This document shows, piece after piece, positions 1 to 64,000 of a stretch of 64,000 bases of DNA (within the stretch, counting starts at the first letter, position 1; each line of letters opens with the position of its first letter). This DNA is from a virus. A program made the translations under genes and the position numbers. The stretch lies in the IMG/VR virus record IMGVR_UViG_3300012936_000001, positions 32,001-96,000 of that record; one strand, given 5' to 3'. Below the pieces are notes generated by a model. The model saw only the letters and a list, made by a program, of their open reading frames with translations. It did no database searches and had not been told where the DNA came from.

Positions 1-1
1 A

Positions 2-2500
2 CATCCCCTAAAATCTGATCTTGTAAATTCGGGCCAGTCAACGTTATCGCCTGTCTTGATGTATAATCTATCAAATAATTCAACCGCTTTGGTTGAAAAT
101 TTTCGAAGAGAAAACTATAGAATTGTTTCTGGTTCTTATGATACACAGACATCTGTAACCGCAAGTGCAAATGTTTGGGATTCTACGGTTTACATGACAG
201 CCTCCAATGGAGGACATTCAGATGGTTTGCAATTTTATGATGAAAAATTATTGTCACCCATCAACACAATTAATTCTGGTAATTTCTCTTTATTTTCAAA
301 CGGACCCAGTCAAAATCCTGATTATTCTGGCCAGACAGGTACGAGAACTTTTATTAGGTGGTTTAAAAACGAGACAGGCAATCCACAAACTGATTTGTCC
401 TTGGCAATCAATGGATCATCAACAATTGTATCAGATGGCACTTCGTTAACATCTTCTAGAATATCAGTATTATTAAAGTTTCCAGGCACTACTGGATGGA
501 TGGACCTAGCACTGCCTTACGTCCTAGATTCCATTTCTGACTCTTCCGGGGCCCATATTGATAATTCGATATTAGATTTTGATGATAGTCTCAACGCAAC
601 CAACTACGTAAATTTTGGTAACGTCGCGATTCCAAATAATCATTACGTAATCATAAAGGTGCTAGCAGATGAATCATGGACAGGAAATATTTCTCAAATT
701 ACTGTTGATTTTGGTGCCGGAACAGGAACTCTAACAGCCGTTCCAGATCTTGATGATATAGATTCTGATAACACTGGTGCGTCTGCTAATTTATCTTTTG
801 GATCATTAAAGTCAATATCTGGTTATTCTGATCCGACAACAGGAGCTGGCTTCACGGCAGCCAACCTGAATGATCTTTATCAAGTAAGTGAAAATAGTAA
901 TAATCTTCGAAGAGCTGTGTTTAATGGATCTCAAACAATGGAAGGAGATCTCAACGAAGATGTAGTTTCTCCTGGAAATGATTTTGTTGCAAACGCTTTT
1001 TCCGACGCAAACAGCGGTAGTATTAAGCTTGAGGTAAACGGTGCCGTAATACATACGTTGGAAATCACCGGCTCACAGTCGTTAGTTGGCTCAGGAGTCC
1101 CAGGATCGGGAACTGGAACTAGTTTAAATAATGATGGATCTGGATTTATTGCTCTGTCTCAGTGGAGTCCTGGATTATTTGATAATGGAGTTCCAAAATT
1201 TTCTGAAATACAAAGAACAGGAAGATATAGAATAACGCCAACAAATCAAAGGCCAGGTTGGAATTACGCACGAGTAATTCACACAGTTGGTGGTTCTGAC
1301 AGAGAAACAAACTACATCGAATGGGTGAATGATTCAGAGGCAACCGCTCTATCTTCTAGTTCTGGACTAAGTGCTTTTGGAGACGATTCTTTCTCCTATA
1401 TAAGCGGAGTTAAATATTTTAACTCACCGTCTGGCTCAATTGAATTGACTGTTGACCATATATATAAAAATGTTTATTCTGATAGTTCTAGTGCCATAGG
1501 CTTTACAAGCCTTACGAACGCAACGGCTATACAAATTGTACAATCAGGCTCCGGATTATCTTCTACAAAAACAACCGCGGCTTCGACTGATTCTCTTCAG
1601 ACGCTGAGCATCAACAACAATTCTCAAAACGAAACTCTTCACATAACTGGCACAATAAACTTTACTCAATCAAAGTCGTTGCCTGGAACATATACCACTG
1701 CTTACGGGTGTGGCGGTGCAATGACGTTTGACCACCCGCTGAAGTCGCCTCATACGTCCGCTACTGTGAACACGACAAATTTACTGGTCTGGACACCTTC
1801 AGATACTTCAAATGCAAATACTAATGAGTACTTTACCGGAGAGTCTTATAGGCTTGTTTCTGCAACATACTCGGCACAATCTGATGTTTCGGGAGGTTCA
1901 TATAACTGGAATTCTCAAAGATCAATAAACGATCAGGCAAGTTATCCAGAACACGCCACCGGTTTGCTGATATACGACACATACTTGATTCCTCCGAAAG
2001 ATGGAGGAGTAAACGGAAATTTTAGAAATCATAAGGAAGCCGGAAGTATAGAGTCACCTTTGGGAAATGTAAACTATACGTCTTTGACAAATACAACAAG
2101 AGATTATTATCGTTCTTTTTTAAATAATACGTCTGATGACAGGCCAAGCGTTCAAATAACATTATACGGAGACGCTACTATAGTAGGACGAGTAGGAGCA
2201 AATTCCGGAACGTTAGGATCAAACAAGAATATATTTGTTGAAGTTGGAATACCAGGAAAAACAGGGTTACTTGATCTAGGAAGGCCTTCGGCTGGATCAG
2301 GAAACTATAATGATGGCGATGGTTCGTTATCCGGAGATCTAACGTCAGCTGTTACAGGAGGAGGCGCAACAAACACCTGTACATTTAATGGTCAAACCGT
2401 TAATGGAACATCTGGAACTGCCGAATACTTAATTATAAGAATATCCGCATCTGAAAACTGGACTGGTTACTTAGATCGGATTGATGTAAGTTGGAGTTAG
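2..2500 (+). CDS. Large Ser/Thr/Gly/Asn-rich virion structural protein (fibre/baseplate-associated), 5'-truncated, with an internal domain duplication
   Basis: Frame is open from base 2 (HPLKSDLVN...), so the real start lies upstream of the window. Two copies of a module: F..E.YR.VS..Y / TR...R.F.N.T / PG.TG..DL / Y.II...A.E.WTG...I.V. Beta-rich composition. Confidence 0.6.
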   Translation, partial: HPLKSDLVNSGQSTLSPVLMYNLSNNSTALVENFRRENYRIVSGSYDTQTSVTASANVWDSTVYMTASNGGHSDGLQFYDEKLLSPINTINSGNFSLFSNGPSQNPDYSGQTGTRTFIRWFKNETGNPQTDLSLAINGSSTIVSDGTSLTSSRISVLLKFPGTTGWMDLALPYVLDSISDSSGAHIDNSILDFDDSLNATNYVNFGNVAIPNNHYVIIKVLADESWTGNISQITVDFGAGTGTLTAVPDLDDIDSDNTGASANLSFGSLKSISGYSDPTTGAGFTAANLNDLYQVSENSNNLRRAVFNGSQTMEGDLNEDVVSPGNDFVANAFSDANSGSIKLEVNGAVIHTLEITGSQSLVGSGVPGSGTGTSLNNDGSGFIALSQWSPGLFDNGVPKFSEIQRTGRYRITPTNQRPGWNYARVIHTVGGSDRETNYIEWVNDSEATALSSSSGLSAFGDDSFSYISGVKYFNSPSGSIELTVDHIYKNVYSDSSSAIGFTSLTNATAIQIVQSGSGLSSTKTTAASTDSLQTLSINNNSQNETLHITGTINFTQSKSLPGTYTTAYGCGGAMTFDHPLKSPHTSATVNTTNLLVWTPSDTSNANTNEYFTGESYRLVSATYSAQSDVSGGSYNWNSQRSINDQASYPEHATGLLIYDTYLIPPKDGGVNGNFRNHKEAGSIESPLGNVNYTSLTNTTRDYYRSFLNNTSDDRPSVQITLYGDATIVGRVGANSGTLGSNKNIFVEVGIPGKTGLLDLGRPSAGSGNYNDGDGSLSGDLTSAVTGGGATNTCTFNGQTVNGTSGTAEYLIIRISASENWTGYLDRIDVSWS

Positions 2501-2507
2501 TTTTAAT

Positions 2508-3698
2508 ATGGCTGGTAAAAGTAATACATCAGCAACCTTCTTTGCACAAAAGAAGCTACTGGGAAAGGCTCATACCTCGAATCTGAAGGTCGATGGTGAA
2601 GAAGTCATTGGTTCAAATATCCAGGCGGCAACCAATTTGCTATTTGGGGAATCAATTCCGACGTCGCCAACTCTCACACTCAACACTGTGCAATCAGCAT
2701 CCAATGGTGCCCCGGCAACAGTAGAATATATACAATTCGACTTGGTAGAATATCCAGGCACAAGATACGATGCGAATGCTACGGGAGGTGGTTCAGGTAC
2801 TGACTCCGGAGAATCTTCACAAATATCAGGACCTCATACTTATCAATTCAGGTTACCGTCCAATTATGAAAGCGCTAGTAATAATTCTAGAGCTGGAAAC
2901 GGAGTATTCGATAACAGTAAAATAGTCCATGAAACCCTAGGCTCTCTTCAACTAATTCCTCCTTTCTTTTCTAGAGATGCGCCAAATCCTTATATTGTCA
3001 AGATATATAAAGACAACGGCAGTGGCGGCCTCGGAGATGAAATACCATTATTAGATAACATTGACTGGAATGTAGACTTTTATAACGGCATCCTTTTCCT
3101 TCAAGATTATGTTGCTAGTAAAGTTCCTGCTTTTGCGAAAGCTTTTGCTTACGTAGGTAAAATGGCAGAAGAAGTCATTACTTCTGGATCTGGAGGGGGT
3201 GGCGGTGGAACCCCTGGTGGTTCAAATACGCAAATACAATTTAATGATTCTAATTCTTTTGCGGGAGATAGCAATCTTACGTTCAACAAAACAACGGATA
3301 CGTTATCAACTGTAAATCTTTCTGGTTCATTGACTAAACTTTCCGATGGTTCTTCGTATTTGATAGCAGGGAATAATATAACAATTACTTCTGCCTCGAA
3401 CGGTTCTGTTACAATCGCCTCTTCTGCTGGTGATTCAAACGGAAATTTGGTTTTCAACGAATATGTTGGAATGGGAAATGGCTCGAACACTTTGTTTTCA
3501 TTAGACAATACTCCAACTACAAATAACAATGTTTCTATATTCGTTAATGGTCTTTTGCAGATGCCGGCAACCTCTCTCACGGGCGCTCCATTCCAGGATT
3601 ATTCAGTAACCGGCTCTTTAGTTTATTTTACAACATCATCTCTCCCAGACGAAGGTAGCATAGTTATGGCAAATTATACGACAAATGATGCAATTTAA
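2508..3698 (+). CDS. Putative virion structural/fibre-associated protein
   Basis: Gly linker followed by GGSNTQIQFNDSNSFAGDSNLTF, a motif type common in phage tail proteins. C-terminal VFVNGLLQ...DY domain is shared with 4093..5913. Confidence 0.55.
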   Translation: MAGKSNTSATFFAQKKLLGKAHTSNLKVDGEEVIGSNIQAATNLLFGESIPTSPTLTLNTVQSASNGAPATVEYIQFDLVEYPGTRYDANATGGGSGTDSGESSQISGPHTYQFRLPSNYESASNNSRAGNGVFDNSKIVHETLGSLQLIPPFFSRDAPNPYIVKIYKDNGSGGLGDEIPLLDNIDWNVDFYNGILFLQDYVASKVPAFAKAFAYVGKMAEEVITSGSGGGGGGTPGGSNTQIQFNDSNSFAGDSNLTFNKTTDTLSTVNLSGSLTKLSDGSSYLIAGNNITITSASNGSVTIASSAGDSNGNLVFNEYVGMGNGSNTLFSLDNTPTTNNNVSIFVNGLLQMPATSLTGAPFQDYSVTGSLVYFTTSSLPDEGSIVMANYTTNDAI

Positions 3699-3774
3699 AT
3701 TGTTGTAATTCTAGGCATCAATTTAAGGTTTCAAACTTTTTTACAACATATTTAAGAATATGACAGGAAATAAT

Positions 3775-3990
3775 ATGTACAAAACATCCGATTTATCAAT
3801 TGCCGCTTTCCTAATGATGAAAGGAATGTCTCTCATCAACGCATACAGGATGCAAAGCGGCCAGTTTATGTTTGAGTTTAATGACCCTGATCAAAAAGGA
3901 GTCCAGTTCGCAATTGAGTTTGCTTCTTCGGAGTGCGCAACCTACGATAATCACGTCCGAAATTTAAAGAAAATTTTATATCGAAATTAA
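3775..3990 (+). CDS. Small conserved phage protein (DUF5659-like)
   Basis: YKTSDLSIAAFLMMKG...FxF pattern. AGGA precedes the ATG at 3775; 3760 is an alternative start. Confidence 0.5.
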   Translation: MYKTSDLSIAAFLMMKGMSLINAYRMQSGQFMFEFNDPDQKGVQFAIEFASSECATYDNHVRNLKKILYRN

Positions 3991-4012
3991 ATTTAAGTTT
4001 GAGACAGACGTT

Positions 4013-4019
4013 ATACTTA
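4013..4019 (+). promoter_or_regulatory. Putative late promoter ATANTTA
   Basis: ATACTTA upstream of 4093; one of about 19 intergenic copies. Confidence 0.6.
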
Positions 4020-4092
4020 TAGACAAGTTCAGTCAGTTCAGCTCCGGTTGGTTTCTTAAAAGTATTTCAATTATAGCCACAAGGAGAAAATA

Positions 4093-5913
4093 ATGGCAAT
4101 AAAAACACAAATCAGATTAGCACAGCTTACCGGATCTATTGACGACGGTTCTGCAGCTAACGATCCAACGTCAACCAATAAGTCACTTGCTGCAGATAGT
4201 TTGCAAGGTGTTCTTGATGCGGTTGGTGCTGGACTTCAAAAAATTCACGGCGCGGCTTCTTTTAACTTGGCTTCTGCTGGTGAATTCTCACACTCAATCA
4301 CACCAAACGCTGCTAGCAGTGAAATTGCTCTTGGTTCTGCCTCTAAAGAATGGGCTGATCTATACCTTGGTGACGGCGCTGTTATCAACTTGGGTGATGA
4401 TCAAGATGTAACACTTACTCACGTTGCGGACACTGGAATTTTGTTAAACAGCACTAGAGCGATTGCGTTTTCAGACGGAAACTCTGCTATTTCTAATCCA
4501 GGCGCTGGTCTCAAACTTGAAGATCACGCTGTAATTGAGGTTGAGGCTGCAACATCAATCCAGCTGGACTCACCAATCGTCGACTTTGAAGACGACGGAG
4601 TTGCTTTACAATTTGGCGACGGTGACGATGTTGTATTGACACACATCCATGACGTTGGACTTCGTTTGACTGGTGGAGCATCTGGACAACACCCTAAGTT
4701 GCAGTTGAGAGATAGTGATATCGCTCTTGAAAGTACTGCTGACGGCGAAGTTGGATTGCAGGCAGATCTTAATGTAAACATTGGTACACGAGCTTCTGGG
4801 GTTGCGATTGCAATTGGTCACGGAACATCTGAAGTTACTGTTGGCGATAACCTTACTGTTGAAGGTGATTTGACTGTAAACGGTACTACCACAACTGTTA
4901 ATTCAGCAAACTTGACTATTGATGATGCTATCATTCTTTTGGGACAAGGAAACAATGCAAACCTCAAAGACTTGGGTATGATTCTTGAGCGCGGCGGAAA
5001 CAACGTTGCTCTTTTCCTCGATGAAACAGATGACGTTTTCAAACTCGGGTTTACTGCTGAAACAGCAAGTGATGACGAAATCACCGTTGCTGATGGAGCT
5101 TTGACAACACAAGTTGACAAACTTCAGATTACTGGATCTGCTCACTTTATCTCTTTTGAGAACAGAGGCGGTGGTGACACTTTCAATATCAAATCTTCCG
5201 GAGACTTCTTTTTTGATGCTGACGGCGGAAAAATAATGTATACAGATCTTAGTGCACAAACGACTAACGCCGTTGCCTATGTTCTTGATATGGGAACTGA
5301 TCAGCAGGCAAAATTCAAAGATGGCAATGAGTCAATTGACTTCTTCACCTTGGATTCTGCAAACTCAAGAATGGATATTGATAGCACTATTCGTATCGCA
5401 AACGGTGGTTCCTCTACCGGTGGAACAATCACATTCCTCGAAGATTCAGACAACGGAACAAACTTTTCTGTGTTGCGAGGACCAAGACAGCTAGCTGACG
5501 ACAATACGGTTTTTGAACTTCCTGCAGATAACGGTATAAGCGGATATGTTCTCCAGACCGATGGATCTGGTCTTACTTCCTGGGTTGCAAAAGGTTCTGC
5601 TGGAAACTCGGTCAAGACTTATGCAACAATTCAAGCCGCGGTTGCTGCAGACGCAAACCTCTCGTCAGACGGTGGTTACTCTGTAACAAACTTCAGTGCA
5701 ATCTCTACAGAGAACGCTGCAAAAGCTATTGACGTATACGTAAATGGCCAATTGTTGCAGTCAGGATCTGGTCCATATACGACAGATGTATCTGCTGGTA
5801 GTTTTACTTCCGGTGATTACCTTGCAAAGACTCTTACAATGAACGCGTTGGATATCAAGTTTGCTTTTGCTCTTGAAGCTGATGATGTTGTTTGTATTAT
5901 TGGTCGTGCATAA
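4093..5913 (+). CDS. Putative tail fibre/abundant virion protein
   Basis: AAGGAG RBS, own ATACTTA motif and a downstream terminator. Fibre-like motifs GDNLTVEGDLTVNGTTTTVNS and GYVLQTDGSGLTSW. Repeated GDxxDVxLTHxxDxG. Confidence 0.6.
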   Translation: MAIKTQIRLAQLTGSIDDGSAANDPTSTNKSLAADSLQGVLDAVGAGLQKIHGAASFNLASAGEFSHSITPNAASSEIALGSASKEWADLYLGDGAVINLGDDQDVTLTHVADTGILLNSTRAIAFSDGNSAISNPGAGLKLEDHAVIEVEAATSIQLDSPIVDFEDDGVALQFGDGDDVVLTHIHDVGLRLTGGASGQHPKLQLRDSDIALESTADGEVGLQADLNVNIGTRASGVAIAIGHGTSEVTVGDNLTVEGDLTVNGTTTTVNSANLTIDDAIILLGQGNNANLKDLGMILERGGNNVALFLDETDDVFKLGFTAETASDDEITVADGALTTQVDKLQITGSAHFISFENRGGGDTFNIKSSGDFFFDADGGKIMYTDLSAQTTNAVAYVLDMGTDQQAKFKDGNESIDFFTLDSANSRMDIDSTIRIANGGSSTGGTITFLEDSDNGTNFSVLRGPRQLADDNTVFELPADNGISGYVLQTDGSGLTSWVAKGSAGNSVKTYATIQAAVAADANLSSDGGYSVTNFSAISTENAAKAIDVYVNGQLLQSGSGPYTTDVSAGSFTSGDYLAKTLTMNALDIKFAFALEADDVVCIIGRA

Positions 5914-5936
5914 TATAAAATAGGTACTAAATACCG

Positions 5937-5964
5937 GGTCGGCATTTACATGCCGACCTTTTTT
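5937..5964 (+). terminator. Rho-independent terminator
   Basis: GGTCGGCAT-TTAC-ATGCCGACC perfect 9-bp stem followed by TTTTTT. Confidence 0.9.
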
Positions 5965-6001
5965 GTTTTAATTAGAGTGAACACAACAAAAGGAGATAAA
6001 C

Positions 6002-6373
6002 ATGCCTGACGTTACCAAGTCTGTTTTACAAAAAGAGATACGCCAATGCGATCAAGATTTGTCTGAGCACAACGATGCTTCGAAACTTATCACAAAGATA
6101 AAATCTGAAGTTACAAAACTAATAAAATCATCGATTCAATCTGCCAATAGTACTAGTTCGATAGACGAAAGATTAAAATGCCTAATCGATGGTCTTCAAG
6201 CTATTATGAATTTTGTTGAAGAATCTGAAAGGCTTCATCTTTTGAAATATGATCAAATCACAGCCAATGCTCAGTTACTAAGAGAGATTCTACAAAAAGT
6301 CGATAAAAAAATCGAAGAGGAAAAAAAAGACAATAAGTCTAATAAACCAGAACAAGGGCCAAAGGATATTTAA
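6002..6373 (+). CDS. Hypothetical coiled-coil protein
   Basis: AAGGAG RBS, 123 aa, helical composition. Confidence 0.6.
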   Translation: MPDVTKSVLQKEIRQCDQDLSEHNDASKLITKIKSEVTKLIKSSIQSANSTSSIDERLKCLIDGLQAIMNFVEESERLHLLKYDQITANAQLLREILQKVDKKIEEEKKDNKSNKPEQGPKDI

Positions 6374-6463
6374 AACCAGACAAAAAGTTGGAGAAAGACC
6401 GATATCCTTGAAGGAACAGAGGAGATTGAAAAAGAAACTTCTCGAGACAAAAGGGTCAACAAC

Positions 6464-6470
6464 ATAATTA
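6464..6470 (+). promoter_or_regulatory. Putative late promoter ATANTTA
   Basis: ATAATTA upstream of 6487. Confidence 0.6.
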
Positions 6471-6486
6471 GTATCTGGAGAATGTT

Positions 6487-7440
6487 ATGGCAGGTATACT
6501 AGACCCTAAACAAAGAATATTTGATATAATTTTGACTACTCATGGAAGGGCAAAAATAAAAGACGGAAATTTTGATATAAAATATATCAGTTTTTCCGAT
6601 TCTTGTGTTGACTATAAACCGGACAGAAGTCTAGATGAGCCGGACCAGGATATAAAAAATAACTTGGTCCAACCGGATGGATTACAACTAGAGGCTTTTT
6701 CATCTTCAAGAGATATACTCTTTCCGGAAATTGATAGAAATGGCGGTAATACATCTCTGGACGCAAGAATAGATAATTCTTTTACGATAAGAAAAAATAA
6801 AATATATAAAAAATTAGGTCAATCTAAAACAATTGATCGTTTTCTCTTAGTCACAGGATCTGTCGATCTTTTTTCTTCGTCTGTTTCTTTAACAGAAAAA
6901 GCGCTGAACAATTATAAAGATCTTCAGTTAGTAAGATCGAAAGAGAATAACAGCAATCTTTCGCTATCTATGAACGAGGTTATTTTCGATCAAAAATTTT
7001 CTAATGTTGCAGATTTTAAGCTTGAGTCTTTAGATCCCATTACATTGGATACTAGATTTTCCAATTCTTTAAGATTAGATTATCTTCCTCCGGTAGTAAA
7101 CGACCAAGGAACAATGAAAAATATAGGGATTTTTCCAAAGTATACGGAAGAAATAACTGATCAATATTCAAACTACATTGATGAACAGTCAAAAATCTGG
7201 CAAAATCAAACCGTTAAATTTTACAAATCAAAGCTTACAACGCTAGATATATTTGGTCAAGTTTTTGAAGTAGCAGGTTCAGAAGTAAAAAAACTAGTTA
7301 TTGCAGAGATCGGGCCTCTATATGAAAGAAATATCCCCGTAGGAAAGCTATTCTATTTGGGCCATATTTTTCGAGACAAATATGATATTCCTAAGTTTGT
7401 CAGATTATTCACTTTAGTTACGAGGACGAAGAATGTCTAG
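6487..7440 (+). CDS. Putative baseplate/tail structural protein (N-terminus paralogous to 14288..14935)
   Basis: GGAG RBS. N-terminal GILD...D.ILT..GR..I..G...I....SD..VDY is shared with 14288. Confidence 0.55.
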   Translation: MAGILDPKQRIFDIILTTHGRAKIKDGNFDIKYISFSDSCVDYKPDRSLDEPDQDIKNNLVQPDGLQLEAFSSSRDILFPEIDRNGGNTSLDARIDNSFTIRKNKIYKKLGQSKTIDRFLLVTGSVDLFSSSVSLTEKALNNYKDLQLVRSKENNSNLSLSMNEVIFDQKFSNVADFKLESLDPITLDTRFSNSLRLDYLPPVVNDQGTMKNIGIFPKYTEEITDQYSNYIDEQSKIWQNQTVKFYKSKLTTLDIFGQVFEVAGSEVKKLVIAEIGPLYERNIPVGKLFYLGHIFRDKYDIPKFVRLFTLVTRTKNV

Positions 7441-9781
7441 TGTTCTTAAAATAAAAAAAGGAGAACAATCATTTTTGTTTTTATCTAGAGGCGGATTGAT
7501 AGTACTCGATATTCAGGTAGATTACAGTCAGATTATGCCGGGTGTTCAGCCCACGGTACAAATACAGACTGTATTTATTTCAGAAAAATTTGGAAACTTA
7601 GCAAACTCAACTCTTGCAGTTGGAACTCCGACACCACAGGAAAATAAATTAGTAGCCTTCTCCGTTCCTGGTCAAAAAAAGATCTTAGAAGAAGGAATTT
7701 TAACTGCTGACTTTTCGAACTATATAAAAATAGAGGAACTTTCTAAGCTAGAAAGGTACTATCTAGGAATGCTAAAATTACAAGAAGGAGTATGTAGAGA
7801 TGACCCGAATTTGTTTTCGATAGATGATTTGTCATTTATGCCAAAGAAGTTTATGTTAGCCGCCGATTATAACGGTGGATTAAATAGTTTAGATCAACCG
7901 ACATTTTATTCTCTTTTTGAATGCAGTAAGAACAATGACTGGTTTTCTCAAGTTCCCGGTGCTTTTTTATCTCAAGAAAGAGCAAAAATTATTTCTGTAA
8001 AATTAGAAGAAAAAAATTATTCTATACTAGCAGACTGGGACGAAAACTTAGTAGACGAGTGTGACATAGTCCAAAGAGAAGTCTTAATAAAAACTAGAAT
8101 CGGTCCTGAGCAAATTTTTGTTCCAACAATCAAAACCGGCACGATAACAAGCCCGTCTGATCAACTGATAGAATCGGCAGACGTCTCAAAATATTTTATG
8201 ATTCAGCCTAAAATCGATGGATTTGCAGTAAATAATTTTTTTAAGATAGGAAACCAGGGCACATTTGTCGGCTCTCCGTTCTTAAATCAGCTTGGAATAG
8301 ATGTTTTTATCGACTGCTTTAATTTAGATGGTGTAAATGAATTTGTGGTGTATTATAGATTACTAAACTCATCACAAGACAAAGAATATTCGATAAACAT
8401 TTACGACTCGAATACTTTGATTTATCATGGCGAAATTTCTTCAAGCGGGGATAAAATAATAATATCGGAATACTTGAAAAAACCAAATTTTTTATACGTT
8501 GAAGTTCTTGAAAATAAAAATAAAAAAATATTTCAAAAAGAACTAGTGTCCTATCGATATACTGGAAAAGGATATGGGGGAATATCATTGCGAGACCAAC
8601 GAGAGGCATTCGGCGAATTTGAGTTTGATATAGAACTGAATGTTCGCAGTGAAGATATCTGGACTCCGATAGAAAAATCCCTAGATGATATTGATCTTTC
8701 GAATCCTGCCACCGATGAACAAATAAAAAACGCACAACTTACCTATCAGGTCGTAATAACAAAAATATTTGACGGCAAGTTCTTTGATGAAGAAATTATA
8801 TTCGTAAATAGAAACTCAAACGGCTTTTTTATTGAAGGAGCAGATGGATCGGACTTTGAAATTATAAAAGAAAGCTCCAATAAAAGACTAGTTAAATATA
8901 AAACAAAACTTCCGGCCGGTGGTTCTGTTGTGTTGTTAGCAAACGTCAGAGTCTATCCTGTATCTATGTACCTATATGAGAAAAAAGATTTTTTTCTAGA
9001 ATACATCGACTTGATCGAAAGAGGGAATACGGTTATTCCTAAAAGAAAAAAATTATACTTTAGAGATCATCCTTCTAATGCAATCAAAGTGTCTCCACAT
9101 TTTAACACCGACACTAGAGAAAACGTTAGATTTTTACAAAAAACTGGCACATCTAAAAAAGGAATAGTCTTGTATGAAAATCACGAATCCAGTTACGCAG
9201 CTATTCCGGCTTCTTCGGACCAAAGATTTGAAGAATTAGTGAATATTTCAATTGTACAAAAAAATCTGTATTATGAGTCAAACATAGCTGGGTCGATACA
9301 TCCGCAAGTATTGCCTTATCAAATAATCGACATAGAAGTAGATGACGAATTAAAACCACAAATTACAAAAATAGAATTATATTCTTGTGTCCATGAGAAT
9401 AATGTTGCTCGCAAACTAAGATTAATTGGTAGTTTTATTCCAACAGCTACGATAAGAGCGGTTGATTTTTCTTCAGCTGCGATTATGTATTCGGTACAAA
9501 TTAATCATTCTGAATTGCCTTTCGAGCAAGATAACCCACCCGAAGCCCTTGAGGCTGTAATCGGTGATTCATTTCTCTCAAAAAGAAGAGTATTCAGTCA
9601 GTTCAACCCAACCGATAGACACACCATATCTTATAAGGTAGTCATACAAAGGGACTCAATCGCCACACCAATCGAGGTCGATTCTAGCAAAATTGAACTG
9701 CCATCGATAAGGCTTCCCGAGCCTATTATCTATAACCGTATAGAAAAGATGGGACCATCCTTCGAATTACAGTCGGAATAA
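7433..9781 (+). CDS. Hypothetical protein, probably structural
   Basis: 782-aa ORF overlapping the previous stop, inside the structural operon. No motif recognised. Confidence 0.5.
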   Translation: MSSVLKIKKGEQSFLFLSRGGLIVLDIQVDYSQIMPGVQPTVQIQTVFISEKFGNLANSTLAVGTPTPQENKLVAFSVPGQKKILEEGILTADFSNYIKIEELSKLERYYLGMLKLQEGVCRDDPNLFSIDDLSFMPKKFMLAADYNGGLNSLDQPTFYSLFECSKNNDWFSQVPGAFLSQERAKIISVKLEEKNYSILADWDENLVDECDIVQREVLIKTRIGPEQIFVPTIKTGTITSPSDQLIESADVSKYFMIQPKIDGFAVNNFFKIGNQGTFVGSPFLNQLGIDVFIDCFNLDGVNEFVVYYRLLNSSQDKEYSINIYDSNTLIYHGEISSSGDKIIISEYLKKPNFLYVEVLENKNKKIFQKELVSYRYTGKGYGGISLRDQREAFGEFEFDIELNVRSEDIWTPIEKSLDDIDLSNPATDEQIKNAQLTYQVVITKIFDGKFFDEEIIFVNRNSNGFFIEGADGSDFEIIKESSNKRLVKYKTKLPAGGSVVLLANVRVYPVSMYLYEKKDFFLEYIDLIERGNTVIPKRKKLYFRDHPSNAIKVSPHFNTDTRENVRFLQKTGTSKKGIVLYENHESSYAAIPASSDQRFEELVNISIVQKNLYYESNIAGSIHPQVLPYQIIDIEVDDELKPQITKIELYSCVHENNVARKLRLIGSFIPTATIRAVDFSSAAIMYSVQINHSELPFEQDNPPEALEAVIGDSFLSKRRVFSQFNPTDRHTISYKVVIQRDSIATPIEVDSSKIELPSIRLPEPIIYNRIEKMGPSFELQSE

Positions 9782-9793
9782 AAGGAAAATTAA

Positions 9794-12517
9794 ATGCCAA
9801 CAAATATCGAAACAGTAGAAATATCAGGTGATTACGAGTCCATAAGTTCGTTTTCAGCTTTTAAGAAATTGCTAAGAAATATTTTTACGACTCCTGCGCC
9901 AATGTTTGCATTTCTCGATGCTAACAACATATCAAAAGGCAACTTTGATTCTGGTTACATTTCTGGAAACAGAGTATATGTTTCTATAGTGGCGGGTGCT
10001 AGTTATCTTTTTGAAATAAATAATGACTCATACACTGATATAACAAATGTTCCTTTCGTTCCACAAGAGCCGCCAGCCATCGAAGTTCCGTCTACGGGTA
10101 GATTGATAACAAAGATTTCGCCTGTATCTACAAATGTATCGCTGACCTCTGCAACCAACTACATCGTCACTGATCCTATAGAGTCACCTATCATAGAGGA
10201 CGAAACGCTTTCTTCACTAGGGATATATTCCGATCGGCCGGCCCTTTTGTCTGTAATACAGCATGCATATTCAGAGGATTTGTTCGACCTGGTAAAAGAG
10301 TACAGATTGTCAAAGATACAAGAATGCAAAAGCAAAATAGATGGACTAGATTCAAAAATTAGAATCAAGCTACAGGAAGAATACTCGGAAGAAATACAAA
10401 AAGTAAATGATCTTATTGCTTATTCAAATGACTACCTAGATATTAAAGATAGGTTGCGACAAAAAAAGAAAAAATTATTCCGAAGAAAAAAACAATTAAG
10501 GGATCTTGACGAGATAATAGAAAAGTTATCGCAAAAAAACGAGTTAATAAAACTAGAAGACGGCGCTATATTAACAACTCTGAATCCACAGGTTGAGCCA
10601 TCAGCTATAGAGGCTTGGATTCTCCAACAAGGAAATGCAAATCCTCCAGGTATTGAAGTGCCGATAGTGGCCTTGTCGCAGCTCGATGCCCTATTGGAAA
10701 TCCCCGCGGTCAATGAAAATGACGACACAAATACCGTCGGAGATAAAATAAGCAGAATAGACACGATTTTATCATATTTTGACCTTACTAAGATATATAA
10801 TTATTATTATACCGATCCCGCAAAGATACTATCCGAGTACGCTGTCAAATACGAAGCGTTAGAAGTTATAACCGATATTGGACTTACGACGTGGACAGCT
10901 GGGGTTCTTCAAGGCGTCAAAGGTTTTCTCACGTTTCTTGAATATGTTGATAACCAAGGATTGTTTGTGCAAGCCGGCTTTCCAAATTTTGGATCTCTGC
11001 AACTTGACGTCGACGAAATATTTGAAAACAATAATGGAGACGGCCCCGGACATGTCGCAAAAATAGCTGTCTTAGAAAAATTAGAAGGCCTAGTCAAGGA
11101 AAGAAGACAAAACCTAGTAAAAATACTAGAAATTCTAGAACTTGAACTTGAATTACCAAGTACAGACAGAAAAAACCTTGAAGAAAATATACAGTCGTTA
11201 GAAGAAGAAATACAATTTTTAGAAAAGGTAGTTATTGACTTAGACATAACAGGATACACAGGAGTAGAAGAGATCTTTGAACTTTCAGGTTTCGATCTAC
11301 CTAGATTTACTTCGTTCCTGTCCGAACAAGAATTGATTACAATCCAAAGGCAAAAGCAGATGTATCTACCAAATTCTGCCATTGGGTTTCTTCCAAAAAA
11401 AGAACTGCAAGTATATAATGAGGCACAGTGGTATCTCCTAAGGAGATTCGCTGAATTTCTTTCAAATCTAGATAATCCTAGATTGATAACTTTTGGCATA
11501 CCATCAAACGCAGAGGAAGAATTTGGTGACTTAATAGCCGCAGAGATAAGAATAGAGCCAGAAGATCCTGCTCCTGCTGGCACTACTGTAAAATTTGAAG
11601 GGCCTATGTTCCTGTATAGCAAAGATGCCTTCCTAGTTATGAAAGACGATTTTACTACTCAGAAGGTTGATGATTTATTTAACGTGACCAATCTTACCTT
11701 TACTAAGTTTAGAAAGCGACTTTATGATAAGCTTGGAGACTTCTTTTCTAGACATTTCATGAGAAAAACCGGCCCAAAGACGAGGCCTGCTGCCTCTTCT
11801 TTCGTTCCAGGAAGCGTTTTAACTGCTTTCCGCAATAACATTATAGACTTTTATGATGGAAATGGAGAAGAGCCTCCTTTATCAACAGACAACACCGGTT
11901 ACATAACGACGTATAAGAAGCTTCCTAATCATGCCAACTTAACCGGTCACCAACCATTCAGTCAAAAAGCAATATTTGTTAATCACGGAATAGACTTTTT
12001 AACTAAGGAGTTGCAGCGAGTATACGCTGGCATAAACCTAGATGAAGATTCGTTCCCGCTCGATGACGAGTCTCAAAATTTTATTATATCATCAACAGCC
12101 ATAGAGTCGATAGAATCATTGGCTCCGGATGGTTTTGACGGGAATATACCTCTGCCTGAAACATACAGCGAACCTGTTCTTTCGTCTCAATTAGTTTCGC
12201 CCGAATATTCATTAAGAAAGATATGCTCTGATAAAATTTTCTCAAGGACTTTTTCTACTTTTGTAGATGAACAAATGTTTCCCGTAACAACAAGAACCCC
12301 ATCACTATACCAACATCAGGCTTCTGGCCTTTTTGGCACCGCGCCAAAATGGCAGCGTGTTCTAGACGTTAGTAAAATTAAATACAAATCAGGCGCTGAG
12401 TCCGGACAAAACAAGTTCGTGTTTTTTAAGGTGAAAAATAGTTCTAATAATAAAAGAACCGGAAACCTAAAAGTGATTATTTATCATAACGGATCAAACG
12501 GTGTCGGGGTACCATAA
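9794..12517 (+). CDS. Hypothetical protein with coiled-coil segments
   Basis: AAGGA RBS, 907 aa, two Leu/Glu/Lys-rich heptad regions. Confidence 0.5.
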   Translation: MPTNIETVEISGDYESISSFSAFKKLLRNIFTTPAPMFAFLDANNISKGNFDSGYISGNRVYVSIVAGASYLFEINNDSYTDITNVPFVPQEPPAIEVPSTGRLITKISPVSTNVSLTSATNYIVTDPIESPIIEDETLSSLGIYSDRPALLSVIQHAYSEDLFDLVKEYRLSKIQECKSKIDGLDSKIRIKLQEEYSEEIQKVNDLIAYSNDYLDIKDRLRQKKKKLFRRKKQLRDLDEIIEKLSQKNELIKLEDGAILTTLNPQVEPSAIEAWILQQGNANPPGIEVPIVALSQLDALLEIPAVNENDDTNTVGDKISRIDTILSYFDLTKIYNYYYTDPAKILSEYAVKYEALEVITDIGLTTWTAGVLQGVKGFLTFLEYVDNQGLFVQAGFPNFGSLQLDVDEIFENNNGDGPGHVAKIAVLEKLEGLVKERRQNLVKILEILELELELPSTDRKNLEENIQSLEEEIQFLEKVVIDLDITGYTGVEEIFELSGFDLPRFTSFLSEQELITIQRQKQMYLPNSAIGFLPKKELQVYNEAQWYLLRRFAEFLSNLDNPRLITFGIPSNAEEEFGDLIAAEIRIEPEDPAPAGTTVKFEGPMFLYSKDAFLVMKDDFTTQKVDDLFNVTNLTFTKFRKRLYDKLGDFFSRHFMRKTGPKTRPAASSFVPGSVLTAFRNNIIDFYDGNGEEPPLSTDNTGYITTYKKLPNHANLTGHQPFSQKAIFVNHGIDFLTKELQRVYAGINLDEDSFPLDDESQNFIISSTAIESIESLAPDGFDGNIPLPETYSEPVLSSQLVSPEYSLRKICSDKIFSRTFSTFVDEQMFPVTTRTPSLYQHQASGLFGTAPKWQRVLDVSKIKYKSGAESGQNKFVFFKVKNSSNNKRTGNLKVIIYHNGSNGVGVP

Positions 12518-14232
12518 TGCTAATTCCTTCTAATAATTCAGTACACATAAATCCAGAAGGCCCAATTGAAATTATTGGCCAATTTGAATATAATTATTTT
12601 ACGGAAGATGAAAGATCGGACGAACTAAATACGTTTTTTGAAAATCAGTCTGAAAGATATAAAACTTTGATAGGGGAACCTAGAAGAGTTTTACTGAATG
12701 TTACAATGCCCTCTTTTATCAGGCAGCCAACCATATTTACAGTTCCTCCAAATGTTCTAGAAATAATTAACGAATGTTCTGAGAATTTTTTTGAATATTC
12801 AGATGGACAAAATATAGAAAACGCAGATGCTGTATTTTCCGACGCAATCAACTCCGGATTTTTTACATTAAACCTTTTCCCTCAAGATCTCGAACAGAAT
12901 ATCGTTACACAGTTTTCTGAACCTGGAGAACTAACAAAAAACAGGTTAGAGAGATTTTTAGTCGGCAATTACGGAGAAAACTCTGGAGAATCATTGGAGG
13001 CTTCGATAAGAAATTCTGAAAGTTTTGTCCCTGTCATTAATCAATCTTCTGGCACAAAGATAAAATCTTCTTTTGCCCCAATGCAAGATAAATCTCCAAT
13101 TAGTCAATTGTCTATGGATTTTGGAAGCTCTATTGTAAAAGCCTCTCTGAATCCGTTAAATCCATACCTAGATGAGTTGTTGTCAGTCACGCAAGAAACA
13201 GAAAAGTTACAGCAAAACAGCAGAGGGAGCAATCTTACTTCTGTTTTTGAACCGCAAACGCTCGATGATTTTGGGTCTGTTGCAATTCCAAAGGCAAAGG
13301 AATATAACGAAGTTGGAACAACTCAGCAATATCGGCACGAAGGTCTTTGGTTTATCGGATACTTTGTTATAAAACAAGACGTCACGGTTGTTCCGACAAG
13401 AATAGTAAATTATTCTTTTTATTCCTCACTGTCTCTTTCTATTGACATTGACGATCCGTATGTAGCGTATGGCAGAAATTACCGCTACTCTGTTCATGCA
13501 GTGTACGCTAGGGTGACATATTCCGCACTCGGTTATTCTGCATCAACGGTTATATCACAAGACTGTGAGAGGATAGAAATAAAGACAAAAGAATTTATTC
13601 CTCCACTTCCTCCAGAAAATCTTAGAGTTAGAAAAGATGGCCGATCAACCAGGTTATCGTGGCAGAGAAATATAAGAGAAAGACAAGTAGGTGAGAGATT
13701 TGTAAAATCAGATGATACGGCAGCCACCATGGTCTATTTAAGAAACTCGGTCAGTGAGCCATACGAACTAGTTTGTTACGTAATCAATACAAAAATAAAA
13801 AACTATACGATGCCGGCCGAGATCATACCTGAAAACATAATAAAATATTCTGCAGACCCCGATATAGAAATAGGGCTTTCAGAGAATAGAAATTATTACG
13901 TAGCGTTGGCAGAAGTAGACGTGCATGGTAATATTTCAAACCTATCAGAACAAATATTAGTTTACAGAGACAAATTGAGAAATACTTTTATATATGAACT
14001 GACTTCTAAAGCAGGCGCACCTAGGGCTTATCCAAACATGTATTTTGAAGATGTTTTGTTAAAAGATATAATCGATACTGACGACATAAAAGAAATGACG
14101 ATTTTTTATTCGCCAGATCTTCCTCAATATGAAAATGTAAATGACGAAGTTCCTTCTTATAGAATGCAGCTGATAGATATTAATTCACAATTGTCTAAGA
14201 CTATCGATATCAAGGTAAAATTCAAAACCTAA
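12517..14232 (+). CDS. Putative structural protein with fibronectin type III-like domain(s)
   Basis: TAATG coupling to the upstream gene. DPYVAYGRNYRYSV, PPLPPENLRV...LSW and YYVALAEVDVHGNISNLS are FN3-like patterns. Confidence 0.5.
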   Translation: MLIPSNNSVHINPEGPIEIIGQFEYNYFTEDERSDELNTFFENQSERYKTLIGEPRRVLLNVTMPSFIRQPTIFTVPPNVLEIINECSENFFEYSDGQNIENADAVFSDAINSGFFTLNLFPQDLEQNIVTQFSEPGELTKNRLERFLVGNYGENSGESLEASIRNSESFVPVINQSSGTKIKSSFAPMQDKSPISQLSMDFGSSIVKASLNPLNPYLDELLSVTQETEKLQQNSRGSNLTSVFEPQTLDDFGSVAIPKAKEYNEVGTTQQYRHEGLWFIGYFVIKQDVTVVPTRIVNYSFYSSLSLSIDIDDPYVAYGRNYRYSVHAVYARVTYSALGYSASTVISQDCERIEIKTKEFIPPLPPENLRVRKDGRSTRLSWQRNIRERQVGERFVKSDDTAATMVYLRNSVSEPYELVCYVINTKIKNYTMPAEIIPENIIKYSADPDIEIGLSENRNYYVALAEVDVHGNISNLSEQILVYRDKLRNTFIYELTSKAGAPRAYPNMYFEDVLLKDIIDTDDIKEMTIFYSPDLPQYENVNDEVPSYRMQLIDINSQLSKTIDIKVKFKT

Positions 14233-14257
14233 ATACTATTGATAATTTTTGTTAGGC

Positions 14258-14264
14258 ATAATTA
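14258..14264 (+). promoter_or_regulatory. Putative late promoter ATANTTA
   Basis: ATAATTA upstream of 14288. Confidence 0.6.
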
Positions 14265-14287
14265 TGATCATGATTAGGAGATAACAG

Positions 14288-14935
14288 ATGGGATTTTTGA
14301 ACCACAGCACCAATAACATAGTTATTGATGCAGTATTAACAAATGAAGGAAGGAATGCTATAGCTGAGGGCGGTCTTGACATTACAAAATTTGCTTTATC
14401 TGATGACGAAGTAGATTATACAATTATAAAAAAATACGGAAGAATTGTTGGAAAAGAAAAAATAGAAAAAAATACTCCAATATTCGAAGCATCAACGGCG
14501 GCTGATCTAGGATTAAAATATTTTCTCAACAACGGAGATACGGAGCAGGTTGGTCAAATATTGCAAACTTTTACTTTGGCGCTCTCCTCCGGGGATGGTA
14601 TTACTGCCGGTAATAATATTGCTTATAATCAAAATTCTTCAAGCGGAAATACAACAAACACGTTTCAGATTCGTATTGACGCAACTGGAGTCCTTTCAGA
14701 GACACTTACAAACGTCGCACTAATCGAAGACGGCTATGAATTTCAATTTAGCAGCACCTTTTTATCACATGACGGTTCGTCTAGCATGCCGGCCCAGTTT
14801 GGAATAAAAGCAGCCGCAAAAAATCTGCCCGCGTATCATAATGCCAATCAAAAATTGGTTCTTCCAATAACGATAAAAAATCAAAATGGATTTGAACAGA
14901 CAATCTTTATAACAATCGACCCGTTCGCAGCATAG
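14288..14935 (+). CDS. Putative baseplate/tail structural protein (tail-collar-like N-terminal half)
   Basis: AGGAG RBS; IDAVLTNEGRNAIAEGGLDITKFALSDDEVDY. Confidence 0.55.
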   Translation: MGFLNHSTNNIVIDAVLTNEGRNAIAEGGLDITKFALSDDEVDYTIIKKYGRIVGKEKIEKNTPIFEASTAADLGLKYFLNNGDTEQVGQILQTFTLALSSGDGITAGNNIAYNQNSSSGNTTNTFQIRIDATGVLSETLTNVALIEDGYEFQFSSTFLSHDGSSSMPAQFGIKAAAKNLPAYHNANQKLVLPITIKNQNGFEQTIFITIDPFAA

Positions 14936-14944
14936 GAAACAAAA

Positions 14945-16531
14945 ATGGCCATAATAACTAAAACTGTAAATACTACAACTGCAAAACCGTCTAATTTAAA
15001 TCAATTGATAGATGTTGTGCAAGAAGACGTGTCGTCATCAGTTTCTAGAAAAAAATATCAAGTATTCGTTACCGGTGGTATAGGGCCGGGAATTACTTCC
15101 TCTCTTTATCAGACAGTATTCGATCAAGATTTTTCGCTCCAAACAGCAAACCCTATTATGGACATGACCATCGGGTTATTTTGGAACGAACATTTCACGG
15201 CAACCAGTCCAACCGACGCCAATGGAAAATCCTCTACAGCCAACATCGTGTCAACAGCACCAGGATTTTCAACTTCTGGTGATAGTGGAGCAAAGAGATT
15301 GTCTTTTGCAAAGAATGCAGTGATGATGCGCGAAAAAGTAAATAACTATCGTCAAATGGCTGCGCACCTCTTAGGAAACGCTGATCTTTGTTTTTCTCTT
15401 GCAGATAATACATGGCCTGGGGCAACTTCTACGAACGACATAAGTTCATTGTCGACAACCAACAGTTTATCAAATGGGACCGGGCTAGGAGCCATTATTC
15501 ATGAAGCTCTATTTATTAACATAAAAAGACTTTTTGCACGAGATGGCATAAGAAAAGAAACTTTTGCAATGCGAGTACACAGATCGGCTTCTCTTACTGG
15601 ATTTGACGATCTTGTAACTGCAGATTCGGACGGTATACAAAGAAATCATTTTTCCAGTTTTTATCACGCCGGTGTACTACAATCTTCGGTTCAAGTACAT
15701 CCAGATCTCGCTGGTCTTGATGGATATGCGGCAAACTTTCCAGTTGTAACTGGATCAAATGTTAGTTATCTTTCTGATGAAATGGCAGCAGGGACTTTTA
15801 TGCCGTTCCTGCCAGATATTATCGCCGATATAGGAGCTCAACAAAATCTACGAGTTTCAAAGGCGGGTGATGTGGCAAGAATTCTGACCGCAAATGGTCA
15901 AGACCCGGTAGGTCTTTTATTCTATGAGGCAGGTGTGGCTGTATTTGATATGCGAAAGTTATTCTGGTCAGATCAACATGTATATGGTCGTATTGACGCT
16001 ATGACAGCAACAACAATGGCTAATACAGTGTACAAGCAAGGCAACACAGCCAACGCTGGAGATTTTGGTACGATACCAGCTGGCCAGACTGTAATAGGTT
16101 GCGATGGCACCGCGGCTTATAACCTGGGAAGTGGTGTTGAAAATACGCAGGCCAAGTTTATACCTGACTTCTTAGTATCTGCGTCCATAGATAACATTGT
16201 TGACCATATTGCAAAAGTAAGATTCGGCTCTGGTTCCCTAACTGCGATGGCATTCCAGAATCAAACCAAGATTCAGTCAAACATATACTTCTGCAGAGCC
16301 GAAGCCTCAGAATTTAATTTTAGCGGCAATCCTACTTTTACTGACTCAACGGGTAAGATAAATACCCTTGAAAATGTCACGGTAGATTCTACAGAAACTA
16401 GCTTTACTTTTATCACTGGTGTTGGTCTAATGAACGATGCAGGCGACCTCCTAGCTGTTGCAAAATTAAACAGACCTATAGAAAAGAACGATGAGACGGA
16501 ATTGACCTTGAGGATCCGCCTTGACTTCTAA
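14945..16531 (+). CDS. Putative baseplate/tail structural protein (tail-collar-like C-terminal domain)
   Basis: C-terminus FITGVGLMNDAGDLLAVAKLNRPIEKNDETELTLRIRLDF is paralogous to the C-terminus of 16543..19014. Confidence 0.55.
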   Translation: MAIITKTVNTTTAKPSNLNQLIDVVQEDVSSSVSRKKYQVFVTGGIGPGITSSLYQTVFDQDFSLQTANPIMDMTIGLFWNEHFTATSPTDANGKSSTANIVSTAPGFSTSGDSGAKRLSFAKNAVMMREKVNNYRQMAAHLLGNADLCFSLADNTWPGATSTNDISSLSTTNSLSNGTGLGAIIHEALFINIKRLFARDGIRKETFAMRVHRSASLTGFDDLVTADSDGIQRNHFSSFYHAGVLQSSVQVHPDLAGLDGYAANFPVVTGSNVSYLSDEMAAGTFMPFLPDIIADIGAQQNLRVSKAGDVARILTANGQDPVGLLFYEAGVAVFDMRKLFWSDQHVYGRIDAMTATTMANTVYKQGNTANAGDFGTIPAGQTVIGCDGTAAYNLGSGVENTQAKFIPDFLVSASIDNIVDHIAKVRFGSGSLTAMAFQNQTKIQSNIYFCRAEASEFNFSGNPTFTDSTGKINTLENVTVDSTETSFTFITGVGLMNDAGDLLAVAKLNRPIEKNDETELTLRIRLDF

Positions 16532-16542
16532 GGAGATCCGAA

Positions 16543-19014
16543 TTGTCTTTTTTCAAATTTCAACCAGAATTTGCGAAGATCACCACGGTAGAACTTAACG
16601 CAAAAAGAAAGTTTATATCTGGCTCCAGTGGAATAACTGGGTCAGTTTTTGTATTTCCAAACAGATCGGATACACAAAAAGACAATATAGACGAAAGATT
16701 AGAATTCTCCGAGTTGCAACCTTTCAGTGGGTTATCTTTTGAAGCTAGAAGAATAGAGATATATGGAGGACAGAATCCTATATTCGGCTCGGGTGGACCT
16801 TTTGCCGATCGCGCAGCAGGAGAATCCTTTCCGACGGGAAATTTTGAACCTGCTTTGGCACTTCTCTTGGATGGTGCCCATCCTTATGACGGCGCTGACG
16901 ATCACCCTCCGGAAGTAACAAAACCAGGAGTAGTAGCACTAAATTTGAATCTTGCGCATCAAGGCTACTCAGATCTATCTACGCATCCTAGAAATGCAAC
17001 TAAGAAGAACATTCGAATGTTAAAAGCTGACGGAAACACTTTTTCTTCGGCCTCAAACGCTGTGCAAATGTTCGCGAGAACTCTGTCAAAAGCACAACAG
17101 TCTTATAACAATAGATCAGGAAATTATTATGATAATTTTCATTGTCTCAACTTCTTTCAGGTATCCCAGACTGCTCCGACCTTTATTAACTATCCCAATA
17201 GGAATGATCAGTACACACTGAACTATACAAAAGGATTTACGATAGAATTTTGGATAAAACCAACAACACACCAAGTATCAAAAGGAATAATTGCACAACA
17301 TCACGGATTATATGCGATTGCAATCGAACCGGCCAAATATAACAAATCAGGAGAGCCTTCTGAATTTAAAATGATATATCACCATACCTCTTCTGGTCTT
17401 CCCGGTACAGGTACATATGAATCACTAACGACTATTCCTGTAGACGAATGGTCACATGTTGCTTTTCGATATGGCCCAAACTACAACAAAGATAATTCTA
17501 CTCAGAACGGAAAGTTATCTATTATCTTGAATCACTCAGCATCTCTAGAATCGATAATGACATCCGGGTCGATATCGAACATAGGGCACGTGTTGACGCT
17601 TGGCGCATGGACGTCAACAGGTTCTGCCTCGCAATTCAACAGAAGCGTCACATATAATCATCAGAACTTAACAAATATGACATTAGGGGCCTTTGGACAC
17701 TCCGTAAGTCAAACAACAACAGGCATTCTAGGCACATTCTATAGTGGGTCAAGCTGCGAAATTCAGGAAGTGCGATTCTGGAAAGAACCAAAAACAATTC
17801 CGTTCTTAAAAAATAATTCTTCTGGATCGTTGACGTCATCACTTTCTTCGGAGCTGTATTTATATCTTCCTTTTTTCTATTCTTCTTCTCTTCCCGGGAC
17901 GGAAAAATATTATGTGTTTGAACCAACCGACTCCAGCGATTTATCGTATTCGAATTATGAAGGAACGATTGTAGGTTCTTCCGAAACTTTCGCCACATCT
18001 TCCGGATTTGGTAATGCTCATTATGCTCATGTTCTCGGGTATAACAGCTTGAATGTTCATCGGTACCTAAAAGATTTTGTGAGAGACGAGTACCCTTTTC
18101 TTGTACATCTTTCTTCTAGTTTTAATGCAGTCGACACAAGAAATAATTCAGCCGCAAAATACAATTTGGCAGATGTCTCTGGTTCCTATAGAAACTTTTC
18201 TCAAAACATTCTACGAAACACGCTTTTACTTCCGTGTGATAACTCCAAGTTTTCTCCAAGGTACAATCTGATTCCAAGCGGTTCAGAGTATTTTGCCAGG
18301 AATAGTTCGATGATCTCTTTGTTGAATATTGGTTCTTCCGACTCAAAAGGCGACACTCTCAACGCTTGGAATGACGATCTTTCCACCATGTCTGCATATG
18401 AATCAGAAAATGGTCAACCAGCATCCGAGTCTGTAATTCCGGACCCAGAGACTTTTATTAACAGGCTGGATTCCATAGACAAAATATGGCCATTTCAGAT
18501 TGCTATTGATATACCAATTATTTTTTATGGGGAAAAAATACAACCAGAATCTCTTAAGATTACTAGTAGAATTCTAGAGTCGAAAAACAAAAAGATAATA
18601 ATAAAAGACGATGGATTTGGAAACCTTTATAGGGCCAATACAAAAAACCCAAATAAAAAGAACAAGATAGGCCAAATAATATATGAGTCCGGTCTCATAA
18701 TAATTCAGAACCCTCATCTATACGATCTTTTTGACATAGAAATAGAATTTGCCGGAACCAATACATTGCCTATTTTGGAATTGGCTGTTCCTATGCCAGA
18801 AGGGAAAATAAATGATCCTAAGAACCCTACTTATCGAGGCGATTCTATCTCTTCATTAAATGCTAACCAGGATCCTGATGAAGCCTTTGCCTACATATCA
18901 GAGGTTTACTTGCACGACGAAAATCTTAATATAGTAGGTAAGATAAAGCTTGCGAATCCTTTGTTGAAGAAATCAAACGATTCGTACCTTTTGCGTGCAA
19001 GGATAGATTTATGA
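16543..19014 (+). CDS. Virion protein with LamG/concanavalin A-like domain and tail-collar-like C-terminus
   Basis: AAGGAG RBS with TTG start. FTIEFWIKP...EWSHVAFRY...IQEVRFW is the LamG-like pattern. C-terminal YISEVYLHDENLNIVGKIKLANPLLK. Confidence 0.65.
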   Translation: MSFFKFQPEFAKITTVELNAKRKFISGSSGITGSVFVFPNRSDTQKDNIDERLEFSELQPFSGLSFEARRIEIYGGQNPIFGSGGPFADRAAGESFPTGNFEPALALLLDGAHPYDGADDHPPEVTKPGVVALNLNLAHQGYSDLSTHPRNATKKNIRMLKADGNTFSSASNAVQMFARTLSKAQQSYNNRSGNYYDNFHCLNFFQVSQTAPTFINYPNRNDQYTLNYTKGFTIEFWIKPTTHQVSKGIIAQHHGLYAIAIEPAKYNKSGEPSEFKMIYHHTSSGLPGTGTYESLTTIPVDEWSHVAFRYGPNYNKDNSTQNGKLSIILNHSASLESIMTSGSISNIGHVLTLGAWTSTGSASQFNRSVTYNHQNLTNMTLGAFGHSVSQTTTGILGTFYSGSSCEIQEVRFWKEPKTIPFLKNNSSGSLTSSLSSELYLYLPFFYSSSLPGTEKYYVFEPTDSSDLSYSNYEGTIVGSSETFATSSGFGNAHYAHVLGYNSLNVHRYLKDFVRDEYPFLVHLSSSFNAVDTRNNSAAKYNLADVSGSYRNFSQNILRNTLLLPCDNSKFSPRYNLIPSGSEYFARNSSMISLLNIGSSDSKGDTLNAWNDDLSTMSAYESENGQPASESVIPDPETFINRLDSIDKIWPFQIAIDIPIIFYGEKIQPESLKITSRILESKNKKIIIKDDGFGNLYRANTKNPNKKNKIGQIIYESGLIIIQNPHLYDLFDIEIEFAGTNTLPILELAVPMPEGKINDPKNPTYRGDSISSLNANQDPDEAFAYISEVYLHDENLNIVGKIKLANPLLKKSNDSYLLRARIDL

Positions 19015-19547
19015 TATTAGGATTAGATGTTTCAACTTCAACAACCGGCTACTGTATCCTCACTGATAATGGTGTAATAAAAGAGATAGGCTATGTGTCG
19101 TTGTCCAAAGAGCCAGAATTATCCATCAAAGGTGTTCTGTTTCAAGAAAAGTTAAGAGATATACTGAAAAAATTTGACATAGACAGGATCATCATTGAGA
19201 AGATCTTTACAAGATATGGAAAGGGGATGTCGTCTGCACAAACTATTACAAGACTAGCGTCCTTCAATGGCATCGTACAATTCATATGTCATCAGCAGAC
19301 AGGAAAAATACCAGAGTTAATCCCAGTCTCGGAAGCAAGAAAACTAGTTGGCATAAAAACAACCACAAAAAAGAAAGCCGGAAAAACTGTCAAGGAACAA
19401 GTGTTCGAATGGGCGCTTGAAAACGTAAATTATCAGTGGCCCACAAAGGTCTTGAAAAGCGGGCCTAGAAAAGGCCAAACCACTTATCTTAACGAAGCCT
19501 ACGATATGTGTGACGCCTGGGTTGTTGCTAAGTCTGGTTGTAAATAA
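19011..19547 (+). CDS. ruvC: RuvC-like Holliday junction resolvase
   Basis: MILGLDVSTSTTG (first catalytic Asp), IIIE, and C-terminal DMCDA. Confidence 0.85.
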   Translation: MILGLDVSTSTTGYCILTDNGVIKEIGYVSLSKEPELSIKGVLFQEKLRDILKKFDIDRIIIEKIFTRYGKGMSSAQTITRLASFNGIVQFICHQQTGKIPELIPVSEARKLVGIKTTTKKKAGKTVKEQVFEWALENVNYQWPTKVLKSGPRKGQTTYLNEAYDMCDAWVVAKSGCK

Positions 19548-19566
19548 TAAGCATTACTGATATAAT
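19538..19566 (+). promoter_or_regulatory. Sigma70-like promoter for the primase gene (probably leaderless mRNA)
   Basis: TTGTAA (19538-43), 17 nt, TATAAT (19561-66). ATG starts 7 nt after the -10 box and has no SD. Confidence 0.7.
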
Positions 19567-19572
19567 CTATGC

Positions 19573-20508
19573 ATGCAAGATAAGATAGATTTTTTAACAA
19601 AAGTATTTGGTAGAAGCAAGGTGCAAAACAACGGCATCGAGCTTATGGTTCCCTGCCCGGTCTGTAAAAGTGCCGACAAGATGAAGATGAATATTCGTCT
19701 AGATAACGGATTATATCATTGTTGGGTCTGTAATACAAAAGGCAGAAGTGTAGCTAGGCTTATAAAACACAAAAGACCAGACCTCGTTTCTACATGGTTT
19801 GACAAATATCAGTCTAGCTTTGCTTACAATAATTTGTCTGAATTGCAGCAAATACAAGAGCCAATAGTCATACCAGAAGACTTCGGTCTTATCATGGAAT
19901 CACTCAAAGATCCGGACGCAAAGGCTATACGTTCCTATGCAAATTCACGCGGCATAAATGATGACCTACTGTGGCGATATAGAATGGGCTATTCATCAGA
20001 ATGGCGACTCAAAAGACGGCTGATCATACCTTCATTTGACGATGAGGGAAACTTGAATTACTGGACAGGGAGAACAATAGATCCGGATAATTCTTATCGA
20101 TACTTCAACTCTCCTGGAAACAAGAAACAGATCATATTCAATGAGATCGATATAGACTGGACCAAGCCTATCTATCTGGTAGAGGGTCCTTTGGATCTGG
20201 TCAAGTGTGTCAAGCTTAATGCCACCTGCTTATTAGGTTCTTCCCTTACGGAAGACTCTCTCTTATTTTATAAGCTAGTACTATTTGCCGATGAGATTAT
20301 CCTTTGCATGGATAAGGACGCTCGAGCCAAGCAGGACAAGATAGCAGAACTTTTGATGTCTTACGATAAAGAGATATGGTGGGTCGATCCTCCCCAGGGA
20401 GACAAAGACTGGGGTGATATGAGCCCGCAAAAAGTATATGATGCCATGCAACAAAAAAACAAATACGGTCGTGATACAAAACTTTTAAGAATGATTTCGG
20501 AATTTTAG
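19573..20508 (+). CDS. dnaG: DnaG-type DNA primase (T4 gp61-like)
   Basis: Zn-binding CPVC...YHCWVC, RLIIPSFD...YWTGR, and TOPRIM motifs LVEGPLD, DKDA, KDWGDM. Confidence 0.85.
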   Translation: MQDKIDFLTKVFGRSKVQNNGIELMVPCPVCKSADKMKMNIRLDNGLYHCWVCNTKGRSVARLIKHKRPDLVSTWFDKYQSSFAYNNLSELQQIQEPIVIPEDFGLIMESLKDPDAKAIRSYANSRGINDDLLWRYRMGYSSEWRLKRRLIIPSFDDEGNLNYWTGRTIDPDNSYRYFNSPGNKKQIIFNEIDIDWTKPIYLVEGPLDLVKCVKLNATCLLGSSLTEDSLLFYKLVLFADEIILCMDKDARAKQDKIAELLMSYDKEIWWVDPPQGDKDWGDMSPQKVYDAMQQKNKYGRDTKLLRMISEF

Positions 20509-20510
20509 TT

Positions 20511-20517
20511 ATATTTA
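20511..20517 (+). promoter_or_regulatory. Putative late promoter ATANTTA
   Basis: ATATTTA upstream of 20540. Confidence 0.6.
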
Positions 20518-20539
20518 TTCTCGACTACAGGGGATTCAT

Positions 20540-21340
20540 GTGAAGATTACCAAAAGAAACCTCAGAAGAATTATTTCAGAAGCGATTGAGTCGAGTATGT
20601 TGTTAGAAAGTGCAAGAACATTTTGGCAATACACCGCGGTAATTACGCTGAACAATGTTGACCTATCGTCTCCCGTTGCACCTCGAAACAACAGGCTATA
20701 TCTTGTTATGGAGAGCGCTGATTGGTTTCATATGCCAAAGTATGCAAGGCTCATAAGTTCTGGTATGTTTGATAACTCTTATAAGATTGCCGAAATGGCA
20801 TCAAAAGAACGCAAGATCCTAGGAATGATGGTTGTGAAGAACCCTGATTCTGGTAGAGCCTATGGCGCAGCAGAAGTCGTTCAGGCAGCCGCAAAAAGAG
20901 GATATGGCCCAGCTCTCTATGACTTGGTGATTGGCGATCAACCGGTTGGAATATATGGCGACAGAGATTCAATTGATCCACGTGCATATGATATTTATGA
21001 TTATTACCTCAATAAAAGAGACGACATTGAAAAACTTCCGTTAGATGATCCAGAACAAAGATACACAAAAGATACAATTGATGACATGATTGCATCAACC
21101 GGTGGAAGTTATTTACCATGGAATTATATCGAAGAACCATCACATTCTCTGTGGCTTCAGGATGCAGCAAATCATGTGTATAAAGGCCCAAGACATCCTA
21201 ATATGCAAGAATATTTACAGGCTGGAGAACTTGCAAAAGAATCATTTGCAGAAAGGTGGAAGATATCCATCAAAGACGTTAACGATTTTTTTGCGAAATT
21301 AGCTTTAGATTTCTTTGATGTAAGAGATAATGAAGGCTAA
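20540..21340 (+). CDS. Putative head-packaged protein with GNAT-like motif
   Basis: N-terminal MKITKRNLRRIISE leader. AAAKRGYGPALYD resembles GNAT acetyl-CoA-binding motif A. Upstream ATATTTA. Confidence 0.45.
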   Translation: MKITKRNLRRIISEAIESSMLLESARTFWQYTAVITLNNVDLSSPVAPRNNRLYLVMESADWFHMPKYARLISSGMFDNSYKIAEMASKERKILGMMVVKNPDSGRAYGAAEVVQAAAKRGYGPALYDLVIGDQPVGIYGDRDSIDPRAYDIYDYYLNKRDDIEKLPLDDPEQRYTKDTIDDMIASTGGSYLPWNYIEEPSHSLWLQDAANHVYKGPRHPNMQEYLQAGELAKESFAERWKISIKDVNDFFAKLALDFFDVRDNEG

Positions 21341-21354
21341 TAAAAGGTTATGTG

Positions 21355-21361
21355 ATACTTA
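21355..21361 (+). promoter_or_regulatory. Putative late promoter ATANTTA
   Basis: ATACTTA upstream of 21385. Confidence 0.6.
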
Positions 21362-21384
21362 TAATAAGACTTAGGAGACTACCG

Positions 21385-21795
21385 ATGAAAATCACCAAAA
21401 GACAGTTAAGAAGAATTATAAAAGAATCCATGAACAGCATGGAGCAAAGCTATATATCCAAGATAAACGAACTTCTTTCGGCCGGCGATTACGAAACACA
21501 CATGCAGGGCATTGAACTCATTAAAGCCCTCAGTGAAGAAATACCAGGATTAAAGAATCATCCGGATCTCATGATTCACTCTGCCCACGACGACGATGGT
21601 GAAGTATTTCAAATTAAACATCCTGTTTATAGATCTACTTTGACAAAAGCAGAAGCAGAATCATTCACAGAATATGATGGGGAAAAAGTATACATAGTCG
21701 ATATACACGAGTCTTCAGACGGAATTGGTACTCGTGTCGAATATGGTTATTCTTTTCCAGGTATGGACAAAGTTTATAATCTACGCCGAAGATAA
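21385..21795 (+). CDS. Hypothetical protein with MKITKRQLRRIIKE leader
   Basis: AGGAG RBS before ATG 21385. Upstream ATACTTA. Confidence 0.6.
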   Translation: MKITKRQLRRIIKESMNSMEQSYISKINELLSAGDYETHMQGIELIKALSEEIPGLKNHPDLMIHSAHDDDGEVFQIKHPVYRSTLTKAEAESFTEYDGEKVYIVDIHESSDGIGTRVEYGYSFPGMDKVYNLRRR

Positions 21796-21848
21796 ATTAT
21801 AAACCTTTGTAAATTATATTATAATAAGACTATCTTACAGGAGATTCG

Positions 21849-24800
21849 ATGAAGATAGTACATATTGCTGATGTTCATTGGCGTGGTCTTACCCGTCATG
21901 AGGAATACAAAAGCTGTTTTAGAGATATGTTTGAGAAGTGTCGAGAATTAGAACCCGATGCAATAGTAATAGCTGGAGATATAGTCCATTCAAAGACACA
22001 GGGCATATCTCCAGAGCTAATTGATTGCCTTAACTGGTGGTTTACAGAGCTGAGTAGAATAAGTCGTGTACATGTACTTCTTGGAAATCATGATGGTCTT
22101 ATTCTTAATTCAGATCGACAAGACGCAATATCTCCTATTCTTAATGCCCTCAATCTTCCAAATGTACATTTGTACAAAGATTCAGATGTATACAAAGATC
22201 CAGACTTTCCGGATGTAAGATGGTGTGCGTTTTCTCCTTTTGACGAAAAAGGCTATTCGAACGTAGTACCAAGGCGTGGAAAAATAAATATTGCACTGTA
22301 TCATGGCGCAGTATGGGGATCACACACTGACATGAACTTTATGTTGGATGGTGATTGCAAAATGGACTTCTTCCGCGGGTTTGATTATGTAATGCTAGGA
22401 GATATACACAAACGTCAGCAATTAGATAAGGACGGAAGAATATGGTATTGCGGTTCTCCTATTCAGCAAAATTATGGAGAATCTGGAGAAAAAGGCTTCT
22501 TGCTATGGGACATAAAGTCAAATTCTGATTTTACTGTCGAGTTTCATCCTATTACTCACAATAATCCATTTGTAACAGTACTTTGGAAAGGATCTGTACA
22601 AGCAACCGTAATGGAATGTATGTCAGTCTGGCCAGCTGGTGCAAGATACAGAATAAGATCCACTACAGAACTAGATCCAAAATCAAAAAGAAAACTAGCA
22701 ACGGTTCTTCGGAGAGAACACGACGCACATGAAGTGGTCTATCAAATTAAATCTAATTCGAAAAATTCAGAAAGAATTAAATCCGAAAAGGTAAAAATAG
22801 AAAACCTATCGGATCCTCATACACATAAAAAGTTATTGAGAGAGTGGTGTGATGATATAGTTGAAGAAAATGGATTCTGGAAAGAGGTCGATAGAATTGT
22901 AGACGAGACCGTTCCAAAGCTATCCGTGCCAGAAGAACAAAAAGGAAATATTTGGTCAATAAGAGAAATGAACTTTGATAATACCTTTGGCTACGGAAAA
23001 GACAATATAATTAATTTTATAAAACTGCAAGGAATTGTTGGGCTGTTTGGAAGAAATAGAAGCGGAAAGTCTTCAATCCCGGGCACAATGATGTATGCTT
23101 TGTATAACTCAAATGATAGAGGTATATCGTCTGTTCAACACGTAATCAACACTAGAAAATCGAACTGTTCTGCTGATATAACTTTTTCTGTTAACGGAAA
23201 ATTATACAGGCTCGAAAGACATTCTGTAAGATACGCTGCGCGCGGAGGAAAAAACGAAGGAGCCATGTCATATCTTTCTCTCTTTGAAGTAAACGACGAA
23301 GGGCAAATAATAAAAGACCTTTCAGGAGAACAAAGAAGAGATACTGAGAAAGTATTAAGGTCACTTATAGGCGCACCAGAAGACTTTATGATGACATCTT
23401 TTGCAGCCCAAGGAAACATGAATTCCTTTATCGGTCAAGGCCCAACAGAAAGAAAAAAGACAATCTCTGGATTTATGGGCCTTGATGTATATGACCAATT
23501 TCAATCTATAGTCAGAGAAGAATCTGCTGGCGTAAAGACCATGTTAAAAAGATTGGCAGAAAAAGACTGGGTAGCGCTTATAAGATCTGAAAGATTAGAT
23601 ATATCAAATCTAGAAGAAAGTATTGAGTACCTAAATGAAAAAATACATACTTTGCAAGAAGAATATGTGTCTCTTCGAGACAAAGCGTCACATGAATCTA
23701 ATGGTGATTTTGTAGATCCTGCCGTGCTGTCTAGAAAAAAGAAGTGGGTAGAGTCAAAAAAAGATTCAATTTTAGATTCTAATCAAAAACTAGAGTCGTT
23801 GAAAGAATCGCTAAATCATAAAAAAACAATTCTTGAAAAATACGAAAATAAAAGAGACAATTTTCCTTTGGAATCATATCAGAGAAGACTAGACCTGCTT
23901 AATTCGTTAAGAAATTCAATGCAGAAAATGCAGTCAAATCTAAAGCAAGAAAAAACAATACTAAGCGGTCAAAAAAATTCTGTTTCCTTACTGAAAGAGG
24001 TGCCGTGCGGAGACGCTTTTCCAACATGTAAATTTATTGCCGAATCACACAGAAACAAGCAGTTAATCAAGGAACAAAAGATTTTAGTTCAAGATCTTGG
24101 AAAGGAAATAAAGCAAGCAAAAGAAAACCTAAAACAATTAGAAGACGAAGGCCTAAGGCAAAAGATCGAAAGATATAATGAACTATGTTCCGCCATTCAG
24201 GATATAAAACTGGATATTGTTGTGAAAGAATCGAAAATACAAAAAGAACAATCTATTGTTGAGACGACGCAAAGAGAGATAGAAAGATTGTCTGATGAAA
24301 TAACAGATATGGAATTAAGAACAGATGAAAAAAAATCAGCTGCCTTGAGAAGGCTACAGCAAAAAATGAAATCTATTAATGTAGAAATAGAGACTGGAAA
24401 GTCTGAATTGAGAAGTTATTCGCAGAAAATAGGTGAAAAGAAAGCAAAAATAAATCAATTACAAAAAGAATCTGAAGAATATGACAGGTTACAAGTAGAA
24501 TGGCAGGTATACGATTATCTTTTGAAAGCCACTAGCTGGAGAGGTATTCCGACCTATATTATGAAGAAACAATTGCCGATAATAAACGAAGAGATTTCAA
24601 ATATATTACAAGATATAGTTGGTTTTACAGTAGAGTTAGACATAACAGATAAAAAGACAGATGTGTTTATCAATTATGGAGATTCAATGCGTCCTATCGA
24701 ATGTGCGTCAGGAATGGAAAAAATGGTTTCATCCATGGCTTTGAGAGTAGCTCTTGGAAATGTTTCTAATTTGAACAAGTCTGACATGTTCATAGTCGAC

Positions 24801-24980
24801 GAAGGATTCGGGGCATTAGATCCCCAGAATCTAGAATCTGTGACTAGCCTATTAAAGAAACTTAAGTCTTATTATCGTCTAATCTTGGTGATTTCTCATG
24901 TTGATGTTATCAAAGATTCTGTTGATGATATAATAGAGATAAGAAAGTCTAGCAACGATTCAAAGGTAGTCTATGAGTGA
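21849..24980 (+). CDS. sbcCD: Fused Mre11/SbcD nuclease and Rad50/SbcC ATPase (T4 gp47-gp46 equivalent)
   Basis: Metallophosphoesterase motifs HIADVH, AGD, LGNHD, LGDIH, YCGS. Walker A GRNRSGKSS, long coiled coil, signature ASGMEK, Walker B/D-loop IVDEGFGALD, H-loop ISH. Confidence 0.92.
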   Translation: MKIVHIADVHWRGLTRHEEYKSCFRDMFEKCRELEPDAIVIAGDIVHSKTQGISPELIDCLNWWFTELSRISRVHVLLGNHDGLILNSDRQDAISPILNALNLPNVHLYKDSDVYKDPDFPDVRWCAFSPFDEKGYSNVVPRRGKINIALYHGAVWGSHTDMNFMLDGDCKMDFFRGFDYVMLGDIHKRQQLDKDGRIWYCGSPIQQNYGESGEKGFLLWDIKSNSDFTVEFHPITHNNPFVTVLWKGSVQATVMECMSVWPAGARYRIRSTTELDPKSKRKLATVLRREHDAHEVVYQIKSNSKNSERIKSEKVKIENLSDPHTHKKLLREWCDDIVEENGFWKEVDRIVDETVPKLSVPEEQKGNIWSIREMNFDNTFGYGKDNIINFIKLQGIVGLFGRNRSGKSSIPGTMMYALYNSNDRGISSVQHVINTRKSNCSADITFSVNGKLYRLERHSVRYAARGGKNEGAMSYLSLFEVNDEGQIIKDLSGEQRRDTEKVLRSLIGAPEDFMMTSFAAQGNMNSFIGQGPTERKKTISGFMGLDVYDQFQSIVREESAGVKTMLKRLAEKDWVALIRSERLDISNLEESIEYLNEKIHTLQEEYVSLRDKASHESNGDFVDPAVLSRKKKWVESKKDSILDSNQKLESLKESLNHKKTILEKYENKRDNFPLESYQRRLDLLNSLRNSMQKMQSNLKQEKTILSGQKNSVSLLKEVPCGDAFPTCKFIAESHRNKQLIKEQKILVQDLGKEIKQAKENLKQLEDEGLRQKIERYNELCSAIQDIKLDIVVKESKIQKEQSIVETTQREIERLSDEITDMELRTDEKKSAALRRLQQKMKSINVEIETGKSELRSYSQKIGEKKAKINQLQKESEEYDRLQVEWQVYDYLLKATSWRGIPTYIMKKQLPIINEEISNILQDIVGFTVELDITDKKTDVFINYGDSMRPIECASGMEKMVSSMALRVALGNVSNLNKSDMFIVDEGFGALDPQNLESVTSLLKKLKSYYRLILVISHVDVIKDSVDDIIEIRKSSNDSKVVYE

Positions 24981-25179
24981 TAGAATAGTGAAAAAAATAT
25001 CGGAAGATTTGATAGTGACCTATCCTAAAGACTGGAAAGAGAAAAAGAAAGATTGTCCTCAGTGTGGCTACGCTTTTAGAGATAAATCTGATGTTATCTC
25101 ATATTTACAATATGGTGTTTGTACAGATTGTAGACTCGAAAATTACAAAAAAGAGTATACTTATAAAGAAAAGGAGTAA
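24973..25179 (+). CDS. Small zinc-finger protein
   Basis: CPQC...CTDC, 68 aa, overlaps the sbcCD stop. Confidence 0.6.
   Translation: MSDRIVKKISEDLIVTYPKDWKEKKKDCPQCGYAFRDKSDVISYLQYGVCTDCRLENYKKEYTYKEKE
25157..25163 (+). promoter_or_regulatory. Putative late promoter ATANTTA
   Basis: ATACTTA upstream of 25184 and the terminase. Confidence 0.6.
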
Positions 25180-25183
25180 GAAA

Positions 25184-25597
25184 ATGCCTCTAACAATGGA
25201 AGATTATAACGTTTTGGGTTCTGTGGTTGATTCATCATTTGCAAACAGTTCTGCTAATCAGAAAGGGTATTACGTAAAGGTAAAATTTGCTGGAACAAAA
25301 TCAGACTCTAGAGTCGAAGATAAAGTTAATCCAATGCTCGAAATATACTTTTCTCATGTTGTCAACTTTAATCCCAGGCATGGCATGGATCAACAGAAAA
25401 AAGAACTCGATCGAGTTTCTATGCAGATGTTGAATGATAAATTGTCAGAAGTAAAGAAAGATTATCGAGATTTGGCAGGAAAAACTTTGACTACAAAGCT
25501 ATTCAAGGAAGTAGACCATCCAATGGAACATATTTCACACAACCCTTCCCTGATTCGCGCAGTATACAAGAAGTCTATACTGGTAGAAATAACTTAA
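25184..25597 (+). CDS. Hypothetical protein directly upstream of terminase
   Basis: AAGGAG RBS before ATG 25184 and ATACTTA at 25157. The longer GTG start at 25064 is unlikely. Confidence 0.6.
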   Translation: MPLTMEDYNVLGSVVDSSFANSSANQKGYYVKVKFAGTKSDSRVEDKVNPMLEIYFSHVVNFNPRHGMDQQKKELDRVSMQMLNDKLSEVKKDYRDLAGKTLTTKLFKEVDHPMEHISHNPSLIRAVYKKSILVEIT

Positions 25598-25598
25598 G

Positions 25599-27179
25599 AT
25601 GGCAGTAACTACAAAGCAAAGACAAATAAAAGAAATAATTAAGTGTGGAAAAGATCCGTCTTACTTCTTTAATAGATATTGCAAAATACAGCATCCAATC
25701 AAAGGTGCCATTCCTTTTAAGACATATCAGTTTCAAGATGATTGCGTCAAAGACTTCGAAGAACATCGGTTCAACATAGTCTTAAAGTCTAGACAGTTAG
25801 GCCTGTCAACGATTTCTGCTGCATACAGTGCTTGGCTGGCTATTTTTCACAAAGACAAAAACATACTTGTTATTGCAACGAAGCTAGCTGTAGCACAAAA
25901 TTTTATAAGAAAGGTAAAATTTCTTATAAAGTCCATGCCTAATTGGCTTCTGCTTCCAGAGATAGTAAATAATAACAAACAGGCTCTAGAGTTTTCGAAT
26001 GGATCGACGATAAAAGCCATTCCAACGTCGGAAGATGCAGGTCGTTCAGAAGCTTTGACACTTCTAATTGTCGACGAGGCTGCTTTTGTAAGAAATTTTG
26101 ATACATTGTGGACTGGTTTGTATCCAACCCTATCAACTGGTGGTCGAGCAATTATTCTGTCTACGCCGAATGGAGTCGGCGGGCAATATTATGATCTGTG
26201 GATGCAGGCAGTTTCAAAAGAGAATATATTCAATCCAATTAAATTGGCTTGGGACGTTCACCCAGAAAGAAATGATGAATGGTATGAAAAAGAAACCAAA
26301 AATATGTCTAGACAACAGATTGCGCAAGAATTATTGTGTGACTTTCAAGCTTCTGGCGACACATTCTTGCAAGTTGAGGATATAGAGTACATCAGAAATT
26401 GGATTCGGCCACCAACAGACAAATGGGGTCCTGATATGAACGTCTGGGTTTGGGATTATCCTCTATCTTCCAAGAAATACGTCATATCAGCTGATGTTTC
26501 GCGGGGCGATGCTAGCGATTATTCCACATTTTACGTAATAGACACAGAATCTTCTTCTGTTGCTGCAGAATATAGAGGAAAATTACCTCCAGATAAATTT
26601 GCGCAGGTCTTAGCAGAAGCTGGAAGAAGATATAACGAAGCATTAATATGCCCAGAAAATAATTCTTATGGATACGCGGTAATTATGAAATTATCTGAGA
26701 TGAATTATAGAAATCTTTGGTTTCAAAACGAAAAAGACCGATATTCTTACATGTACGGCAATAAAGAATTAGGAAAGATAGGATTTCAAACAAATGCAAA
26801 GACTAGAAATCAAATTCTTACAAAACTAGAAGAAGTTTTACGTACAAAGCAAGTAATGATAAAATCAAGTCGACTATACGAAGAACTTAAGACTTTTGTT
26901 TGGAAAAATGGAAAGGCGCAAGCTCAAAAAGGGCAAAACGATGACCTTATTATGGCTCTTGCAATTGGAGTATGGTTATATGACACTAGTCCTCAACTAA
27001 ATAAACACTCATACGATATCAATAAAGCAATGTTACAAGCCTTTTCTGTAAATTCAAACAAATTAAAAGATTCAGTTATTGATCCAAATCCAAAATATGA
27101 TAAAGATGGAAATAACGAAAGAAAAATATGGGGAAAGAACAATCCTTATTACTCGAATTTTAAGTGGGTAATAGAGTAG
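25599..27179 (+). CDS. terL: Terminase large subunit (T4 gp17-like)
   Basis: Walker A KSRQLGLST, Walker B LLIVDEAAF, coupling motif STPNG, nuclease motifs ISADVSRG and DDLIMALA. Confidence 0.95.
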   Translation: MAVTTKQRQIKEIIKCGKDPSYFFNRYCKIQHPIKGAIPFKTYQFQDDCVKDFEEHRFNIVLKSRQLGLSTISAAYSAWLAIFHKDKNILVIATKLAVAQNFIRKVKFLIKSMPNWLLLPEIVNNNKQALEFSNGSTIKAIPTSEDAGRSEALTLLIVDEAAFVRNFDTLWTGLYPTLSTGGRAIILSTPNGVGGQYYDLWMQAVSKENIFNPIKLAWDVHPERNDEWYEKETKNMSRQQIAQELLCDFQASGDTFLQVEDIEYIRNWIRPPTDKWGPDMNVWVWDYPLSSKKYVISADVSRGDASDYSTFYVIDTESSSVAAEYRGKLPPDKFAQVLAEAGRRYNEALICPENNSYGYAVIMKLSEMNYRNLWFQNEKDRYSYMYGNKELGKIGFQTNAKTRNQILTKLEEVLRTKQVMIKSSRLYEELKTFVWKNGKAQAQKGQNDDLIMALAIGVWLYDTSPQLNKHSYDINKAMLQAFSVNSNKLKDSVIDPNPKYDKDGNNERKIWGKNNPYYSNFKWVIE

Positions 27180-27184
27180 ACCAC

Positions 27185-27191
27185 ATAATTA
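27185..27191 (+). promoter_or_regulatory. Putative late promoter ATANTTA
   Basis: ATAATTA upstream of the portal. Confidence 0.6.
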
Positions 27192-27212
27192 AAGTTACCC
27201 AGAGGAAAAATT

Positions 27213-29237
27213 ATGGCAGAAGAATCTCTTTTTAGAAGGTTAACGAAGTTATTTCGTTCCGGGCCTACTATCAAAAGAAAAGTGAGAAACATTTCAAAGC
27301 AGGAGCAAAATGCATCTTCTGCCGTTGAATTATTTAAGAAGCACCATTCAGATGTATACAATTCGACCCTCAGTGCCTATGGCACTTTTGATAGAATGGC
27401 AAGATATTCAGACTTTTCCGAAATGGAAGCAACTCCGGAGATAGCTTCAGCACTTGATATTTATTCTGAAGAGTGTGTATCTCCAGATGTAGAAGGAAAG
27501 TGTCTACACATTACTAGCGACAACAGAAAAATAAAAGAACTATTAGAAACTTTGTTCTATGACACTTTAAATATTGATTTCAATCTAGTAATGTGGACCA
27601 GAAACCTTTGTAAATACGGTGATTTTTTCATGTTTAATGATGTGCATCCCGAATATGGAGTAATTAATGCCTATCCGATTCCCATCACAGAAATGGAAAG
27701 AGAAGAAGGGTTTGATAAAGATGACCCATCAGCAATACGATTTAGATGGATCACACAGGGAAATCAGGTTCTGGAAAATTGGCAAATATGTCATTTTCGG
27801 CTACTTGGTAATGATGCTTTTTTACCTTATGGTTCTTCCGTTTTGGAGTCTGCTAGAAGAATATGGCGGCAGCTCATTCTTATCGAAGATGCAATGCTGG
27901 TATATAGGGTTGTGCGTTCTCCTGAACGCCGTGTATTTTATATCGATGTTGGTAATGTCCCTCCAGAAGACGTAGCAAATTATATTGAACAAGCAAAAAC
28001 AGCGTTAAGAAGAGACATGGTTGTAGCCAAAGGATCTGGAACTGTTGACCTTAGATATAATCCAATGGCTGTCGATGAAGATTACTACATTCCTGTTCGT
28101 GGCGGAGATTCTGGTACAAGAATAGATAATTTGGCAGGCGGTCAGAATACTTCGGCTATTGAAGACGTTGAATACATACAGAAAAAATTATTTGCCGCGT
28201 TGAAAATACCAAAAGCTTACTTGGGATACGATGAAGAGATCGGAGCAAAAGCAACCCTTGCACAAGAAGATATAAGGTTCAGTCGTACAATACAAAGAAT
28301 ACAGAAGACCATAATTTCAGAACTCAACAAATTGGCAATGATCCATCTCTACGCACACGGTTTTGAGGGTGAACAATTGCTTGATTTTTCCTTGGGATTG
28401 TCTAACCCATCATCCTTAGCTCAACAGCAAAAATTAGAGTTAATAAGAACAAAATTTGACATTGCCGGCGCAGCTCCAGAGGGAATGGTTTCTCGATCAT
28501 GGATATATCGCAACATATTCTCTTTTACAAGGGACGAAATCGAAAGAATACAAAGAGAGAAGGTCGAGGATAAAATATCAGATGCAGAGCTTGAAAAAGC
28601 CGGTAAAGAACCAGAAGGCGGAGAAGAAGGCGGAGACGCCGGGGGCGGAGGACTTTTTGCCGGTGATTATGTTTCTGGAGATATATTAGATGCAAATAGC
28701 GGTGCAGTTCCTACTGCCGCATTAAAAGAACTCGACGAAGATGATTCGCTAGACGAGTTCGACGTTGATGATTTGGACGAAATAGACCTAGAAGGTATTC
28801 AGTCTAACAATTCTAAAATTAAAGCATCGTCATCCGCGAAGAATGCTTTTGGCGGAAATCTAAAAAAGAAAAGAGACAGAACAGTAAGAGATGGTCCTGC
28901 AAGTACTCATATGCCAGATTTTAAGAAAATGGTTCTAACTGGTAAAGCAGGAAGATCGCAAGATACACTGAATAAACCATATGATAGTGATTTTCTAAAA
29001 AATCCGTTTGGAAACACTTTCTTAGAAACAAAAGATCCAAAATCTCTGGCTGATTACATATTGGGACTCGAGTCAAATGACGAGCCCGTTTACAGAGGCT
29101 ATCGTCCAGTAATGACAAAAGAACTACAGAATATGTTTGAAAGATTAGGAAGCAAATTAGGGAAAAGGTCTATAATTAATGAAACACGGGAATTCTTAAC
29201 TGAAGAATTCGATATTGAACTCGAAGAAGACGAATAG
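27213..29237 (+). CDS. Portal protein (T4 gp20-like) with long acidic C-terminal extension
   Basis: EDAMLVYRVVRSPERRVFYIDVGNVP, EDYYIPVRGG, IEDVEYIQKKLFAALKIP. Confidence 0.93.
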   Translation: MAEESLFRRLTKLFRSGPTIKRKVRNISKQEQNASSAVELFKKHHSDVYNSTLSAYGTFDRMARYSDFSEMEATPEIASALDIYSEECVSPDVEGKCLHITSDNRKIKELLETLFYDTLNIDFNLVMWTRNLCKYGDFFMFNDVHPEYGVINAYPIPITEMEREEGFDKDDPSAIRFRWITQGNQVLENWQICHFRLLGNDAFLPYGSSVLESARRIWRQLILIEDAMLVYRVVRSPERRVFYIDVGNVPPEDVANYIEQAKTALRRDMVVAKGSGTVDLRYNPMAVDEDYYIPVRGGDSGTRIDNLAGGQNTSAIEDVEYIQKKLFAALKIPKAYLGYDEEIGAKATLAQEDIRFSRTIQRIQKTIISELNKLAMIHLYAHGFEGEQLLDFSLGLSNPSSLAQQQKLELIRTKFDIAGAAPEGMVSRSWIYRNIFSFTRDEIERIQREKVEDKISDAELEKAGKEPEGGEEGGDAGGGGLFAGDYVSGDILDANSGAVPTAALKELDEDDSLDEFDVDDLDEIDLEGIQSNNSKIKASSSAKNAFGGNLKKKRDRTVRDGPASTHMPDFKKMVLTGKAGRSQDTLNKPYDSDFLKNPFGNTFLETKDPKSLADYILGLESNDEPVYRGYRPVMTKELQNMFERLGSKLGKRSIINETREFLTEEFDIELEEDE

Positions 29238-29246
29238 GAGCAAAAA

Positions 29247-30086
29247 ATGTCAAAAAAATCCCACAACAAAAAAAGAAATGTCGGGATTATATACGAGCAA
29301 CTGATACAATATATATCTGATCGCCTCGTCAATAATCAGACCACTAGTGCTAACAAGGCAAAGAGAATAGTAAAAAAGCATTTTGTCAAAGATAGTCAGT
29401 TGTATAAAGAGTATAGGTTGTTTATGGCTCTATCAGATACTCATTCGGTAGATCCATCTTTGGCAACACAGATAATTTCAGAAGCTCGAAGAGGTTCTAG
29501 AATACACGACAAAGAAAGATTAAAGAAAGAAAAGTCTATTTTAATAAGAGATATAAATTATCATCTAGGCCAAGATTTTTATAAAAGAAAAATAAAAGAA
29601 TATAAAAAGTTTGCTACAATTCAAGTGCTCTTGAACGAATGGCGATGCGGAAATATATGTGTTGAATATGAAAAAAAATTACACGAAATGCTTACAGAAA
29701 AAAAATCAATTACAAGCTTAGAAGAAGAGAAAAATAAAGATGTTAATAGACTAGTATTGAAATTGGCAGAAGAAAAATTCAATAAAAAGTATTCGAGTTT
29801 GTTAAATGAACAACAAAAAGCAATATTGAACGAATATGTTTTTTCTCAATCCAGCAAAGACTATACAAAGATAAAATCTTCTATCAAAAAAATAAAAGAA
29901 AAAACTGTCGACGCATTGACCAAATATTCTATAGATTGTAAAAATGAAACAGTCAGCAAAAAGATTCAGCCAGTTATAACAGAAGTTCGAAATTTAAGTG
30001 AAAAAAATATAAACGACGAAACTATAAAAAAAGTTTTATCTATAGTTCAATTAAGAAATGAACTTTTGGAGAATAACAATGAGTGA
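29247..30086 (+). CDS. Hypothetical basic protein between portal and protease (possible prohead core component)
   Basis: AGGAG RBS, HNKKRNVGIIYE N-terminus, position in the head module. Confidence 0.55.
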   Translation: MSKKSHNKKRNVGIIYEQLIQYISDRLVNNQTTSANKAKRIVKKHFVKDSQLYKEYRLFMALSDTHSVDPSLATQIISEARRGSRIHDKERLKKEKSILIRDINYHLGQDFYKRKIKEYKKFATIQVLLNEWRCGNICVEYEKKLHEMLTEKKSITSLEEEKNKDVNRLVLKLAEEKFNKKYSSLLNEQQKAILNEYVFSQSSKDYTKIKSSIKKIKEKTVDALTKYSIDCKNETVSKKIQPVITEVRNLSEKNINDETIKKVLSIVQLRNELLENNNE

Positions 30087-30684
30087 TTTGAAATTATTAA
30101 CTGAGTTTAATGCATGGGAATTTGACAAAGAAAAAATGTTGAACGAAAGAACCAGTTCAAACAGATACGTTATGAAAGGTATTCTTCAAAAGGCAGACAC
30201 TCTAAACCAAAATGGAAGAATATATCCGCAGGATATCTTGGAAAGAGAGGTGCGAAATTATCAAAAATTTATTGCCGAAAATAGAGCGCTTGGCGAATTG
30301 GATCACCCGGATTCTTCTGTAGTAGAGTTGAAAAATGCTTCCCATATTGTTCGAGAAGCTTATATGGACGGAAAGATATGTTATGGAACAGTAGAAATTC
30401 TTGATACTCCTGCTGGCAAGATTCTTAAGTCTTTGGTTGACAACGGAGTGACATTAGGTATATCGTCCAGAGGCGTAGGGTCTACGAGATCTGAAGGAGA
30501 TTATCAGGTTGTTCAAGACGATTTTCAACTTATCTGCTGGGATTTCGTGTCGGAACCATCAACCCCCGGCGCCTTCATGATGAAAGAAGCAAAAGAAATA
30601 AAGCCATCCGATCTTAAGAAAGTATTTAATAAATCGGATAGAATTGATAGAATATTCAACAACATATTAGATTGGAGAAAGTAA
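30079..30684 (+). CDS. Prohead maturation protease (T4 gp21-like)
   Basis: NQNGRIYP, ALGELDHP, ASH, LDTPAG, GISSRGVGS, DFVSEPSTPGA. GGAG RBS before ATG 30079. Confidence 0.93.
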   Translation: MSDLKLLTEFNAWEFDKEKMLNERTSSNRYVMKGILQKADTLNQNGRIYPQDILEREVRNYQKFIAENRALGELDHPDSSVVELKNASHIVREAYMDGKICYGTVEILDTPAGKILKSLVDNGVTLGISSRGVGSTRSEGDYQVVQDDFQLICWDFVSEPSTPGAFMMKEAKEIKPSDLKKVFNKSDRIDRIFNNILDWRK

Positions 30685-31167
30685 ATGGCAAATTATTGGA
30701 GAGACTACGATAGAAGAAATGGAGCCGGCTCTACTCAAACCGCCCAACAATCAGGCCTACAGTGGCAAGGACCAGGTCTTAATTTCGCAGCAGAATATCA
30801 GGTTGCAGGAATTCCAGCCGTATATACTATAACAACTTCAACGGGCGCAAGCGATCCTATTGTTTTTCCAGGTGTTACACAATGGATCATGATATCTCAC
30901 AAAGGAACTAGTGACTCTTTTATTTCTTTCACTGCAAATGCTTATGATGGCGATAAAAAGTCTGATGAAAACACAACAAATGGAAATGCGCTATCTGCTT
31001 GGATGCTTCCACGATCCGCAACTATAGAATCAACAGGAAGAATTCCTATCAAGTGCACAAAATTGTATGTCGAAGTAGGATCTTCTTGTACAGTATCTAT
31101 TATCGCTGGAATCACAAATATACAAACCCATCACATGCCGGTCCTCACGGGATCAGGAGTAGGATAA
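30685..31167 (+). CDS. Putative head-associated structural protein
   Basis: Abuts the protease stop. Beta-rich, 160 aa, EYQVAGIP motif, ends LTGSGVG. Confidence 0.45.
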   Translation: MANYWRDYDRRNGAGSTQTAQQSGLQWQGPGLNFAAEYQVAGIPAVYTITTSTGASDPIVFPGVTQWIMISHKGTSDSFISFTANAYDGDKKSDENTTNGNALSAWMLPRSATIESTGRIPIKCTKLYVEVGSSCTVSIIAGITNIQTHHMPVLTGSGVG

Positions 31168-31170
31168 AAA

Positions 31171-31587
31171 ATGAAATTAAAACGTTCAGTTCTAAAACAG
31201 CTAATAAAAGAATGCCTAGTAGAGATTCTCATAGAGGGAATAGATTCCGAAGGACAAGAAGACCGTTTGGTTGAAGCAGCTGTCTCTTCTAGAAAACAGC
31301 AATTCAAAAAACCTCAAAACGACTATGTACCAGCATCATCTAAGAGTCAAAGAAAACCTATGATTAATGAACATGCTGTCTCTGCCATGGCCGGCGGTGA
31401 CAGCATTATGGCAGATATATTTCGTGACACCGCCTCAACGACCCTGCGAAATCAAGGCATGAAGAACGAAAACGCAAGAATACCTGCCGACAATGCCGCC
31501 GCTGTCGTTGCAGATCACGATCCAACAGAACTTTTCGAAGGTGCAGGAAACTGGGCAAAATTAGCATTTATGGGATCAGAAAAATAA
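31171..31587 (+). CDS. Hypothetical head-module protein with MKLKRSVLKQLIKE leader
   Basis: AGGA RBS. Leader resembles those of 20540 and 21385. Confidence 0.55.
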   Translation: MKLKRSVLKQLIKECLVEILIEGIDSEGQEDRLVEAAVSSRKQQFKKPQNDYVPASSKSQRKPMINEHAVSAMAGGDSIMADIFRDTASTTLRNQGMKNENARIPADNAAAVVADHDPTELFEGAGNWAKLAFMGSEK

Positions 31588-31650
31588 ATTGCAATAATAT
31601 ATTTCTGTCTCATAATTAGATTTATAGTCAAAAATTGTTAGGAGAAAACA

Positions 31651-31947
31651 ATGAGAAGAAAAAGATCCATGAGTGCAAAAGCATTCCGAAATTTTGTTAT
31701 TAGAGAAGCCAGAAAACTTCAAAAAGAAGCGGTATCTGGAAAGATCGAAGACGTTTCAAAAGTTAAGGCAAAAGAAGTTGATGCAGATGGATATGCTGAT
31801 ACGTTAGAGCAAGATATAGATTATATTAAAGCACTGAAAATCAAAGAAAATAAGATACGTAGACAGCATGCAAGAATGAAGCGCCAATTGAAAATGATCC
31901 AAGAAAGAAAAAGAAGATTGCGTGCTAGAGTTCTTAAGAACATATAA
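31651..31947 (+). CDS. Small basic coiled-coil protein (possible prohead core protein)
   Basis: AGGAG RBS, ATAATTA upstream, Arg/Lys-rich. Confidence 0.55.
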   Translation: MRRKRSMSAKAFRNFVIREARKLQKEAVSGKIEDVSKVKAKEVDADGYADTLEQDIDYIKALKIKENKIRRQHARMKRQLKMIQERKRRLRARVLKNI

Positions 31948-31958
31948 GGAGACTATAG

Positions 31959-32471
31959 ATGTCAAAAAATTTTAGCACAATAAATTACAGAGGTGAGCCG
32001 ACAGCAGCCGCTCTTGGCCCGGTAGGAGGTGTATCAACCTCTGGAACAGCGAGAGTAAAAGCTTGTTTTCCGCAAACGCCGGTAATTACAGACGAACAGT
32101 TGATTGATATTTTTAAAGCAAATGTTCTTCCTGTTGGAGAAACAAAAGGATTTATGTTTGACAGCGAAGTTTATCTAGATTATAATCATCCAGACGCTCC
32201 TGGTTTTACGCCAGATGCTGATAAAAATTTACAGGTAGGTGATGAAAATATAGGGTCACACTTTGTTCCTAATCCTACTTCTCCTGGTGAAGGTTCTATT
32301 AATGTAACTGATAAGCCTGCTGCCCCTGAAGGATTCGCAACACATTCTGAACAATTTGGTAATGGAGCCGGTTCAAAGATGGCACCTAATGAATTAGGCG
32401 CTGCTCTAAGAACACAGCGAGAAACTTTTGGAGAGGCTTTGGCAAAAGGTAGGGCAATTAGAGGTTCATGA
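31959..32471 (+). CDS. Hypothetical protein
   Basis: AAGGAG RBS, Pro/Gly-rich, 170 aa. Confidence 0.55.
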   Translation: MSKNFSTINYRGEPTAAALGPVGGVSTSGTARVKACFPQTPVITDEQLIDIFKANVLPVGETKGFMFDSEVYLDYNHPDAPGFTPDADKNLQVGDENIGSHFVPNPTSPGEGSINVTDKPAAPEGFATHSEQFGNGAGSKMAPNELGAALRTQRETFGEALAKGRAIRGS

Positions 32472-32941
32472 GTAGTAAATTTGCATCGGGCAATTTTCCA
32501 AAAGCTGATGGGAGAACTGGTCTTGGTTACGGCCAGCTTTCTCCCGTTCATCATTTACCATACCAGAAAGCAGGTACCTTTCCATACTCTGAAGATGAAT
32601 GGGAAGATGAGCTGGATGATGTAGAGATAGACGAAAAGACTATTTCGGCAGTACATCAAAAAACTGCAACACCAAGAGATTATGATCCCATGCCATACGG
32701 AAATCGTTTCTATAATATTTCAGGAAATAGAAAGATATACGAAATCAGATCTTTGTCGCCATACTATGATGGTTCACAAAGAGGTAAGATAAATCGCTAT
32801 GGAGATCAAAAAGGCTGGAATTATTTACCAGATATTTGGGATGAAGACTCTGAAGAGCCTATTTATTCTTTAGAGGACCTTTCCGATAAACAAGAAAACA
32901 ACTTAAGAGAATGGATTAATCTAATATTGAGGACACTATGA
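32468..32941 (+). CDS. Hypothetical acidic protein
   Basis: ATGA overlaps on both sides. Ends NLREWINLIL. Confidence 0.55.
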   Translation: MSSKFASGNFPKADGRTGLGYGQLSPVHHLPYQKAGTFPYSEDEWEDELDDVEIDEKTISAVHQKTATPRDYDPMPYGNRFYNISGNRKIYEIRSLSPYYDGSQRGKINRYGDQKGWNYLPDIWDEDSEEPIYSLEDLSDKQENNLREWINLILRTL

Positions 32942-33159
32942 GCAAACCATGCAACTTTGCCGTAAAAGCAAGACATGATTCTAGAAAAACTACTGCCGAA
33001 CAAAATTCTATACTAATAAAAAAATTTATGAGTAAATGGAAAAAATCAGGACTTCTTAAAGAGCTTAGGGATAGAGAATATCCTACTACAAGAGGTCAAA
33101 AAAGAAGACAGAAAAAAAATATCGGCATGAGACGCCATAAACATCGTCAAAGTTCGTGA
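32938..33159 (+). CDS. rpsU: Phage-encoded ribosomal protein bS21 homologue (divergent)
   Basis: 73 aa, basic. LIKKFMSKWKKSGLLKELRDREY...GQKRRQKK matches the bS21 pattern L++F++...GxLxE++.+EY...S..+++K. Confidence 0.75.
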   Translation: MSKPCNFAVKARHDSRKTTAEQNSILIKKFMSKWKKSGLLKELRDREYPTTRGQKRRQKKNIGMRRHKHRQSS

Positions 33160-33177
33160 AGATTTGTTTTCTATGGA

Positions 33178-33184
33178 ATACTTA
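33178..33184 (+). promoter_or_regulatory. Putative late promoter ATANTTA
   Basis: ATACTTA upstream of scaffold and MCP. Confidence 0.6.
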
Positions 33185-33211
33185 TGAATAAAATGTTAAT
33201 TGGAGAAATCA

Positions 33212-34915
33212 ATGTCTAATATCTTTGATGAAGCGATTGCAGACGCAAAAAAACTAAAAGAAATTGCGGAACAAAATGCAAAAAATAGGATTATAGAGGC
33301 TGTTACACCTAAAATAAAAAGGCTTATCGAAGCTGAAATTGCTGGTGAAGACATGGACCTGGAAGATGCAGAAGAAGATTCTGATGATTATGAAGAGTTC
33401 ACAGCCGGCGATACTGCCATGGATGTGGATTCCTCTTCTGGGCTGGATCTAAGTTATAACGAACCTGTGGAACCAGAAATGCCAGCAGATATGGGGTCAC
33501 CTATGATGACCGACGACATAGATCTGGATGATGGCCTTGGCCTAGAAATAGAAGACGATAAACCAGAAAAGAACGTTGTCATCAACGTCACGGTAGAAAG
33601 TGCCAGAAAATCTGCGTTGTCAAAATTGAGAAAAAGAAAAGCAGTAAAATTACTTGAAAGTCTAAGAAGTGCTAAAAATGCAAGCAAAAAAAGAAAAATG
33701 CTTTCTGAATTGGCAAAACTACAAAGAGAGTGCATATCTAGTAGTAGTACTGTTGACAAAAAATTAGCAAGAAAATTATCAACTTTATTAAAGGAGACAA
33801 ATATGTCTAGAAGAACACGAAAAAACTGGTTTTTATTCGAAGGCGAAGGTGAAGGCGAAGACGAGGACTTGGATCTCGGCGGAGACGAAGATCTTGACCT
33901 TGAAGATGAAGACGAAGAAGTGGACGTCGATGCTATTAAGTCAGCAATCGAAGAATTAGCTGATGCAGTCGGTCTTGAAGTAATGGACGAGGACGAGGAC
34001 GAAGACGAAGACGTAGAGGGTGAAGAAGAGGAAGAGGAAGAAGATCTTGACCTTGGAGAAGCCGATATGGATGATGTCGATATGGCAGAGGGAATATACG
34101 AAGCTGACATGGATGAAGACGAGGATCTCAAAGAAGACGATGATAAAGTCGTTGAGATTAACGAGTCTGCTCTTCGTAGAGACCTTATGAGAATGAAGCG
34201 CAATGCTCGTAACCGTCGTTCTCGACGACTTGCAGAATCACGTCGTTCAAGAAGCGCAAGCAGAAGACGCCGCAGACTTTTTGAAGCAGAAGCAGTAGAT
34301 GCTGCTAGCCATTTTGGCGGCGGATCTGCCGAACAAGAAATGTTCATTGATGTCGACGAAAACACTCTTATTAATGCTCTCGCAGAAGAACTTGGAGACG
34401 CACACGATCTTGACATGAACATAGACGGATCTGGAGATGCTTCCAAAGCAGCCGGCCATTTTGGCGGCGGAAAAGCTCAGGCTATTCGTGAAGCAAGACG
34501 AAGAAGAGCAATCGCTCGTCGTGCAAAAATTACAGAGTCTCGCGCAAAGCGTGCAGTACTGGCTGAACGCAAGAAAGCTGCAGCTGCAAAGCGTGAACTC
34601 AAAGAATCAAATCTTTTTAATGCAAAATTGTTGTATGTAAACAAATTGATGCAACAGCATGTTCTAAACAAAAAGCAACAGCGTGCGATTGTTGAGGCTC
34701 TTGATAATGCCAAGACGTTACGTGAAGCAAAACTACTTTTCGAAGGGCTTTCTGATTCTCTTTCGAAAGCAAAAAGAAAATCAGGCAACAGCCTAAATGA
34801 ATCCAGAGTTATTTCCGGAAGATCATCAACTGCAACTCGTAGCTCTGCTCCTGCAACTACTCAAATGAGTTCGGACCTTTCTAGATGGCAAAAACTCGCT
34901 GGAATCAAAAAGTAA
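33212..34915 (+). CDS. Prohead scaffold/core protein (T4 gp22-like)
   Basis: Directly upstream of the MCP. FDEAIADAKKLKEIAEQNAK N-terminus, long acidic tracts, ELKESNLFNAKLLYVNKL, C-terminal RWQKLAGIK. Confidence 0.8.
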   Translation: MSNIFDEAIADAKKLKEIAEQNAKNRIIEAVTPKIKRLIEAEIAGEDMDLEDAEEDSDDYEEFTAGDTAMDVDSSSGLDLSYNEPVEPEMPADMGSPMMTDDIDLDDGLGLEIEDDKPEKNVVINVTVESARKSALSKLRKRKAVKLLESLRSAKNASKKRKMLSELAKLQRECISSSSTVDKKLARKLSTLLKETNMSRRTRKNWFLFEGEGEGEDEDLDLGGDEDLDLEDEDEEVDVDAIKSAIEELADAVGLEVMDEDEDEDEDVEGEEEEEEEDLDLGEADMDDVDMAEGIYEADMDEDEDLKEDDDKVVEINESALRRDLMRMKRNARNRRSRRLAESRRSRSASRRRRRLFEAEAVDAASHFGGGSAEQEMFIDVDENTLINALAEELGDAHDLDMNIDGSGDASKAAGHFGGGKAQAIREARRRRAIARRAKITESRAKRAVLAERKKAAAAKRELKESNLFNAKLLYVNKLMQQHVLNKKQQRAIVEALDNAKTLREAKLLFEGLSDSLSKAKRKSGNSLNESRVISGRSSTATRSSAPATTQMSSDLSRWQKLAGIKK

Positions 34916-34961
34916 GTTCAGCCCAAGTTAAAAACAAACACAACTTTTATTGGAGACAAAA

Positions 34962-36920
34962 ATGTCATTTACATTGCAAAAGTTGACAGAGGGCATTCGT
35001 CAACGTCACATGGGTGCCCAACATCAACGACTTACAGAAAAATGGAACCGCACAGGTCTTCTTCGTGGTCTTAACGGACAAAACAAAGAAAACATGGCAG
35101 TTCTTCTCGAAAACCAAGCCGCTCAACTTTTGAGAGAGGCAAACACTCTTGGAGCTACTAGTGCTAGTGGAACTGGTCCCTCTGCTTCCGGAGACATTCG
35201 CGGATTCCAGAACGTTGCATTCCCAATCGTTCGCCGAGTATTTGGTGGATTGGTTGCAAACGATCTCGTATCTATTCAGCCCATGAGCCTTCCAGCTGGA
35301 TTGCTCTTCTATCTTGATTACACTTACGGTTCAAGCGTCGGTGGAGCAGATGGAACAGTTGACTCTACTGTTTATCAACAAGGTCAGTCAATCTACAACA
35401 ACCCTGCTGGAAAAGGAATTCAGTCTGGTTCTTTGGCTGTAGGTGGACAATACGATCTTGCTGGTGCAGGATTCTCACGAAAGCATACAGCTGCTGTTCT
35501 GGCCGAATCAAATACACTCGGAACAAACATTGTAACAGGTGTTTGGAGTCCTAGCGACGCATTCCAAAATGGAGCTAGCGTTTCTGATGCTTACATCTCT
35601 GCAGTTGGACAGTTTACTGGTTCTAACGCTCGATTGATGCAATATGATCCTCAGATTCGTACTGCTCTTGATAATAACGAGCTCGGCGCTGTTCTTTTTG
35701 CTATGATCCCTACATCTTTGATGACTGGATCTAATTCAGAACAAGCTGATCTTACCATGATCAAGGACATTGCACTTACTGCTGAAAAGGCCGGAGAAGC
35801 TACAAACGCTGCATTGCTTACTCAGTGGGGAGAAAAATATCAAGGTGGAAACAACGTCAAGAACCTCCGACGTCTCAACCAATTGGTTACGTGGGACGGC
35901 TCTGGTCTTCCTGTGCATGCTCCTCTTGCTGAATACAATACTTCAAATGCTTATGTATTGATGGTTGTAAAAGCGACAAAGGGCGCAATCCCTACTCTTG
36001 CAACTTTGGCTGCCGAGCAAATTGGTGATCTTTCTTTCCCAATTAAGCCTACCAGAACTTCTGGCGACAGCGGCGATTCAATCTTGGTTCCAACTTTTGA
36101 ATCTAACATGCTTGCTGGTGCTTCAAACGCTCCTGTTATTCCTGAAATCGACATTAAGATCGAATCTATCTCTGTTACCGCGGTAACTAGAAAGCTTCGT
36201 GCTCGTTGGTCTCCAGAACTTGCTCAGGACTTGAATGCATACCACTCTATGGATGCAGAAGTTGAGTTGACTCAGATTCTTTCTGAGCAAATTGCTCTTG
36301 AACTTGACCGTGAGATTCTTAACGACCTTCTTACTCAGGCAAATGGTGCTAACCTTTACTGGTCACGCGCTCCTGGTAAATTCGTCAACAAAGAAACCGG
36401 TTCTCAGATTGCTGTCTCAACTTCTGTGGCAAGTCCTTCTTTCACTGGTACAGTTCGTGAATGGTACGAAACTCTTACAGAGACCATCATCGACGCTGCT
36501 AACACTATTCACCGTAAGACTCTTCGTGGATCTGCTAACTTCATCGTGGTTGGACCTGATGTTGCTACAATCCTTGAAAGCTCTGTTCTTTACAAGCCTG
36601 TATACAGCCTTGACGGTGACGGGCAAGTTGGTAACCCAATGACTATTGGCGCCGAGAAAGTTGGTAACTTGAGCAATCGTTTCACAGTCTACAAGGATCC
36701 TTACTTCCCACGTAACAAGATCTTGATCGGTTACAAAGGTGGTTCTTATCTTGAAACTGGTTATGTATATGCTCCTTACGTGCCTCTTATTGTTACCCCT
36801 ACGATCTTTGCTCCTGAGGACTTCACTCCTCGTAAGGGTGTAATGACTCGTTACGGTAAGAAGATGGTTCGTTCTGACTTCTACGGAACTGTTACATGCT
36901 TGGATATGCACATCATCTAA
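34962..36920 (+). CDS. Major capsid protein (T4 gp23-like)
   Basis: LLENQA, FPIVRRVFGGLVANDLVSIQPMSLP, RKLRARWSPELAQDLNAYH, EIDREI-like ELDREI, YAPYVPL, PRKGVMTRYG. GGAG RBS before ATG 34962. Confidence 0.97.
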   Translation: MSFTLQKLTEGIRQRHMGAQHQRLTEKWNRTGLLRGLNGQNKENMAVLLENQAAQLLREANTLGATSASGTGPSASGDIRGFQNVAFPIVRRVFGGLVANDLVSIQPMSLPAGLLFYLDYTYGSSVGGADGTVDSTVYQQGQSIYNNPAGKGIQSGSLAVGGQYDLAGAGFSRKHTAAVLAESNTLGTNIVTGVWSPSDAFQNGASVSDAYISAVGQFTGSNARLMQYDPQIRTALDNNELGAVLFAMIPTSLMTGSNSEQADLTMIKDIALTAEKAGEATNAALLTQWGEKYQGGNNVKNLRRLNQLVTWDGSGLPVHAPLAEYNTSNAYVLMVVKATKGAIPTLATLAAEQIGDLSFPIKPTRTSGDSGDSILVPTFESNMLAGASNAPVIPEIDIKIESISVTAVTRKLRARWSPELAQDLNAYHSMDAEVELTQILSEQIALELDREILNDLLTQANGANLYWSRAPGKFVNKETGSQIAVSTSVASPSFTGTVREWYETLTETIIDAANTIHRKTLRGSANFIVVGPDVATILESSVLYKPVYSLDGDGQVGNPMTIGAEKVGNLSNRFTVYKDPYFPRNKILIGYKGGSYLETGYVYAPYVPLIVTPTIFAPEDFTPRKGVMTRYGKKMVRSDFYGTVTCLDMHII

Positions 36921-36942
36921 TGACGGTGTAATCTATTCATCT

Positions 36943-36968
36943 AAGGCGGCTTTATGGCCGCCTTTTTT
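36943..36968 (+). terminator. Rho-independent terminator after MCP
   Basis: AAGGCGGC-TTTATG-GCCGCCTT followed by a T run. Confidence 0.9.
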
Positions 36969-37010
36969 GTTTAACGGTATATTTATTAATGATATATGGG
37001 GGAAATCATT

Positions 37011-37706
37011 ATGTTTAATTTGTTATGGCCACTAGTGGCATTTTCTGGGGAACCAATTCAAGAGATAGAGGTTATCGCACATGAAGACATTGAGGTCTAT
37101 GTTGCGCCTACGATAGTAAAAAATGAATCTAAAAAAATAGAAGCTACGATCGGCAACTATTCTATATTCGGTTATACGTCTCAGTATAAAAATCTTGCAA
37201 AAGTAAAAGATGTGTATGGATGGACAACTATAGACTATTCAGACCAAAATGTCAATGTGATGAACGAAGATACAATAAAATATTATTGGGAAGATTGCGA
37301 CTATAAGAAAGAACCAAAAAATTGTTCCTATAAAAATTCTCATTATCTTCTCGAATCCTATATAACTGTGGATGAAAACCAAATAACACTAGAGATGTTT
37401 TTATATGATCCAGAATTACAAATAATATCTTCCTCTAGAGAAACATCCACAATAAAGATAAATTGGATAAAACAACAAGAAATGACCGTGCAAGATAACA
37501 CTATGGGATCGATCAACAGAGGGAATAATTGTACACAATCTTCTTGTCCTGTTCAATCTAATTCTGGAACTTACGTAAGGAATAGATCTGTTAGCAAGCC
37601 AAAAGAAGAACATCCGATAAGATGGGATATTCCTCCAATGTTATTAAACAAACATGTGCAACAGTGTACTATAAGACTATGGTCGTCTGTAAAATTTAAA
37701 TTGTAA
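37011..37706 (+). CDS. Hypothetical protein with short hydrophobic N-terminus
   Basis: MFNLLWPLVAFSG start after GGGGA. Own ATATTTA motif at 36979. Confidence 0.5.
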   Translation: MFNLLWPLVAFSGEPIQEIEVIAHEDIEVYVAPTIVKNESKKIEATIGNYSIFGYTSQYKNLAKVKDVYGWTTIDYSDQNVNVMNEDTIKYYWEDCDYKKEPKNCSYKNSHYLLESYITVDENQITLEMFLYDPELQIISSSRETSTIKINWIKQQEMTVQDNTMGSINRGNNCTQSSCPVQSNSGTYVRNRSVSKPKEEHPIRWDIPPMLLNKHVQQCTIRLWSSVKFKL

Positions 37707-37762
37707 CAACAACAACACAAGCATATTTATATGCAAGCAATACAATCCATAGGAGAAATTAA

Positions 37763-38038
37763 ATGCCAGTTAAGAAAACAGAACCTGCAAAATCTACAGC
37801 AGGGCTTGAAAAAAAAGTAGCAGAACTTGAAAAGAAGCTAGCAGAGCTAGTTGCAAAATTGGAACTGCATGAAAAAGAATCAAAAAAAGGACAAGAAGAG
37901 CTTCATGCCAAGTGTGACGAATGCTGTAAACCAAAGTCTTCAGGAACAGAAGACAAAGAATGTCGTGAAGCTGTAAAAGCTATCGCAAAATCTTTACTTA
38001 GTCCAAGAGCATCTGTTCCAGACGTTTCTGGCCTGTAA
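37763..38038 (+). CDS. Small coiled-coil protein with Cys cluster
   Basis: AGGAG RBS, LEKKVAELEKKLAEL heptads, KCDECCK. Confidence 0.6.
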   Translation: MPVKKTEPAKSTAGLEKKVAELEKKLAELVAKLELHEKESKKGQEELHAKCDECCKPKSSGTEDKECREAVKAIAKSLLSPRASVPDVSGL

Positions 38039-38092
38039 AATTTACATACCAAATTCAAATAAGTCAACAAAAAAATTAATTCATTGATGACA

Positions 38093-38129
38093 AAAAATTG
38101 GCTGTATCTTATTGGTATTGCCAATTTTT
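38093..38129 (+). terminator. Intergenic hairpin (possible terminator)
   Basis: AAAAATTGGC (38093-102) pairs with GCCAATTTTT (38120-129), with further inner pairing through G-U. Confidence 0.5.
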
Positions 38130-38166
38130 CATTTAGGGCGAAGAAGGAATCAGGCAAATTTGAAAG

Positions 38167-38173
38167 ATACTTA
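38167..38173 (+). promoter_or_regulatory. Putative late promoter ATANTTA
   Basis: ATACTTA upstream of the neck genes. Confidence 0.6.
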
Positions 38174-38196
38174 TATTTGGAACGCGGGAGAAAAGA

Positions 38197-39366
38197 ATGG
38201 CAACATTTTCGAATACATTAAATCCAACGCCATTTGGCGTATTTAATTCCGATACTCAGTTTATTGCTGAAGCTGATAACATGGTCACTTTCGTCAAAAG
38301 AAAACTGGGCGATGATATTCTTTCTGTAGAACTTACAAAAAAACAAATATGGGCATGCTTTGAAGAATCTGTATTCGAATATTCCAAATTTATTAACGAG
38401 TATCAAGCAAAATCACAGCTTGGAAATATGCTGGGGAATCCTACTGGCTCTAATGCAAATTCTGGACCTAAGGGCGCAGAAAACAAATTTCCAAAGGAAA
38501 CCCTTGAATTTCTTACAAGAAAAGCAGAACCATATTCTGCCCATGCTGGTCTTGGTGGTTCTTATAATACATATTCTGGATCTATTGATCTAAAAATAGG
38601 CCAACAAGATTACAATATCTATACTACACTTTCTAATTCTGCCGGCGGCGTTTTTGGAAACATGACAAACAAAGGGAAAATAAGAATATTTGAAGTATAT
38701 CATTTTTCACCCCAGGCCGCATATAGATTTTTTGATACGACTAGTGCGATAAACTACCTAAATAACGAATTCGCTTTCGAATCATTCACGCCAGAAACAG
38801 TTTTTTATGTTCTTCCAGTGTTCGAAGATGTGCTAAGAGCACAGCAAATGGATATCTCGAATAGAGTGAGAAGAAGCAATTATTCATATCAGATCATGGG
38901 ACAAAATATCAGAATATTTCCAAAACCATCTGTATCTGGATCCCTATGGATAAACTATGGGCTACCTATGGATCCGCTCACAGGGTCTTTTCAAGATGAT
39001 TCAATTCATGGAATTTCTGGTCTTAATAATATACCGTATGATAACTTAAGATATGAAACAATTAATTCAATGGGTCGACAGTGGATTAGACAGTATACTC
39101 TTGCTTTGTCAAAAGAAGTATTGGGATTAGTAAGAAGCAAATTCGGTTCAGTTCCGATACCCAATGGAGATCTTCAATTAAATGGATCTGATCTATTAAG
39201 TCAGGCACAGTCAGAAAAACAAGAATTAAAAACACAAATAAAAGAAATGTTAGAGTCCTTAACTTACGATAAGTTAATTGAAAGTCAGGCAACCGAAGCA
39301 GAAAATATGCAAAGACTGCTGAAAACAGTACCTATTCCGCTAGGAAAGGTAATAACCATAGGATAA
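38197..39366 (+). CDS. Neck/head-tail adaptor protein (T4 gp13-like)
   Basis: KRKLGDDILSVELT, WIRQYTLALSKEVLGLVRSKFGSVPIPNGDLQLNG. Confidence 0.85.
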   Translation: MATFSNTLNPTPFGVFNSDTQFIAEADNMVTFVKRKLGDDILSVELTKKQIWACFEESVFEYSKFINEYQAKSQLGNMLGNPTGSNANSGPKGAENKFPKETLEFLTRKAEPYSAHAGLGGSYNTYSGSIDLKIGQQDYNIYTTLSNSAGGVFGNMTNKGKIRIFEVYHFSPQAAYRFFDTTSAINYLNNEFAFESFTPETVFYVLPVFEDVLRAQQMDISNRVRRSNYSYQIMGQNIRIFPKPSVSGSLWINYGLPMDPLTGSFQDDSIHGISGLNNIPYDNLRYETINSMGRQWIRQYTLALSKEVLGLVRSKFGSVPIPNGDLQLNGSDLLSQAQSEKQELKTQIKEMLESLTYDKLIESQATEAENMQRLLKTVPIPLGKVITIG

Positions 39367-39370
39367 TACA

Positions 39371-40024
39371 ATGGCAAGACTTTTTATAACGACAAGAGAA
39401 ATAGACTTTATATCTGACCTAACAAAGGAAATTACCAAAGACGTAATAGGTCAATCAATATATTATTACAGAGTAAGAGAAGATATATCGGAGGTACACG
39501 AGGTATATGAAGAATCTCTTGAAAAAATATTTGATCCTCCAATAGAGATAGAAACTCGAGTGATGTGGAACCCACAGGACATCAAGACTGACCGGTTTGG
39601 TCTCGAGGCCACAAGCCAGATAGAGGTGTATGTTCACTATCGAGACATGATAGACAAAGGAATATCGCTGCTTGAAGGCGATTATTTTTCATTCGGAGCA
39701 GATTTCTTTGAAATAACATCGATAAAATACGATAAGATTATCTTTGGTCAGGTTGAGCACATTTCTGGTTATACTATTATGGGCAAACAGGCAAGATTGG
39801 GTCAAATTAATATTAAGAATCCGCTTGGACCTACAGAAGAAATATATACTGATGCAAATTCTGTACAAAGATCTTTTGAACAACAAAGGGGACAACCTAA
39901 AAACTCAATCGGTGAAACAAATGATAAACGCGCACTGATAGATAACGGAACATTAGATAATCCAATTTCTCAGCCTCAGAAAATAATTTCTGGTTCAATA
40001 AATTCATATTTTTATGGTGAATAA
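39371..40024 (+). CDS. Head closure/neck protein (T4 gp14-like)
   Basis: Follows the gp13-like gene. IGQSIYYY...VYEES..K.F.PPIEI...EGDYF pattern. Confidence 0.7.
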   Translation: MARLFITTREIDFISDLTKEITKDVIGQSIYYYRVREDISEVHEVYEESLEKIFDPPIEIETRVMWNPQDIKTDRFGLEATSQIEVYVHYRDMIDKGISLLEGDYFSFGADFFEITSIKYDKIIFGQVEHISGYTIMGKQARLGQINIKNPLGPTEEIYTDANSVQRSFEQQRGQPKNSIGETNDKRALIDNGTLDNPISQPQKIISGSINSYFYGE

Positions 40025-40026
40025 AG

Positions 40027-41205
40027 ATGTCGACTAGATATAATATAAAAACACAAAGAGGCGAACACTCTAAGACTGTATATCAAGAATTAAACATTCC
40101 AGAGAATTATGTTGTTCCATCCTGCGGGGTAGAAGACGTAGACAAAGCAATTTTTAAATTGTTCAATGAAGAACTTCCTATGACGATTGAATTAGAAGGA
40201 GAAACAAAAAGAATACCGGTTATTTTCGCAACTGGAGAAAGAGCGTTTATATTAAGAAGACAACAACCCCTCAGGGATCGTCAAGGCGCGCTGATTTTAC
40301 CACTCATATCAATTCTTCGTAGTGGCATCGATCAAAATCCACAAATCCAGCCGGCTATTAGTCCCGGAGATGGACAGATCGTAATTAAGAGAAATATATC
40401 TAAGAATAACGATATTTACAGAAGACAGGAAAACATAGAAGGCTTGCAAAACCAAAAGGGTTTTGCCACAAACAACAAGCATAAAGGTCCATCTTCTAGA
40501 ATAACCTACAATAGAGGAAAAATATCTTTAGAGCCGGTAAAAAACAACATATACGAATTTATTACGATGCCTGTGCCTAGATTTTTTGTAGCCACATATG
40601 AAGTTTCATTTTGGTCTCAATATTTACAACAGATGAACAAAATACAAGAAGCACTAATGACAAGCTACAACATTAGCCAAACAAGGACATTCAGGATAGA
40701 ATCAGACAAAGGTTATTGGTTTGTGGCAACCGTAGACTCCGGAATAAGTATAGACCAGAATTTCGACTCTTTTCAGGACGAAGAAAGAATAATAAAATCT
40801 TCGATAACTATTAATGTAAACGGTTATGTTATAAATCCTGATTTTGACGGGGCAATAAGCCCGATCAGAAGATTTTCTTCTTCGCCCCGTGTATCATTTG
40901 AAGCTGTTTTTGCAGACTTAGATGTGCCGCCCACGTCTCCAATAAAATCAGGAGATCCAAAAGATTATACACTTCAAGACCTTTCTGGAATAGATGATGA
41001 ATACCCAGGTTCAGCAATAGGGTTTTTACATGATGATGGCGAAAATGTTATCACCGGGATTGGAGGAAAGACAGCTGGAACAGAAAATGTAGTTAGAACC
41101 ATTACAGATCCATTTAATCAACAGTCAAAAAGAGTAAAAGTTGCCGTAAAATCTAACAATAAAAAGAAAGGCGAAACCGTTTATAGAAAATTATGGACTT
41201 TGTGA
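40027..41205 (+). CDS. Tail terminator/sheath stabiliser (T4 gp15-like)
   Basis: Lies before the sheath. IPVIFATGER, LILPLISILR, YEVSFWSQYLQQMNKIQE. Confidence 0.7.
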   Translation: MSTRYNIKTQRGEHSKTVYQELNIPENYVVPSCGVEDVDKAIFKLFNEELPMTIELEGETKRIPVIFATGERAFILRRQQPLRDRQGALILPLISILRSGIDQNPQIQPAISPGDGQIVIKRNISKNNDIYRRQENIEGLQNQKGFATNNKHKGPSSRITYNRGKISLEPVKNNIYEFITMPVPRFFVATYEVSFWSQYLQQMNKIQEALMTSYNISQTRTFRIESDKGYWFVATVDSGISIDQNFDSFQDEERIIKSSITINVNGYVINPDFDGAISPIRRFSSSPRVSFEAVFADLDVPPTSPIKSGDPKDYTLQDLSGIDDEYPGSAIGFLHDDGENVITGIGGKTAGTENVVRTITDPFNQQSKRVKVAVKSNNKKKGETVYRKLWTL

Positions 41206-41215
41206 TATTGCCAAC

Positions 41216-41222
41216 ATATTTA
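41216..41222 (+). promoter_or_regulatory. Putative late promoter ATANTTA
   Basis: ATATTTA upstream of sheath 1. Confidence 0.6.
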
Positions 41223-41246
41223 TAACTAAAAATAGGAGACATAAAA

Positions 41247-44200
41247 ATGGCAGAAAAATCTTTTAAATCACCAGGATTTTTTGAACAAGAAATAGAACTA
41301 ACTGTTCAGAGACAATCTCCCTCCGGAAATCCTGCAGGAATTATTGGAACGGCAGAAAGCGGACCGGCTTTTGTTCCAATAACAATCGGAACCTTTGAAG
41401 ACTTTCGAAATCGCTTCGGTGGTCTTCATCCCGACCGTTTTGGACCTTACGCTGTAAGGGAGTTCTTGAAAAATAGAAACGCCGTAACTTATATGAGGGT
41501 CCTAGGCGCTGGTTCAAATGATTCGCCGACAGATATTACGAATACAAAAGAGTATGGAATAGTAAAGAATGCCGGGTTTATTCTTAAAGGTTCTACTTCT
41601 GAAATCGATAGTAGAAAACCTGGAACTGTCCAATTCTTAGTGGCTCAGCATACAATACCAGCTGCTGCAGACATTGGATATCCTCTTTTTACAGACAATG
41701 AATCATTCCCTTCGGTACGGGAGTCTAGTAAAACTTTTACAGCTGACGCCGGAATATGCCTTGTTCGAGCGGTAATATTCACTCCGACCGGTTCTTTGAT
41801 GACGATACAAGACAACGACTATGATATACAAGCTGCGGCAAACGTGAATGCCGCAGATGATCTTGCAACTGCTGACAGTACAAATTATGCTGTGAAACTA
41901 GTCCTCAGAAATGGAGAATCATCGGAATTTGGCAATAGCGACGGAAAAGGAAGTAATTCTCAAGGCGTGAGAGTATATTCTGCTTCTTTAGATCCAGATA
42001 ATGTAAACTACATAGGAAAAGTATTGAACACAGATCCAAAGTTGTTCCAGCAAGAGCAACATTTGCTATACTTGGATTTTCCAATAGAAACTTCGGTTGC
42101 GACACCATCAACAACTGCAAACCATGTCGGCCTGTTAATGGGTGGAGCAAACACGGTTACTGAAGTTCCTACGTCTGTAATTTCGGATGTTTCGCATGCT
42201 TCAATATTCGGTAGATATGATACACGTTATAAGGCTCCGAAGACAACAAAATTTATTTCGCAACCATACGGAACCACAGAGTTTGATTTGTTTCATTTCG
42301 AACTTCTTTCAGACGGTTCAAACGCGAATTCTTTATATAAAATATCGATATCTAACATAAAGGCTTCTACAAATCCAAATTACAAATATGGAACATTCAA
42401 CGTAGAACTAAGAAAATTCAACGATATTGATCAGTCGCCAGAAATCCTAGAACAATATACCGCTTGTTCTTTAGATCCAAGAAACGAAAGGTTTATAGCA
42501 AAGGTCATTGGAGATAAAAAAGTTGTATATGATTTTGACTCAGAAAATGAAGATGAAAAAAGACTAGTAGTATCCGGAAGATATCCAAACAAATCTTTAC
42601 GTCTGAGGGTTGTAATGGAAGACGCAGTATATAAAGACCAGGTGCCAGAAGATGCTTTGCCTTTTGGTTTTAAGGGCATACCTGTTATAAAGACTTCGCC
42701 GAATACAAAACAAGCACCTGCTACTTTTGACCCAATCAACTCTTTTGGAACCGCGGTTGTGAGCGGAACAAAAAGATTGGCAGAGGAAGCTAGCACTGCG
42801 ACTGATCTTACCGGTTCAATCGTGCCTCCGCTTCCTTTCAGGTTCAAAGTAACAAAAGGCGCTTTGGAATCTACTTCCACCAGTGTTCATTATACTGGCT
42901 ACCCTGGAGCAAAAGAAAGAATCGATGGTCGTTTATACTGGGGTGTTCAATTTCAAAAGATTGGTTCTTCTATCTACGCTCCAAACGGTTCAAATAAGGC
43001 AAATGAATTTATAAAATCTTATACCAAATTTCAAGGAATTCAGAAAATAGGCGCGCTGTATTCAGACAGTGACGCAAATTCCTTTGGATCTAATAAATTT
43101 ACTCTGGCAAGAGTAGCCTTAGGTAATTCATTGTCCGGGGCCGGCCACATCTCGGACATTACAGGTTCGGCAAGTCAGCACATGTTGGAAGCAGCCTATA
43201 TAAGAAATGGAACGGTCAAAGCGTCAGATTACACAGTGAACGATGCTGTCTCCGGCGGCGATCGAATAACGTTGGCTACGCTTATAAATTCTTCTAGCGT
43301 GCATTTCAATCGATTCAGCTCTTTTGCAAAGTTCAACAATATATTTTTTGGTGGATTTGACGGACTAAATATACTGAACAGAGATATCAATAATATGACT
43401 GACAAAGCAGCGTCAACCGATTCTGCTGCTGGAGGACTTGGAGGAGATTCCATCACTGGAGGCCTGGGATTATCTGGAACAAACGATGGTAGCACAATGG
43501 GTAAAGGAAAATTGAATAACGTTATCGCTTCGTATAGACAAGCTATCAACATCATGACAGATCCTTTGTCTGTAAGGACTAATATTCTTGCAATTCCTGG
43601 AATAAGAGACGCTTATGTCACTGACCACGCTGCAGAAAAATCACGTGATTATGCAATGGGGTTCTACGTAATGGACATTCCATCTTATGATGAAGACGGA
43701 AATAGAATATTTATTGACGACGCATCAAAAGTTCCGGACGTTGATAAGACAGCCGAAGAACTAGAAGGAAGGGTTTTTGATAACAACTATGCTGCAACCT
43801 ATTTTCCAGATGTTTTTATTACAGATCCACAGAACAATAGAAGAGTATTGGTGCCTCCTTCGGTAGCTGCTATCGGCGCCCTTGGATTTTCTGATACTGT
43901 TGCTTATCCATGGTTTGCTCCCGCGGGATTCAACAGAGGGTCTCTTGGATTTGTACAAAATGTCAAAGTTAGATTATCAACACTAGATCGAGATACACTC
44001 TATGAAAGTAGAATTAATCCTATATCTACATTTCCTAATGGCGGATTTGTAATCTTTGGACAAAAGACACTTCAGTTGGCTCAGTCTGCTCTTGATAGAG
44101 TAAACGTAAGAAGGCTTATGCTTGAGGTCAAAAGACAAATTGTTAATGTTGCAAGAAATCTTGTCTTTGAACAAAACAATAACCAGACAAGACAAAGATT

Positions 44201-44408
44201 TATAAACTCTGCCGCCCCTAAGTTGGCGCTTATTCAGTCTCAGGCTGGAATAGAATCTTTCAAAATTATTATGGATGATTCGAATAACACTGAAGCAGAC
44301 AAAGAAGAAAACAGACTTAACGGAAAAATAATCGTCGTTCCAACCCGAGCAATTGAGTTTATTTCAATAGACTTTGTAATTACTAATTCGGGTGTTGCAT
44401 TTGAGTGA
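41247..44408 (+). CDS. Contractile tail sheath protein, copy 1 (T4 gp18-like)
   Basis: SPGFFEQEIE, GPAFVP, PWFAPAGFNRG, RINPI, FGQKTL, RVNVRRL, PTRAIEFISIDF. Confidence 0.95.
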   Translation: MAEKSFKSPGFFEQEIELTVQRQSPSGNPAGIIGTAESGPAFVPITIGTFEDFRNRFGGLHPDRFGPYAVREFLKNRNAVTYMRVLGAGSNDSPTDITNTKEYGIVKNAGFILKGSTSEIDSRKPGTVQFLVAQHTIPAAADIGYPLFTDNESFPSVRESSKTFTADAGICLVRAVIFTPTGSLMTIQDNDYDIQAAANVNAADDLATADSTNYAVKLVLRNGESSEFGNSDGKGSNSQGVRVYSASLDPDNVNYIGKVLNTDPKLFQQEQHLLYLDFPIETSVATPSTTANHVGLLMGGANTVTEVPTSVISDVSHASIFGRYDTRYKAPKTTKFISQPYGTTEFDLFHFELLSDGSNANSLYKISISNIKASTNPNYKYGTFNVELRKFNDIDQSPEILEQYTACSLDPRNERFIAKVIGDKKVVYDFDSENEDEKRLVVSGRYPNKSLRLRVVMEDAVYKDQVPEDALPFGFKGIPVIKTSPNTKQAPATFDPINSFGTAVVSGTKRLAEEASTATDLTGSIVPPLPFRFKVTKGALESTSTSVHYTGYPGAKERIDGRLYWGVQFQKIGSSIYAPNGSNKANEFIKSYTKFQGIQKIGALYSDSDANSFGSNKFTLARVALGNSLSGAGHISDITGSASQHMLEAAYIRNGTVKASDYTVNDAVSGGDRITLATLINSSSVHFNRFSSFAKFNNIFFGGFDGLNILNRDINNMTDKAASTDSAAGGLGGDSITGGLGLSGTNDGSTMGKGKLNNVIASYRQAINIMTDPLSVRTNILAIPGIRDAYVTDHAAEKSRDYAMGFYVMDIPSYDEDGNRIFIDDASKVPDVDKTAEELEGRVFDNNYAATYFPDVFITDPQNNRRVLVPPSVAAIGALGFSDTVAYPWFAPAGFNRGSLGFVQNVKVRLSTLDRDTLYESRINPISTFPNGGFVIFGQKTLQLAQSALDRVNVRRLMLEVKRQIVNVARNLVFEQNNNQTRQRFINSAAPKLALIQSQAGIESFKIIMDDSNNTEADKEENRLNGKIIVVPTRAIEFISIDFVITNSGVAFE
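44078..44113 (+). repeat. 36-nt exact direct repeat, copy 1 (copy 2 at 47173..47208)
   Basis: GGCTCAGTCTGCTCTTGATAGAGTAAACGTAAGAAG occurs in both sheath genes. Confidence 0.9.
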
Positions 44409-44443
44409 TAGTTATATAAAAGAATCATGAAGGAGAGACATAA

Positions 44444-47400
44444 ATGTCAGAACAAATATTAAAAAGTCCAGGAGTTTCCGCAAGAGAAATAGATCTGTCT
44501 CAACCAGGCAGCACATCCCCTAGGGGAATACCTGCTTGCGTTATTGGAACAGCTCAGAAAGGTCCGGCTTTTGTGCCTATTACCTTTGCATCTTATGCTG
44601 ACTTTAAAACAAAATTCGGTGGAACCGATGGAAAATTATTCGGCCCAATTGCTGTCGCGGAATGGCTAAGAAATGCTCAGTCAGCAACTTATGTGAGAGT
44701 TCTTGGCGTCGGAAATGCAAAAAAAGCAAATACAAACGGAACTACAACTAATGCTGGTTTTGTCGTTGGTAATAAGCTTCCTCAAGCTGGAGGAAACATC
44801 GGAAGGAACATACACGCTACGGATCTCCGTCCCGCTGGCCGAACATTCTTTTTATCTGCCTTTATGAAAGACAAGTCTGATGCAAATGCTGATAAAATTG
44901 GATATTTGACAGACGCAGATTTGTCTGGATCTGTAGATAAAGCAGTGTTGAGAGGTTGTATTCTTGTCGCTTCTGGTGTACGTCCTGCATTGTCCGGATG
45001 GGACGCTTCTGAACTGGATGCCCCAAATACTACGACAACAATAACTAGTGATGCTGGCCATGAGGTTGGAGCCGTAAATTTGAATACTAATGGCGATGAA
45101 TCATTTGTAATGTTCCTTAACGGATTCACGAATACAAATGCTCAAACGGCTATAATCACCGCTTCGATGAATCCTTTGAGTAAAAATTATTTTTCTAAGG
45201 TCTTGAATACAGATCCAACAAAAATAGAAGAAAAAGGTCATTATCTTTATGCTCATTTCGACGTTCATCCAAATCAGGCAACGGTTACTGCGATGGAATA
45301 TCCGGAGAGAGATAAGCAACTCGAAAACGCAGTGGGTTATGCTCACCGCGTAATAATTCAATCAGGTTCACATACTAGAAATACTTTTCATGGTTCACAA
45401 TACAAGCCTAATTTTGAAAACTTTGAAGACAAATTTAAACATGCAGAGTCTCCGTGGATTATATCTCAGACACTAGGTTCCGGACCAAAAAATCTATTCA
45501 AGGTATATGCGCTAGACGCCGGAGAATATGCGAATACTCTTTTCAAAATATCTATTGCAAATATTAAAAAATCTTCTGATGTTAATTATGATTATGGCCA
45601 ATTTGATTTGTTGGTAAGAGCATTCGATGATACGGATGCAGAGCCACAAATCCTAGAAAAATTCACAGCTTGCTCTCTAGATCCTTCTTCCGATCGATAT
45701 ATAGCTAGGGTTGTAGGCGATCAGAATATATTCTTTGATTTTGAGAAACAAGACGCAAATCAAAAATTGGTTATAGAAGGTTTGTACCCAAATAGATCGC
45801 AATATATCAGAATTAAGGTTGTCGACGATGTTGAAAATGGCGTTATTAGCGCAACTGCTCTTCCGTTCGGATTCCGAGGAAAGAAACACTTGGTTCTTGA
45901 TGGTGTTTCTCTTGGTCCTCTAGACGCATCTGCTACCACCGGTCTTGATGAAGCAGAAATAGACGGAAATGTCTTTGAACCGCCTGTTCCACTTCGAAAA
46001 ACTCTACGCATAGGGCAAGGATCATTGTCAAGAATCGATTCTCGACTTTATTGGGGTGTTCAAAATACTATGCAAGGATCTGTTCTTGATCCAAATGCAT
46101 CCAGTGTTATTAATCCTCTGATAGCTAACTTTACAAAATATTTTCCAACCTTTGGAACCTATGCTCCTTTCGTCGGAGACAACGCCGGCGCAGCGAATGA
46201 TTCCAATGGAGCAAAGCTTGATAGCGATGCCTATAATAACAACATGTTTACCTTCGAAAGAATATGGGCAAAATGTAAATCCGGAGCTGTTGCAAACGCT
46301 GTCGATAATTTGCAATGGCACGAAGCCGTTTATATCAGATCAGGTTCTACGCCGGCCGCTAATTCTGGGCTTGGATATTTCCAAGAAGATGACGGTTCTA
46401 CGCCGAAGACGGCTGCGAATGGATATAGATTCTTGGATTACACAAAAGACTTTGGCGAACAAGCTTCGAAGAAATTCTTCAAGTTTACTACATTTTTGCA
46501 AGGCGGGTTTGACGGTTTGAATGTCTTCAAGAAAGATATGCATGAATTGGCCAACAATCAGGCACATCGAGAAGCTCTATATTCGACGTCAACCGGTTAC
46601 GGAACAACTGGGCCTACGATCGCGGCATATAGAAGAGCACTTGATATAGTAGCAGAAAAATCAGACGTCGATATTCAGTTGTTGGCAATTCCTGGTATTC
46701 GAGAGCCATCTATCACCGACTATGCCATCGATCAAGTAGAAAACAGATTTGATGCATTGTACATTATGGATGTAGAAGAAGAAGAAACTTCTGCTGGAAC
46801 AGTCGTAACTTCGTCTTTGCAAAATATCAACGTAACAAATACTTCTAATCGACTTTCAAACAGAGTGCTTGATTCTTCTTTTGCAGCGGCATATTTCCCA
46901 GATGTGATCATTGCAGATCCGGATTCAACAGCCAACATTCAGTCGCCACCTTCTTGTGCAGTATTAGGAGCAATGTCTCTTAACGACTCTGTCGCGCATC
47001 CTTGGTTTGCGCCTGCAGGATTTTCTCGCGGGGCTTTGTCGTCAACTATCGAAGCACAAGTAAAATTAAATCGTGCAAATATGGATTCTCTTTATGAAGC
47101 AGACATCAATCCTATAGTTGCTTTCCCAACTTCTTCTGGTGTTGTAATCTTCGGACAGAAAACTCTTCTGCAGGCTCAGTCTGCTCTTGATAGAGTAAAC
47201 GTAAGAAGATTGCTGATAGACATCAGAAGAAAAGTAAGATTGGTCGCAAACTCTGTGTTGTTCGAGCCAAACAGAGAGTCAACTCTTGCAAGATTCTCTG
47301 CTTCCGTTCAGCCGATTCTTACGGTTATTCAACAGCAACAAGGACTAGATAGATTCAAAGTCGTTATCGATACAACCACAACAACCCAGCAAGATGTTGA

Positions 47401-47500
47401 GAATAATACGATAAGAGGAAAAATCTTCTTGCAACCCACAAGAGCTGTAGAATTTATCTCTCTAGATTTTGTTGTTACAAATGCTGGTGCAGAGATTTAA
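44444..47500 (+). CDS. Contractile tail sheath protein, copy 2 (T4 gp18-like)
   Basis: SPGVSAREID, GPAFVP, PWFAPAGFSRG, FGQKTL, RVNVRRL, FEPN, PTRAVEFISLDF. Confidence 0.95.
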   Translation: MSEQILKSPGVSAREIDLSQPGSTSPRGIPACVIGTAQKGPAFVPITFASYADFKTKFGGTDGKLFGPIAVAEWLRNAQSATYVRVLGVGNAKKANTNGTTTNAGFVVGNKLPQAGGNIGRNIHATDLRPAGRTFFLSAFMKDKSDANADKIGYLTDADLSGSVDKAVLRGCILVASGVRPALSGWDASELDAPNTTTTITSDAGHEVGAVNLNTNGDESFVMFLNGFTNTNAQTAIITASMNPLSKNYFSKVLNTDPTKIEEKGHYLYAHFDVHPNQATVTAMEYPERDKQLENAVGYAHRVIIQSGSHTRNTFHGSQYKPNFENFEDKFKHAESPWIISQTLGSGPKNLFKVYALDAGEYANTLFKISIANIKKSSDVNYDYGQFDLLVRAFDDTDAEPQILEKFTACSLDPSSDRYIARVVGDQNIFFDFEKQDANQKLVIEGLYPNRSQYIRIKVVDDVENGVISATALPFGFRGKKHLVLDGVSLGPLDASATTGLDEAEIDGNVFEPPVPLRKTLRIGQGSLSRIDSRLYWGVQNTMQGSVLDPNASSVINPLIANFTKYFPTFGTYAPFVGDNAGAANDSNGAKLDSDAYNNNMFTFERIWAKCKSGAVANAVDNLQWHEAVYIRSGSTPAANSGLGYFQEDDGSTPKTAANGYRFLDYTKDFGEQASKKFFKFTTFLQGGFDGLNVFKKDMHELANNQAHREALYSTSTGYGTTGPTIAAYRRALDIVAEKSDVDIQLLAIPGIREPSITDYAIDQVENRFDALYIMDVEEEETSAGTVVTSSLQNINVTNTSNRLSNRVLDSSFAAAYFPDVIIADPDSTANIQSPPSCAVLGAMSLNDSVAHPWFAPAGFSRGALSSTIEAQVKLNRANMDSLYEADINPIVAFPTSSGVVIFGQKTLLQAQSALDRVNVRRLLIDIRRKVRLVANSVLFEPNRESTLARFSASVQPILTVIQQQQGLDRFKVVIDTTTTTQQDVENNTIRGKIFLQPTRAVEFISLDFVVTNAGAEI
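47173..47208 (+). repeat. 36-nt exact direct repeat, copy 2
   Basis: Identical to 44078..44113. Confidence 0.9.
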
Positions 47501-47508
47501 AGAACGTT

Positions 47509-47515
47509 ATACTTA
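47509..47515 (+). promoter_or_regulatory. Putative late promoter ATANTTA
   Basis: ATACTTA upstream of the tail tube. Confidence 0.6.
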
Positions 47516-47543
47516 TTAATATAAAACTTTTCAGGAGAAAAAA

Positions 47544-48032
47544 ATGGCAGAGACTTTATCCGTAGTGGACATGTTGCCCAATAAATTTGAACCAAAAAGA
47601 AAGAATAGGTGGATCTTTGCGCTTGAAGGTATCGATTCTTTCCTTATCAAGACTGCTGCTCGTCCCAGTATCACTATAGCGGAACACGAGATCAAGTTTA
47701 TGAATTCCAGAAGATATGTGGCTGGAGTTGGAAACTTTGACGCAATTTCTTTGACTCTTCACGATCCTATTGCTCCATCCGGTGCACAGCAAGTAATGGA
47801 ATGGGTACGTACTCATTTTGAATCTGTGTCTGGACGACAAGGATATGCAGATTTTTATAAGAGAGATGCACAGCTTAAGTTAGTTGATCCAATCGGTACA
47901 GTTATCGAACTTTGGGACATGAAAGGATGTTTTCTTACGAACGCAAACTTTAATGATGTTTCCTATGACGATGATGGCGGAATGGAAATATCTCTTACAA
48001 TGCGATTTGATAACTGCGTTTTACAATACTAG
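47544..48032 (+). CDS. Tail tube protein (T4 gp19-like)
   Basis: FEPKRKNRW, LHDPIAPSGAQQVMEW, GYADFYKRD, DPIGTVIELW. Follows the sheath genes. Confidence 0.9.
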   Translation: MAETLSVVDMLPNKFEPKRKNRWIFALEGIDSFLIKTAARPSITIAEHEIKFMNSRRYVAGVGNFDAISLTLHDPIAPSGAQQVMEWVRTHFESVSGRQGYADFYKRDAQLKLVDPIGTVIELWDMKGCFLTNANFNDVSYDDDGGMEISLTMRFDNCVLQY

Positions 48033-48053
48033 AACAATCGAACGCTTGTATTG

Positions 48054-48091
48054 ATATTTGGTCAGCTTGTATAAGGGGGCTGGCCAGATAT
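48054..48091 (+). terminator. RNA hairpin after tail tube gene (probable terminator)
   Basis: ATATTTGGTCAGCT pairs with GGCTGGCCAGATAT as a 14-bp stem with three G-U pairs (full pairing only on + strand RNA), followed by TTATTT. Confidence 0.55.
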
Positions 48092-48174
48092 TTATTTAGA
48101 AATAATTTACAAATTTTGTGTAAAGTCTTCTAAAAAATATTATATTAATTAGGAATAACACCGCAGGAGAGAAA

Positions 48175-48819
48175 ATGTCAAAATCACTTAAAAAACTTTT
48201 GCTCGAGTCAATAGATGGTGCAACTGTTAATAATTTCCAAGAGATAGTCGACAACCATGGGTTCTTAGGAACCAAAGGCATTATAGTGACAGAAAAAGAT
48301 CTGATCGGATCTGATAAATATGTTCTCTTTGCATCTCCCTCCGGTCTCAAGCACATCGAAGAAAGGCACAAGGATCCTAATATGCCAGGTTCTGTTTTCG
48401 TACAGGGTATCAATCTTTATAACGTCATGCAAGACATAATTCAAGATAACCCTCCAAATGACATGCGACAATTTCCAAAAGTAAAATGGATAGAAGTAAA
48501 AATGAACGATGTTGTTGGCTATTCTGGAATATATCTAGACTCCCCAGAAAAAGTTGCAAAGATGAAAGATTTTGCAACCCCCGGAGGAAGAGGAGAGATT
48601 GTTAAAGTAGCTCCTGGAAAATTATATCCAACAAACGCCATGTCGCTGATTACGATAAAAATTGGAGACTTATCAGATGGAAGGGAGGCTCTATCTCTGA
48701 TTACTTTATTTCCTGGTGATGGGTCTATTGATGGAGTCGAGATTCCTTCTTCAAGGGATGAATTTGCAGCAAAAGGATTTTATTTTCAACTTCCTCCAGA
48801 ATCTCCAGCACTAAAATAG
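48175..48819 (+). CDS. Hypothetical protein, possible BECR-fold RNase with (L)LLE leader
   Basis: AGGAG RBS, MSKSLKKLLLES, GLKHIEERH and LITLFPG motifs. Confidence 0.4.
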   Translation: MSKSLKKLLLESIDGATVNNFQEIVDNHGFLGTKGIIVTEKDLIGSDKYVLFASPSGLKHIEERHKDPNMPGSVFVQGINLYNVMQDIIQDNPPNDMRQFPKVKWIEVKMNDVVGYSGIYLDSPEKVAKMKDFATPGGRGEIVKVAPGKLYPTNAMSLITIKIGDLSDGREALSLITLFPGDGSIDGVEIPSSRDEFAAKGFYFQLPPESPALK

Positions 48820-48898
48820 TTTACAGAGCAAAAATTGAGCAATATAATTATCAGTGAGTTCTGTTCAGTTATTTTAATAAAGATTCATGGAGTTATAG

Positions 48899-49768
48899 AT
48901 GAGTACAAGACAAGGAAACGATGTCTTCAAAGACGATAAACCAGAAGGCGCTACAGGTTGGACTGGCCCGTCTTCTAATGTAATGAGAGACGAATTTGGT
49001 CTCGAGATCCCAGTGGAGTCAATTCCGCTTCCATCCAAAGGAGTTGTATATCCGCCAGATTCGCCACTGTATGGCAAAGAAACGATAGACATACGTCCTA
49101 TGACAGCCCGCGAAGAGGATATTCTTACAAGCCGCGCGCTAATTAAAAAAGGCACAGTTATCACAGAATTAATCAAGAGCTGTTTAATTGATAAAAGAAT
49201 CAACCCAGAAGATCTGTTGGTTGGAGACAGAAACGCAGTTATGACATCTCTCAGGATTACAGGCTACGGTTCTGATTATAACGTTGAGGTTGGTTGCCCT
49301 TCTTGTGGAGAGAAATCGAAACAATGTTTTGATCTGACAGAGCTTCCGATCAAGAGACTCGCACAGAATCCTATTGCTGAAGGATCAAATTGTTTTGAGT
49401 GCAAAATAGCAACTGGCGTTGAAGGAAAAGAACTGGTTATACGGTATCGTTTTATGACAGGTACAGACGAAAGAGAAATCCAAGTTTTGCAAGAAAGAAA
49501 AAAGAAAAAAGGATTTTCTGCAGATCAACTAATTACGACAAGATACCAAAGACAGATTGTTGCTGTAAATAACGTGACAGATAAGTCAAAAATTCAGATG
49601 TTCATTCAGAAAATGCCAACGAAATACTCTCGAACTCTTCGTAAACACATGGACGAAAACGAACCTGGCGTCGAAATGAAAGCGCATATGCAGTGTCCTC
49701 ATTGTTTCGAGGAGTCGGAGGTCTCCATGCCCATTGGGGCTAGCTTTTTTTGGCCTGACGCCGGATAA
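48899..49768 (+). CDS. Baseplate hub/tail assembly chaperone (T4 gp26-like)
   Basis: LPSKG..Y, IRPMTAREEDIL, DLLVGDRNA...LRITGYG, CPSC and CPHC, ends FFWP. Confidence 0.8.
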   Translation: MSTRQGNDVFKDDKPEGATGWTGPSSNVMRDEFGLEIPVESIPLPSKGVVYPPDSPLYGKETIDIRPMTAREEDILTSRALIKKGTVITELIKSCLIDKRINPEDLLVGDRNAVMTSLRITGYGSDYNVEVGCPSCGEKSKQCFDLTELPIKRLAQNPIAEGSNCFECKIATGVEGKELVIRYRFMTGTDEREIQVLQERKKKKGFSADQLITTRYQRQIVAVNNVTDKSKIQMFIQKMPTKYSRTLRKHMDENEPGVEMKAHMQCPHCFEESEVSMPIGASFFWPDAG

Positions 49769-50024
49769 CAAAGAAATATTTCTTGAACAGATTTTTAATT
49801 TAATGTACTACATTGGATTTACATATCACGAAGCTTACAATATTCCAGTCTGGCAAAGAAGATGGTTTATACAACGTCTTAATACCGAATTAGAGCGAGC
49901 AAAAAAAGCGAATGGAGGAGAGGCCCCTCCAACAAGAGCAATGCATCAGAACACCCCTGACGTACGCTCCATGATGGGGAGAATGAGATCGCAAGTTCCA
50001 GCTAATCTAAGAAGATTTACATAA
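49746..50024 (+). CDS. gp51-like tail assembly protein, probably made as a +1 frameshift extension of 48899..49768
   Basis: EQIFNLMYYIGFTYHEAYNIPVWQRRWFIQRL. No good start or RBS at the 5' end. Overlaps the upstream ORF across a T7 run. Confidence 0.65.
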   Translation, partial: FFGLTPDNKEIFLEQIFNLMYYIGFTYHEAYNIPVWQRRWFIQRLNTELERAKKANGGEAPPTRAMHQNTPDVRSMMGRMRSQVPANLRRFT

Positions 50025-50027
50025 ATT

Positions 50028-50056
50028 TTGTAAAAAAGCGAAGAATAAGCTATAAT
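50028..50056 (+). promoter_or_regulatory. Sigma70-like promoter
   Basis: TTGTAA (50028-33), 17 nt, TATAAT (50051-56). Same architecture as 19538..19566. Confidence 0.65.
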
Positions 50057-50171
50057 CAAAAAGACACCCTACTACAAATAAACATGAAGATGCATGTAAA
50101 TTACTAAGACGATAGGTGAAAACATACAAGGGTGACGAATATGCTAGTAACCAACCATAGGGAATAAGTCT

Positions 50172-50429
50172 ATGCAAAATAAAGAAACTCAACTTCTAAT
50201 AATAGAGTATCTAAATGCAGGGCTTGTTCCCTATGTTCCATTTTCAAATATACACTTTAACAAAAAGCCAACAAGAAAACAAAAAAGAAAGTTTCGAAAA
50301 TTATGGAGAAAACTTTCCGACGAAATAGCAAAATCAGATCATGGTACATATCCGTCGTTCAAGAAAAGAAGGTTAAGAAAGACCATTGTCTTAAATGAAA
50401 TGTTTTCAAGAATAGAAAGGCCAAAATGA
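50172..50429 (+). CDS. Small basic hypothetical protein
   Basis: AGGGA RBS, RKQKRKFRKLWRK. Confidence 0.55.
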   Translation: MQNKETQLLIIEYLNAGLVPYVPFSNIHFNKKPTRKQKRKFRKLWRKLSDEIAKSDHGTYPSFKKRRLRKTIVLNEMFSRIERPK

Positions 50430-50863
50430 ATTTACAAGAAGTAAAGGTAGGCGATTGTTGTTTTTTTCTCGTGCGTGGTGTGAATACACCAAAATTTGGT
50501 GAGATTTACAAAATTAGCGAAAAAGAAGAAATCATTCATGTAATAGAAGTCAAGGACTCGAAGTACTATTCAGTACATTCTAGAAATTTTGCATGGAACA
50601 AAGAAGACTTAAAAGATAAAAAATGGGAAGATCCACATAATTATAATGACACAGTGGAGAATGCTAATGAAAAAGAAACTACTAAAAGAAGCAGTAATGT
50701 TCATAACAGGAAGAAGGCCTCAGATTCAAATAAAAGGAGAATCAAAAAAAGCAAAGGCACTTCTGAGAGTGATGGTAGCAAGCAAAAATTTATACGAAGC
50801 ACTGGAAAGCAAAAATCCAAAACTAAAAGAAATAGAAAAGCTAGTAGAAATAAAAAAGGTTAG
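50426..50863 (+). CDS. Hypothetical protein (SH3-like N-terminus, basic tail overlapping next gene)
   Basis: ATGA coupling. VKVGD...GEIYKI...IHVIE pattern. The last ~65 codons overlap 50667..50909. Confidence 0.45.
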   Translation: MNLQEVKVGDCCFFLVRGVNTPKFGEIYKISEKEEIIHVIEVKDSKYYSVHSRNFAWNKEDLKDKKWEDPHNYNDTVENANEKETTKRSSNVHNRKKASDSNKRRIKKSKGTSESDGSKQKFIRSTGKQKSKTKRNRKASRNKKG

Positions 50864-50909
50864 AGCCTTCCAGTTCAAAAAGATTACAGGAAACGATTGG
50901 CCGTTATAA
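50667..50909 (+). CDS. Small basic helical protein
   Basis: GGAG 7 nt before ATG 50667. MKKKLLKEA...WPL. Confidence 0.55.
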   Translation: MKKKLLKEAVMFITGRRPQIQIKGESKKAKALLRVMVASKNLYEALESKNPKLKEIEKLVEIKKVRAFQFKKITGNDWPL

Positions 50910-50934
50910 TTTAAACTCAAAATTCAAGTCAAAC

Positions 50935-50941
50935 ATATTTA
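50935..50941 (+). promoter_or_regulatory. Putative late promoter ATANTTA
   Basis: ATATTTA upstream of the tape measure. Confidence 0.6.
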
Positions 50942-50972
50942 TCAATGCATGGCTTGAGTTTCGGAGATAAAT

Positions 50973-53900
50973 GTGGCTAATGACGATAGAAAAGAATTAG
51001 AAGAGACCGGCAAAGCCGCCGAAGAAGCCACGGCTTCATTGGGACGAATGGCTGCTCAAATGAACGAGTTTTTCAAGGTTTTGGCAGGTGTTTCTGAAAA
51101 AGCAGCTGAGGAAACAAAGTCTGTTTCCGAACAAATGGAAGAAGCCGCAAAAAAAGCAGGTCTCGCCGCCGGCGCAACCGACGATTATGAAAAGGTTCTA
51201 CAGGAATTAAACAAAACATCTAATAGGTCCAGGAAGGAATTGACCGGTTTTCAAAAAGGCCTTTCCGATGCATATGATAAGGCGCTAAAATTTAATCTTG
51301 GATTATCTCTTATCAACGGAACTCTTGCATCGGTCAAGTCTACATTTGGACTTATGCAATCGATGCTGTCCGGAGCAATGTCAGCAATAAAAGGATTTAT
51401 TGGATTGGTTGATGGGCTATGGACTGGTCTCCTGGACGCAGCGGTTGATTACATGAACGGATCATCAGCCCTAAGACAAGCAATAGAGAACGTTAGAAAA
51501 GAATTCGGTGACTTGGCAACAAACGAAGGTGCTCAAGTCATGACGATGTATAAAGAGCTCAACAAAACATCTTCAACCCTTCGTACCACCGGTAGATCTC
51601 TGTGGAATACTTTTGGCGATTTTGCAGAAAGATTGCAATTCGTTACCGAAATAGCAACAGCAGCCGGCGGAGCAATGACCCGTTTCGGCGATTCGCTAGT
51701 AAAAAATCTGCCGCAAGTTGCGCTACTAAATAAATCTTTAAACGTATCAAACGAAGCGTTGATACAAATGATTAAAAACTCCGAACGTGCAGGCCAGGAT
51801 CCAAAAGAGGCATTCGATGAATTGGCAGTCTCTGTAGCGCACCTTTCAAAACAATTTGGCGTGTCTGCCAAAATGATAGGAAAGAATTTTGACGAGTTAA
51901 TAAAAGACACGGATACATTTGGTCATATGGGTCCAAAAGCCCTAGCATCCGTGGCAACTTACGCAGCAAAATTAAATGTTGAAATATCTACATTAAAAGG
52001 CCTGATGACCACATTCGATACATTCGAAGGAGCCGCGACAGCCGCAGGAAAACTAAATGAAGTTCTAGGAATACAAGTCGACACAATGAAGATGATAAAT
52101 GCTGACAATCCAGCCGAAAGACTGGATATGATGCGCAAGGCTTTTGAAGATACTGGTAAATCCGTTAACGATCTATCTAGACATGAACTCAAAGCACTGT
52201 CAGGTGCGTTGGATGGCATGCCAATTGAAGATCTTAAAAATTCTTTATCAATGTCAACAGATGATGTAAACTTTGCAGAGATTGCGGATGAGGCAGCCGA
52301 GGCTCAGAAAAAGATGTCTCCTGTGGAGGCAATGAACGAGCTATCAAAAAATATTGAGAAGCTTATAAAAAGTGGCGAGTTAGTAAAGGGTGGATTCTTT
52401 GCAAACTTTGTAGAAGGTATCAGTCTAGGAATCGAAAGATCGAAAGGATTTCGAACCCTAATGAGATATATTGGCCGACAATTAAAAGCTGTTCTCAATG
52501 CCGGTAAAGCAGTTGGAAAGATATTAGGTCCAATCTTTTCAGAAAAAGGACCACTTGGCAAATTAATAAAGCAATACAAACAGCTTATTGACTTTTCAAC
52601 AAAAGGTTCTATCGGGGCAAACTTTCTTATTGATATAAAAAATGCATTTAAGGGACTAATGAAAGACCTAGAGACAGACCCAAAAAAGGCGTTAACAAAA
52701 TTCTTTGATAATCTCAAAAAAGCTTGGAAAACTTATACTTCAGCAAAGTCCCCAATGGTAACAAATATCGGAGAAGGATTCAAAAACTTATTTATCGGCG
52801 CCCTAGAATATATACGGGACGAAGTTCCAAAAATGATAAAGGATCTTGGCGAAACCGTCTCTGCGGTCACCGAAGGAATTGGTAATGCCTTTGCAGAAGA
52901 TGGCGCGGTTAAGAAAATACAAGATCCATTTTTGTTAGCGCTCAGTGAGGCATTCACGGCTGTGTTCAAAGCAGTTTGGCATCACTTAGTTGGACCGGTT
53001 ATAGATCTTGCAGTCACACTTGGCGGTATACTTTTTGATTACATGTATCCAATATTAGAAAAAGTTTTTCTTGCGCTCATGATCAAGGCAATCGTAACCG
53101 CAATGCTGCAGGCAGTTGTTGCTTCGGCGGTTAAAAGGGTAATAGGTGCGGCAATGATGAAACTTGGCATGCAGGTCGCCGTACAGAACACTGTTGTTAA
53201 CCAAACAATAATACAAGGAGCTGCACAGACTGGAGGTGTGGCAACAGCGATAAACACCACCGCAAAAAGTATTACTATGGCAACGCTAGGCAATGCTCTT
53301 AAGATTGCTGGGTTCATGACAGTGATGGCATTTACTTTCATCGCCGCGGCATTTGGGCTTTATAAAGCAGCCGAAGCTGCCGGCATAACAAGCGACTTCA
53401 CCGGTTATCTAAAAACTTTTGCTGCGATCGGCCTGATAGCAGGGGCAACTGCCGCATTGATCTTTACGGTAACTGCCGCTGGAGAAGCACTCAGCAAAAT
53501 GTCACCGATGGCAATATTAAAGGGCGTCGTCGCTGTTGGACTCGCACTTCTCGCGATAGGAGGTCTTACGCTGCCTCTAATGTTTATAAACTATATGGTC
53601 GAAGGACTTGACTTATCGAGAGTTCTTGCTGCAGTTGGAATTATGGGTGTGCTTGTGCTTGAAGCTGCAGTCCTTATTGGGCTTGCCATAGCCGCAGGGG
53701 CCGCCGTCTCGGGCCCTCAAGCTATCCTGTTGGGAACAGGTCTCGCCGCTGTTGCGGCTGTGTTAACAGTTTTGGCTATTGCTGTAGGACCGGTCATGGC
53801 GCTAATAGCTTTAATGATCGGTAACATGAAACTCGAACCAGTAAGTAAAGCGGTAAACATAATGGGTAAATTAGTCCTTATGGCTGCAGGTTTGACCCTA

Positions 53901-55352
53901 ACAGCTATCGCAGTTGGATTTGCAATCGGCGCAAGCTTTGGTGTTGGTGGAGTAGCTATTGGTGTTGGATTCGCTGCGATCGCATCAATACTTTACACAG
54001 TAGTTGACGTGCTAGCCGGTCCCGATGGTATATTAGCATCGGTCAACAAGATAAAAATCACCAACTTCGACAACCTAGCTAAGAAAATAGCCTTCCTAGA
54101 AAAGCTTATGAATCTTATAACCGGAGTTGGAAAGGTTGCTATTGATGCTGCAAAGATCGCTGGTAACGTTTCAACGGGATTCTTTACTTCGTCAACAACA
54201 GCGACAAAACAATTCAAACAAGTGATGGCATCCATAAAAAGCATAATAGTAGCAATGAAAGATTCGTTAGTCGATGTCATTACGAACGTCAAGACGTTAA
54301 TGGTTCGCATCGGAACGGTAGATGCCAAGAAACTAAAAGCAGCTTCTGTAATTGCGCAAGTTGTGGGCTCGCTAGCCCAATTAATGGGCTCGATGACCGA
54401 TCCAATGAAGGAAGTGGCACGACTGGCGAAGAATAGAGATGGCGAGGTTGATTCGGGTGCGCTCACGAGCATGTTAAACAGCATGTCATCCGTTATGGAT
54501 ATATTTATTGGTAGCGATGCAAACAAGGGAGCATTAGAAAGAATCATCGATAACGTTATTAAGATGTCCGAAATGTTCAAGGGTAAACCTATCAAGGGAA
54601 TTAAAGGAAGACTAAGACTAGTTGGTATAGCGTTTAAAGCTTTTTCAGATGTTTCGACTGGGCTTGCAGCTGTAATGACCGCAATGAAGAAAAGACGATC
54701 GACCATGATAACCGAGGCAGATGAAAGTCGTAGGGCTCGTTATGGAGATCAAAAAACAACCCAAACCCGGGCAGACGTAATTGACCCTGATGATTTGGAA
54801 AAGACTATTAACAAATTAACGGCAGTGTTCAGCGGCGGGTCGCTGTCAAAATTTGTAAATGCATTGAACTCAGAAGCAAAACTGACAAAAGCAGTTGATC
54901 AAAAAGCACTTGATAAACTCGAGGCTGCTATGGGGTCCGCAGATAGCGTCATAAGTATAATGGACAAAGTATTTAAGCCTGAAACATTAAGAGCCGTAAC
55001 GGCAACGATGAATCGAATAAGAAAACTCAACGATTTGATAAGAACAACGCCAAAAGGCGAAACAACTGTCAAGATGCTCTTGCAAGAGGGAGAGCAAATA
55101 ATGAAGCAAGTGGCTAAATTTTCAAAATCTGTAGATGTGAAAATGTTGAATAAAGCCGAAGCCTTGGTTGGTATTGCCGAAAAAGATGGTAAAATACAAA
55201 TAGTAACTGATAAAATAAGCGTTAATTTCCATTTAAATATCAAGATGGAAACAAAGGAAATAGCGTATGCTCTTCACAAAGGAAAAGATGGGCCTTACTT
55301 TGAACTCAATCACAAATACCAACAGGATCCGTTTTTCAAGAACAATAACTAG
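50973..55352 (+). CDS. Tail tape measure protein
   Basis: 1459 aa, Ala-rich and helical, with a central hydrophobic multi-helix region. Lies between the tube/chaperone and baseplate genes. GGAG RBS with GTG start. Confidence 0.85.
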   Translation: MANDDRKELEETGKAAEEATASLGRMAAQMNEFFKVLAGVSEKAAEETKSVSEQMEEAAKKAGLAAGATDDYEKVLQELNKTSNRSRKELTGFQKGLSDAYDKALKFNLGLSLINGTLASVKSTFGLMQSMLSGAMSAIKGFIGLVDGLWTGLLDAAVDYMNGSSALRQAIENVRKEFGDLATNEGAQVMTMYKELNKTSSTLRTTGRSLWNTFGDFAERLQFVTEIATAAGGAMTRFGDSLVKNLPQVALLNKSLNVSNEALIQMIKNSERAGQDPKEAFDELAVSVAHLSKQFGVSAKMIGKNFDELIKDTDTFGHMGPKALASVATYAAKLNVEISTLKGLMTTFDTFEGAATAAGKLNEVLGIQVDTMKMINADNPAERLDMMRKAFEDTGKSVNDLSRHELKALSGALDGMPIEDLKNSLSMSTDDVNFAEIADEAAEAQKKMSPVEAMNELSKNIEKLIKSGELVKGGFFANFVEGISLGIERSKGFRTLMRYIGRQLKAVLNAGKAVGKILGPIFSEKGPLGKLIKQYKQLIDFSTKGSIGANFLIDIKNAFKGLMKDLETDPKKALTKFFDNLKKAWKTYTSAKSPMVTNIGEGFKNLFIGALEYIRDEVPKMIKDLGETVSAVTEGIGNAFAEDGAVKKIQDPFLLALSEAFTAVFKAVWHHLVGPVIDLAVTLGGILFDYMYPILEKVFLALMIKAIVTAMLQAVVASAVKRVIGAAMMKLGMQVAVQNTVVNQTIIQGAAQTGGVATAINTTAKSITMATLGNALKIAGFMTVMAFTFIAAAFGLYKAAEAAGITSDFTGYLKTFAAIGLIAGATAALIFTVTAAGEALSKMSPMAILKGVVAVGLALLAIGGLTLPLMFINYMVEGLDLSRVLAAVGIMGVLVLEAAVLIGLAIAAGAAVSGPQAILLGTGLAAVAAVLTVLAIAVGPVMALIALMIGNMKLEPVSKAVNIMGKLVLMAAGLTLTAIAVGFAIGASFGVGGVAIGVGFAAIASILYTVVDVLAGPDGILASVNKIKITNFDNLAKKIAFLEKLMNLITGVGKVAIDAAKIAGNVSTGFFTSSTTATKQFKQVMASIKSIIVAMKDSLVDVITNVKTLMVRIGTVDAKKLKAASVIAQVVGSLAQLMGSMTDPMKEVARLAKNRDGEVDSGALTSMLNSMSSVMDIFIGSDANKGALERIIDNVIKMSEMFKGKPIKGIKGRLRLVGIAFKAFSDVSTGLAAVMTAMKKRRSTMITEADESRRARYGDQKTTQTRADVIDPDDLEKTINKLTAVFSGGSLSKFVNALNSEAKLTKAVDQKALDKLEAAMGSADSVISIMDKVFKPETLRAVTATMNRIRKLNDLIRTTPKGETTVKMLLQEGEQIMKQVAKFSKSVDVKMLNKAEALVGIAEKDGKIQIVTDKISVNFHLNIKMETKEIAYALHKGKDGPYFELNHKYQQDPFFKNNN

Positions 55353-55361
55353 GATGCCAAA

Positions 55362-55577
55362 ATGAAAGAAAAAAAATTTATGATTAAAGAAGTACTTGAA
55401 TCCGAACAGTATAAAGAGTTTCTAGAAAATGTTCCTCAAGAACAGCGAAAGACCGTTATTGAATATACCTTGGGGTTATGTCAAAAGCGGCAAAAAATGC
55501 TTGACATGGTCCAAAATTTATCAGACGAAGAAAAGGTAAAACTAATGAAGGAGTTGACCGGTGTCAGAGATAGATGA
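55362..55577 (+). CDS. Small hypothetical protein
   Basis: AGGA RBS, 71 aa, fills the gap between the TMP and the next gene. Confidence 0.5.
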   Translation: MKEKKFMIKEVLESEQYKEFLENVPQEQRKTVIEYTLGLCQKRQKMLDMVQNLSDEEKVKLMKELTGVRDR

Positions 55578-58500
55578 GAAAAAAATAGTAAGTCCGAGGT
55601 CGGAAGACGGTGGGCCAGTCCAGACCTATCGCGACGATTTATATCAGGAAAGAAAAAAAACGCTTGGAGATTATTTAAAGTCGCAAACTTCTGGTGAGCA
55701 ATACAACTTACCTAATAGCGATGAGCAAATTCTTAGAAAAGAACACAAGAATGCTTTTAGTATTGGCGAAGGCGGTTCTGAATTTTCTGTAATGGATGAT
55801 GAAGGTAGACCGGCCGGAATACAAAATTCACCAGAGTCTCAACCTTCTTTCTCCAATCAGGAAGACTTGGAACAATCTTTTACTGAGGCATATAAATTTT
55901 TTGATAATCTGTCCAAAGGACGATTAGATGATTCTCTTGGAGGAGGCTCTTTTTCGAATGAAGATTTATCGACCTTAGAAATAGACAAGAACAATCAGGA
56001 ATCCGGACACTTTCTTCTTAATAATCCCAACAGGATTGCAGACAAAGTAGTATCTTCTGTTCTTAGAAGAAACCGGTGGACTCCATATCAAAATCCGGAC
56101 AACCCAGAAAGTGACAGAAGATACGAAAACATGAATCAGTCAGAGTATAATGTCGACCTAAGAAATCCGCGTCCGGAAATAGAAGAGTTTGAAGCAGATA
56201 CTCAGAAGCTTCGAAACATAGGACGATCCCTACTCCTGGCAGCATCTTCGGAAGACTCGGTTGCTTCTCCAGTAGACGTCCGAGAACAAGAATTTGACGT
56301 CGGAAGTTTTGACCTCTTATCTTTTTTGCAAAACTCAATTCCAGGTGACGTTGCCGGAGAGCCAAGCCCAAATTCGCTAAGTATTGACTTCGCAAACACA
56401 AAGATTCCCGTAGATAGATTCAGGCCAATAAACCATGACATTACTCTAGACAATCAATCTAACGACGGTCGAGAAAAAAATTATACCGCTTCATCTTATG
56501 GGGTATTGAACAACCATATTAGGCAATTTGAGGATCAGTCAGGAAGATCTGATATGGTTGTTCTTTCTTTTTTATCCTTGGTAGCGATGATAGTTAGTTC
56601 AATATTCACTCTTTTGATAGTCGAACTAATTTCCTCCGCCGCGACTGCGCTCACAGGACTTGCCTACAACAACTCTACAGGCAGAGGTTTAGGATCAAGA
56701 GTGCTTCCATCTGGAAATTCTATACAAAAACATTCTAGATCAATCGGAGGCTGGGAAGGACTCGGGGATGAGGCACTAAAAATAATTTTGAATTTGCCGC
56801 AGGCTTTTGTTGAGTATCTTGGCATTTATCAGCCAATGCATATCTCAGGCAAAAATGGATATGGTTCTTACTCTGCTGCTGTTGGAATGGGAATTATTTC
56901 CCTTGTTTACGCAATGGTCAAGGATTTCGGTTTCTCTTCAGGATTTTTTGCCAGTACGTTCAGAACTGTCATGCGAAGTGAGTTTACCGGTGACGAATTA
57001 TTAGATAATCCTACAGGTCTTGCAACGAATGGGTTCGACAGTCTAGTAGGATACTTTCGTAATCTAAGAGAATCAAGGGGACTCAAGGCTCTGAATTACC
57101 TTGCAAAGTTAGGAGACATATTTTATGTTTCTTACGATAGAGATTCTGCCTATGCGGTTAAGAATGTATCGCGACTAGGGTATGACGTAGTAAAAGGCCA
57201 GAAGGAGCACAATGAATTCTCCAAAATCGGAAGAACATTTAGATCACATCCTTCTAAGGTTGGCGGAAAATTGAACTGGAGAGTTGATTCTGCAGCTTCT
57301 TTCATCTTCGATTCCGAATATGAAGATAGAGCCTATCAATATGTCAGATCCGACCTAATTGGCGTGAGCATCGTTCAAGCCAGAGAAGAGGAATTAATGC
57401 AATCAAATTCTGAAATCGATGAAGATATTATCGGAAGAGCGGTAGATAAACCAACACGATTATCGGCCAAGATGGTTCGAATGATCGAAGAACAGTTAGA
57501 ATCAGAATATATGCCGTTCTATTTTCAAGATCTACGAACAAATGAAATTATAGCCTTTCATGCCTTTTTATCAAGTCTTACAGACGGATTTCAACCAAGC
57601 TACAATTCTACAAAGGGATTTGGTCGAATGGATCCTGTGATGACCTATGGAGACACTACTAGATCTATATCTTTTGCGTTCACTGTTTATGCAACCAGCA
57701 AAGAGGACTTCGATGTGATGTGGAAAAAAGTGAACAAGATGGTTACTCTAGTGTATCCGCAGTGGTCAGGAGGAACAAAAGTAAGATCTGCTGACGAACA
57801 ACATCTGTATACTATACCATATTCCCAAATTCCAACTGCTTCCCCGTTAATAAGAGTTCGAATTGGAGACCTAATTAAGTCAAATTATTCTCGCAAAGAC
57901 ATGACAAGATTATTTGGGACTTCTAATAATGATTTTACAGCCCATGGGGTGGCCTTTGGCTCACTATACCATTCCATTTGGCAACGGAAGCGAAGAAAAG
58001 AAGCCATGAAACAATTTAAAAAGTGGTCTGCTTCTCTCGTTGAACCGAATGGAAAACTATTCAAGGTCAGCAGCGTACCAAATCAGCCCCATACCACCCC
58101 TATAAAATTTCGTGTTGCTACAGGAGCAGATTTCTGGATAATAAACATGGACCCTGACGATAGAGCCAAGATTACCGAAGAAAGAAATAGTCTAAAAACG
58201 AAATCAAAAGTTATTAAGAAAACACCGCTTCAAAAGATAATTTACAAGGTTGGGTTTGCACCAACTTACCGAGAAGACGGAACCATAATTGGGCATAATT
58301 GGCAACTAGTAGACATGGACAAGAAAGTCGGAGAAGTACAGCAGACCGAAACGAGGAAGGGCTCCGATGGCCAATACAAAGAGGTACCGGTGGGAGAGCC
58401 AACAGATGTAAAACTAAACGATATGGACAACGGGCTCCAAGAGTCAAAATCTTTGCAGGGCTTCGTCTTCGATCTCGAGGTTGATTATCCGAAGTTCTGG

Positions 58501-59130
58501 AGCGCCATCGGGTGGCCTGATGAAAAGGCTTGGATTGCAGATCACTTTTTCTGTGAGCCAGTCGATGGTACTAAGGCAGAGCTATTGAAAGGATTTGATA
58601 ACTTAATTGAGGCACAAGCTTCAGCCCTCACAGCCGTAACAGCCAAGACTGGTATGGCCGCAGAAATAGCTGCTCAAATTGAAATGGCCCAAAACTGGAA
58701 AAAATTAATTAATAATGACAAGATTTTATTGGTGGTTACAAAAGAACTCGCGTTGGGTCAGGCTATTTGGGTTCAAGACGGATTCATAAGCCAAGAGTGG
58801 ATCAATCAAAACCCAGAACCAACAGACATTCCTTCAGTGGTTGAAAAAGTAGAAGCGTCACAAAAGTTTTTTGACCCAGAAAAAAACCCAATCATGAAAG
58901 CTTTCGAATCAACAGCGGGAACAGGACTGCCTGGAGTAATTACGCAATTAGGATTAGACTGGAAACTAAACGAATACCCATGGGAAATAGATCCCGGTAG
59001 TAAAGCCCCGATGGGCTGCGAAATCACTATTAACTTTCAACCAATGCACGAAATCGCTCCTGGGCTTGATAAGAACGGCATCAACAGAGCCCCTGTTTTC
59101 CGCGTTGGCTCAAGTGCAGATAAGGAATAA
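55561..59130 (+). CDS. Large baseplate/tail-tube initiator protein (tube-fold domain with insertions)
   Basis: PFYFQDLRTNEIIAFHAFLSSLTDGF...GRMDPV.TY..T.RSISF.F...PLIRVRIGD and C-terminal PGVI..L...W...PWE...P...EITINF resemble tube-initiator proteins. Lies between TMP and the LysM gene. Confidence 0.6.
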   Translation: MSEIDEKKIVSPRSEDGGPVQTYRDDLYQERKKTLGDYLKSQTSGEQYNLPNSDEQILRKEHKNAFSIGEGGSEFSVMDDEGRPAGIQNSPESQPSFSNQEDLEQSFTEAYKFFDNLSKGRLDDSLGGGSFSNEDLSTLEIDKNNQESGHFLLNNPNRIADKVVSSVLRRNRWTPYQNPDNPESDRRYENMNQSEYNVDLRNPRPEIEEFEADTQKLRNIGRSLLLAASSEDSVASPVDVREQEFDVGSFDLLSFLQNSIPGDVAGEPSPNSLSIDFANTKIPVDRFRPINHDITLDNQSNDGREKNYTASSYGVLNNHIRQFEDQSGRSDMVVLSFLSLVAMIVSSIFTLLIVELISSAATALTGLAYNNSTGRGLGSRVLPSGNSIQKHSRSIGGWEGLGDEALKIILNLPQAFVEYLGIYQPMHISGKNGYGSYSAAVGMGIISLVYAMVKDFGFSSGFFASTFRTVMRSEFTGDELLDNPTGLATNGFDSLVGYFRNLRESRGLKALNYLAKLGDIFYVSYDRDSAYAVKNVSRLGYDVVKGQKEHNEFSKIGRTFRSHPSKVGGKLNWRVDSAASFIFDSEYEDRAYQYVRSDLIGVSIVQAREEELMQSNSEIDEDIIGRAVDKPTRLSAKMVRMIEEQLESEYMPFYFQDLRTNEIIAFHAFLSSLTDGFQPSYNSTKGFGRMDPVMTYGDTTRSISFAFTVYATSKEDFDVMWKKVNKMVTLVYPQWSGGTKVRSADEQHLYTIPYSQIPTASPLIRVRIGDLIKSNYSRKDMTRLFGTSNNDFTAHGVAFGSLYHSIWQRKRRKEAMKQFKKWSASLVEPNGKLFKVSSVPNQPHTTPIKFRVATGADFWIINMDPDDRAKITEERNSLKTKSKVIKKTPLQKIIYKVGFAPTYREDGTIIGHNWQLVDMDKKVGEVQQTETRKGSDGQYKEVPVGEPTDVKLNDMDNGLQESKSLQGFVFDLEVDYPKFWSAIGWPDEKAWIADHFFCEPVDGTKAELLKGFDNLIEAQASALTAVTAKTGMAAEIAAQIEMAQNWKKLINNDKILLVVTKELALGQAIWVQDGFISQEWINQNPEPTDIPSVVEKVEASQKFFDPEKNPIMKAFESTAGTGLPGVITQLGLDWKLNEYPWEIDPGSKAPMGCEITINFQPMHEIAPGLDKNGINRAPVFRVGSSADKE

Positions 59131-59135
59131 TCACC

Positions 59136-59429
59136 ATGAGAAGATATGCAAGATCATCAGTTTATGCTGCCGGCAGGGCACTTGGTACCTCCTTTGCAGT
59201 TCCAATTATTAGAGACGAAGTAAAAAGAGGTACTATACCGGTCGATGAATACATAACCAAAGAAGGTGATCGTCTAGATCACATTGCTGCAAGAAAGCTT
59301 GGTTCTGGAAAATATTGGTGGATTCTCGCAGCAACTTCAAATATCGGCTGGAGTATGCAGGTGCCTGTCGGTACACGTCTCTTAATTCCGGAAAATATGG
59401 ATCGAATTAAGTTAATAGTAGGTGGATGA
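59136..59429 (+). CDS. LysM-like baseplate wedge protein (gp53/tail X-like)
   Basis: YITKEGDRLDHIAARKLGSGKYWWILAATSNI...GTRLLIP. Confidence 0.85.
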   Translation: MRRYARSSVYAAGRALGTSFAVPIIRDEVKRGTIPVDEYITKEGDRLDHIAARKLGSGKYWWILAATSNIGWSMQVPVGTRLLIPENMDRIKLIVGG

Positions 59430-62400
59430 TGAGCAGGGAAACAAATCTCGAGTTAGCAATTGCCGATCTTGGCAGATTATTAGGTGTTCGAACTCAACAC
59501 GATCTTATGAGAGTGCTTTTTAGGAAAGCTACAGATAAAAATTTTTCCGATGAACAGATTGCCTTAGAACAATTTGATTCAAAGTCAGAAGATACTGAAC
59601 TCACAAAAATTATATCTGCGTTAATAAATATAACTGACGGAGGCATGTTAATAAGTGATTTTCAAGAGGTGTGGTCGTCTTTTCTTAGTAAAGCAGAACC
59701 GGAAGATGCAGAAAAATACGTCGACTCACAAATGATCCCTTTTACAATTCTTTCAAATGGAAAAAACATCCAGAATGTTAGCGAAATTAGCCCAAAAGAA
59801 ATGTCCATATTTTCTAATTTGGAAGCATCGTCCACGCCCGAAAAGTGGAATCCATCATTTGGCTCTGTGCAGTTTCACAATGTTGCTCTTAATTTTTCAA
59901 ATAGGTATTCCTCCGCGGCTACTGTTTTTCTCAGCGCTATTCCAACGGTTGAATTATCTAGATGTGTTCCTTATCTAGACGTTAAGTTAATAACAAACAC
60001 GAAAACAGTAGATGCAAGGGCCCAACAGCCCCCAGATGCTAATGCAATATCGTTATTTAGGTTTCTATACGGAAAAGAACCATTCAGGAACGAAGACTCT
60101 AGCAGTTTGATTAACATAAAATTAATAAACGAAAGACTAGAAACAGACAAATACGGACCGGACGGCGATCTCGTTGGCGGCGAAGATTCTGTTAAGACAA
60201 CTGTTGAAAGTACGGCTGCCGGAATGGAAATTTTCACATCGCCTCAAACTTTAGTGAACGGAGATGAAGCTTTTTATGACTTAGAACCAATTGATAGCAC
60301 CAATGCTGATGTTCATCTTAATAGAAAAACTCCTATTATAGATAAATTTAGGCCATTTATGACACTTAACAATTTTAGTTTAACCGTACAACCTACATTT
60401 GGCACATTGTCAACCAAGCAAGGGTCTATGAACATTACACTTCATGATCGATCTAGATTGGCAGAAATTTCTCAACTGACTTCACCTGGCGAATTTCAAA
60501 ACGTTGAGTTTCTTATAGAGTATGGCTGGTCACACCCGGATTCGGATTCTCCGTATGGAAAAATACTTAATGCTTTTCGAACTAGACAAAAATTTATTTC
60601 TATTGGATCTTCTTATTCTTTTAATCCTCAAGGAGAGGTTGCTATTGATATCAAATTGCTGACAAAGGGCTCTAATCAATTCAATTATGCATTAGTTACA
60701 GATGCAAAGATTCAGCCGTTGCTGGAGAAAATGAAAAATATTATTCAGATTATGAACAAGTTAGAAAAAGGAGTAAAATCAGAATACGAATCAGAACTGA
60801 AAGATATTATGAACGGAGGGGAAATCCTGGGCAAACTAAATAGTATCGAAGGAATGGTTTCACTGTCCGCAAAACAAATAAGTAGTTTGGAAAAATCTAT
60901 TCTAAAACTAGACAAGGAAATTAATAATGCAAACCTAGATTCTCTGATAAAAGACCTCAAAGATTCAGTAGGGCTTGGGGATAAATCTGAACCATCAACC
61001 ATTAAGAGGTATAAATCAGAACTTGAGAGGTCTATATCGGAATTGATGAAAGATATTGAGAATCAACCTGATCCGTATTTAAAAGCCATTGATCCAAGTC
61101 TTGGTATCGTGAACACCAAAACTGTTAATAAGGTTGTTGGCTATGAGGAAGTTGAAAATCCAGAGTGGACAAAATCTCAAAAAGTCCCGGGCATGGAAGG
61201 AAAAAAACGTGTAGGTCCCAGGAAAATAGTGGACATACCCAAATATATAAAAAAAGCAAAAAGAGAAAAACAGACGATAGTCTTGTCGTCAAAATACGTT
61301 TCCCTTGGAAAATTGCTTTATCTCTTTGTTGCTTCACCACTAGCTTCGAAGCACCTTTATGACGAAATACAATTTTTATTTTATCCACTAAACGCTTATG
61401 CATCGTTTGCAAGAAATGCAGATGTTGCCTCATTTCCTATATTGAAATCAAAATTTCAGGAACTTTTTCGAAAAAGGCTGGAAAGGAACCCAACTATAAC
61501 CTTGGGTCAATTTGTCGGCTTTATTAACAAATACTTTTTTTCTAATTTAGCTTCAGAAGTATTCGGCTTTGGAAATATTTATGAAAGAGATCAAAAAACG
61601 GCCGCTGCCAAACTACGCGCAAAATTTAAATCGAAAAAAGCAAAAAGAAAGGCGATTGATACTAAAACAGATATTTTGACAAAAGCCTACGGAGGCACAG
61701 GGCAAAAACCAAAATTCAAGAAGCCGGCTCTTTCTCTTCATATGGAATGTGTTCCTGCTTCTGGAGATTCAGAACGAACAATCATGAGGATTCATTTCTT
61801 TGACAAAAGTACATCGTCCTTTGAATCTTATGCGGATCTTTGGAACTCGACAAAATCGAGTTACCTATCGGGAGTTCAGACTACAATCTCTAATTCAGTA
61901 AAAAACCTTAAAAATATAGTGGAATCGGAAGATAAAAAAAATGCCGGTAACGCATCAATGGCTATTTCTGGCCATGAGCAGTTGATGCAAAGCCAACTAT
62001 CTAAGTTAGACGCCCTAGGACTGTTTGTTCCTATCGACGACCAAGGTAAAGTCGCACAATCAGATAGTGACCTAATAGGTTCAACAACACTCACGACTTC
62101 AAAAGTTAAATACTATCGTCTTAGAGGAGGCCCACTGGGATTGAGGCATTATTTTGCAAGAAACATGCCTACTATAAAATACGGAACAGAGTATTCAGCA
62201 ATACTTAATGCAAGTGTATCGACCCAGTCCGATCCCGCGATGCAGATGGTTCATATGGAAAGGCAGGGAAGAAAAGAAAACCTCCCGGGTTCCGAAGTTA
62301 ATGACGGATTGCCTCTCGTTACTTTTCCTATAAGCCTTTCTTTGGAGATGTTTGGTTGTCCTCTGATAAACTTTGGCCAACAGTATTTTGTTGATTTCCA

Positions 62401-62590
62401 AACAGGAACGACTATCGACGATATATATCGAGTCAACGGCGTAGAACATTCGTTTTCCCCCAATGACTTTAAGACACAGGTTCAAATGATTCCTGTGAGT
62501 CGGTCAGGAGAGTTCGTGTCCACCCAGTCTCAAATTACGCAAGCTATTAAGGAACTCGAGGATATAAAGCAAAAGTATAGCGATGAATAA
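59426..62590 (+). CDS. Putative baseplate hub protein (gp27/gpD-like, enlarged)
   Basis: Follows the LysM gene. FLIEYGWSHP and C-terminal LEMFGCP...GQQYFVDF.TGT..DDIY.V.GVEHSF...F.T resemble hub proteins. Confidence 0.6.
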   Translation: MMSRETNLELAIADLGRLLGVRTQHDLMRVLFRKATDKNFSDEQIALEQFDSKSEDTELTKIISALINITDGGMLISDFQEVWSSFLSKAEPEDAEKYVDSQMIPFTILSNGKNIQNVSEISPKEMSIFSNLEASSTPEKWNPSFGSVQFHNVALNFSNRYSSAATVFLSAIPTVELSRCVPYLDVKLITNTKTVDARAQQPPDANAISLFRFLYGKEPFRNEDSSSLINIKLINERLETDKYGPDGDLVGGEDSVKTTVESTAAGMEIFTSPQTLVNGDEAFYDLEPIDSTNADVHLNRKTPIIDKFRPFMTLNNFSLTVQPTFGTLSTKQGSMNITLHDRSRLAEISQLTSPGEFQNVEFLIEYGWSHPDSDSPYGKILNAFRTRQKFISIGSSYSFNPQGEVAIDIKLLTKGSNQFNYALVTDAKIQPLLEKMKNIIQIMNKLEKGVKSEYESELKDIMNGGEILGKLNSIEGMVSLSAKQISSLEKSILKLDKEINNANLDSLIKDLKDSVGLGDKSEPSTIKRYKSELERSISELMKDIENQPDPYLKAIDPSLGIVNTKTVNKVVGYEEVENPEWTKSQKVPGMEGKKRVGPRKIVDIPKYIKKAKREKQTIVLSSKYVSLGKLLYLFVASPLASKHLYDEIQFLFYPLNAYASFARNADVASFPILKSKFQELFRKRLERNPTITLGQFVGFINKYFFSNLASEVFGFGNIYERDQKTAAAKLRAKFKSKKAKRKAIDTKTDILTKAYGGTGQKPKFKKPALSLHMECVPASGDSERTIMRIHFFDKSTSSFESYADLWNSTKSSYLSGVQTTISNSVKNLKNIVESEDKKNAGNASMAISGHEQLMQSQLSKLDALGLFVPIDDQGKVAQSDSDLIGSTTLTTSKVKYYRLRGGPLGLRHYFARNMPTIKYGTEYSAILNASVSTQSDPAMQMVHMERQGRKENLPGSEVNDGLPLVTFPISLSLEMFGCPLINFGQQYFVDFQTGTTIDDIYRVNGVEHSFSPNDFKTQVQMIPVSRSGEFVSTQSQITQAIKELEDIKQKYSDE

Positions 62591-62626
62591 AATATAAAAT
62601 TGCGTTTTGCTTGTTACTATAGGTTC

Positions 62627-63667
62627 ATGATATCTATCTCAAAAAAAATTATTGGATCTGAACAGGACCTAGTATACGACAATGGCTTTAAATGGGGAAC
62701 CATCGAAGAGAATGATCTCTTAATTGGTCCCGGCAAATATTCTATTAGCCCGCTTCTAAGAATCTTTCAGGCTCCTGATTATTCTTTTATCGATAAAAAA
62801 TATATTACAATGGCCAAAGCTATGGGGCTATCCGATCCTAAATTTTACAAGATTATCGGTAAAAATCATATAAAAAATATAAGAAATACTTTAGAATTAC
62901 TTACTCCTACGATAAAAAAGATTCAAGAGTCTAGATATCTTAATGTGTATAAGAGAACCCAGGATTTTTTGTACTCTTTCGAAAAAGTAAAGGCTGACAG
63001 AACCAGATTCGCGTCACTTAAGGCAATGGGAACTAGATATGATGGCATTTCCTTTCGAGATGGCTACATTCATCCTCCACGATACCATCGTGATCGAACA
63101 AAGACAGGCAGATTGACAGTATCTTCAGGAATTCCTATACTTACGATGAAAAAAGAACACAGAAATGTAATGGAGGCTAAGCAGATAGACTACTCTTCTA
63201 TGGAACCTAGGTTCTTGTTGGCTTTGTCTGGCAAAAAAGTAGAAGGAGACCTTTACCAATGGGTCGCCGACCAATTAGACATAAAGAAAGATCGATCCTA
63301 TGCAAAGATAGCTGTTATATCGTCTATGTATGGCTCAAAAGTAGTGCCAGAAGTTACAGAACTATTTGGTCTTGATATATGGATACAGAAACTAGAAGAA
63401 TGCGTTACGGATGGAATTATAGAATCTTACTGGGGCAGACCTATAGTCGTTGGTGAATCAAAAGGGCATAAGCTTTTGGCACTATGGTTGCAGTCTACAG
63501 CTGCAGATGCAGCGCTTCTCGGATTCGCTAATTTATTTGAAGAAAGAAAAGATCTAATTCCTCATTGCGTTATTCATGATGCGTGCATATTTAATGGTAA
63601 CAATGTTCCAAAATATATTAATATAAATGAGAACATCAAGATGCCAATAGATTGCACGGAGCTATGA
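62627..63667 (+). CDS. Miniature family-A DNA polymerase (polymerase core only)
   Basis: TKTGRL, motif A IDYSSMEPR, motif B RSYAKIAVISSMYG, LQSTAAD, motif C VIHDA. No exonuclease domains; about 346 aa. Confidence 0.75.
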   Translation: MISISKKIIGSEQDLVYDNGFKWGTIEENDLLIGPGKYSISPLLRIFQAPDYSFIDKKYITMAKAMGLSDPKFYKIIGKNHIKNIRNTLELLTPTIKKIQESRYLNVYKRTQDFLYSFEKVKADRTRFASLKAMGTRYDGISFRDGYIHPPRYHRDRTKTGRLTVSSGIPILTMKKEHRNVMEAKQIDYSSMEPRFLLALSGKKVEGDLYQWVADQLDIKKDRSYAKIAVISSMYGSKVVPEVTELFGLDIWIQKLEECVTDGIIESYWGRPIVVGESKGHKLLALWLQSTAADAALLGFANLFEERKDLIPHCVIHDACIFNGNNVPKYININENIKMPIDCTEL

Positions 63668-64000
63668 ATGAAATCATTGTGGGAACACATATTACTTGAA
63701 CAGGAAAAACAAGAAAAGACCTATCCGACGTATACAGCAAAGCCAGAATCGATTTGGCGAGGCATTAGATATAATTCTATAGACGGCGCCGTGGTTCAAA
63801 GAGAGCGATGTAACACTGATCCAGATGGGTTATTGAACGACCTTAAGGTTTCTGCAGGACAGAATAAAGAAGCGCTCAGCGAAACCGAAGTAATAGAGGA
63901 CTTGTACAAGATATATAATCAAGCAAATGAAAACAGCGTTTTATCAGACGTTGTTTTATCAACAGAACTTGTGCAAAATTCTTCTGGCACCAGAAAGGGA
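63668..64000 (+). CDS. Hypothetical protein, 3'-truncated, with MKSLWEHILLE leader
   Basis: ATG directly follows the TGA of the pol gene. Frame is open to the window end. Confidence 0.5.
   Translation, partial: MKSLWEHILLEQEKQEKTYPTYTAKPESIWRGIRYNSIDGAVVQRERCNTDPDGLLNDLKVSAGQNKEALSETEVIEDLYKIYNQANENSVLSDVVLSTELVQNSSGTRKG

Follow-up and report, generated by a model that had tools for sequence, protein, structure and literature searches.

The capsid-targeting sequence (CTS) of bacteriophage T4 reads MKTYQEFIAE. In this phage, N-terminal CTSs of 10–19 residues are found on diverse internal proteins, their processing depends on residues 8 and 10, and gp21, the protease, itself carries LIE-9 (PMC9026906, PMC3012670, PMC5694885); the cargo genes vary between relatives (PMC9026906, PMC3012670). 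In the giant phages phiKZ, 201phi2-1 and SPN3US (gp175 and gp245 proteases), where ejection and inner-body proteins lose propeptides, cleavage on the C-terminal side of Glu affects many head proteins, and gp53 and gp54 of SPN3US have identical N-termini on diverged paralogues (PMC5694885).

A peptide of a comparable kind is present in a 167-kb T4-like phage contig from an uncultured jumbo phage, of which a stretch of 64,000 nucleotides (the window) was analysed; coordinates below refer to this window, and the features described in it lie on the plus strand. Like the T4 CTS (on IPI, IPII and IPIII, and as the propeptides of Alt and gp24), the leader is a short N-terminal putative propeptide that precedes unrelated proteins and ends in (L/I)-x-Glu, and here too a gp21-family (Peptidase_S77) protease is encoded, scaffold/core proteins are rich in the motif and cargo genes are variable. 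There are also differences. By eye, in a comparison too short for statistics, there is no likeness to the T4 CTS apart from the initial M-K and the final hydrophobic-x-E; the leader is 14–27 residues long, charged +5 to +8 and nearly invariant, whereas in T4 few positions matter; a genome has 9 to 36 tagged genes, where T4 has a handful; and the cargo consists mostly of small, acidic proteins (median pI 4.4). IPII and IPIII of T4 are basic. With the giant phages the leader shares a short Glu-ending motif, here a putative cleavage site, and apparently redundant propeptide sites, but theirs is (S/A/G)-x-E, their propeptides often exceed 100 residues, their proteases stand much further from gp21, and they have no single uniform leader on dozens of unrelated proteins. 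The nearest cultured relative by major capsid protein (MCP) is Flavobacterium phage vB_FspM_immuto (Immutovirus), at 44% identity. Its head module is likewise of the T4 type and includes an S77 protease, its MCP starts with MELNQLFE followed by G, and several of its proteins start leader-like, for example with MKKSQLRQIIKE before A at 113188; its leaders, however, are heterogeneous, with one weak profile match (15.7 bits) and no large arrays in the 25 kb read. A tblastn search of 50,697 cultured-phage records with a 28-aa leader returned nothing at E<=1, a query too short for this to imply absence, and no mention of the peptide was found in the literature searched.

Within the source genome, a leader profile trained solely on leaders from other IMG/VR phages (cut-off E<1e-4) identifies nine strict leaders with the consensus MKITKRQL[KR]RII[KR]E (n=9). 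All nine matches start exactly at an ATG or GTG on the coding strand of the 167-kb genome, and the next-best six-frame match has an E value of 0.4, which leaves a wide score gap. Two of the nine, genes 20540 and 21385, fall in the window. A looser pattern, [LI][LI]xE ending at residues 7–20, is present in 25 of 151 proteins where 3.7 are expected, and with the strict set removed in 14 against 3.4 (p 8e-6), while the control motifs LxD, LxQ and AxE show no N-terminal enrichment in the same test; the looser class as a whole is thus enriched. The N-termini quoted in the first-pass annotation of this DNA were all recovered at their positions, and the tagged proteins were also correctly described as otherwise dissimilar, since BLASTP with the first 30 residues trimmed finds no similarity among the 25 leader or leader-like proteins except in one pair. 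Its description of the leader as basic and amphipathic holds for the first adjective (net charge +5 for the strict leader), the second being supported only weakly by a hydrophobic-moment test. In addition, its examples mixed two classes, namely the strict leader of 14–27 residues and candidate T4-like propeptides of 8–11 residues.

In IMG/VR, the leader stands at the head of 228 distinct proteins. The search pattern required an ATG start and a fixed Ile12 and left positions 13 and 14 free; though outside this pattern, Glu14 is kept in 226 of the 228 proteins and K/R13 in 220. The same proteins are encoded by 214 different 42-nt leader DNAs, in which every synonymous Leu, Arg and Ile codon is used. 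As synonymous codons vary while Glu14 and K/R13 stay, these data indicate that the leader is under selection at the peptide level. Its occurrence is N-terminal only, more than 839 protein clusters carry it, and relatives of the source phage have 19–36 strict leaders per genome, with tandem arrays of up to ~30 leader genes that are similar in size and acidic composition. Two forms can be distinguished. The short form ends at Glu14 in I-(K/R/S)-E, with a small P1' residue in 20540 and 21385, and in the long form another (L/I/V/M)-x-E follows at a fixed distance, with its Glu at residue 22 or 27; such a further site occurs in 89% of long-form leaders versus 34% of short-form ones. In their sequences, the two forms fit redundant propeptide sites.

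The proteins behind the leader have little in common. The cargo of 210 leader proteins, 41–458 aa in length, forms 144 clusters, of which 107 have a single member, and is mostly small, acidic and without Pfam domains. The view of the leader as a portable tag is thus borne out by 144 unrelated clusters that share it, and the profile scan proposed at the outset did find many otherwise unrelated carriers, nine in this genome and 19–36 per genome in relatives. The 'diverse effector domains' that the tag was proposed to deliver are not supported: Pfam domains are absent from all 60 of the longest cargo representatives, and 20540 is an orphan that AlphaFold leaves unfolded. PHROGs and Pfam likewise returned nothing for any leader cargo within the window, and the ESM Atlas gave no more than a weak hint, a viral cluster with a GNAT acetyltransferase domain in 15% of its members. 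As to whether cargo avoids internal (L/I)xE, the picture is mixed: the motif is relatively depleted versus LxD in the IMG/VR cargo, but enriched in the cargo of this genome.

The protease that could act on such a leader is encoded at 30079..30684. Its match to Peptidase_S77 (PF03420; the T4 gp21 family) scores 93.1 bits against a cut-off of 27, and it also matches phrog_207 (E 3e-50) and PDB 5JBL (T4 gp21, E 6e-16). In the alignment to 5JBL, the catalytic His in ELDHP and Ser in ISSRG are present, confirming the earlier assignment as a gp21-like protease; the deposited 5JBL chain has Ala at both catalytic positions and would accordingly be an inactive double mutant. A Peptidase_S77 protease was found in nine of nine long leader-bearing contigs tested, but to our knowledge such a protease is present in every T4-like phage, so that this co-occurrence is weak evidence.

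A further line of evidence is the distribution of (L/I)xE, whose enrichment is highest genome-wide in a scaffold-like protein at 33212 and in the protein at 29247, with the controls LxD and ExL flat. The former (33212..34915, 567 aa) is acidic, with pI 4.7 and long D/E tracts, and (L/I)xE is denser in it than in any other protein of the genome, with 24 sites where shuffles give 10.2; 0 of 5000 shuffles reach 24. The latter (29247..30086, 279 aa) is a conserved protein between the portal and the protease, in the position of T4 gp67/68, with an N-terminus ending in GIIYE that is kept in relatives and 14 sites against 4.7 in shuffles (again 0 of 5000). Two further conserved head-module proteins retain leader-like N-termini in four relatives. 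One, at 31171..31587 (138 aa), starts with MKLKRSVLKQLIKE followed by CLVEILIEG, a pattern (K.L[IV]KECLVEIL.EG) present in four of four relatives; it contains 6 (L/I)xE sites against 1.3 expected and is probably a prohead core protein. The other, at 31651..31947 (98 aa, basic), has an N-terminus ending in AFRNFVIRE and its own ATAATTA motif, and its orthologues, with LLRKLVLEE followed by KRRMQE, come nearer to the strict leader. The profile from other phages matches neither these two nor their orthologues, so their link to the strict leader is one of pattern; it does not match 131365 either. The first-pass annotation had seen a similar start in the MCP and in the protease. This holds for the gp23-like MCP (34962..36920), in which MSFTLQKLTE precedes GIRQ, LTE followed by G is conserved in five of five phages, and a second site, RLTE before KW, ends at residue 26; it holds less well for the protease, whose N-terminus MSDLKLLTE keeps LTE-9 in only two of five phages. 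Since (L/I)xE is over-represented in the scaffold- and core-like proteins and conserved at the MCP N-terminus, it behaves like the recognition site of a gp21-family protease.

Of the two strict-leader genes of the window, 20540 (20540..21340) starts with GTG and encodes 266 aa (profile 37.4 bits, E 5.5e-10), with a short-form leader, (M)KITKRNLRRIISE, followed by A. Its acidic cargo (pI 4.9) is an orphan, for which a homologue search returned only itself and one 89%-identical fragment, and AlphaFold2 without an alignment gave a pLDDT of 34 and no fold. Gene 21385 (21385..21795) encodes 136 aa behind an AGGAG Shine-Dalgarno sequence (profile 39.1 bits), and its leader, MKITKRQLRRIIKE followed by S, is also of the short form, with an equally acidic cargo (pI 4.9). 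Together they form a 1.34-kb insertion between the genes for primase and Mre11-Rad50, which adjoin in four relatives. In agreement with the first-pass annotation, which had placed them between replication genes, each with a motif of its own, a late-type promoter-like ATATTTA (20511..20517) lies 29 nt upstream of the first gene and an ATACTTA (21355..21361) 30 nt upstream of the second. Among gapped 7-mers at -45..-15, ATANTTA ranks first, preceding 25 genes, mostly structural, against 2.1 expected, and it is kept before structural genes in four relatives. Leader genes in general had been expected to be enriched for it, and these two carry it; the large leader arrays of relatives are without the late-type motif, which rules out, for those arrays, that all leader genes are late genes.

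Three genes of the window with shorter N-termini are kept as candidates, supported as a class by the enrichment and not singly. The gene at 48175..48819, in the tail region, encodes a 214-aa orphan starting with MSKSLKKLLLE before S, for which no relative was found in four related genomes or in IMG/VR. The 80-aa ORF at 50667..50909, with MKKKLLKE before AVMF, overlaps the 3' end of gene 50426-50863 in a different frame. Relative G001 conserves it over its whole length, and an ATAATTA (50637) and a GGAGA (50656) of its own precede it; the conservation, the promoter-like motif and the Shine-Dalgarno sequence speak against a spurious alternative-frame ORF. The 200-aa gene at 63668..64000, which runs past the window end, starts with MKSLWEHILLE before Q, and in the single orthologue found the first ten residues, MKSLWEHILL, are identical and followed by SE, at 36% identity overall.

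Collectively, these data make it probable, by a modest majority in our judgement, that the leader represents a propeptide for capsid targeting like the T4 CTS, from which it differs in its greater length, basic character and much wider use. This reading is based on the position of all nine strict leaders at start codons with a wide score gap below them, on selection at the peptide level combined with unrelated cargo, on the presence of an S77 protease together with a concentration of (L/I)xE in head-core proteins, on two leader forms that fit redundant propeptide sites, on genes 20540 and 21385 as an inserted cassette with the structural-gene promoter motif of the clade, and on the T4 precedent of N-terminal CTSs on diverse internal proteins. 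In such a scheme, the basic helix (residues 2–13, net +5) would dock the new protein onto a prohead core built around the very acidic scaffold-like 33212 and the core-like 29247, 31171 and 31651. After closure of the shell, the protease 30079 would cut behind Glu14 in I-(K/R/S)-E in the short form, and in the long form also after the (L/I/V/M)-x-E that ends at residue 22 or 27, releasing mostly small, acidic cargo within the head, which would then exit with the DNA at infection. We infer the docking of the leader, its cleavage, the packaging and ejection, and any function of the cargo. Several observations count against this reading: the arrays of relatives consist of tightly packed small genes without a late-type motif and look like early clusters, acidic cargo is not obviously suited to a place among packed DNA, (L/I)xE is not consistently avoided within cargo, and the profile misses 31171 and 31651.

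A rather unlikely alternative is that the leader is an uncleaved docking helix that brings small acidic proteins to one non-capsid partner, for instance a hub protein of the host or the phage, nucleic acid or the membrane, and that its terminal I-x-E is incidental. Indeed, the entire peptide of 12–14 residues is invariant, beyond P3 and P1, and Glu14 does not stand out, since Lys5, Leu8, Ile11 and Ile12 vary no more than it does, which is what a docking helix would need. The arrays that resemble early-gene clusters agree with this, as does the small, acidic, domain-free cargo, which resembles many early host-takeover proteins. Such a helix, however, would not account for the constant spacing at which 89% of long leaders have another (L/I/V/M)xE, for the conserved N-terminal (L/I)xE peptides on head-module proteins and MCP, for a motif enrichment centred on scaffold and core proteins, or for the structural-type promoter motifs at 20540 and 21385.

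Less probable still is that the leader is a pro-sequence removable by the head protease and without a role in capsid targeting, by which the cargo would be kept inactive or marked for timed processing or degradation, and would act in the infected cell instead of being injected. The pairing of a basic leader with acidic cargo does suggest intramolecular masking, but the substrates must be inside the head, as T4 gp21 is active only in assembled proheads (PMC5694885, PMC9026906), and 14 invariant residues exceed the needs of a cleavage site. It is similarly improbable that the leader proteins are one fast-evolving family of tandem paralogues with C-terminal parts diverged past recognition, and the leader no portable module, as the arrays of up to ~30 genes alike in size and acidity might suggest, given cargo of 41–458 aa in 144 clusters and leader genes that also stand singly between conserved genes; moreover, this proposal concerns origin and is still compatible with a targeting function.

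If the leader is a capsid-targeting propeptide, it may tentatively be taken one step further, as the mark of a very large and rapidly changing set of proteins that are delivered by the capsid and injected before gene expression, an extension that we hold possible but doubtful on present sequences. Each jumbo phage would then load 20–36 small acidic proteins, about a tenth of its genes, via a scaffold-binding peptide, and these might include DNA mimics or other anti-defence factors. The strict portable leader and its protease would be usable as a packaging tag in phage engineering, and the leader would serve as a sequence handle for injected proteins in marine metagenomes, opening a route to hundreds of candidate first-strike proteins without homologues of known function. 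The CTS principle, which T4 applies to a few proteins, would prove scalable to a tenth of all genes, and one peptide of 14 residues would pick out the packaged, probably injected repertoire of widespread uncultured aquatic jumbo phages.

The N-termini quoted in the first-pass annotation were all found in the window where it had placed them, and a scan of the genome showed the leader to be commoner than could be seen there, occurring beyond the window too. In its strict form, MK[IL][TS]KRQL[KR]RII[KR]E, the leader is a basic N-terminal peptide ending at Glu14. A profile trained solely on other phages' leaders, independent of the scored genome, gave nine genome matches at E<1e-4, the first residue of each coinciding with a start codon of the coding strand. 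No further six-frame match does better than E 0.4. Two of the nine lie within the window, at 20540 (GTG start) and 21385, and a listing of all N-termini placed further gene starts of this type at genome positions 107239, 134906, 162177, 162913, 163337, 163762 and 164274. The contig (167,118 bp, 39% GC, almost every gene on one strand) has a CheckV completeness of 62%, its relatives measure 200-293 kb, and it therefore probably represents only part of a jumbo phage genome; nine is thus a minimum count. The claim that the bearers share no other similarity was borne out: 25 leader or leader-like proteins, trimmed of their first 30 residues, were mutually without BLASTP similarity save for one pair.

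In IMG/VR, a degenerate DNA pattern for leader residues 1-12 alone matched 116 stretches and yielded 228 distinct proteins, 220 of which carry Lys or Arg at position 13 and 226 Glu at position 14, a position outside the search pattern. These leaders are written in 214 different 42-nt DNAs that use six of six Leu and six of six Arg codons, and selection therefore acts on the peptide, not on a DNA repeat. Grouped by cargo, the part that follows the leader, the 210 complete proteins form 144 clusters (107 singletons); among the IMG/VR leader proteins the median length is 102 aa, and the median pI of the cargo is 4.4. A region-restricted search of a 5.8-billion-protein collection returned 839 clusters with the leader, none of which bears an informative name. 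As anticipated for relatives, four related genomes hold 19-36 strict leaders each, chiefly in tightly packed arrays. The short form has a small residue after Glu14 (e.g. 20540, 21385), while the long form has Glu15 and, in 89%, a second (L/I/V/M)xE, most often at residue 22 and at residue 27 in this genome.

The T4-type head module comprises the large terminase (25599), a gp20-like portal (27213), a Peptidase_S77 (gp21-like) protease (30079) and a gp23-like major capsid protein (MCP; 34962). The protease, already recognized as gp21-like, scores 93 bits with PF03420 (cut-off 27) and aligns to T4 gp21 (PDB 5JBL), both catalytic residues (His and Ser) being present; a Peptidase_S77 protease is encoded in 9/9 long leader-bearing contigs tested. 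Three head-module proteins have the top (L/I)xE density in this genome. In particular, against composition shuffles, the scaffold-like 33212 has 24 motifs (10.2 expected; 0/5000 shuffles reach 24), 29247, between portal and protease, has 14 (4.7 expected; 0/5000 reach 14), and 31171 has 6 (1.3 expected; p 0.0006). LxD and ExL, used as controls, show no such enrichment. Such a distribution would be expected were the protease T4-like in specificity and core-degrading. When N-termini were compared between this phage and four relatives whose head modules are syntenic, the MCP ...LTE/G (the slash marking the candidate cleavage point) was conserved in 5/5 phages; the protease, which had been said to start like the leader, keeps its LTE-9 in only 2/5.

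The scaffold-like protein (33212-34915) alternates very long Asp/Glu tracts with Arg/Lys-rich helices, and good conservation is confined to its C-terminal third, in three of the four relatives. Among cultured-phage records, no relative is detectable at the nucleotide level, and the closest MCPs (Flavobacterium phage immuto, Microcystis phage Mel-JY01, Rhodothermus phage RM378 and uncultured huge phages) reach merely 38-47% identity. A complete 293-kb relative, G002, encodes two tandem MCP paralogues (ORFs 9270 and 11262 of locus L130, G002:C1:167000-186000), both about 61-62% identical to the MCP studied here and reminiscent of T4 gp23 and gp24.

The strict leaders 20540 and 21385 indeed sit between replication genes, a primase and a fused Mre11-Rad50 gene, which are adjacent in four relatives (gap 0-117 nt); the 1.34 kb carrying them (20509-21848) is thus an insertion specific to this genome. 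The fusion joins Mre11-like (SbcD) and Rad50-like (SbcC) parts in one 1043-aa ORF (21849-24980) and is present in four relatives; T4 encodes gp47 and gp46 separately. Both leader genes have their own late-type ATANTTA, at -29 or -30. Genome-wide, no other gapped 7-mer is as enriched at -45..-15 as this motif (25 genes, 2.1 expected), which stands for the most part before structural genes and in relatives also precedes portal, scaffold-like and 38197-type genes. As (C)ATA[ACT]TTA, it lies 22-40 nt upstream of structural-gene starts (e.g. window 27185, 33178, 38167, 41216) and recurs ahead of those genes in four relatives. Being both top-enriched and so conserved, it is probably the late promoter element of the clade. 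An enrichment of the motif before leader genes had been expected; it precedes 20540 and 21385, but the large arrays of relatives are without it.

Other examples proposed as tagged cargo fared differently. Orthologues of 31171 and 31651 in four relatives conserve leader-like N-termini (K.L[IV]KE/CLVEIL.EG and ...LLRKLVLEE/K..M.E, respectively), but these are core-type conserved proteins, not variable cargo. For 48175, an orphan, no homologue was found in four related genomes or in IMG/VR; 63668 has one orthologue, identical over the first ten residues and 36% overall. The 50667 gene is preceded by a promoter-like motif and a Shine-Dalgarno of its own, and a relative preserves it over its full length. 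It overlaps another gene: the +1-frame ORF 50667-50909 (80 aa) shares about 200 nt with 50426-50863 (145 aa), directly upstream of a 1459-aa tape-measure-like gene at 50973. Both frames are conserved in the relative G001, and the two may represent either overlapping genes or a chaperone pair linked by a frameshift. Outside the strict set, short hydrophobic-hydrophobic-x-E N-termini are enriched as a class (14, 3.4 expected, p 8e-6), each single protein being a candidate only.

T4 internal proteins carry N-terminal capsid targeting sequences (CTS) of 10-19 residues that attach to the scaffolding core and are cleaved off by gp21, with processing set by the P3 and P1 residues, and are otherwise diverse when mature (PMC9026906, PMC3012670, PMC5694885). 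The leader system matches these in every defining feature that sequence can test, and a CTS-like targeting-and-clipping function is the reading that we moderately favour; the basic leader would dock on the acidic scaffold (pI 4.7). Against it stand the invariance of the whole peptide, beyond the cleavage positions, the relatives' large arrays without the late-type motif, the acidity of the cargo, and mixed results on motif avoidance inside cargo. The main rival, in which the leader stays uncleaved and serves as a docking helix for some partner with no relation to the capsid, seems to us rather improbable. The first-pass annotation had further proposed that a portable, protease-released tag loads diverse effector domains into the head; "effector domains" found no support, since the cargo is functionally dark, with a Pfam domain in 0/60 of the longest representatives.

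T4 already exemplifies the targeting principle itself. What appears undescribed is the strict basic leader with its two-site architecture, its use on 9-36 genes in each genome and its occurrence across hundreds of protein clusters from metagenomes; the literature searched contains none of the leader peptide strings. In immuto (locus L131, NC_055915.1 110001-135000), several hypothetical proteins have leader-like N-termini ending hydrophobic-x-E (e.g. 113188 MKKSQLRQIIKE, 117631, 118632), and the MCP begins MELNQLFE/G. This cultured phage is a possible experimental model.
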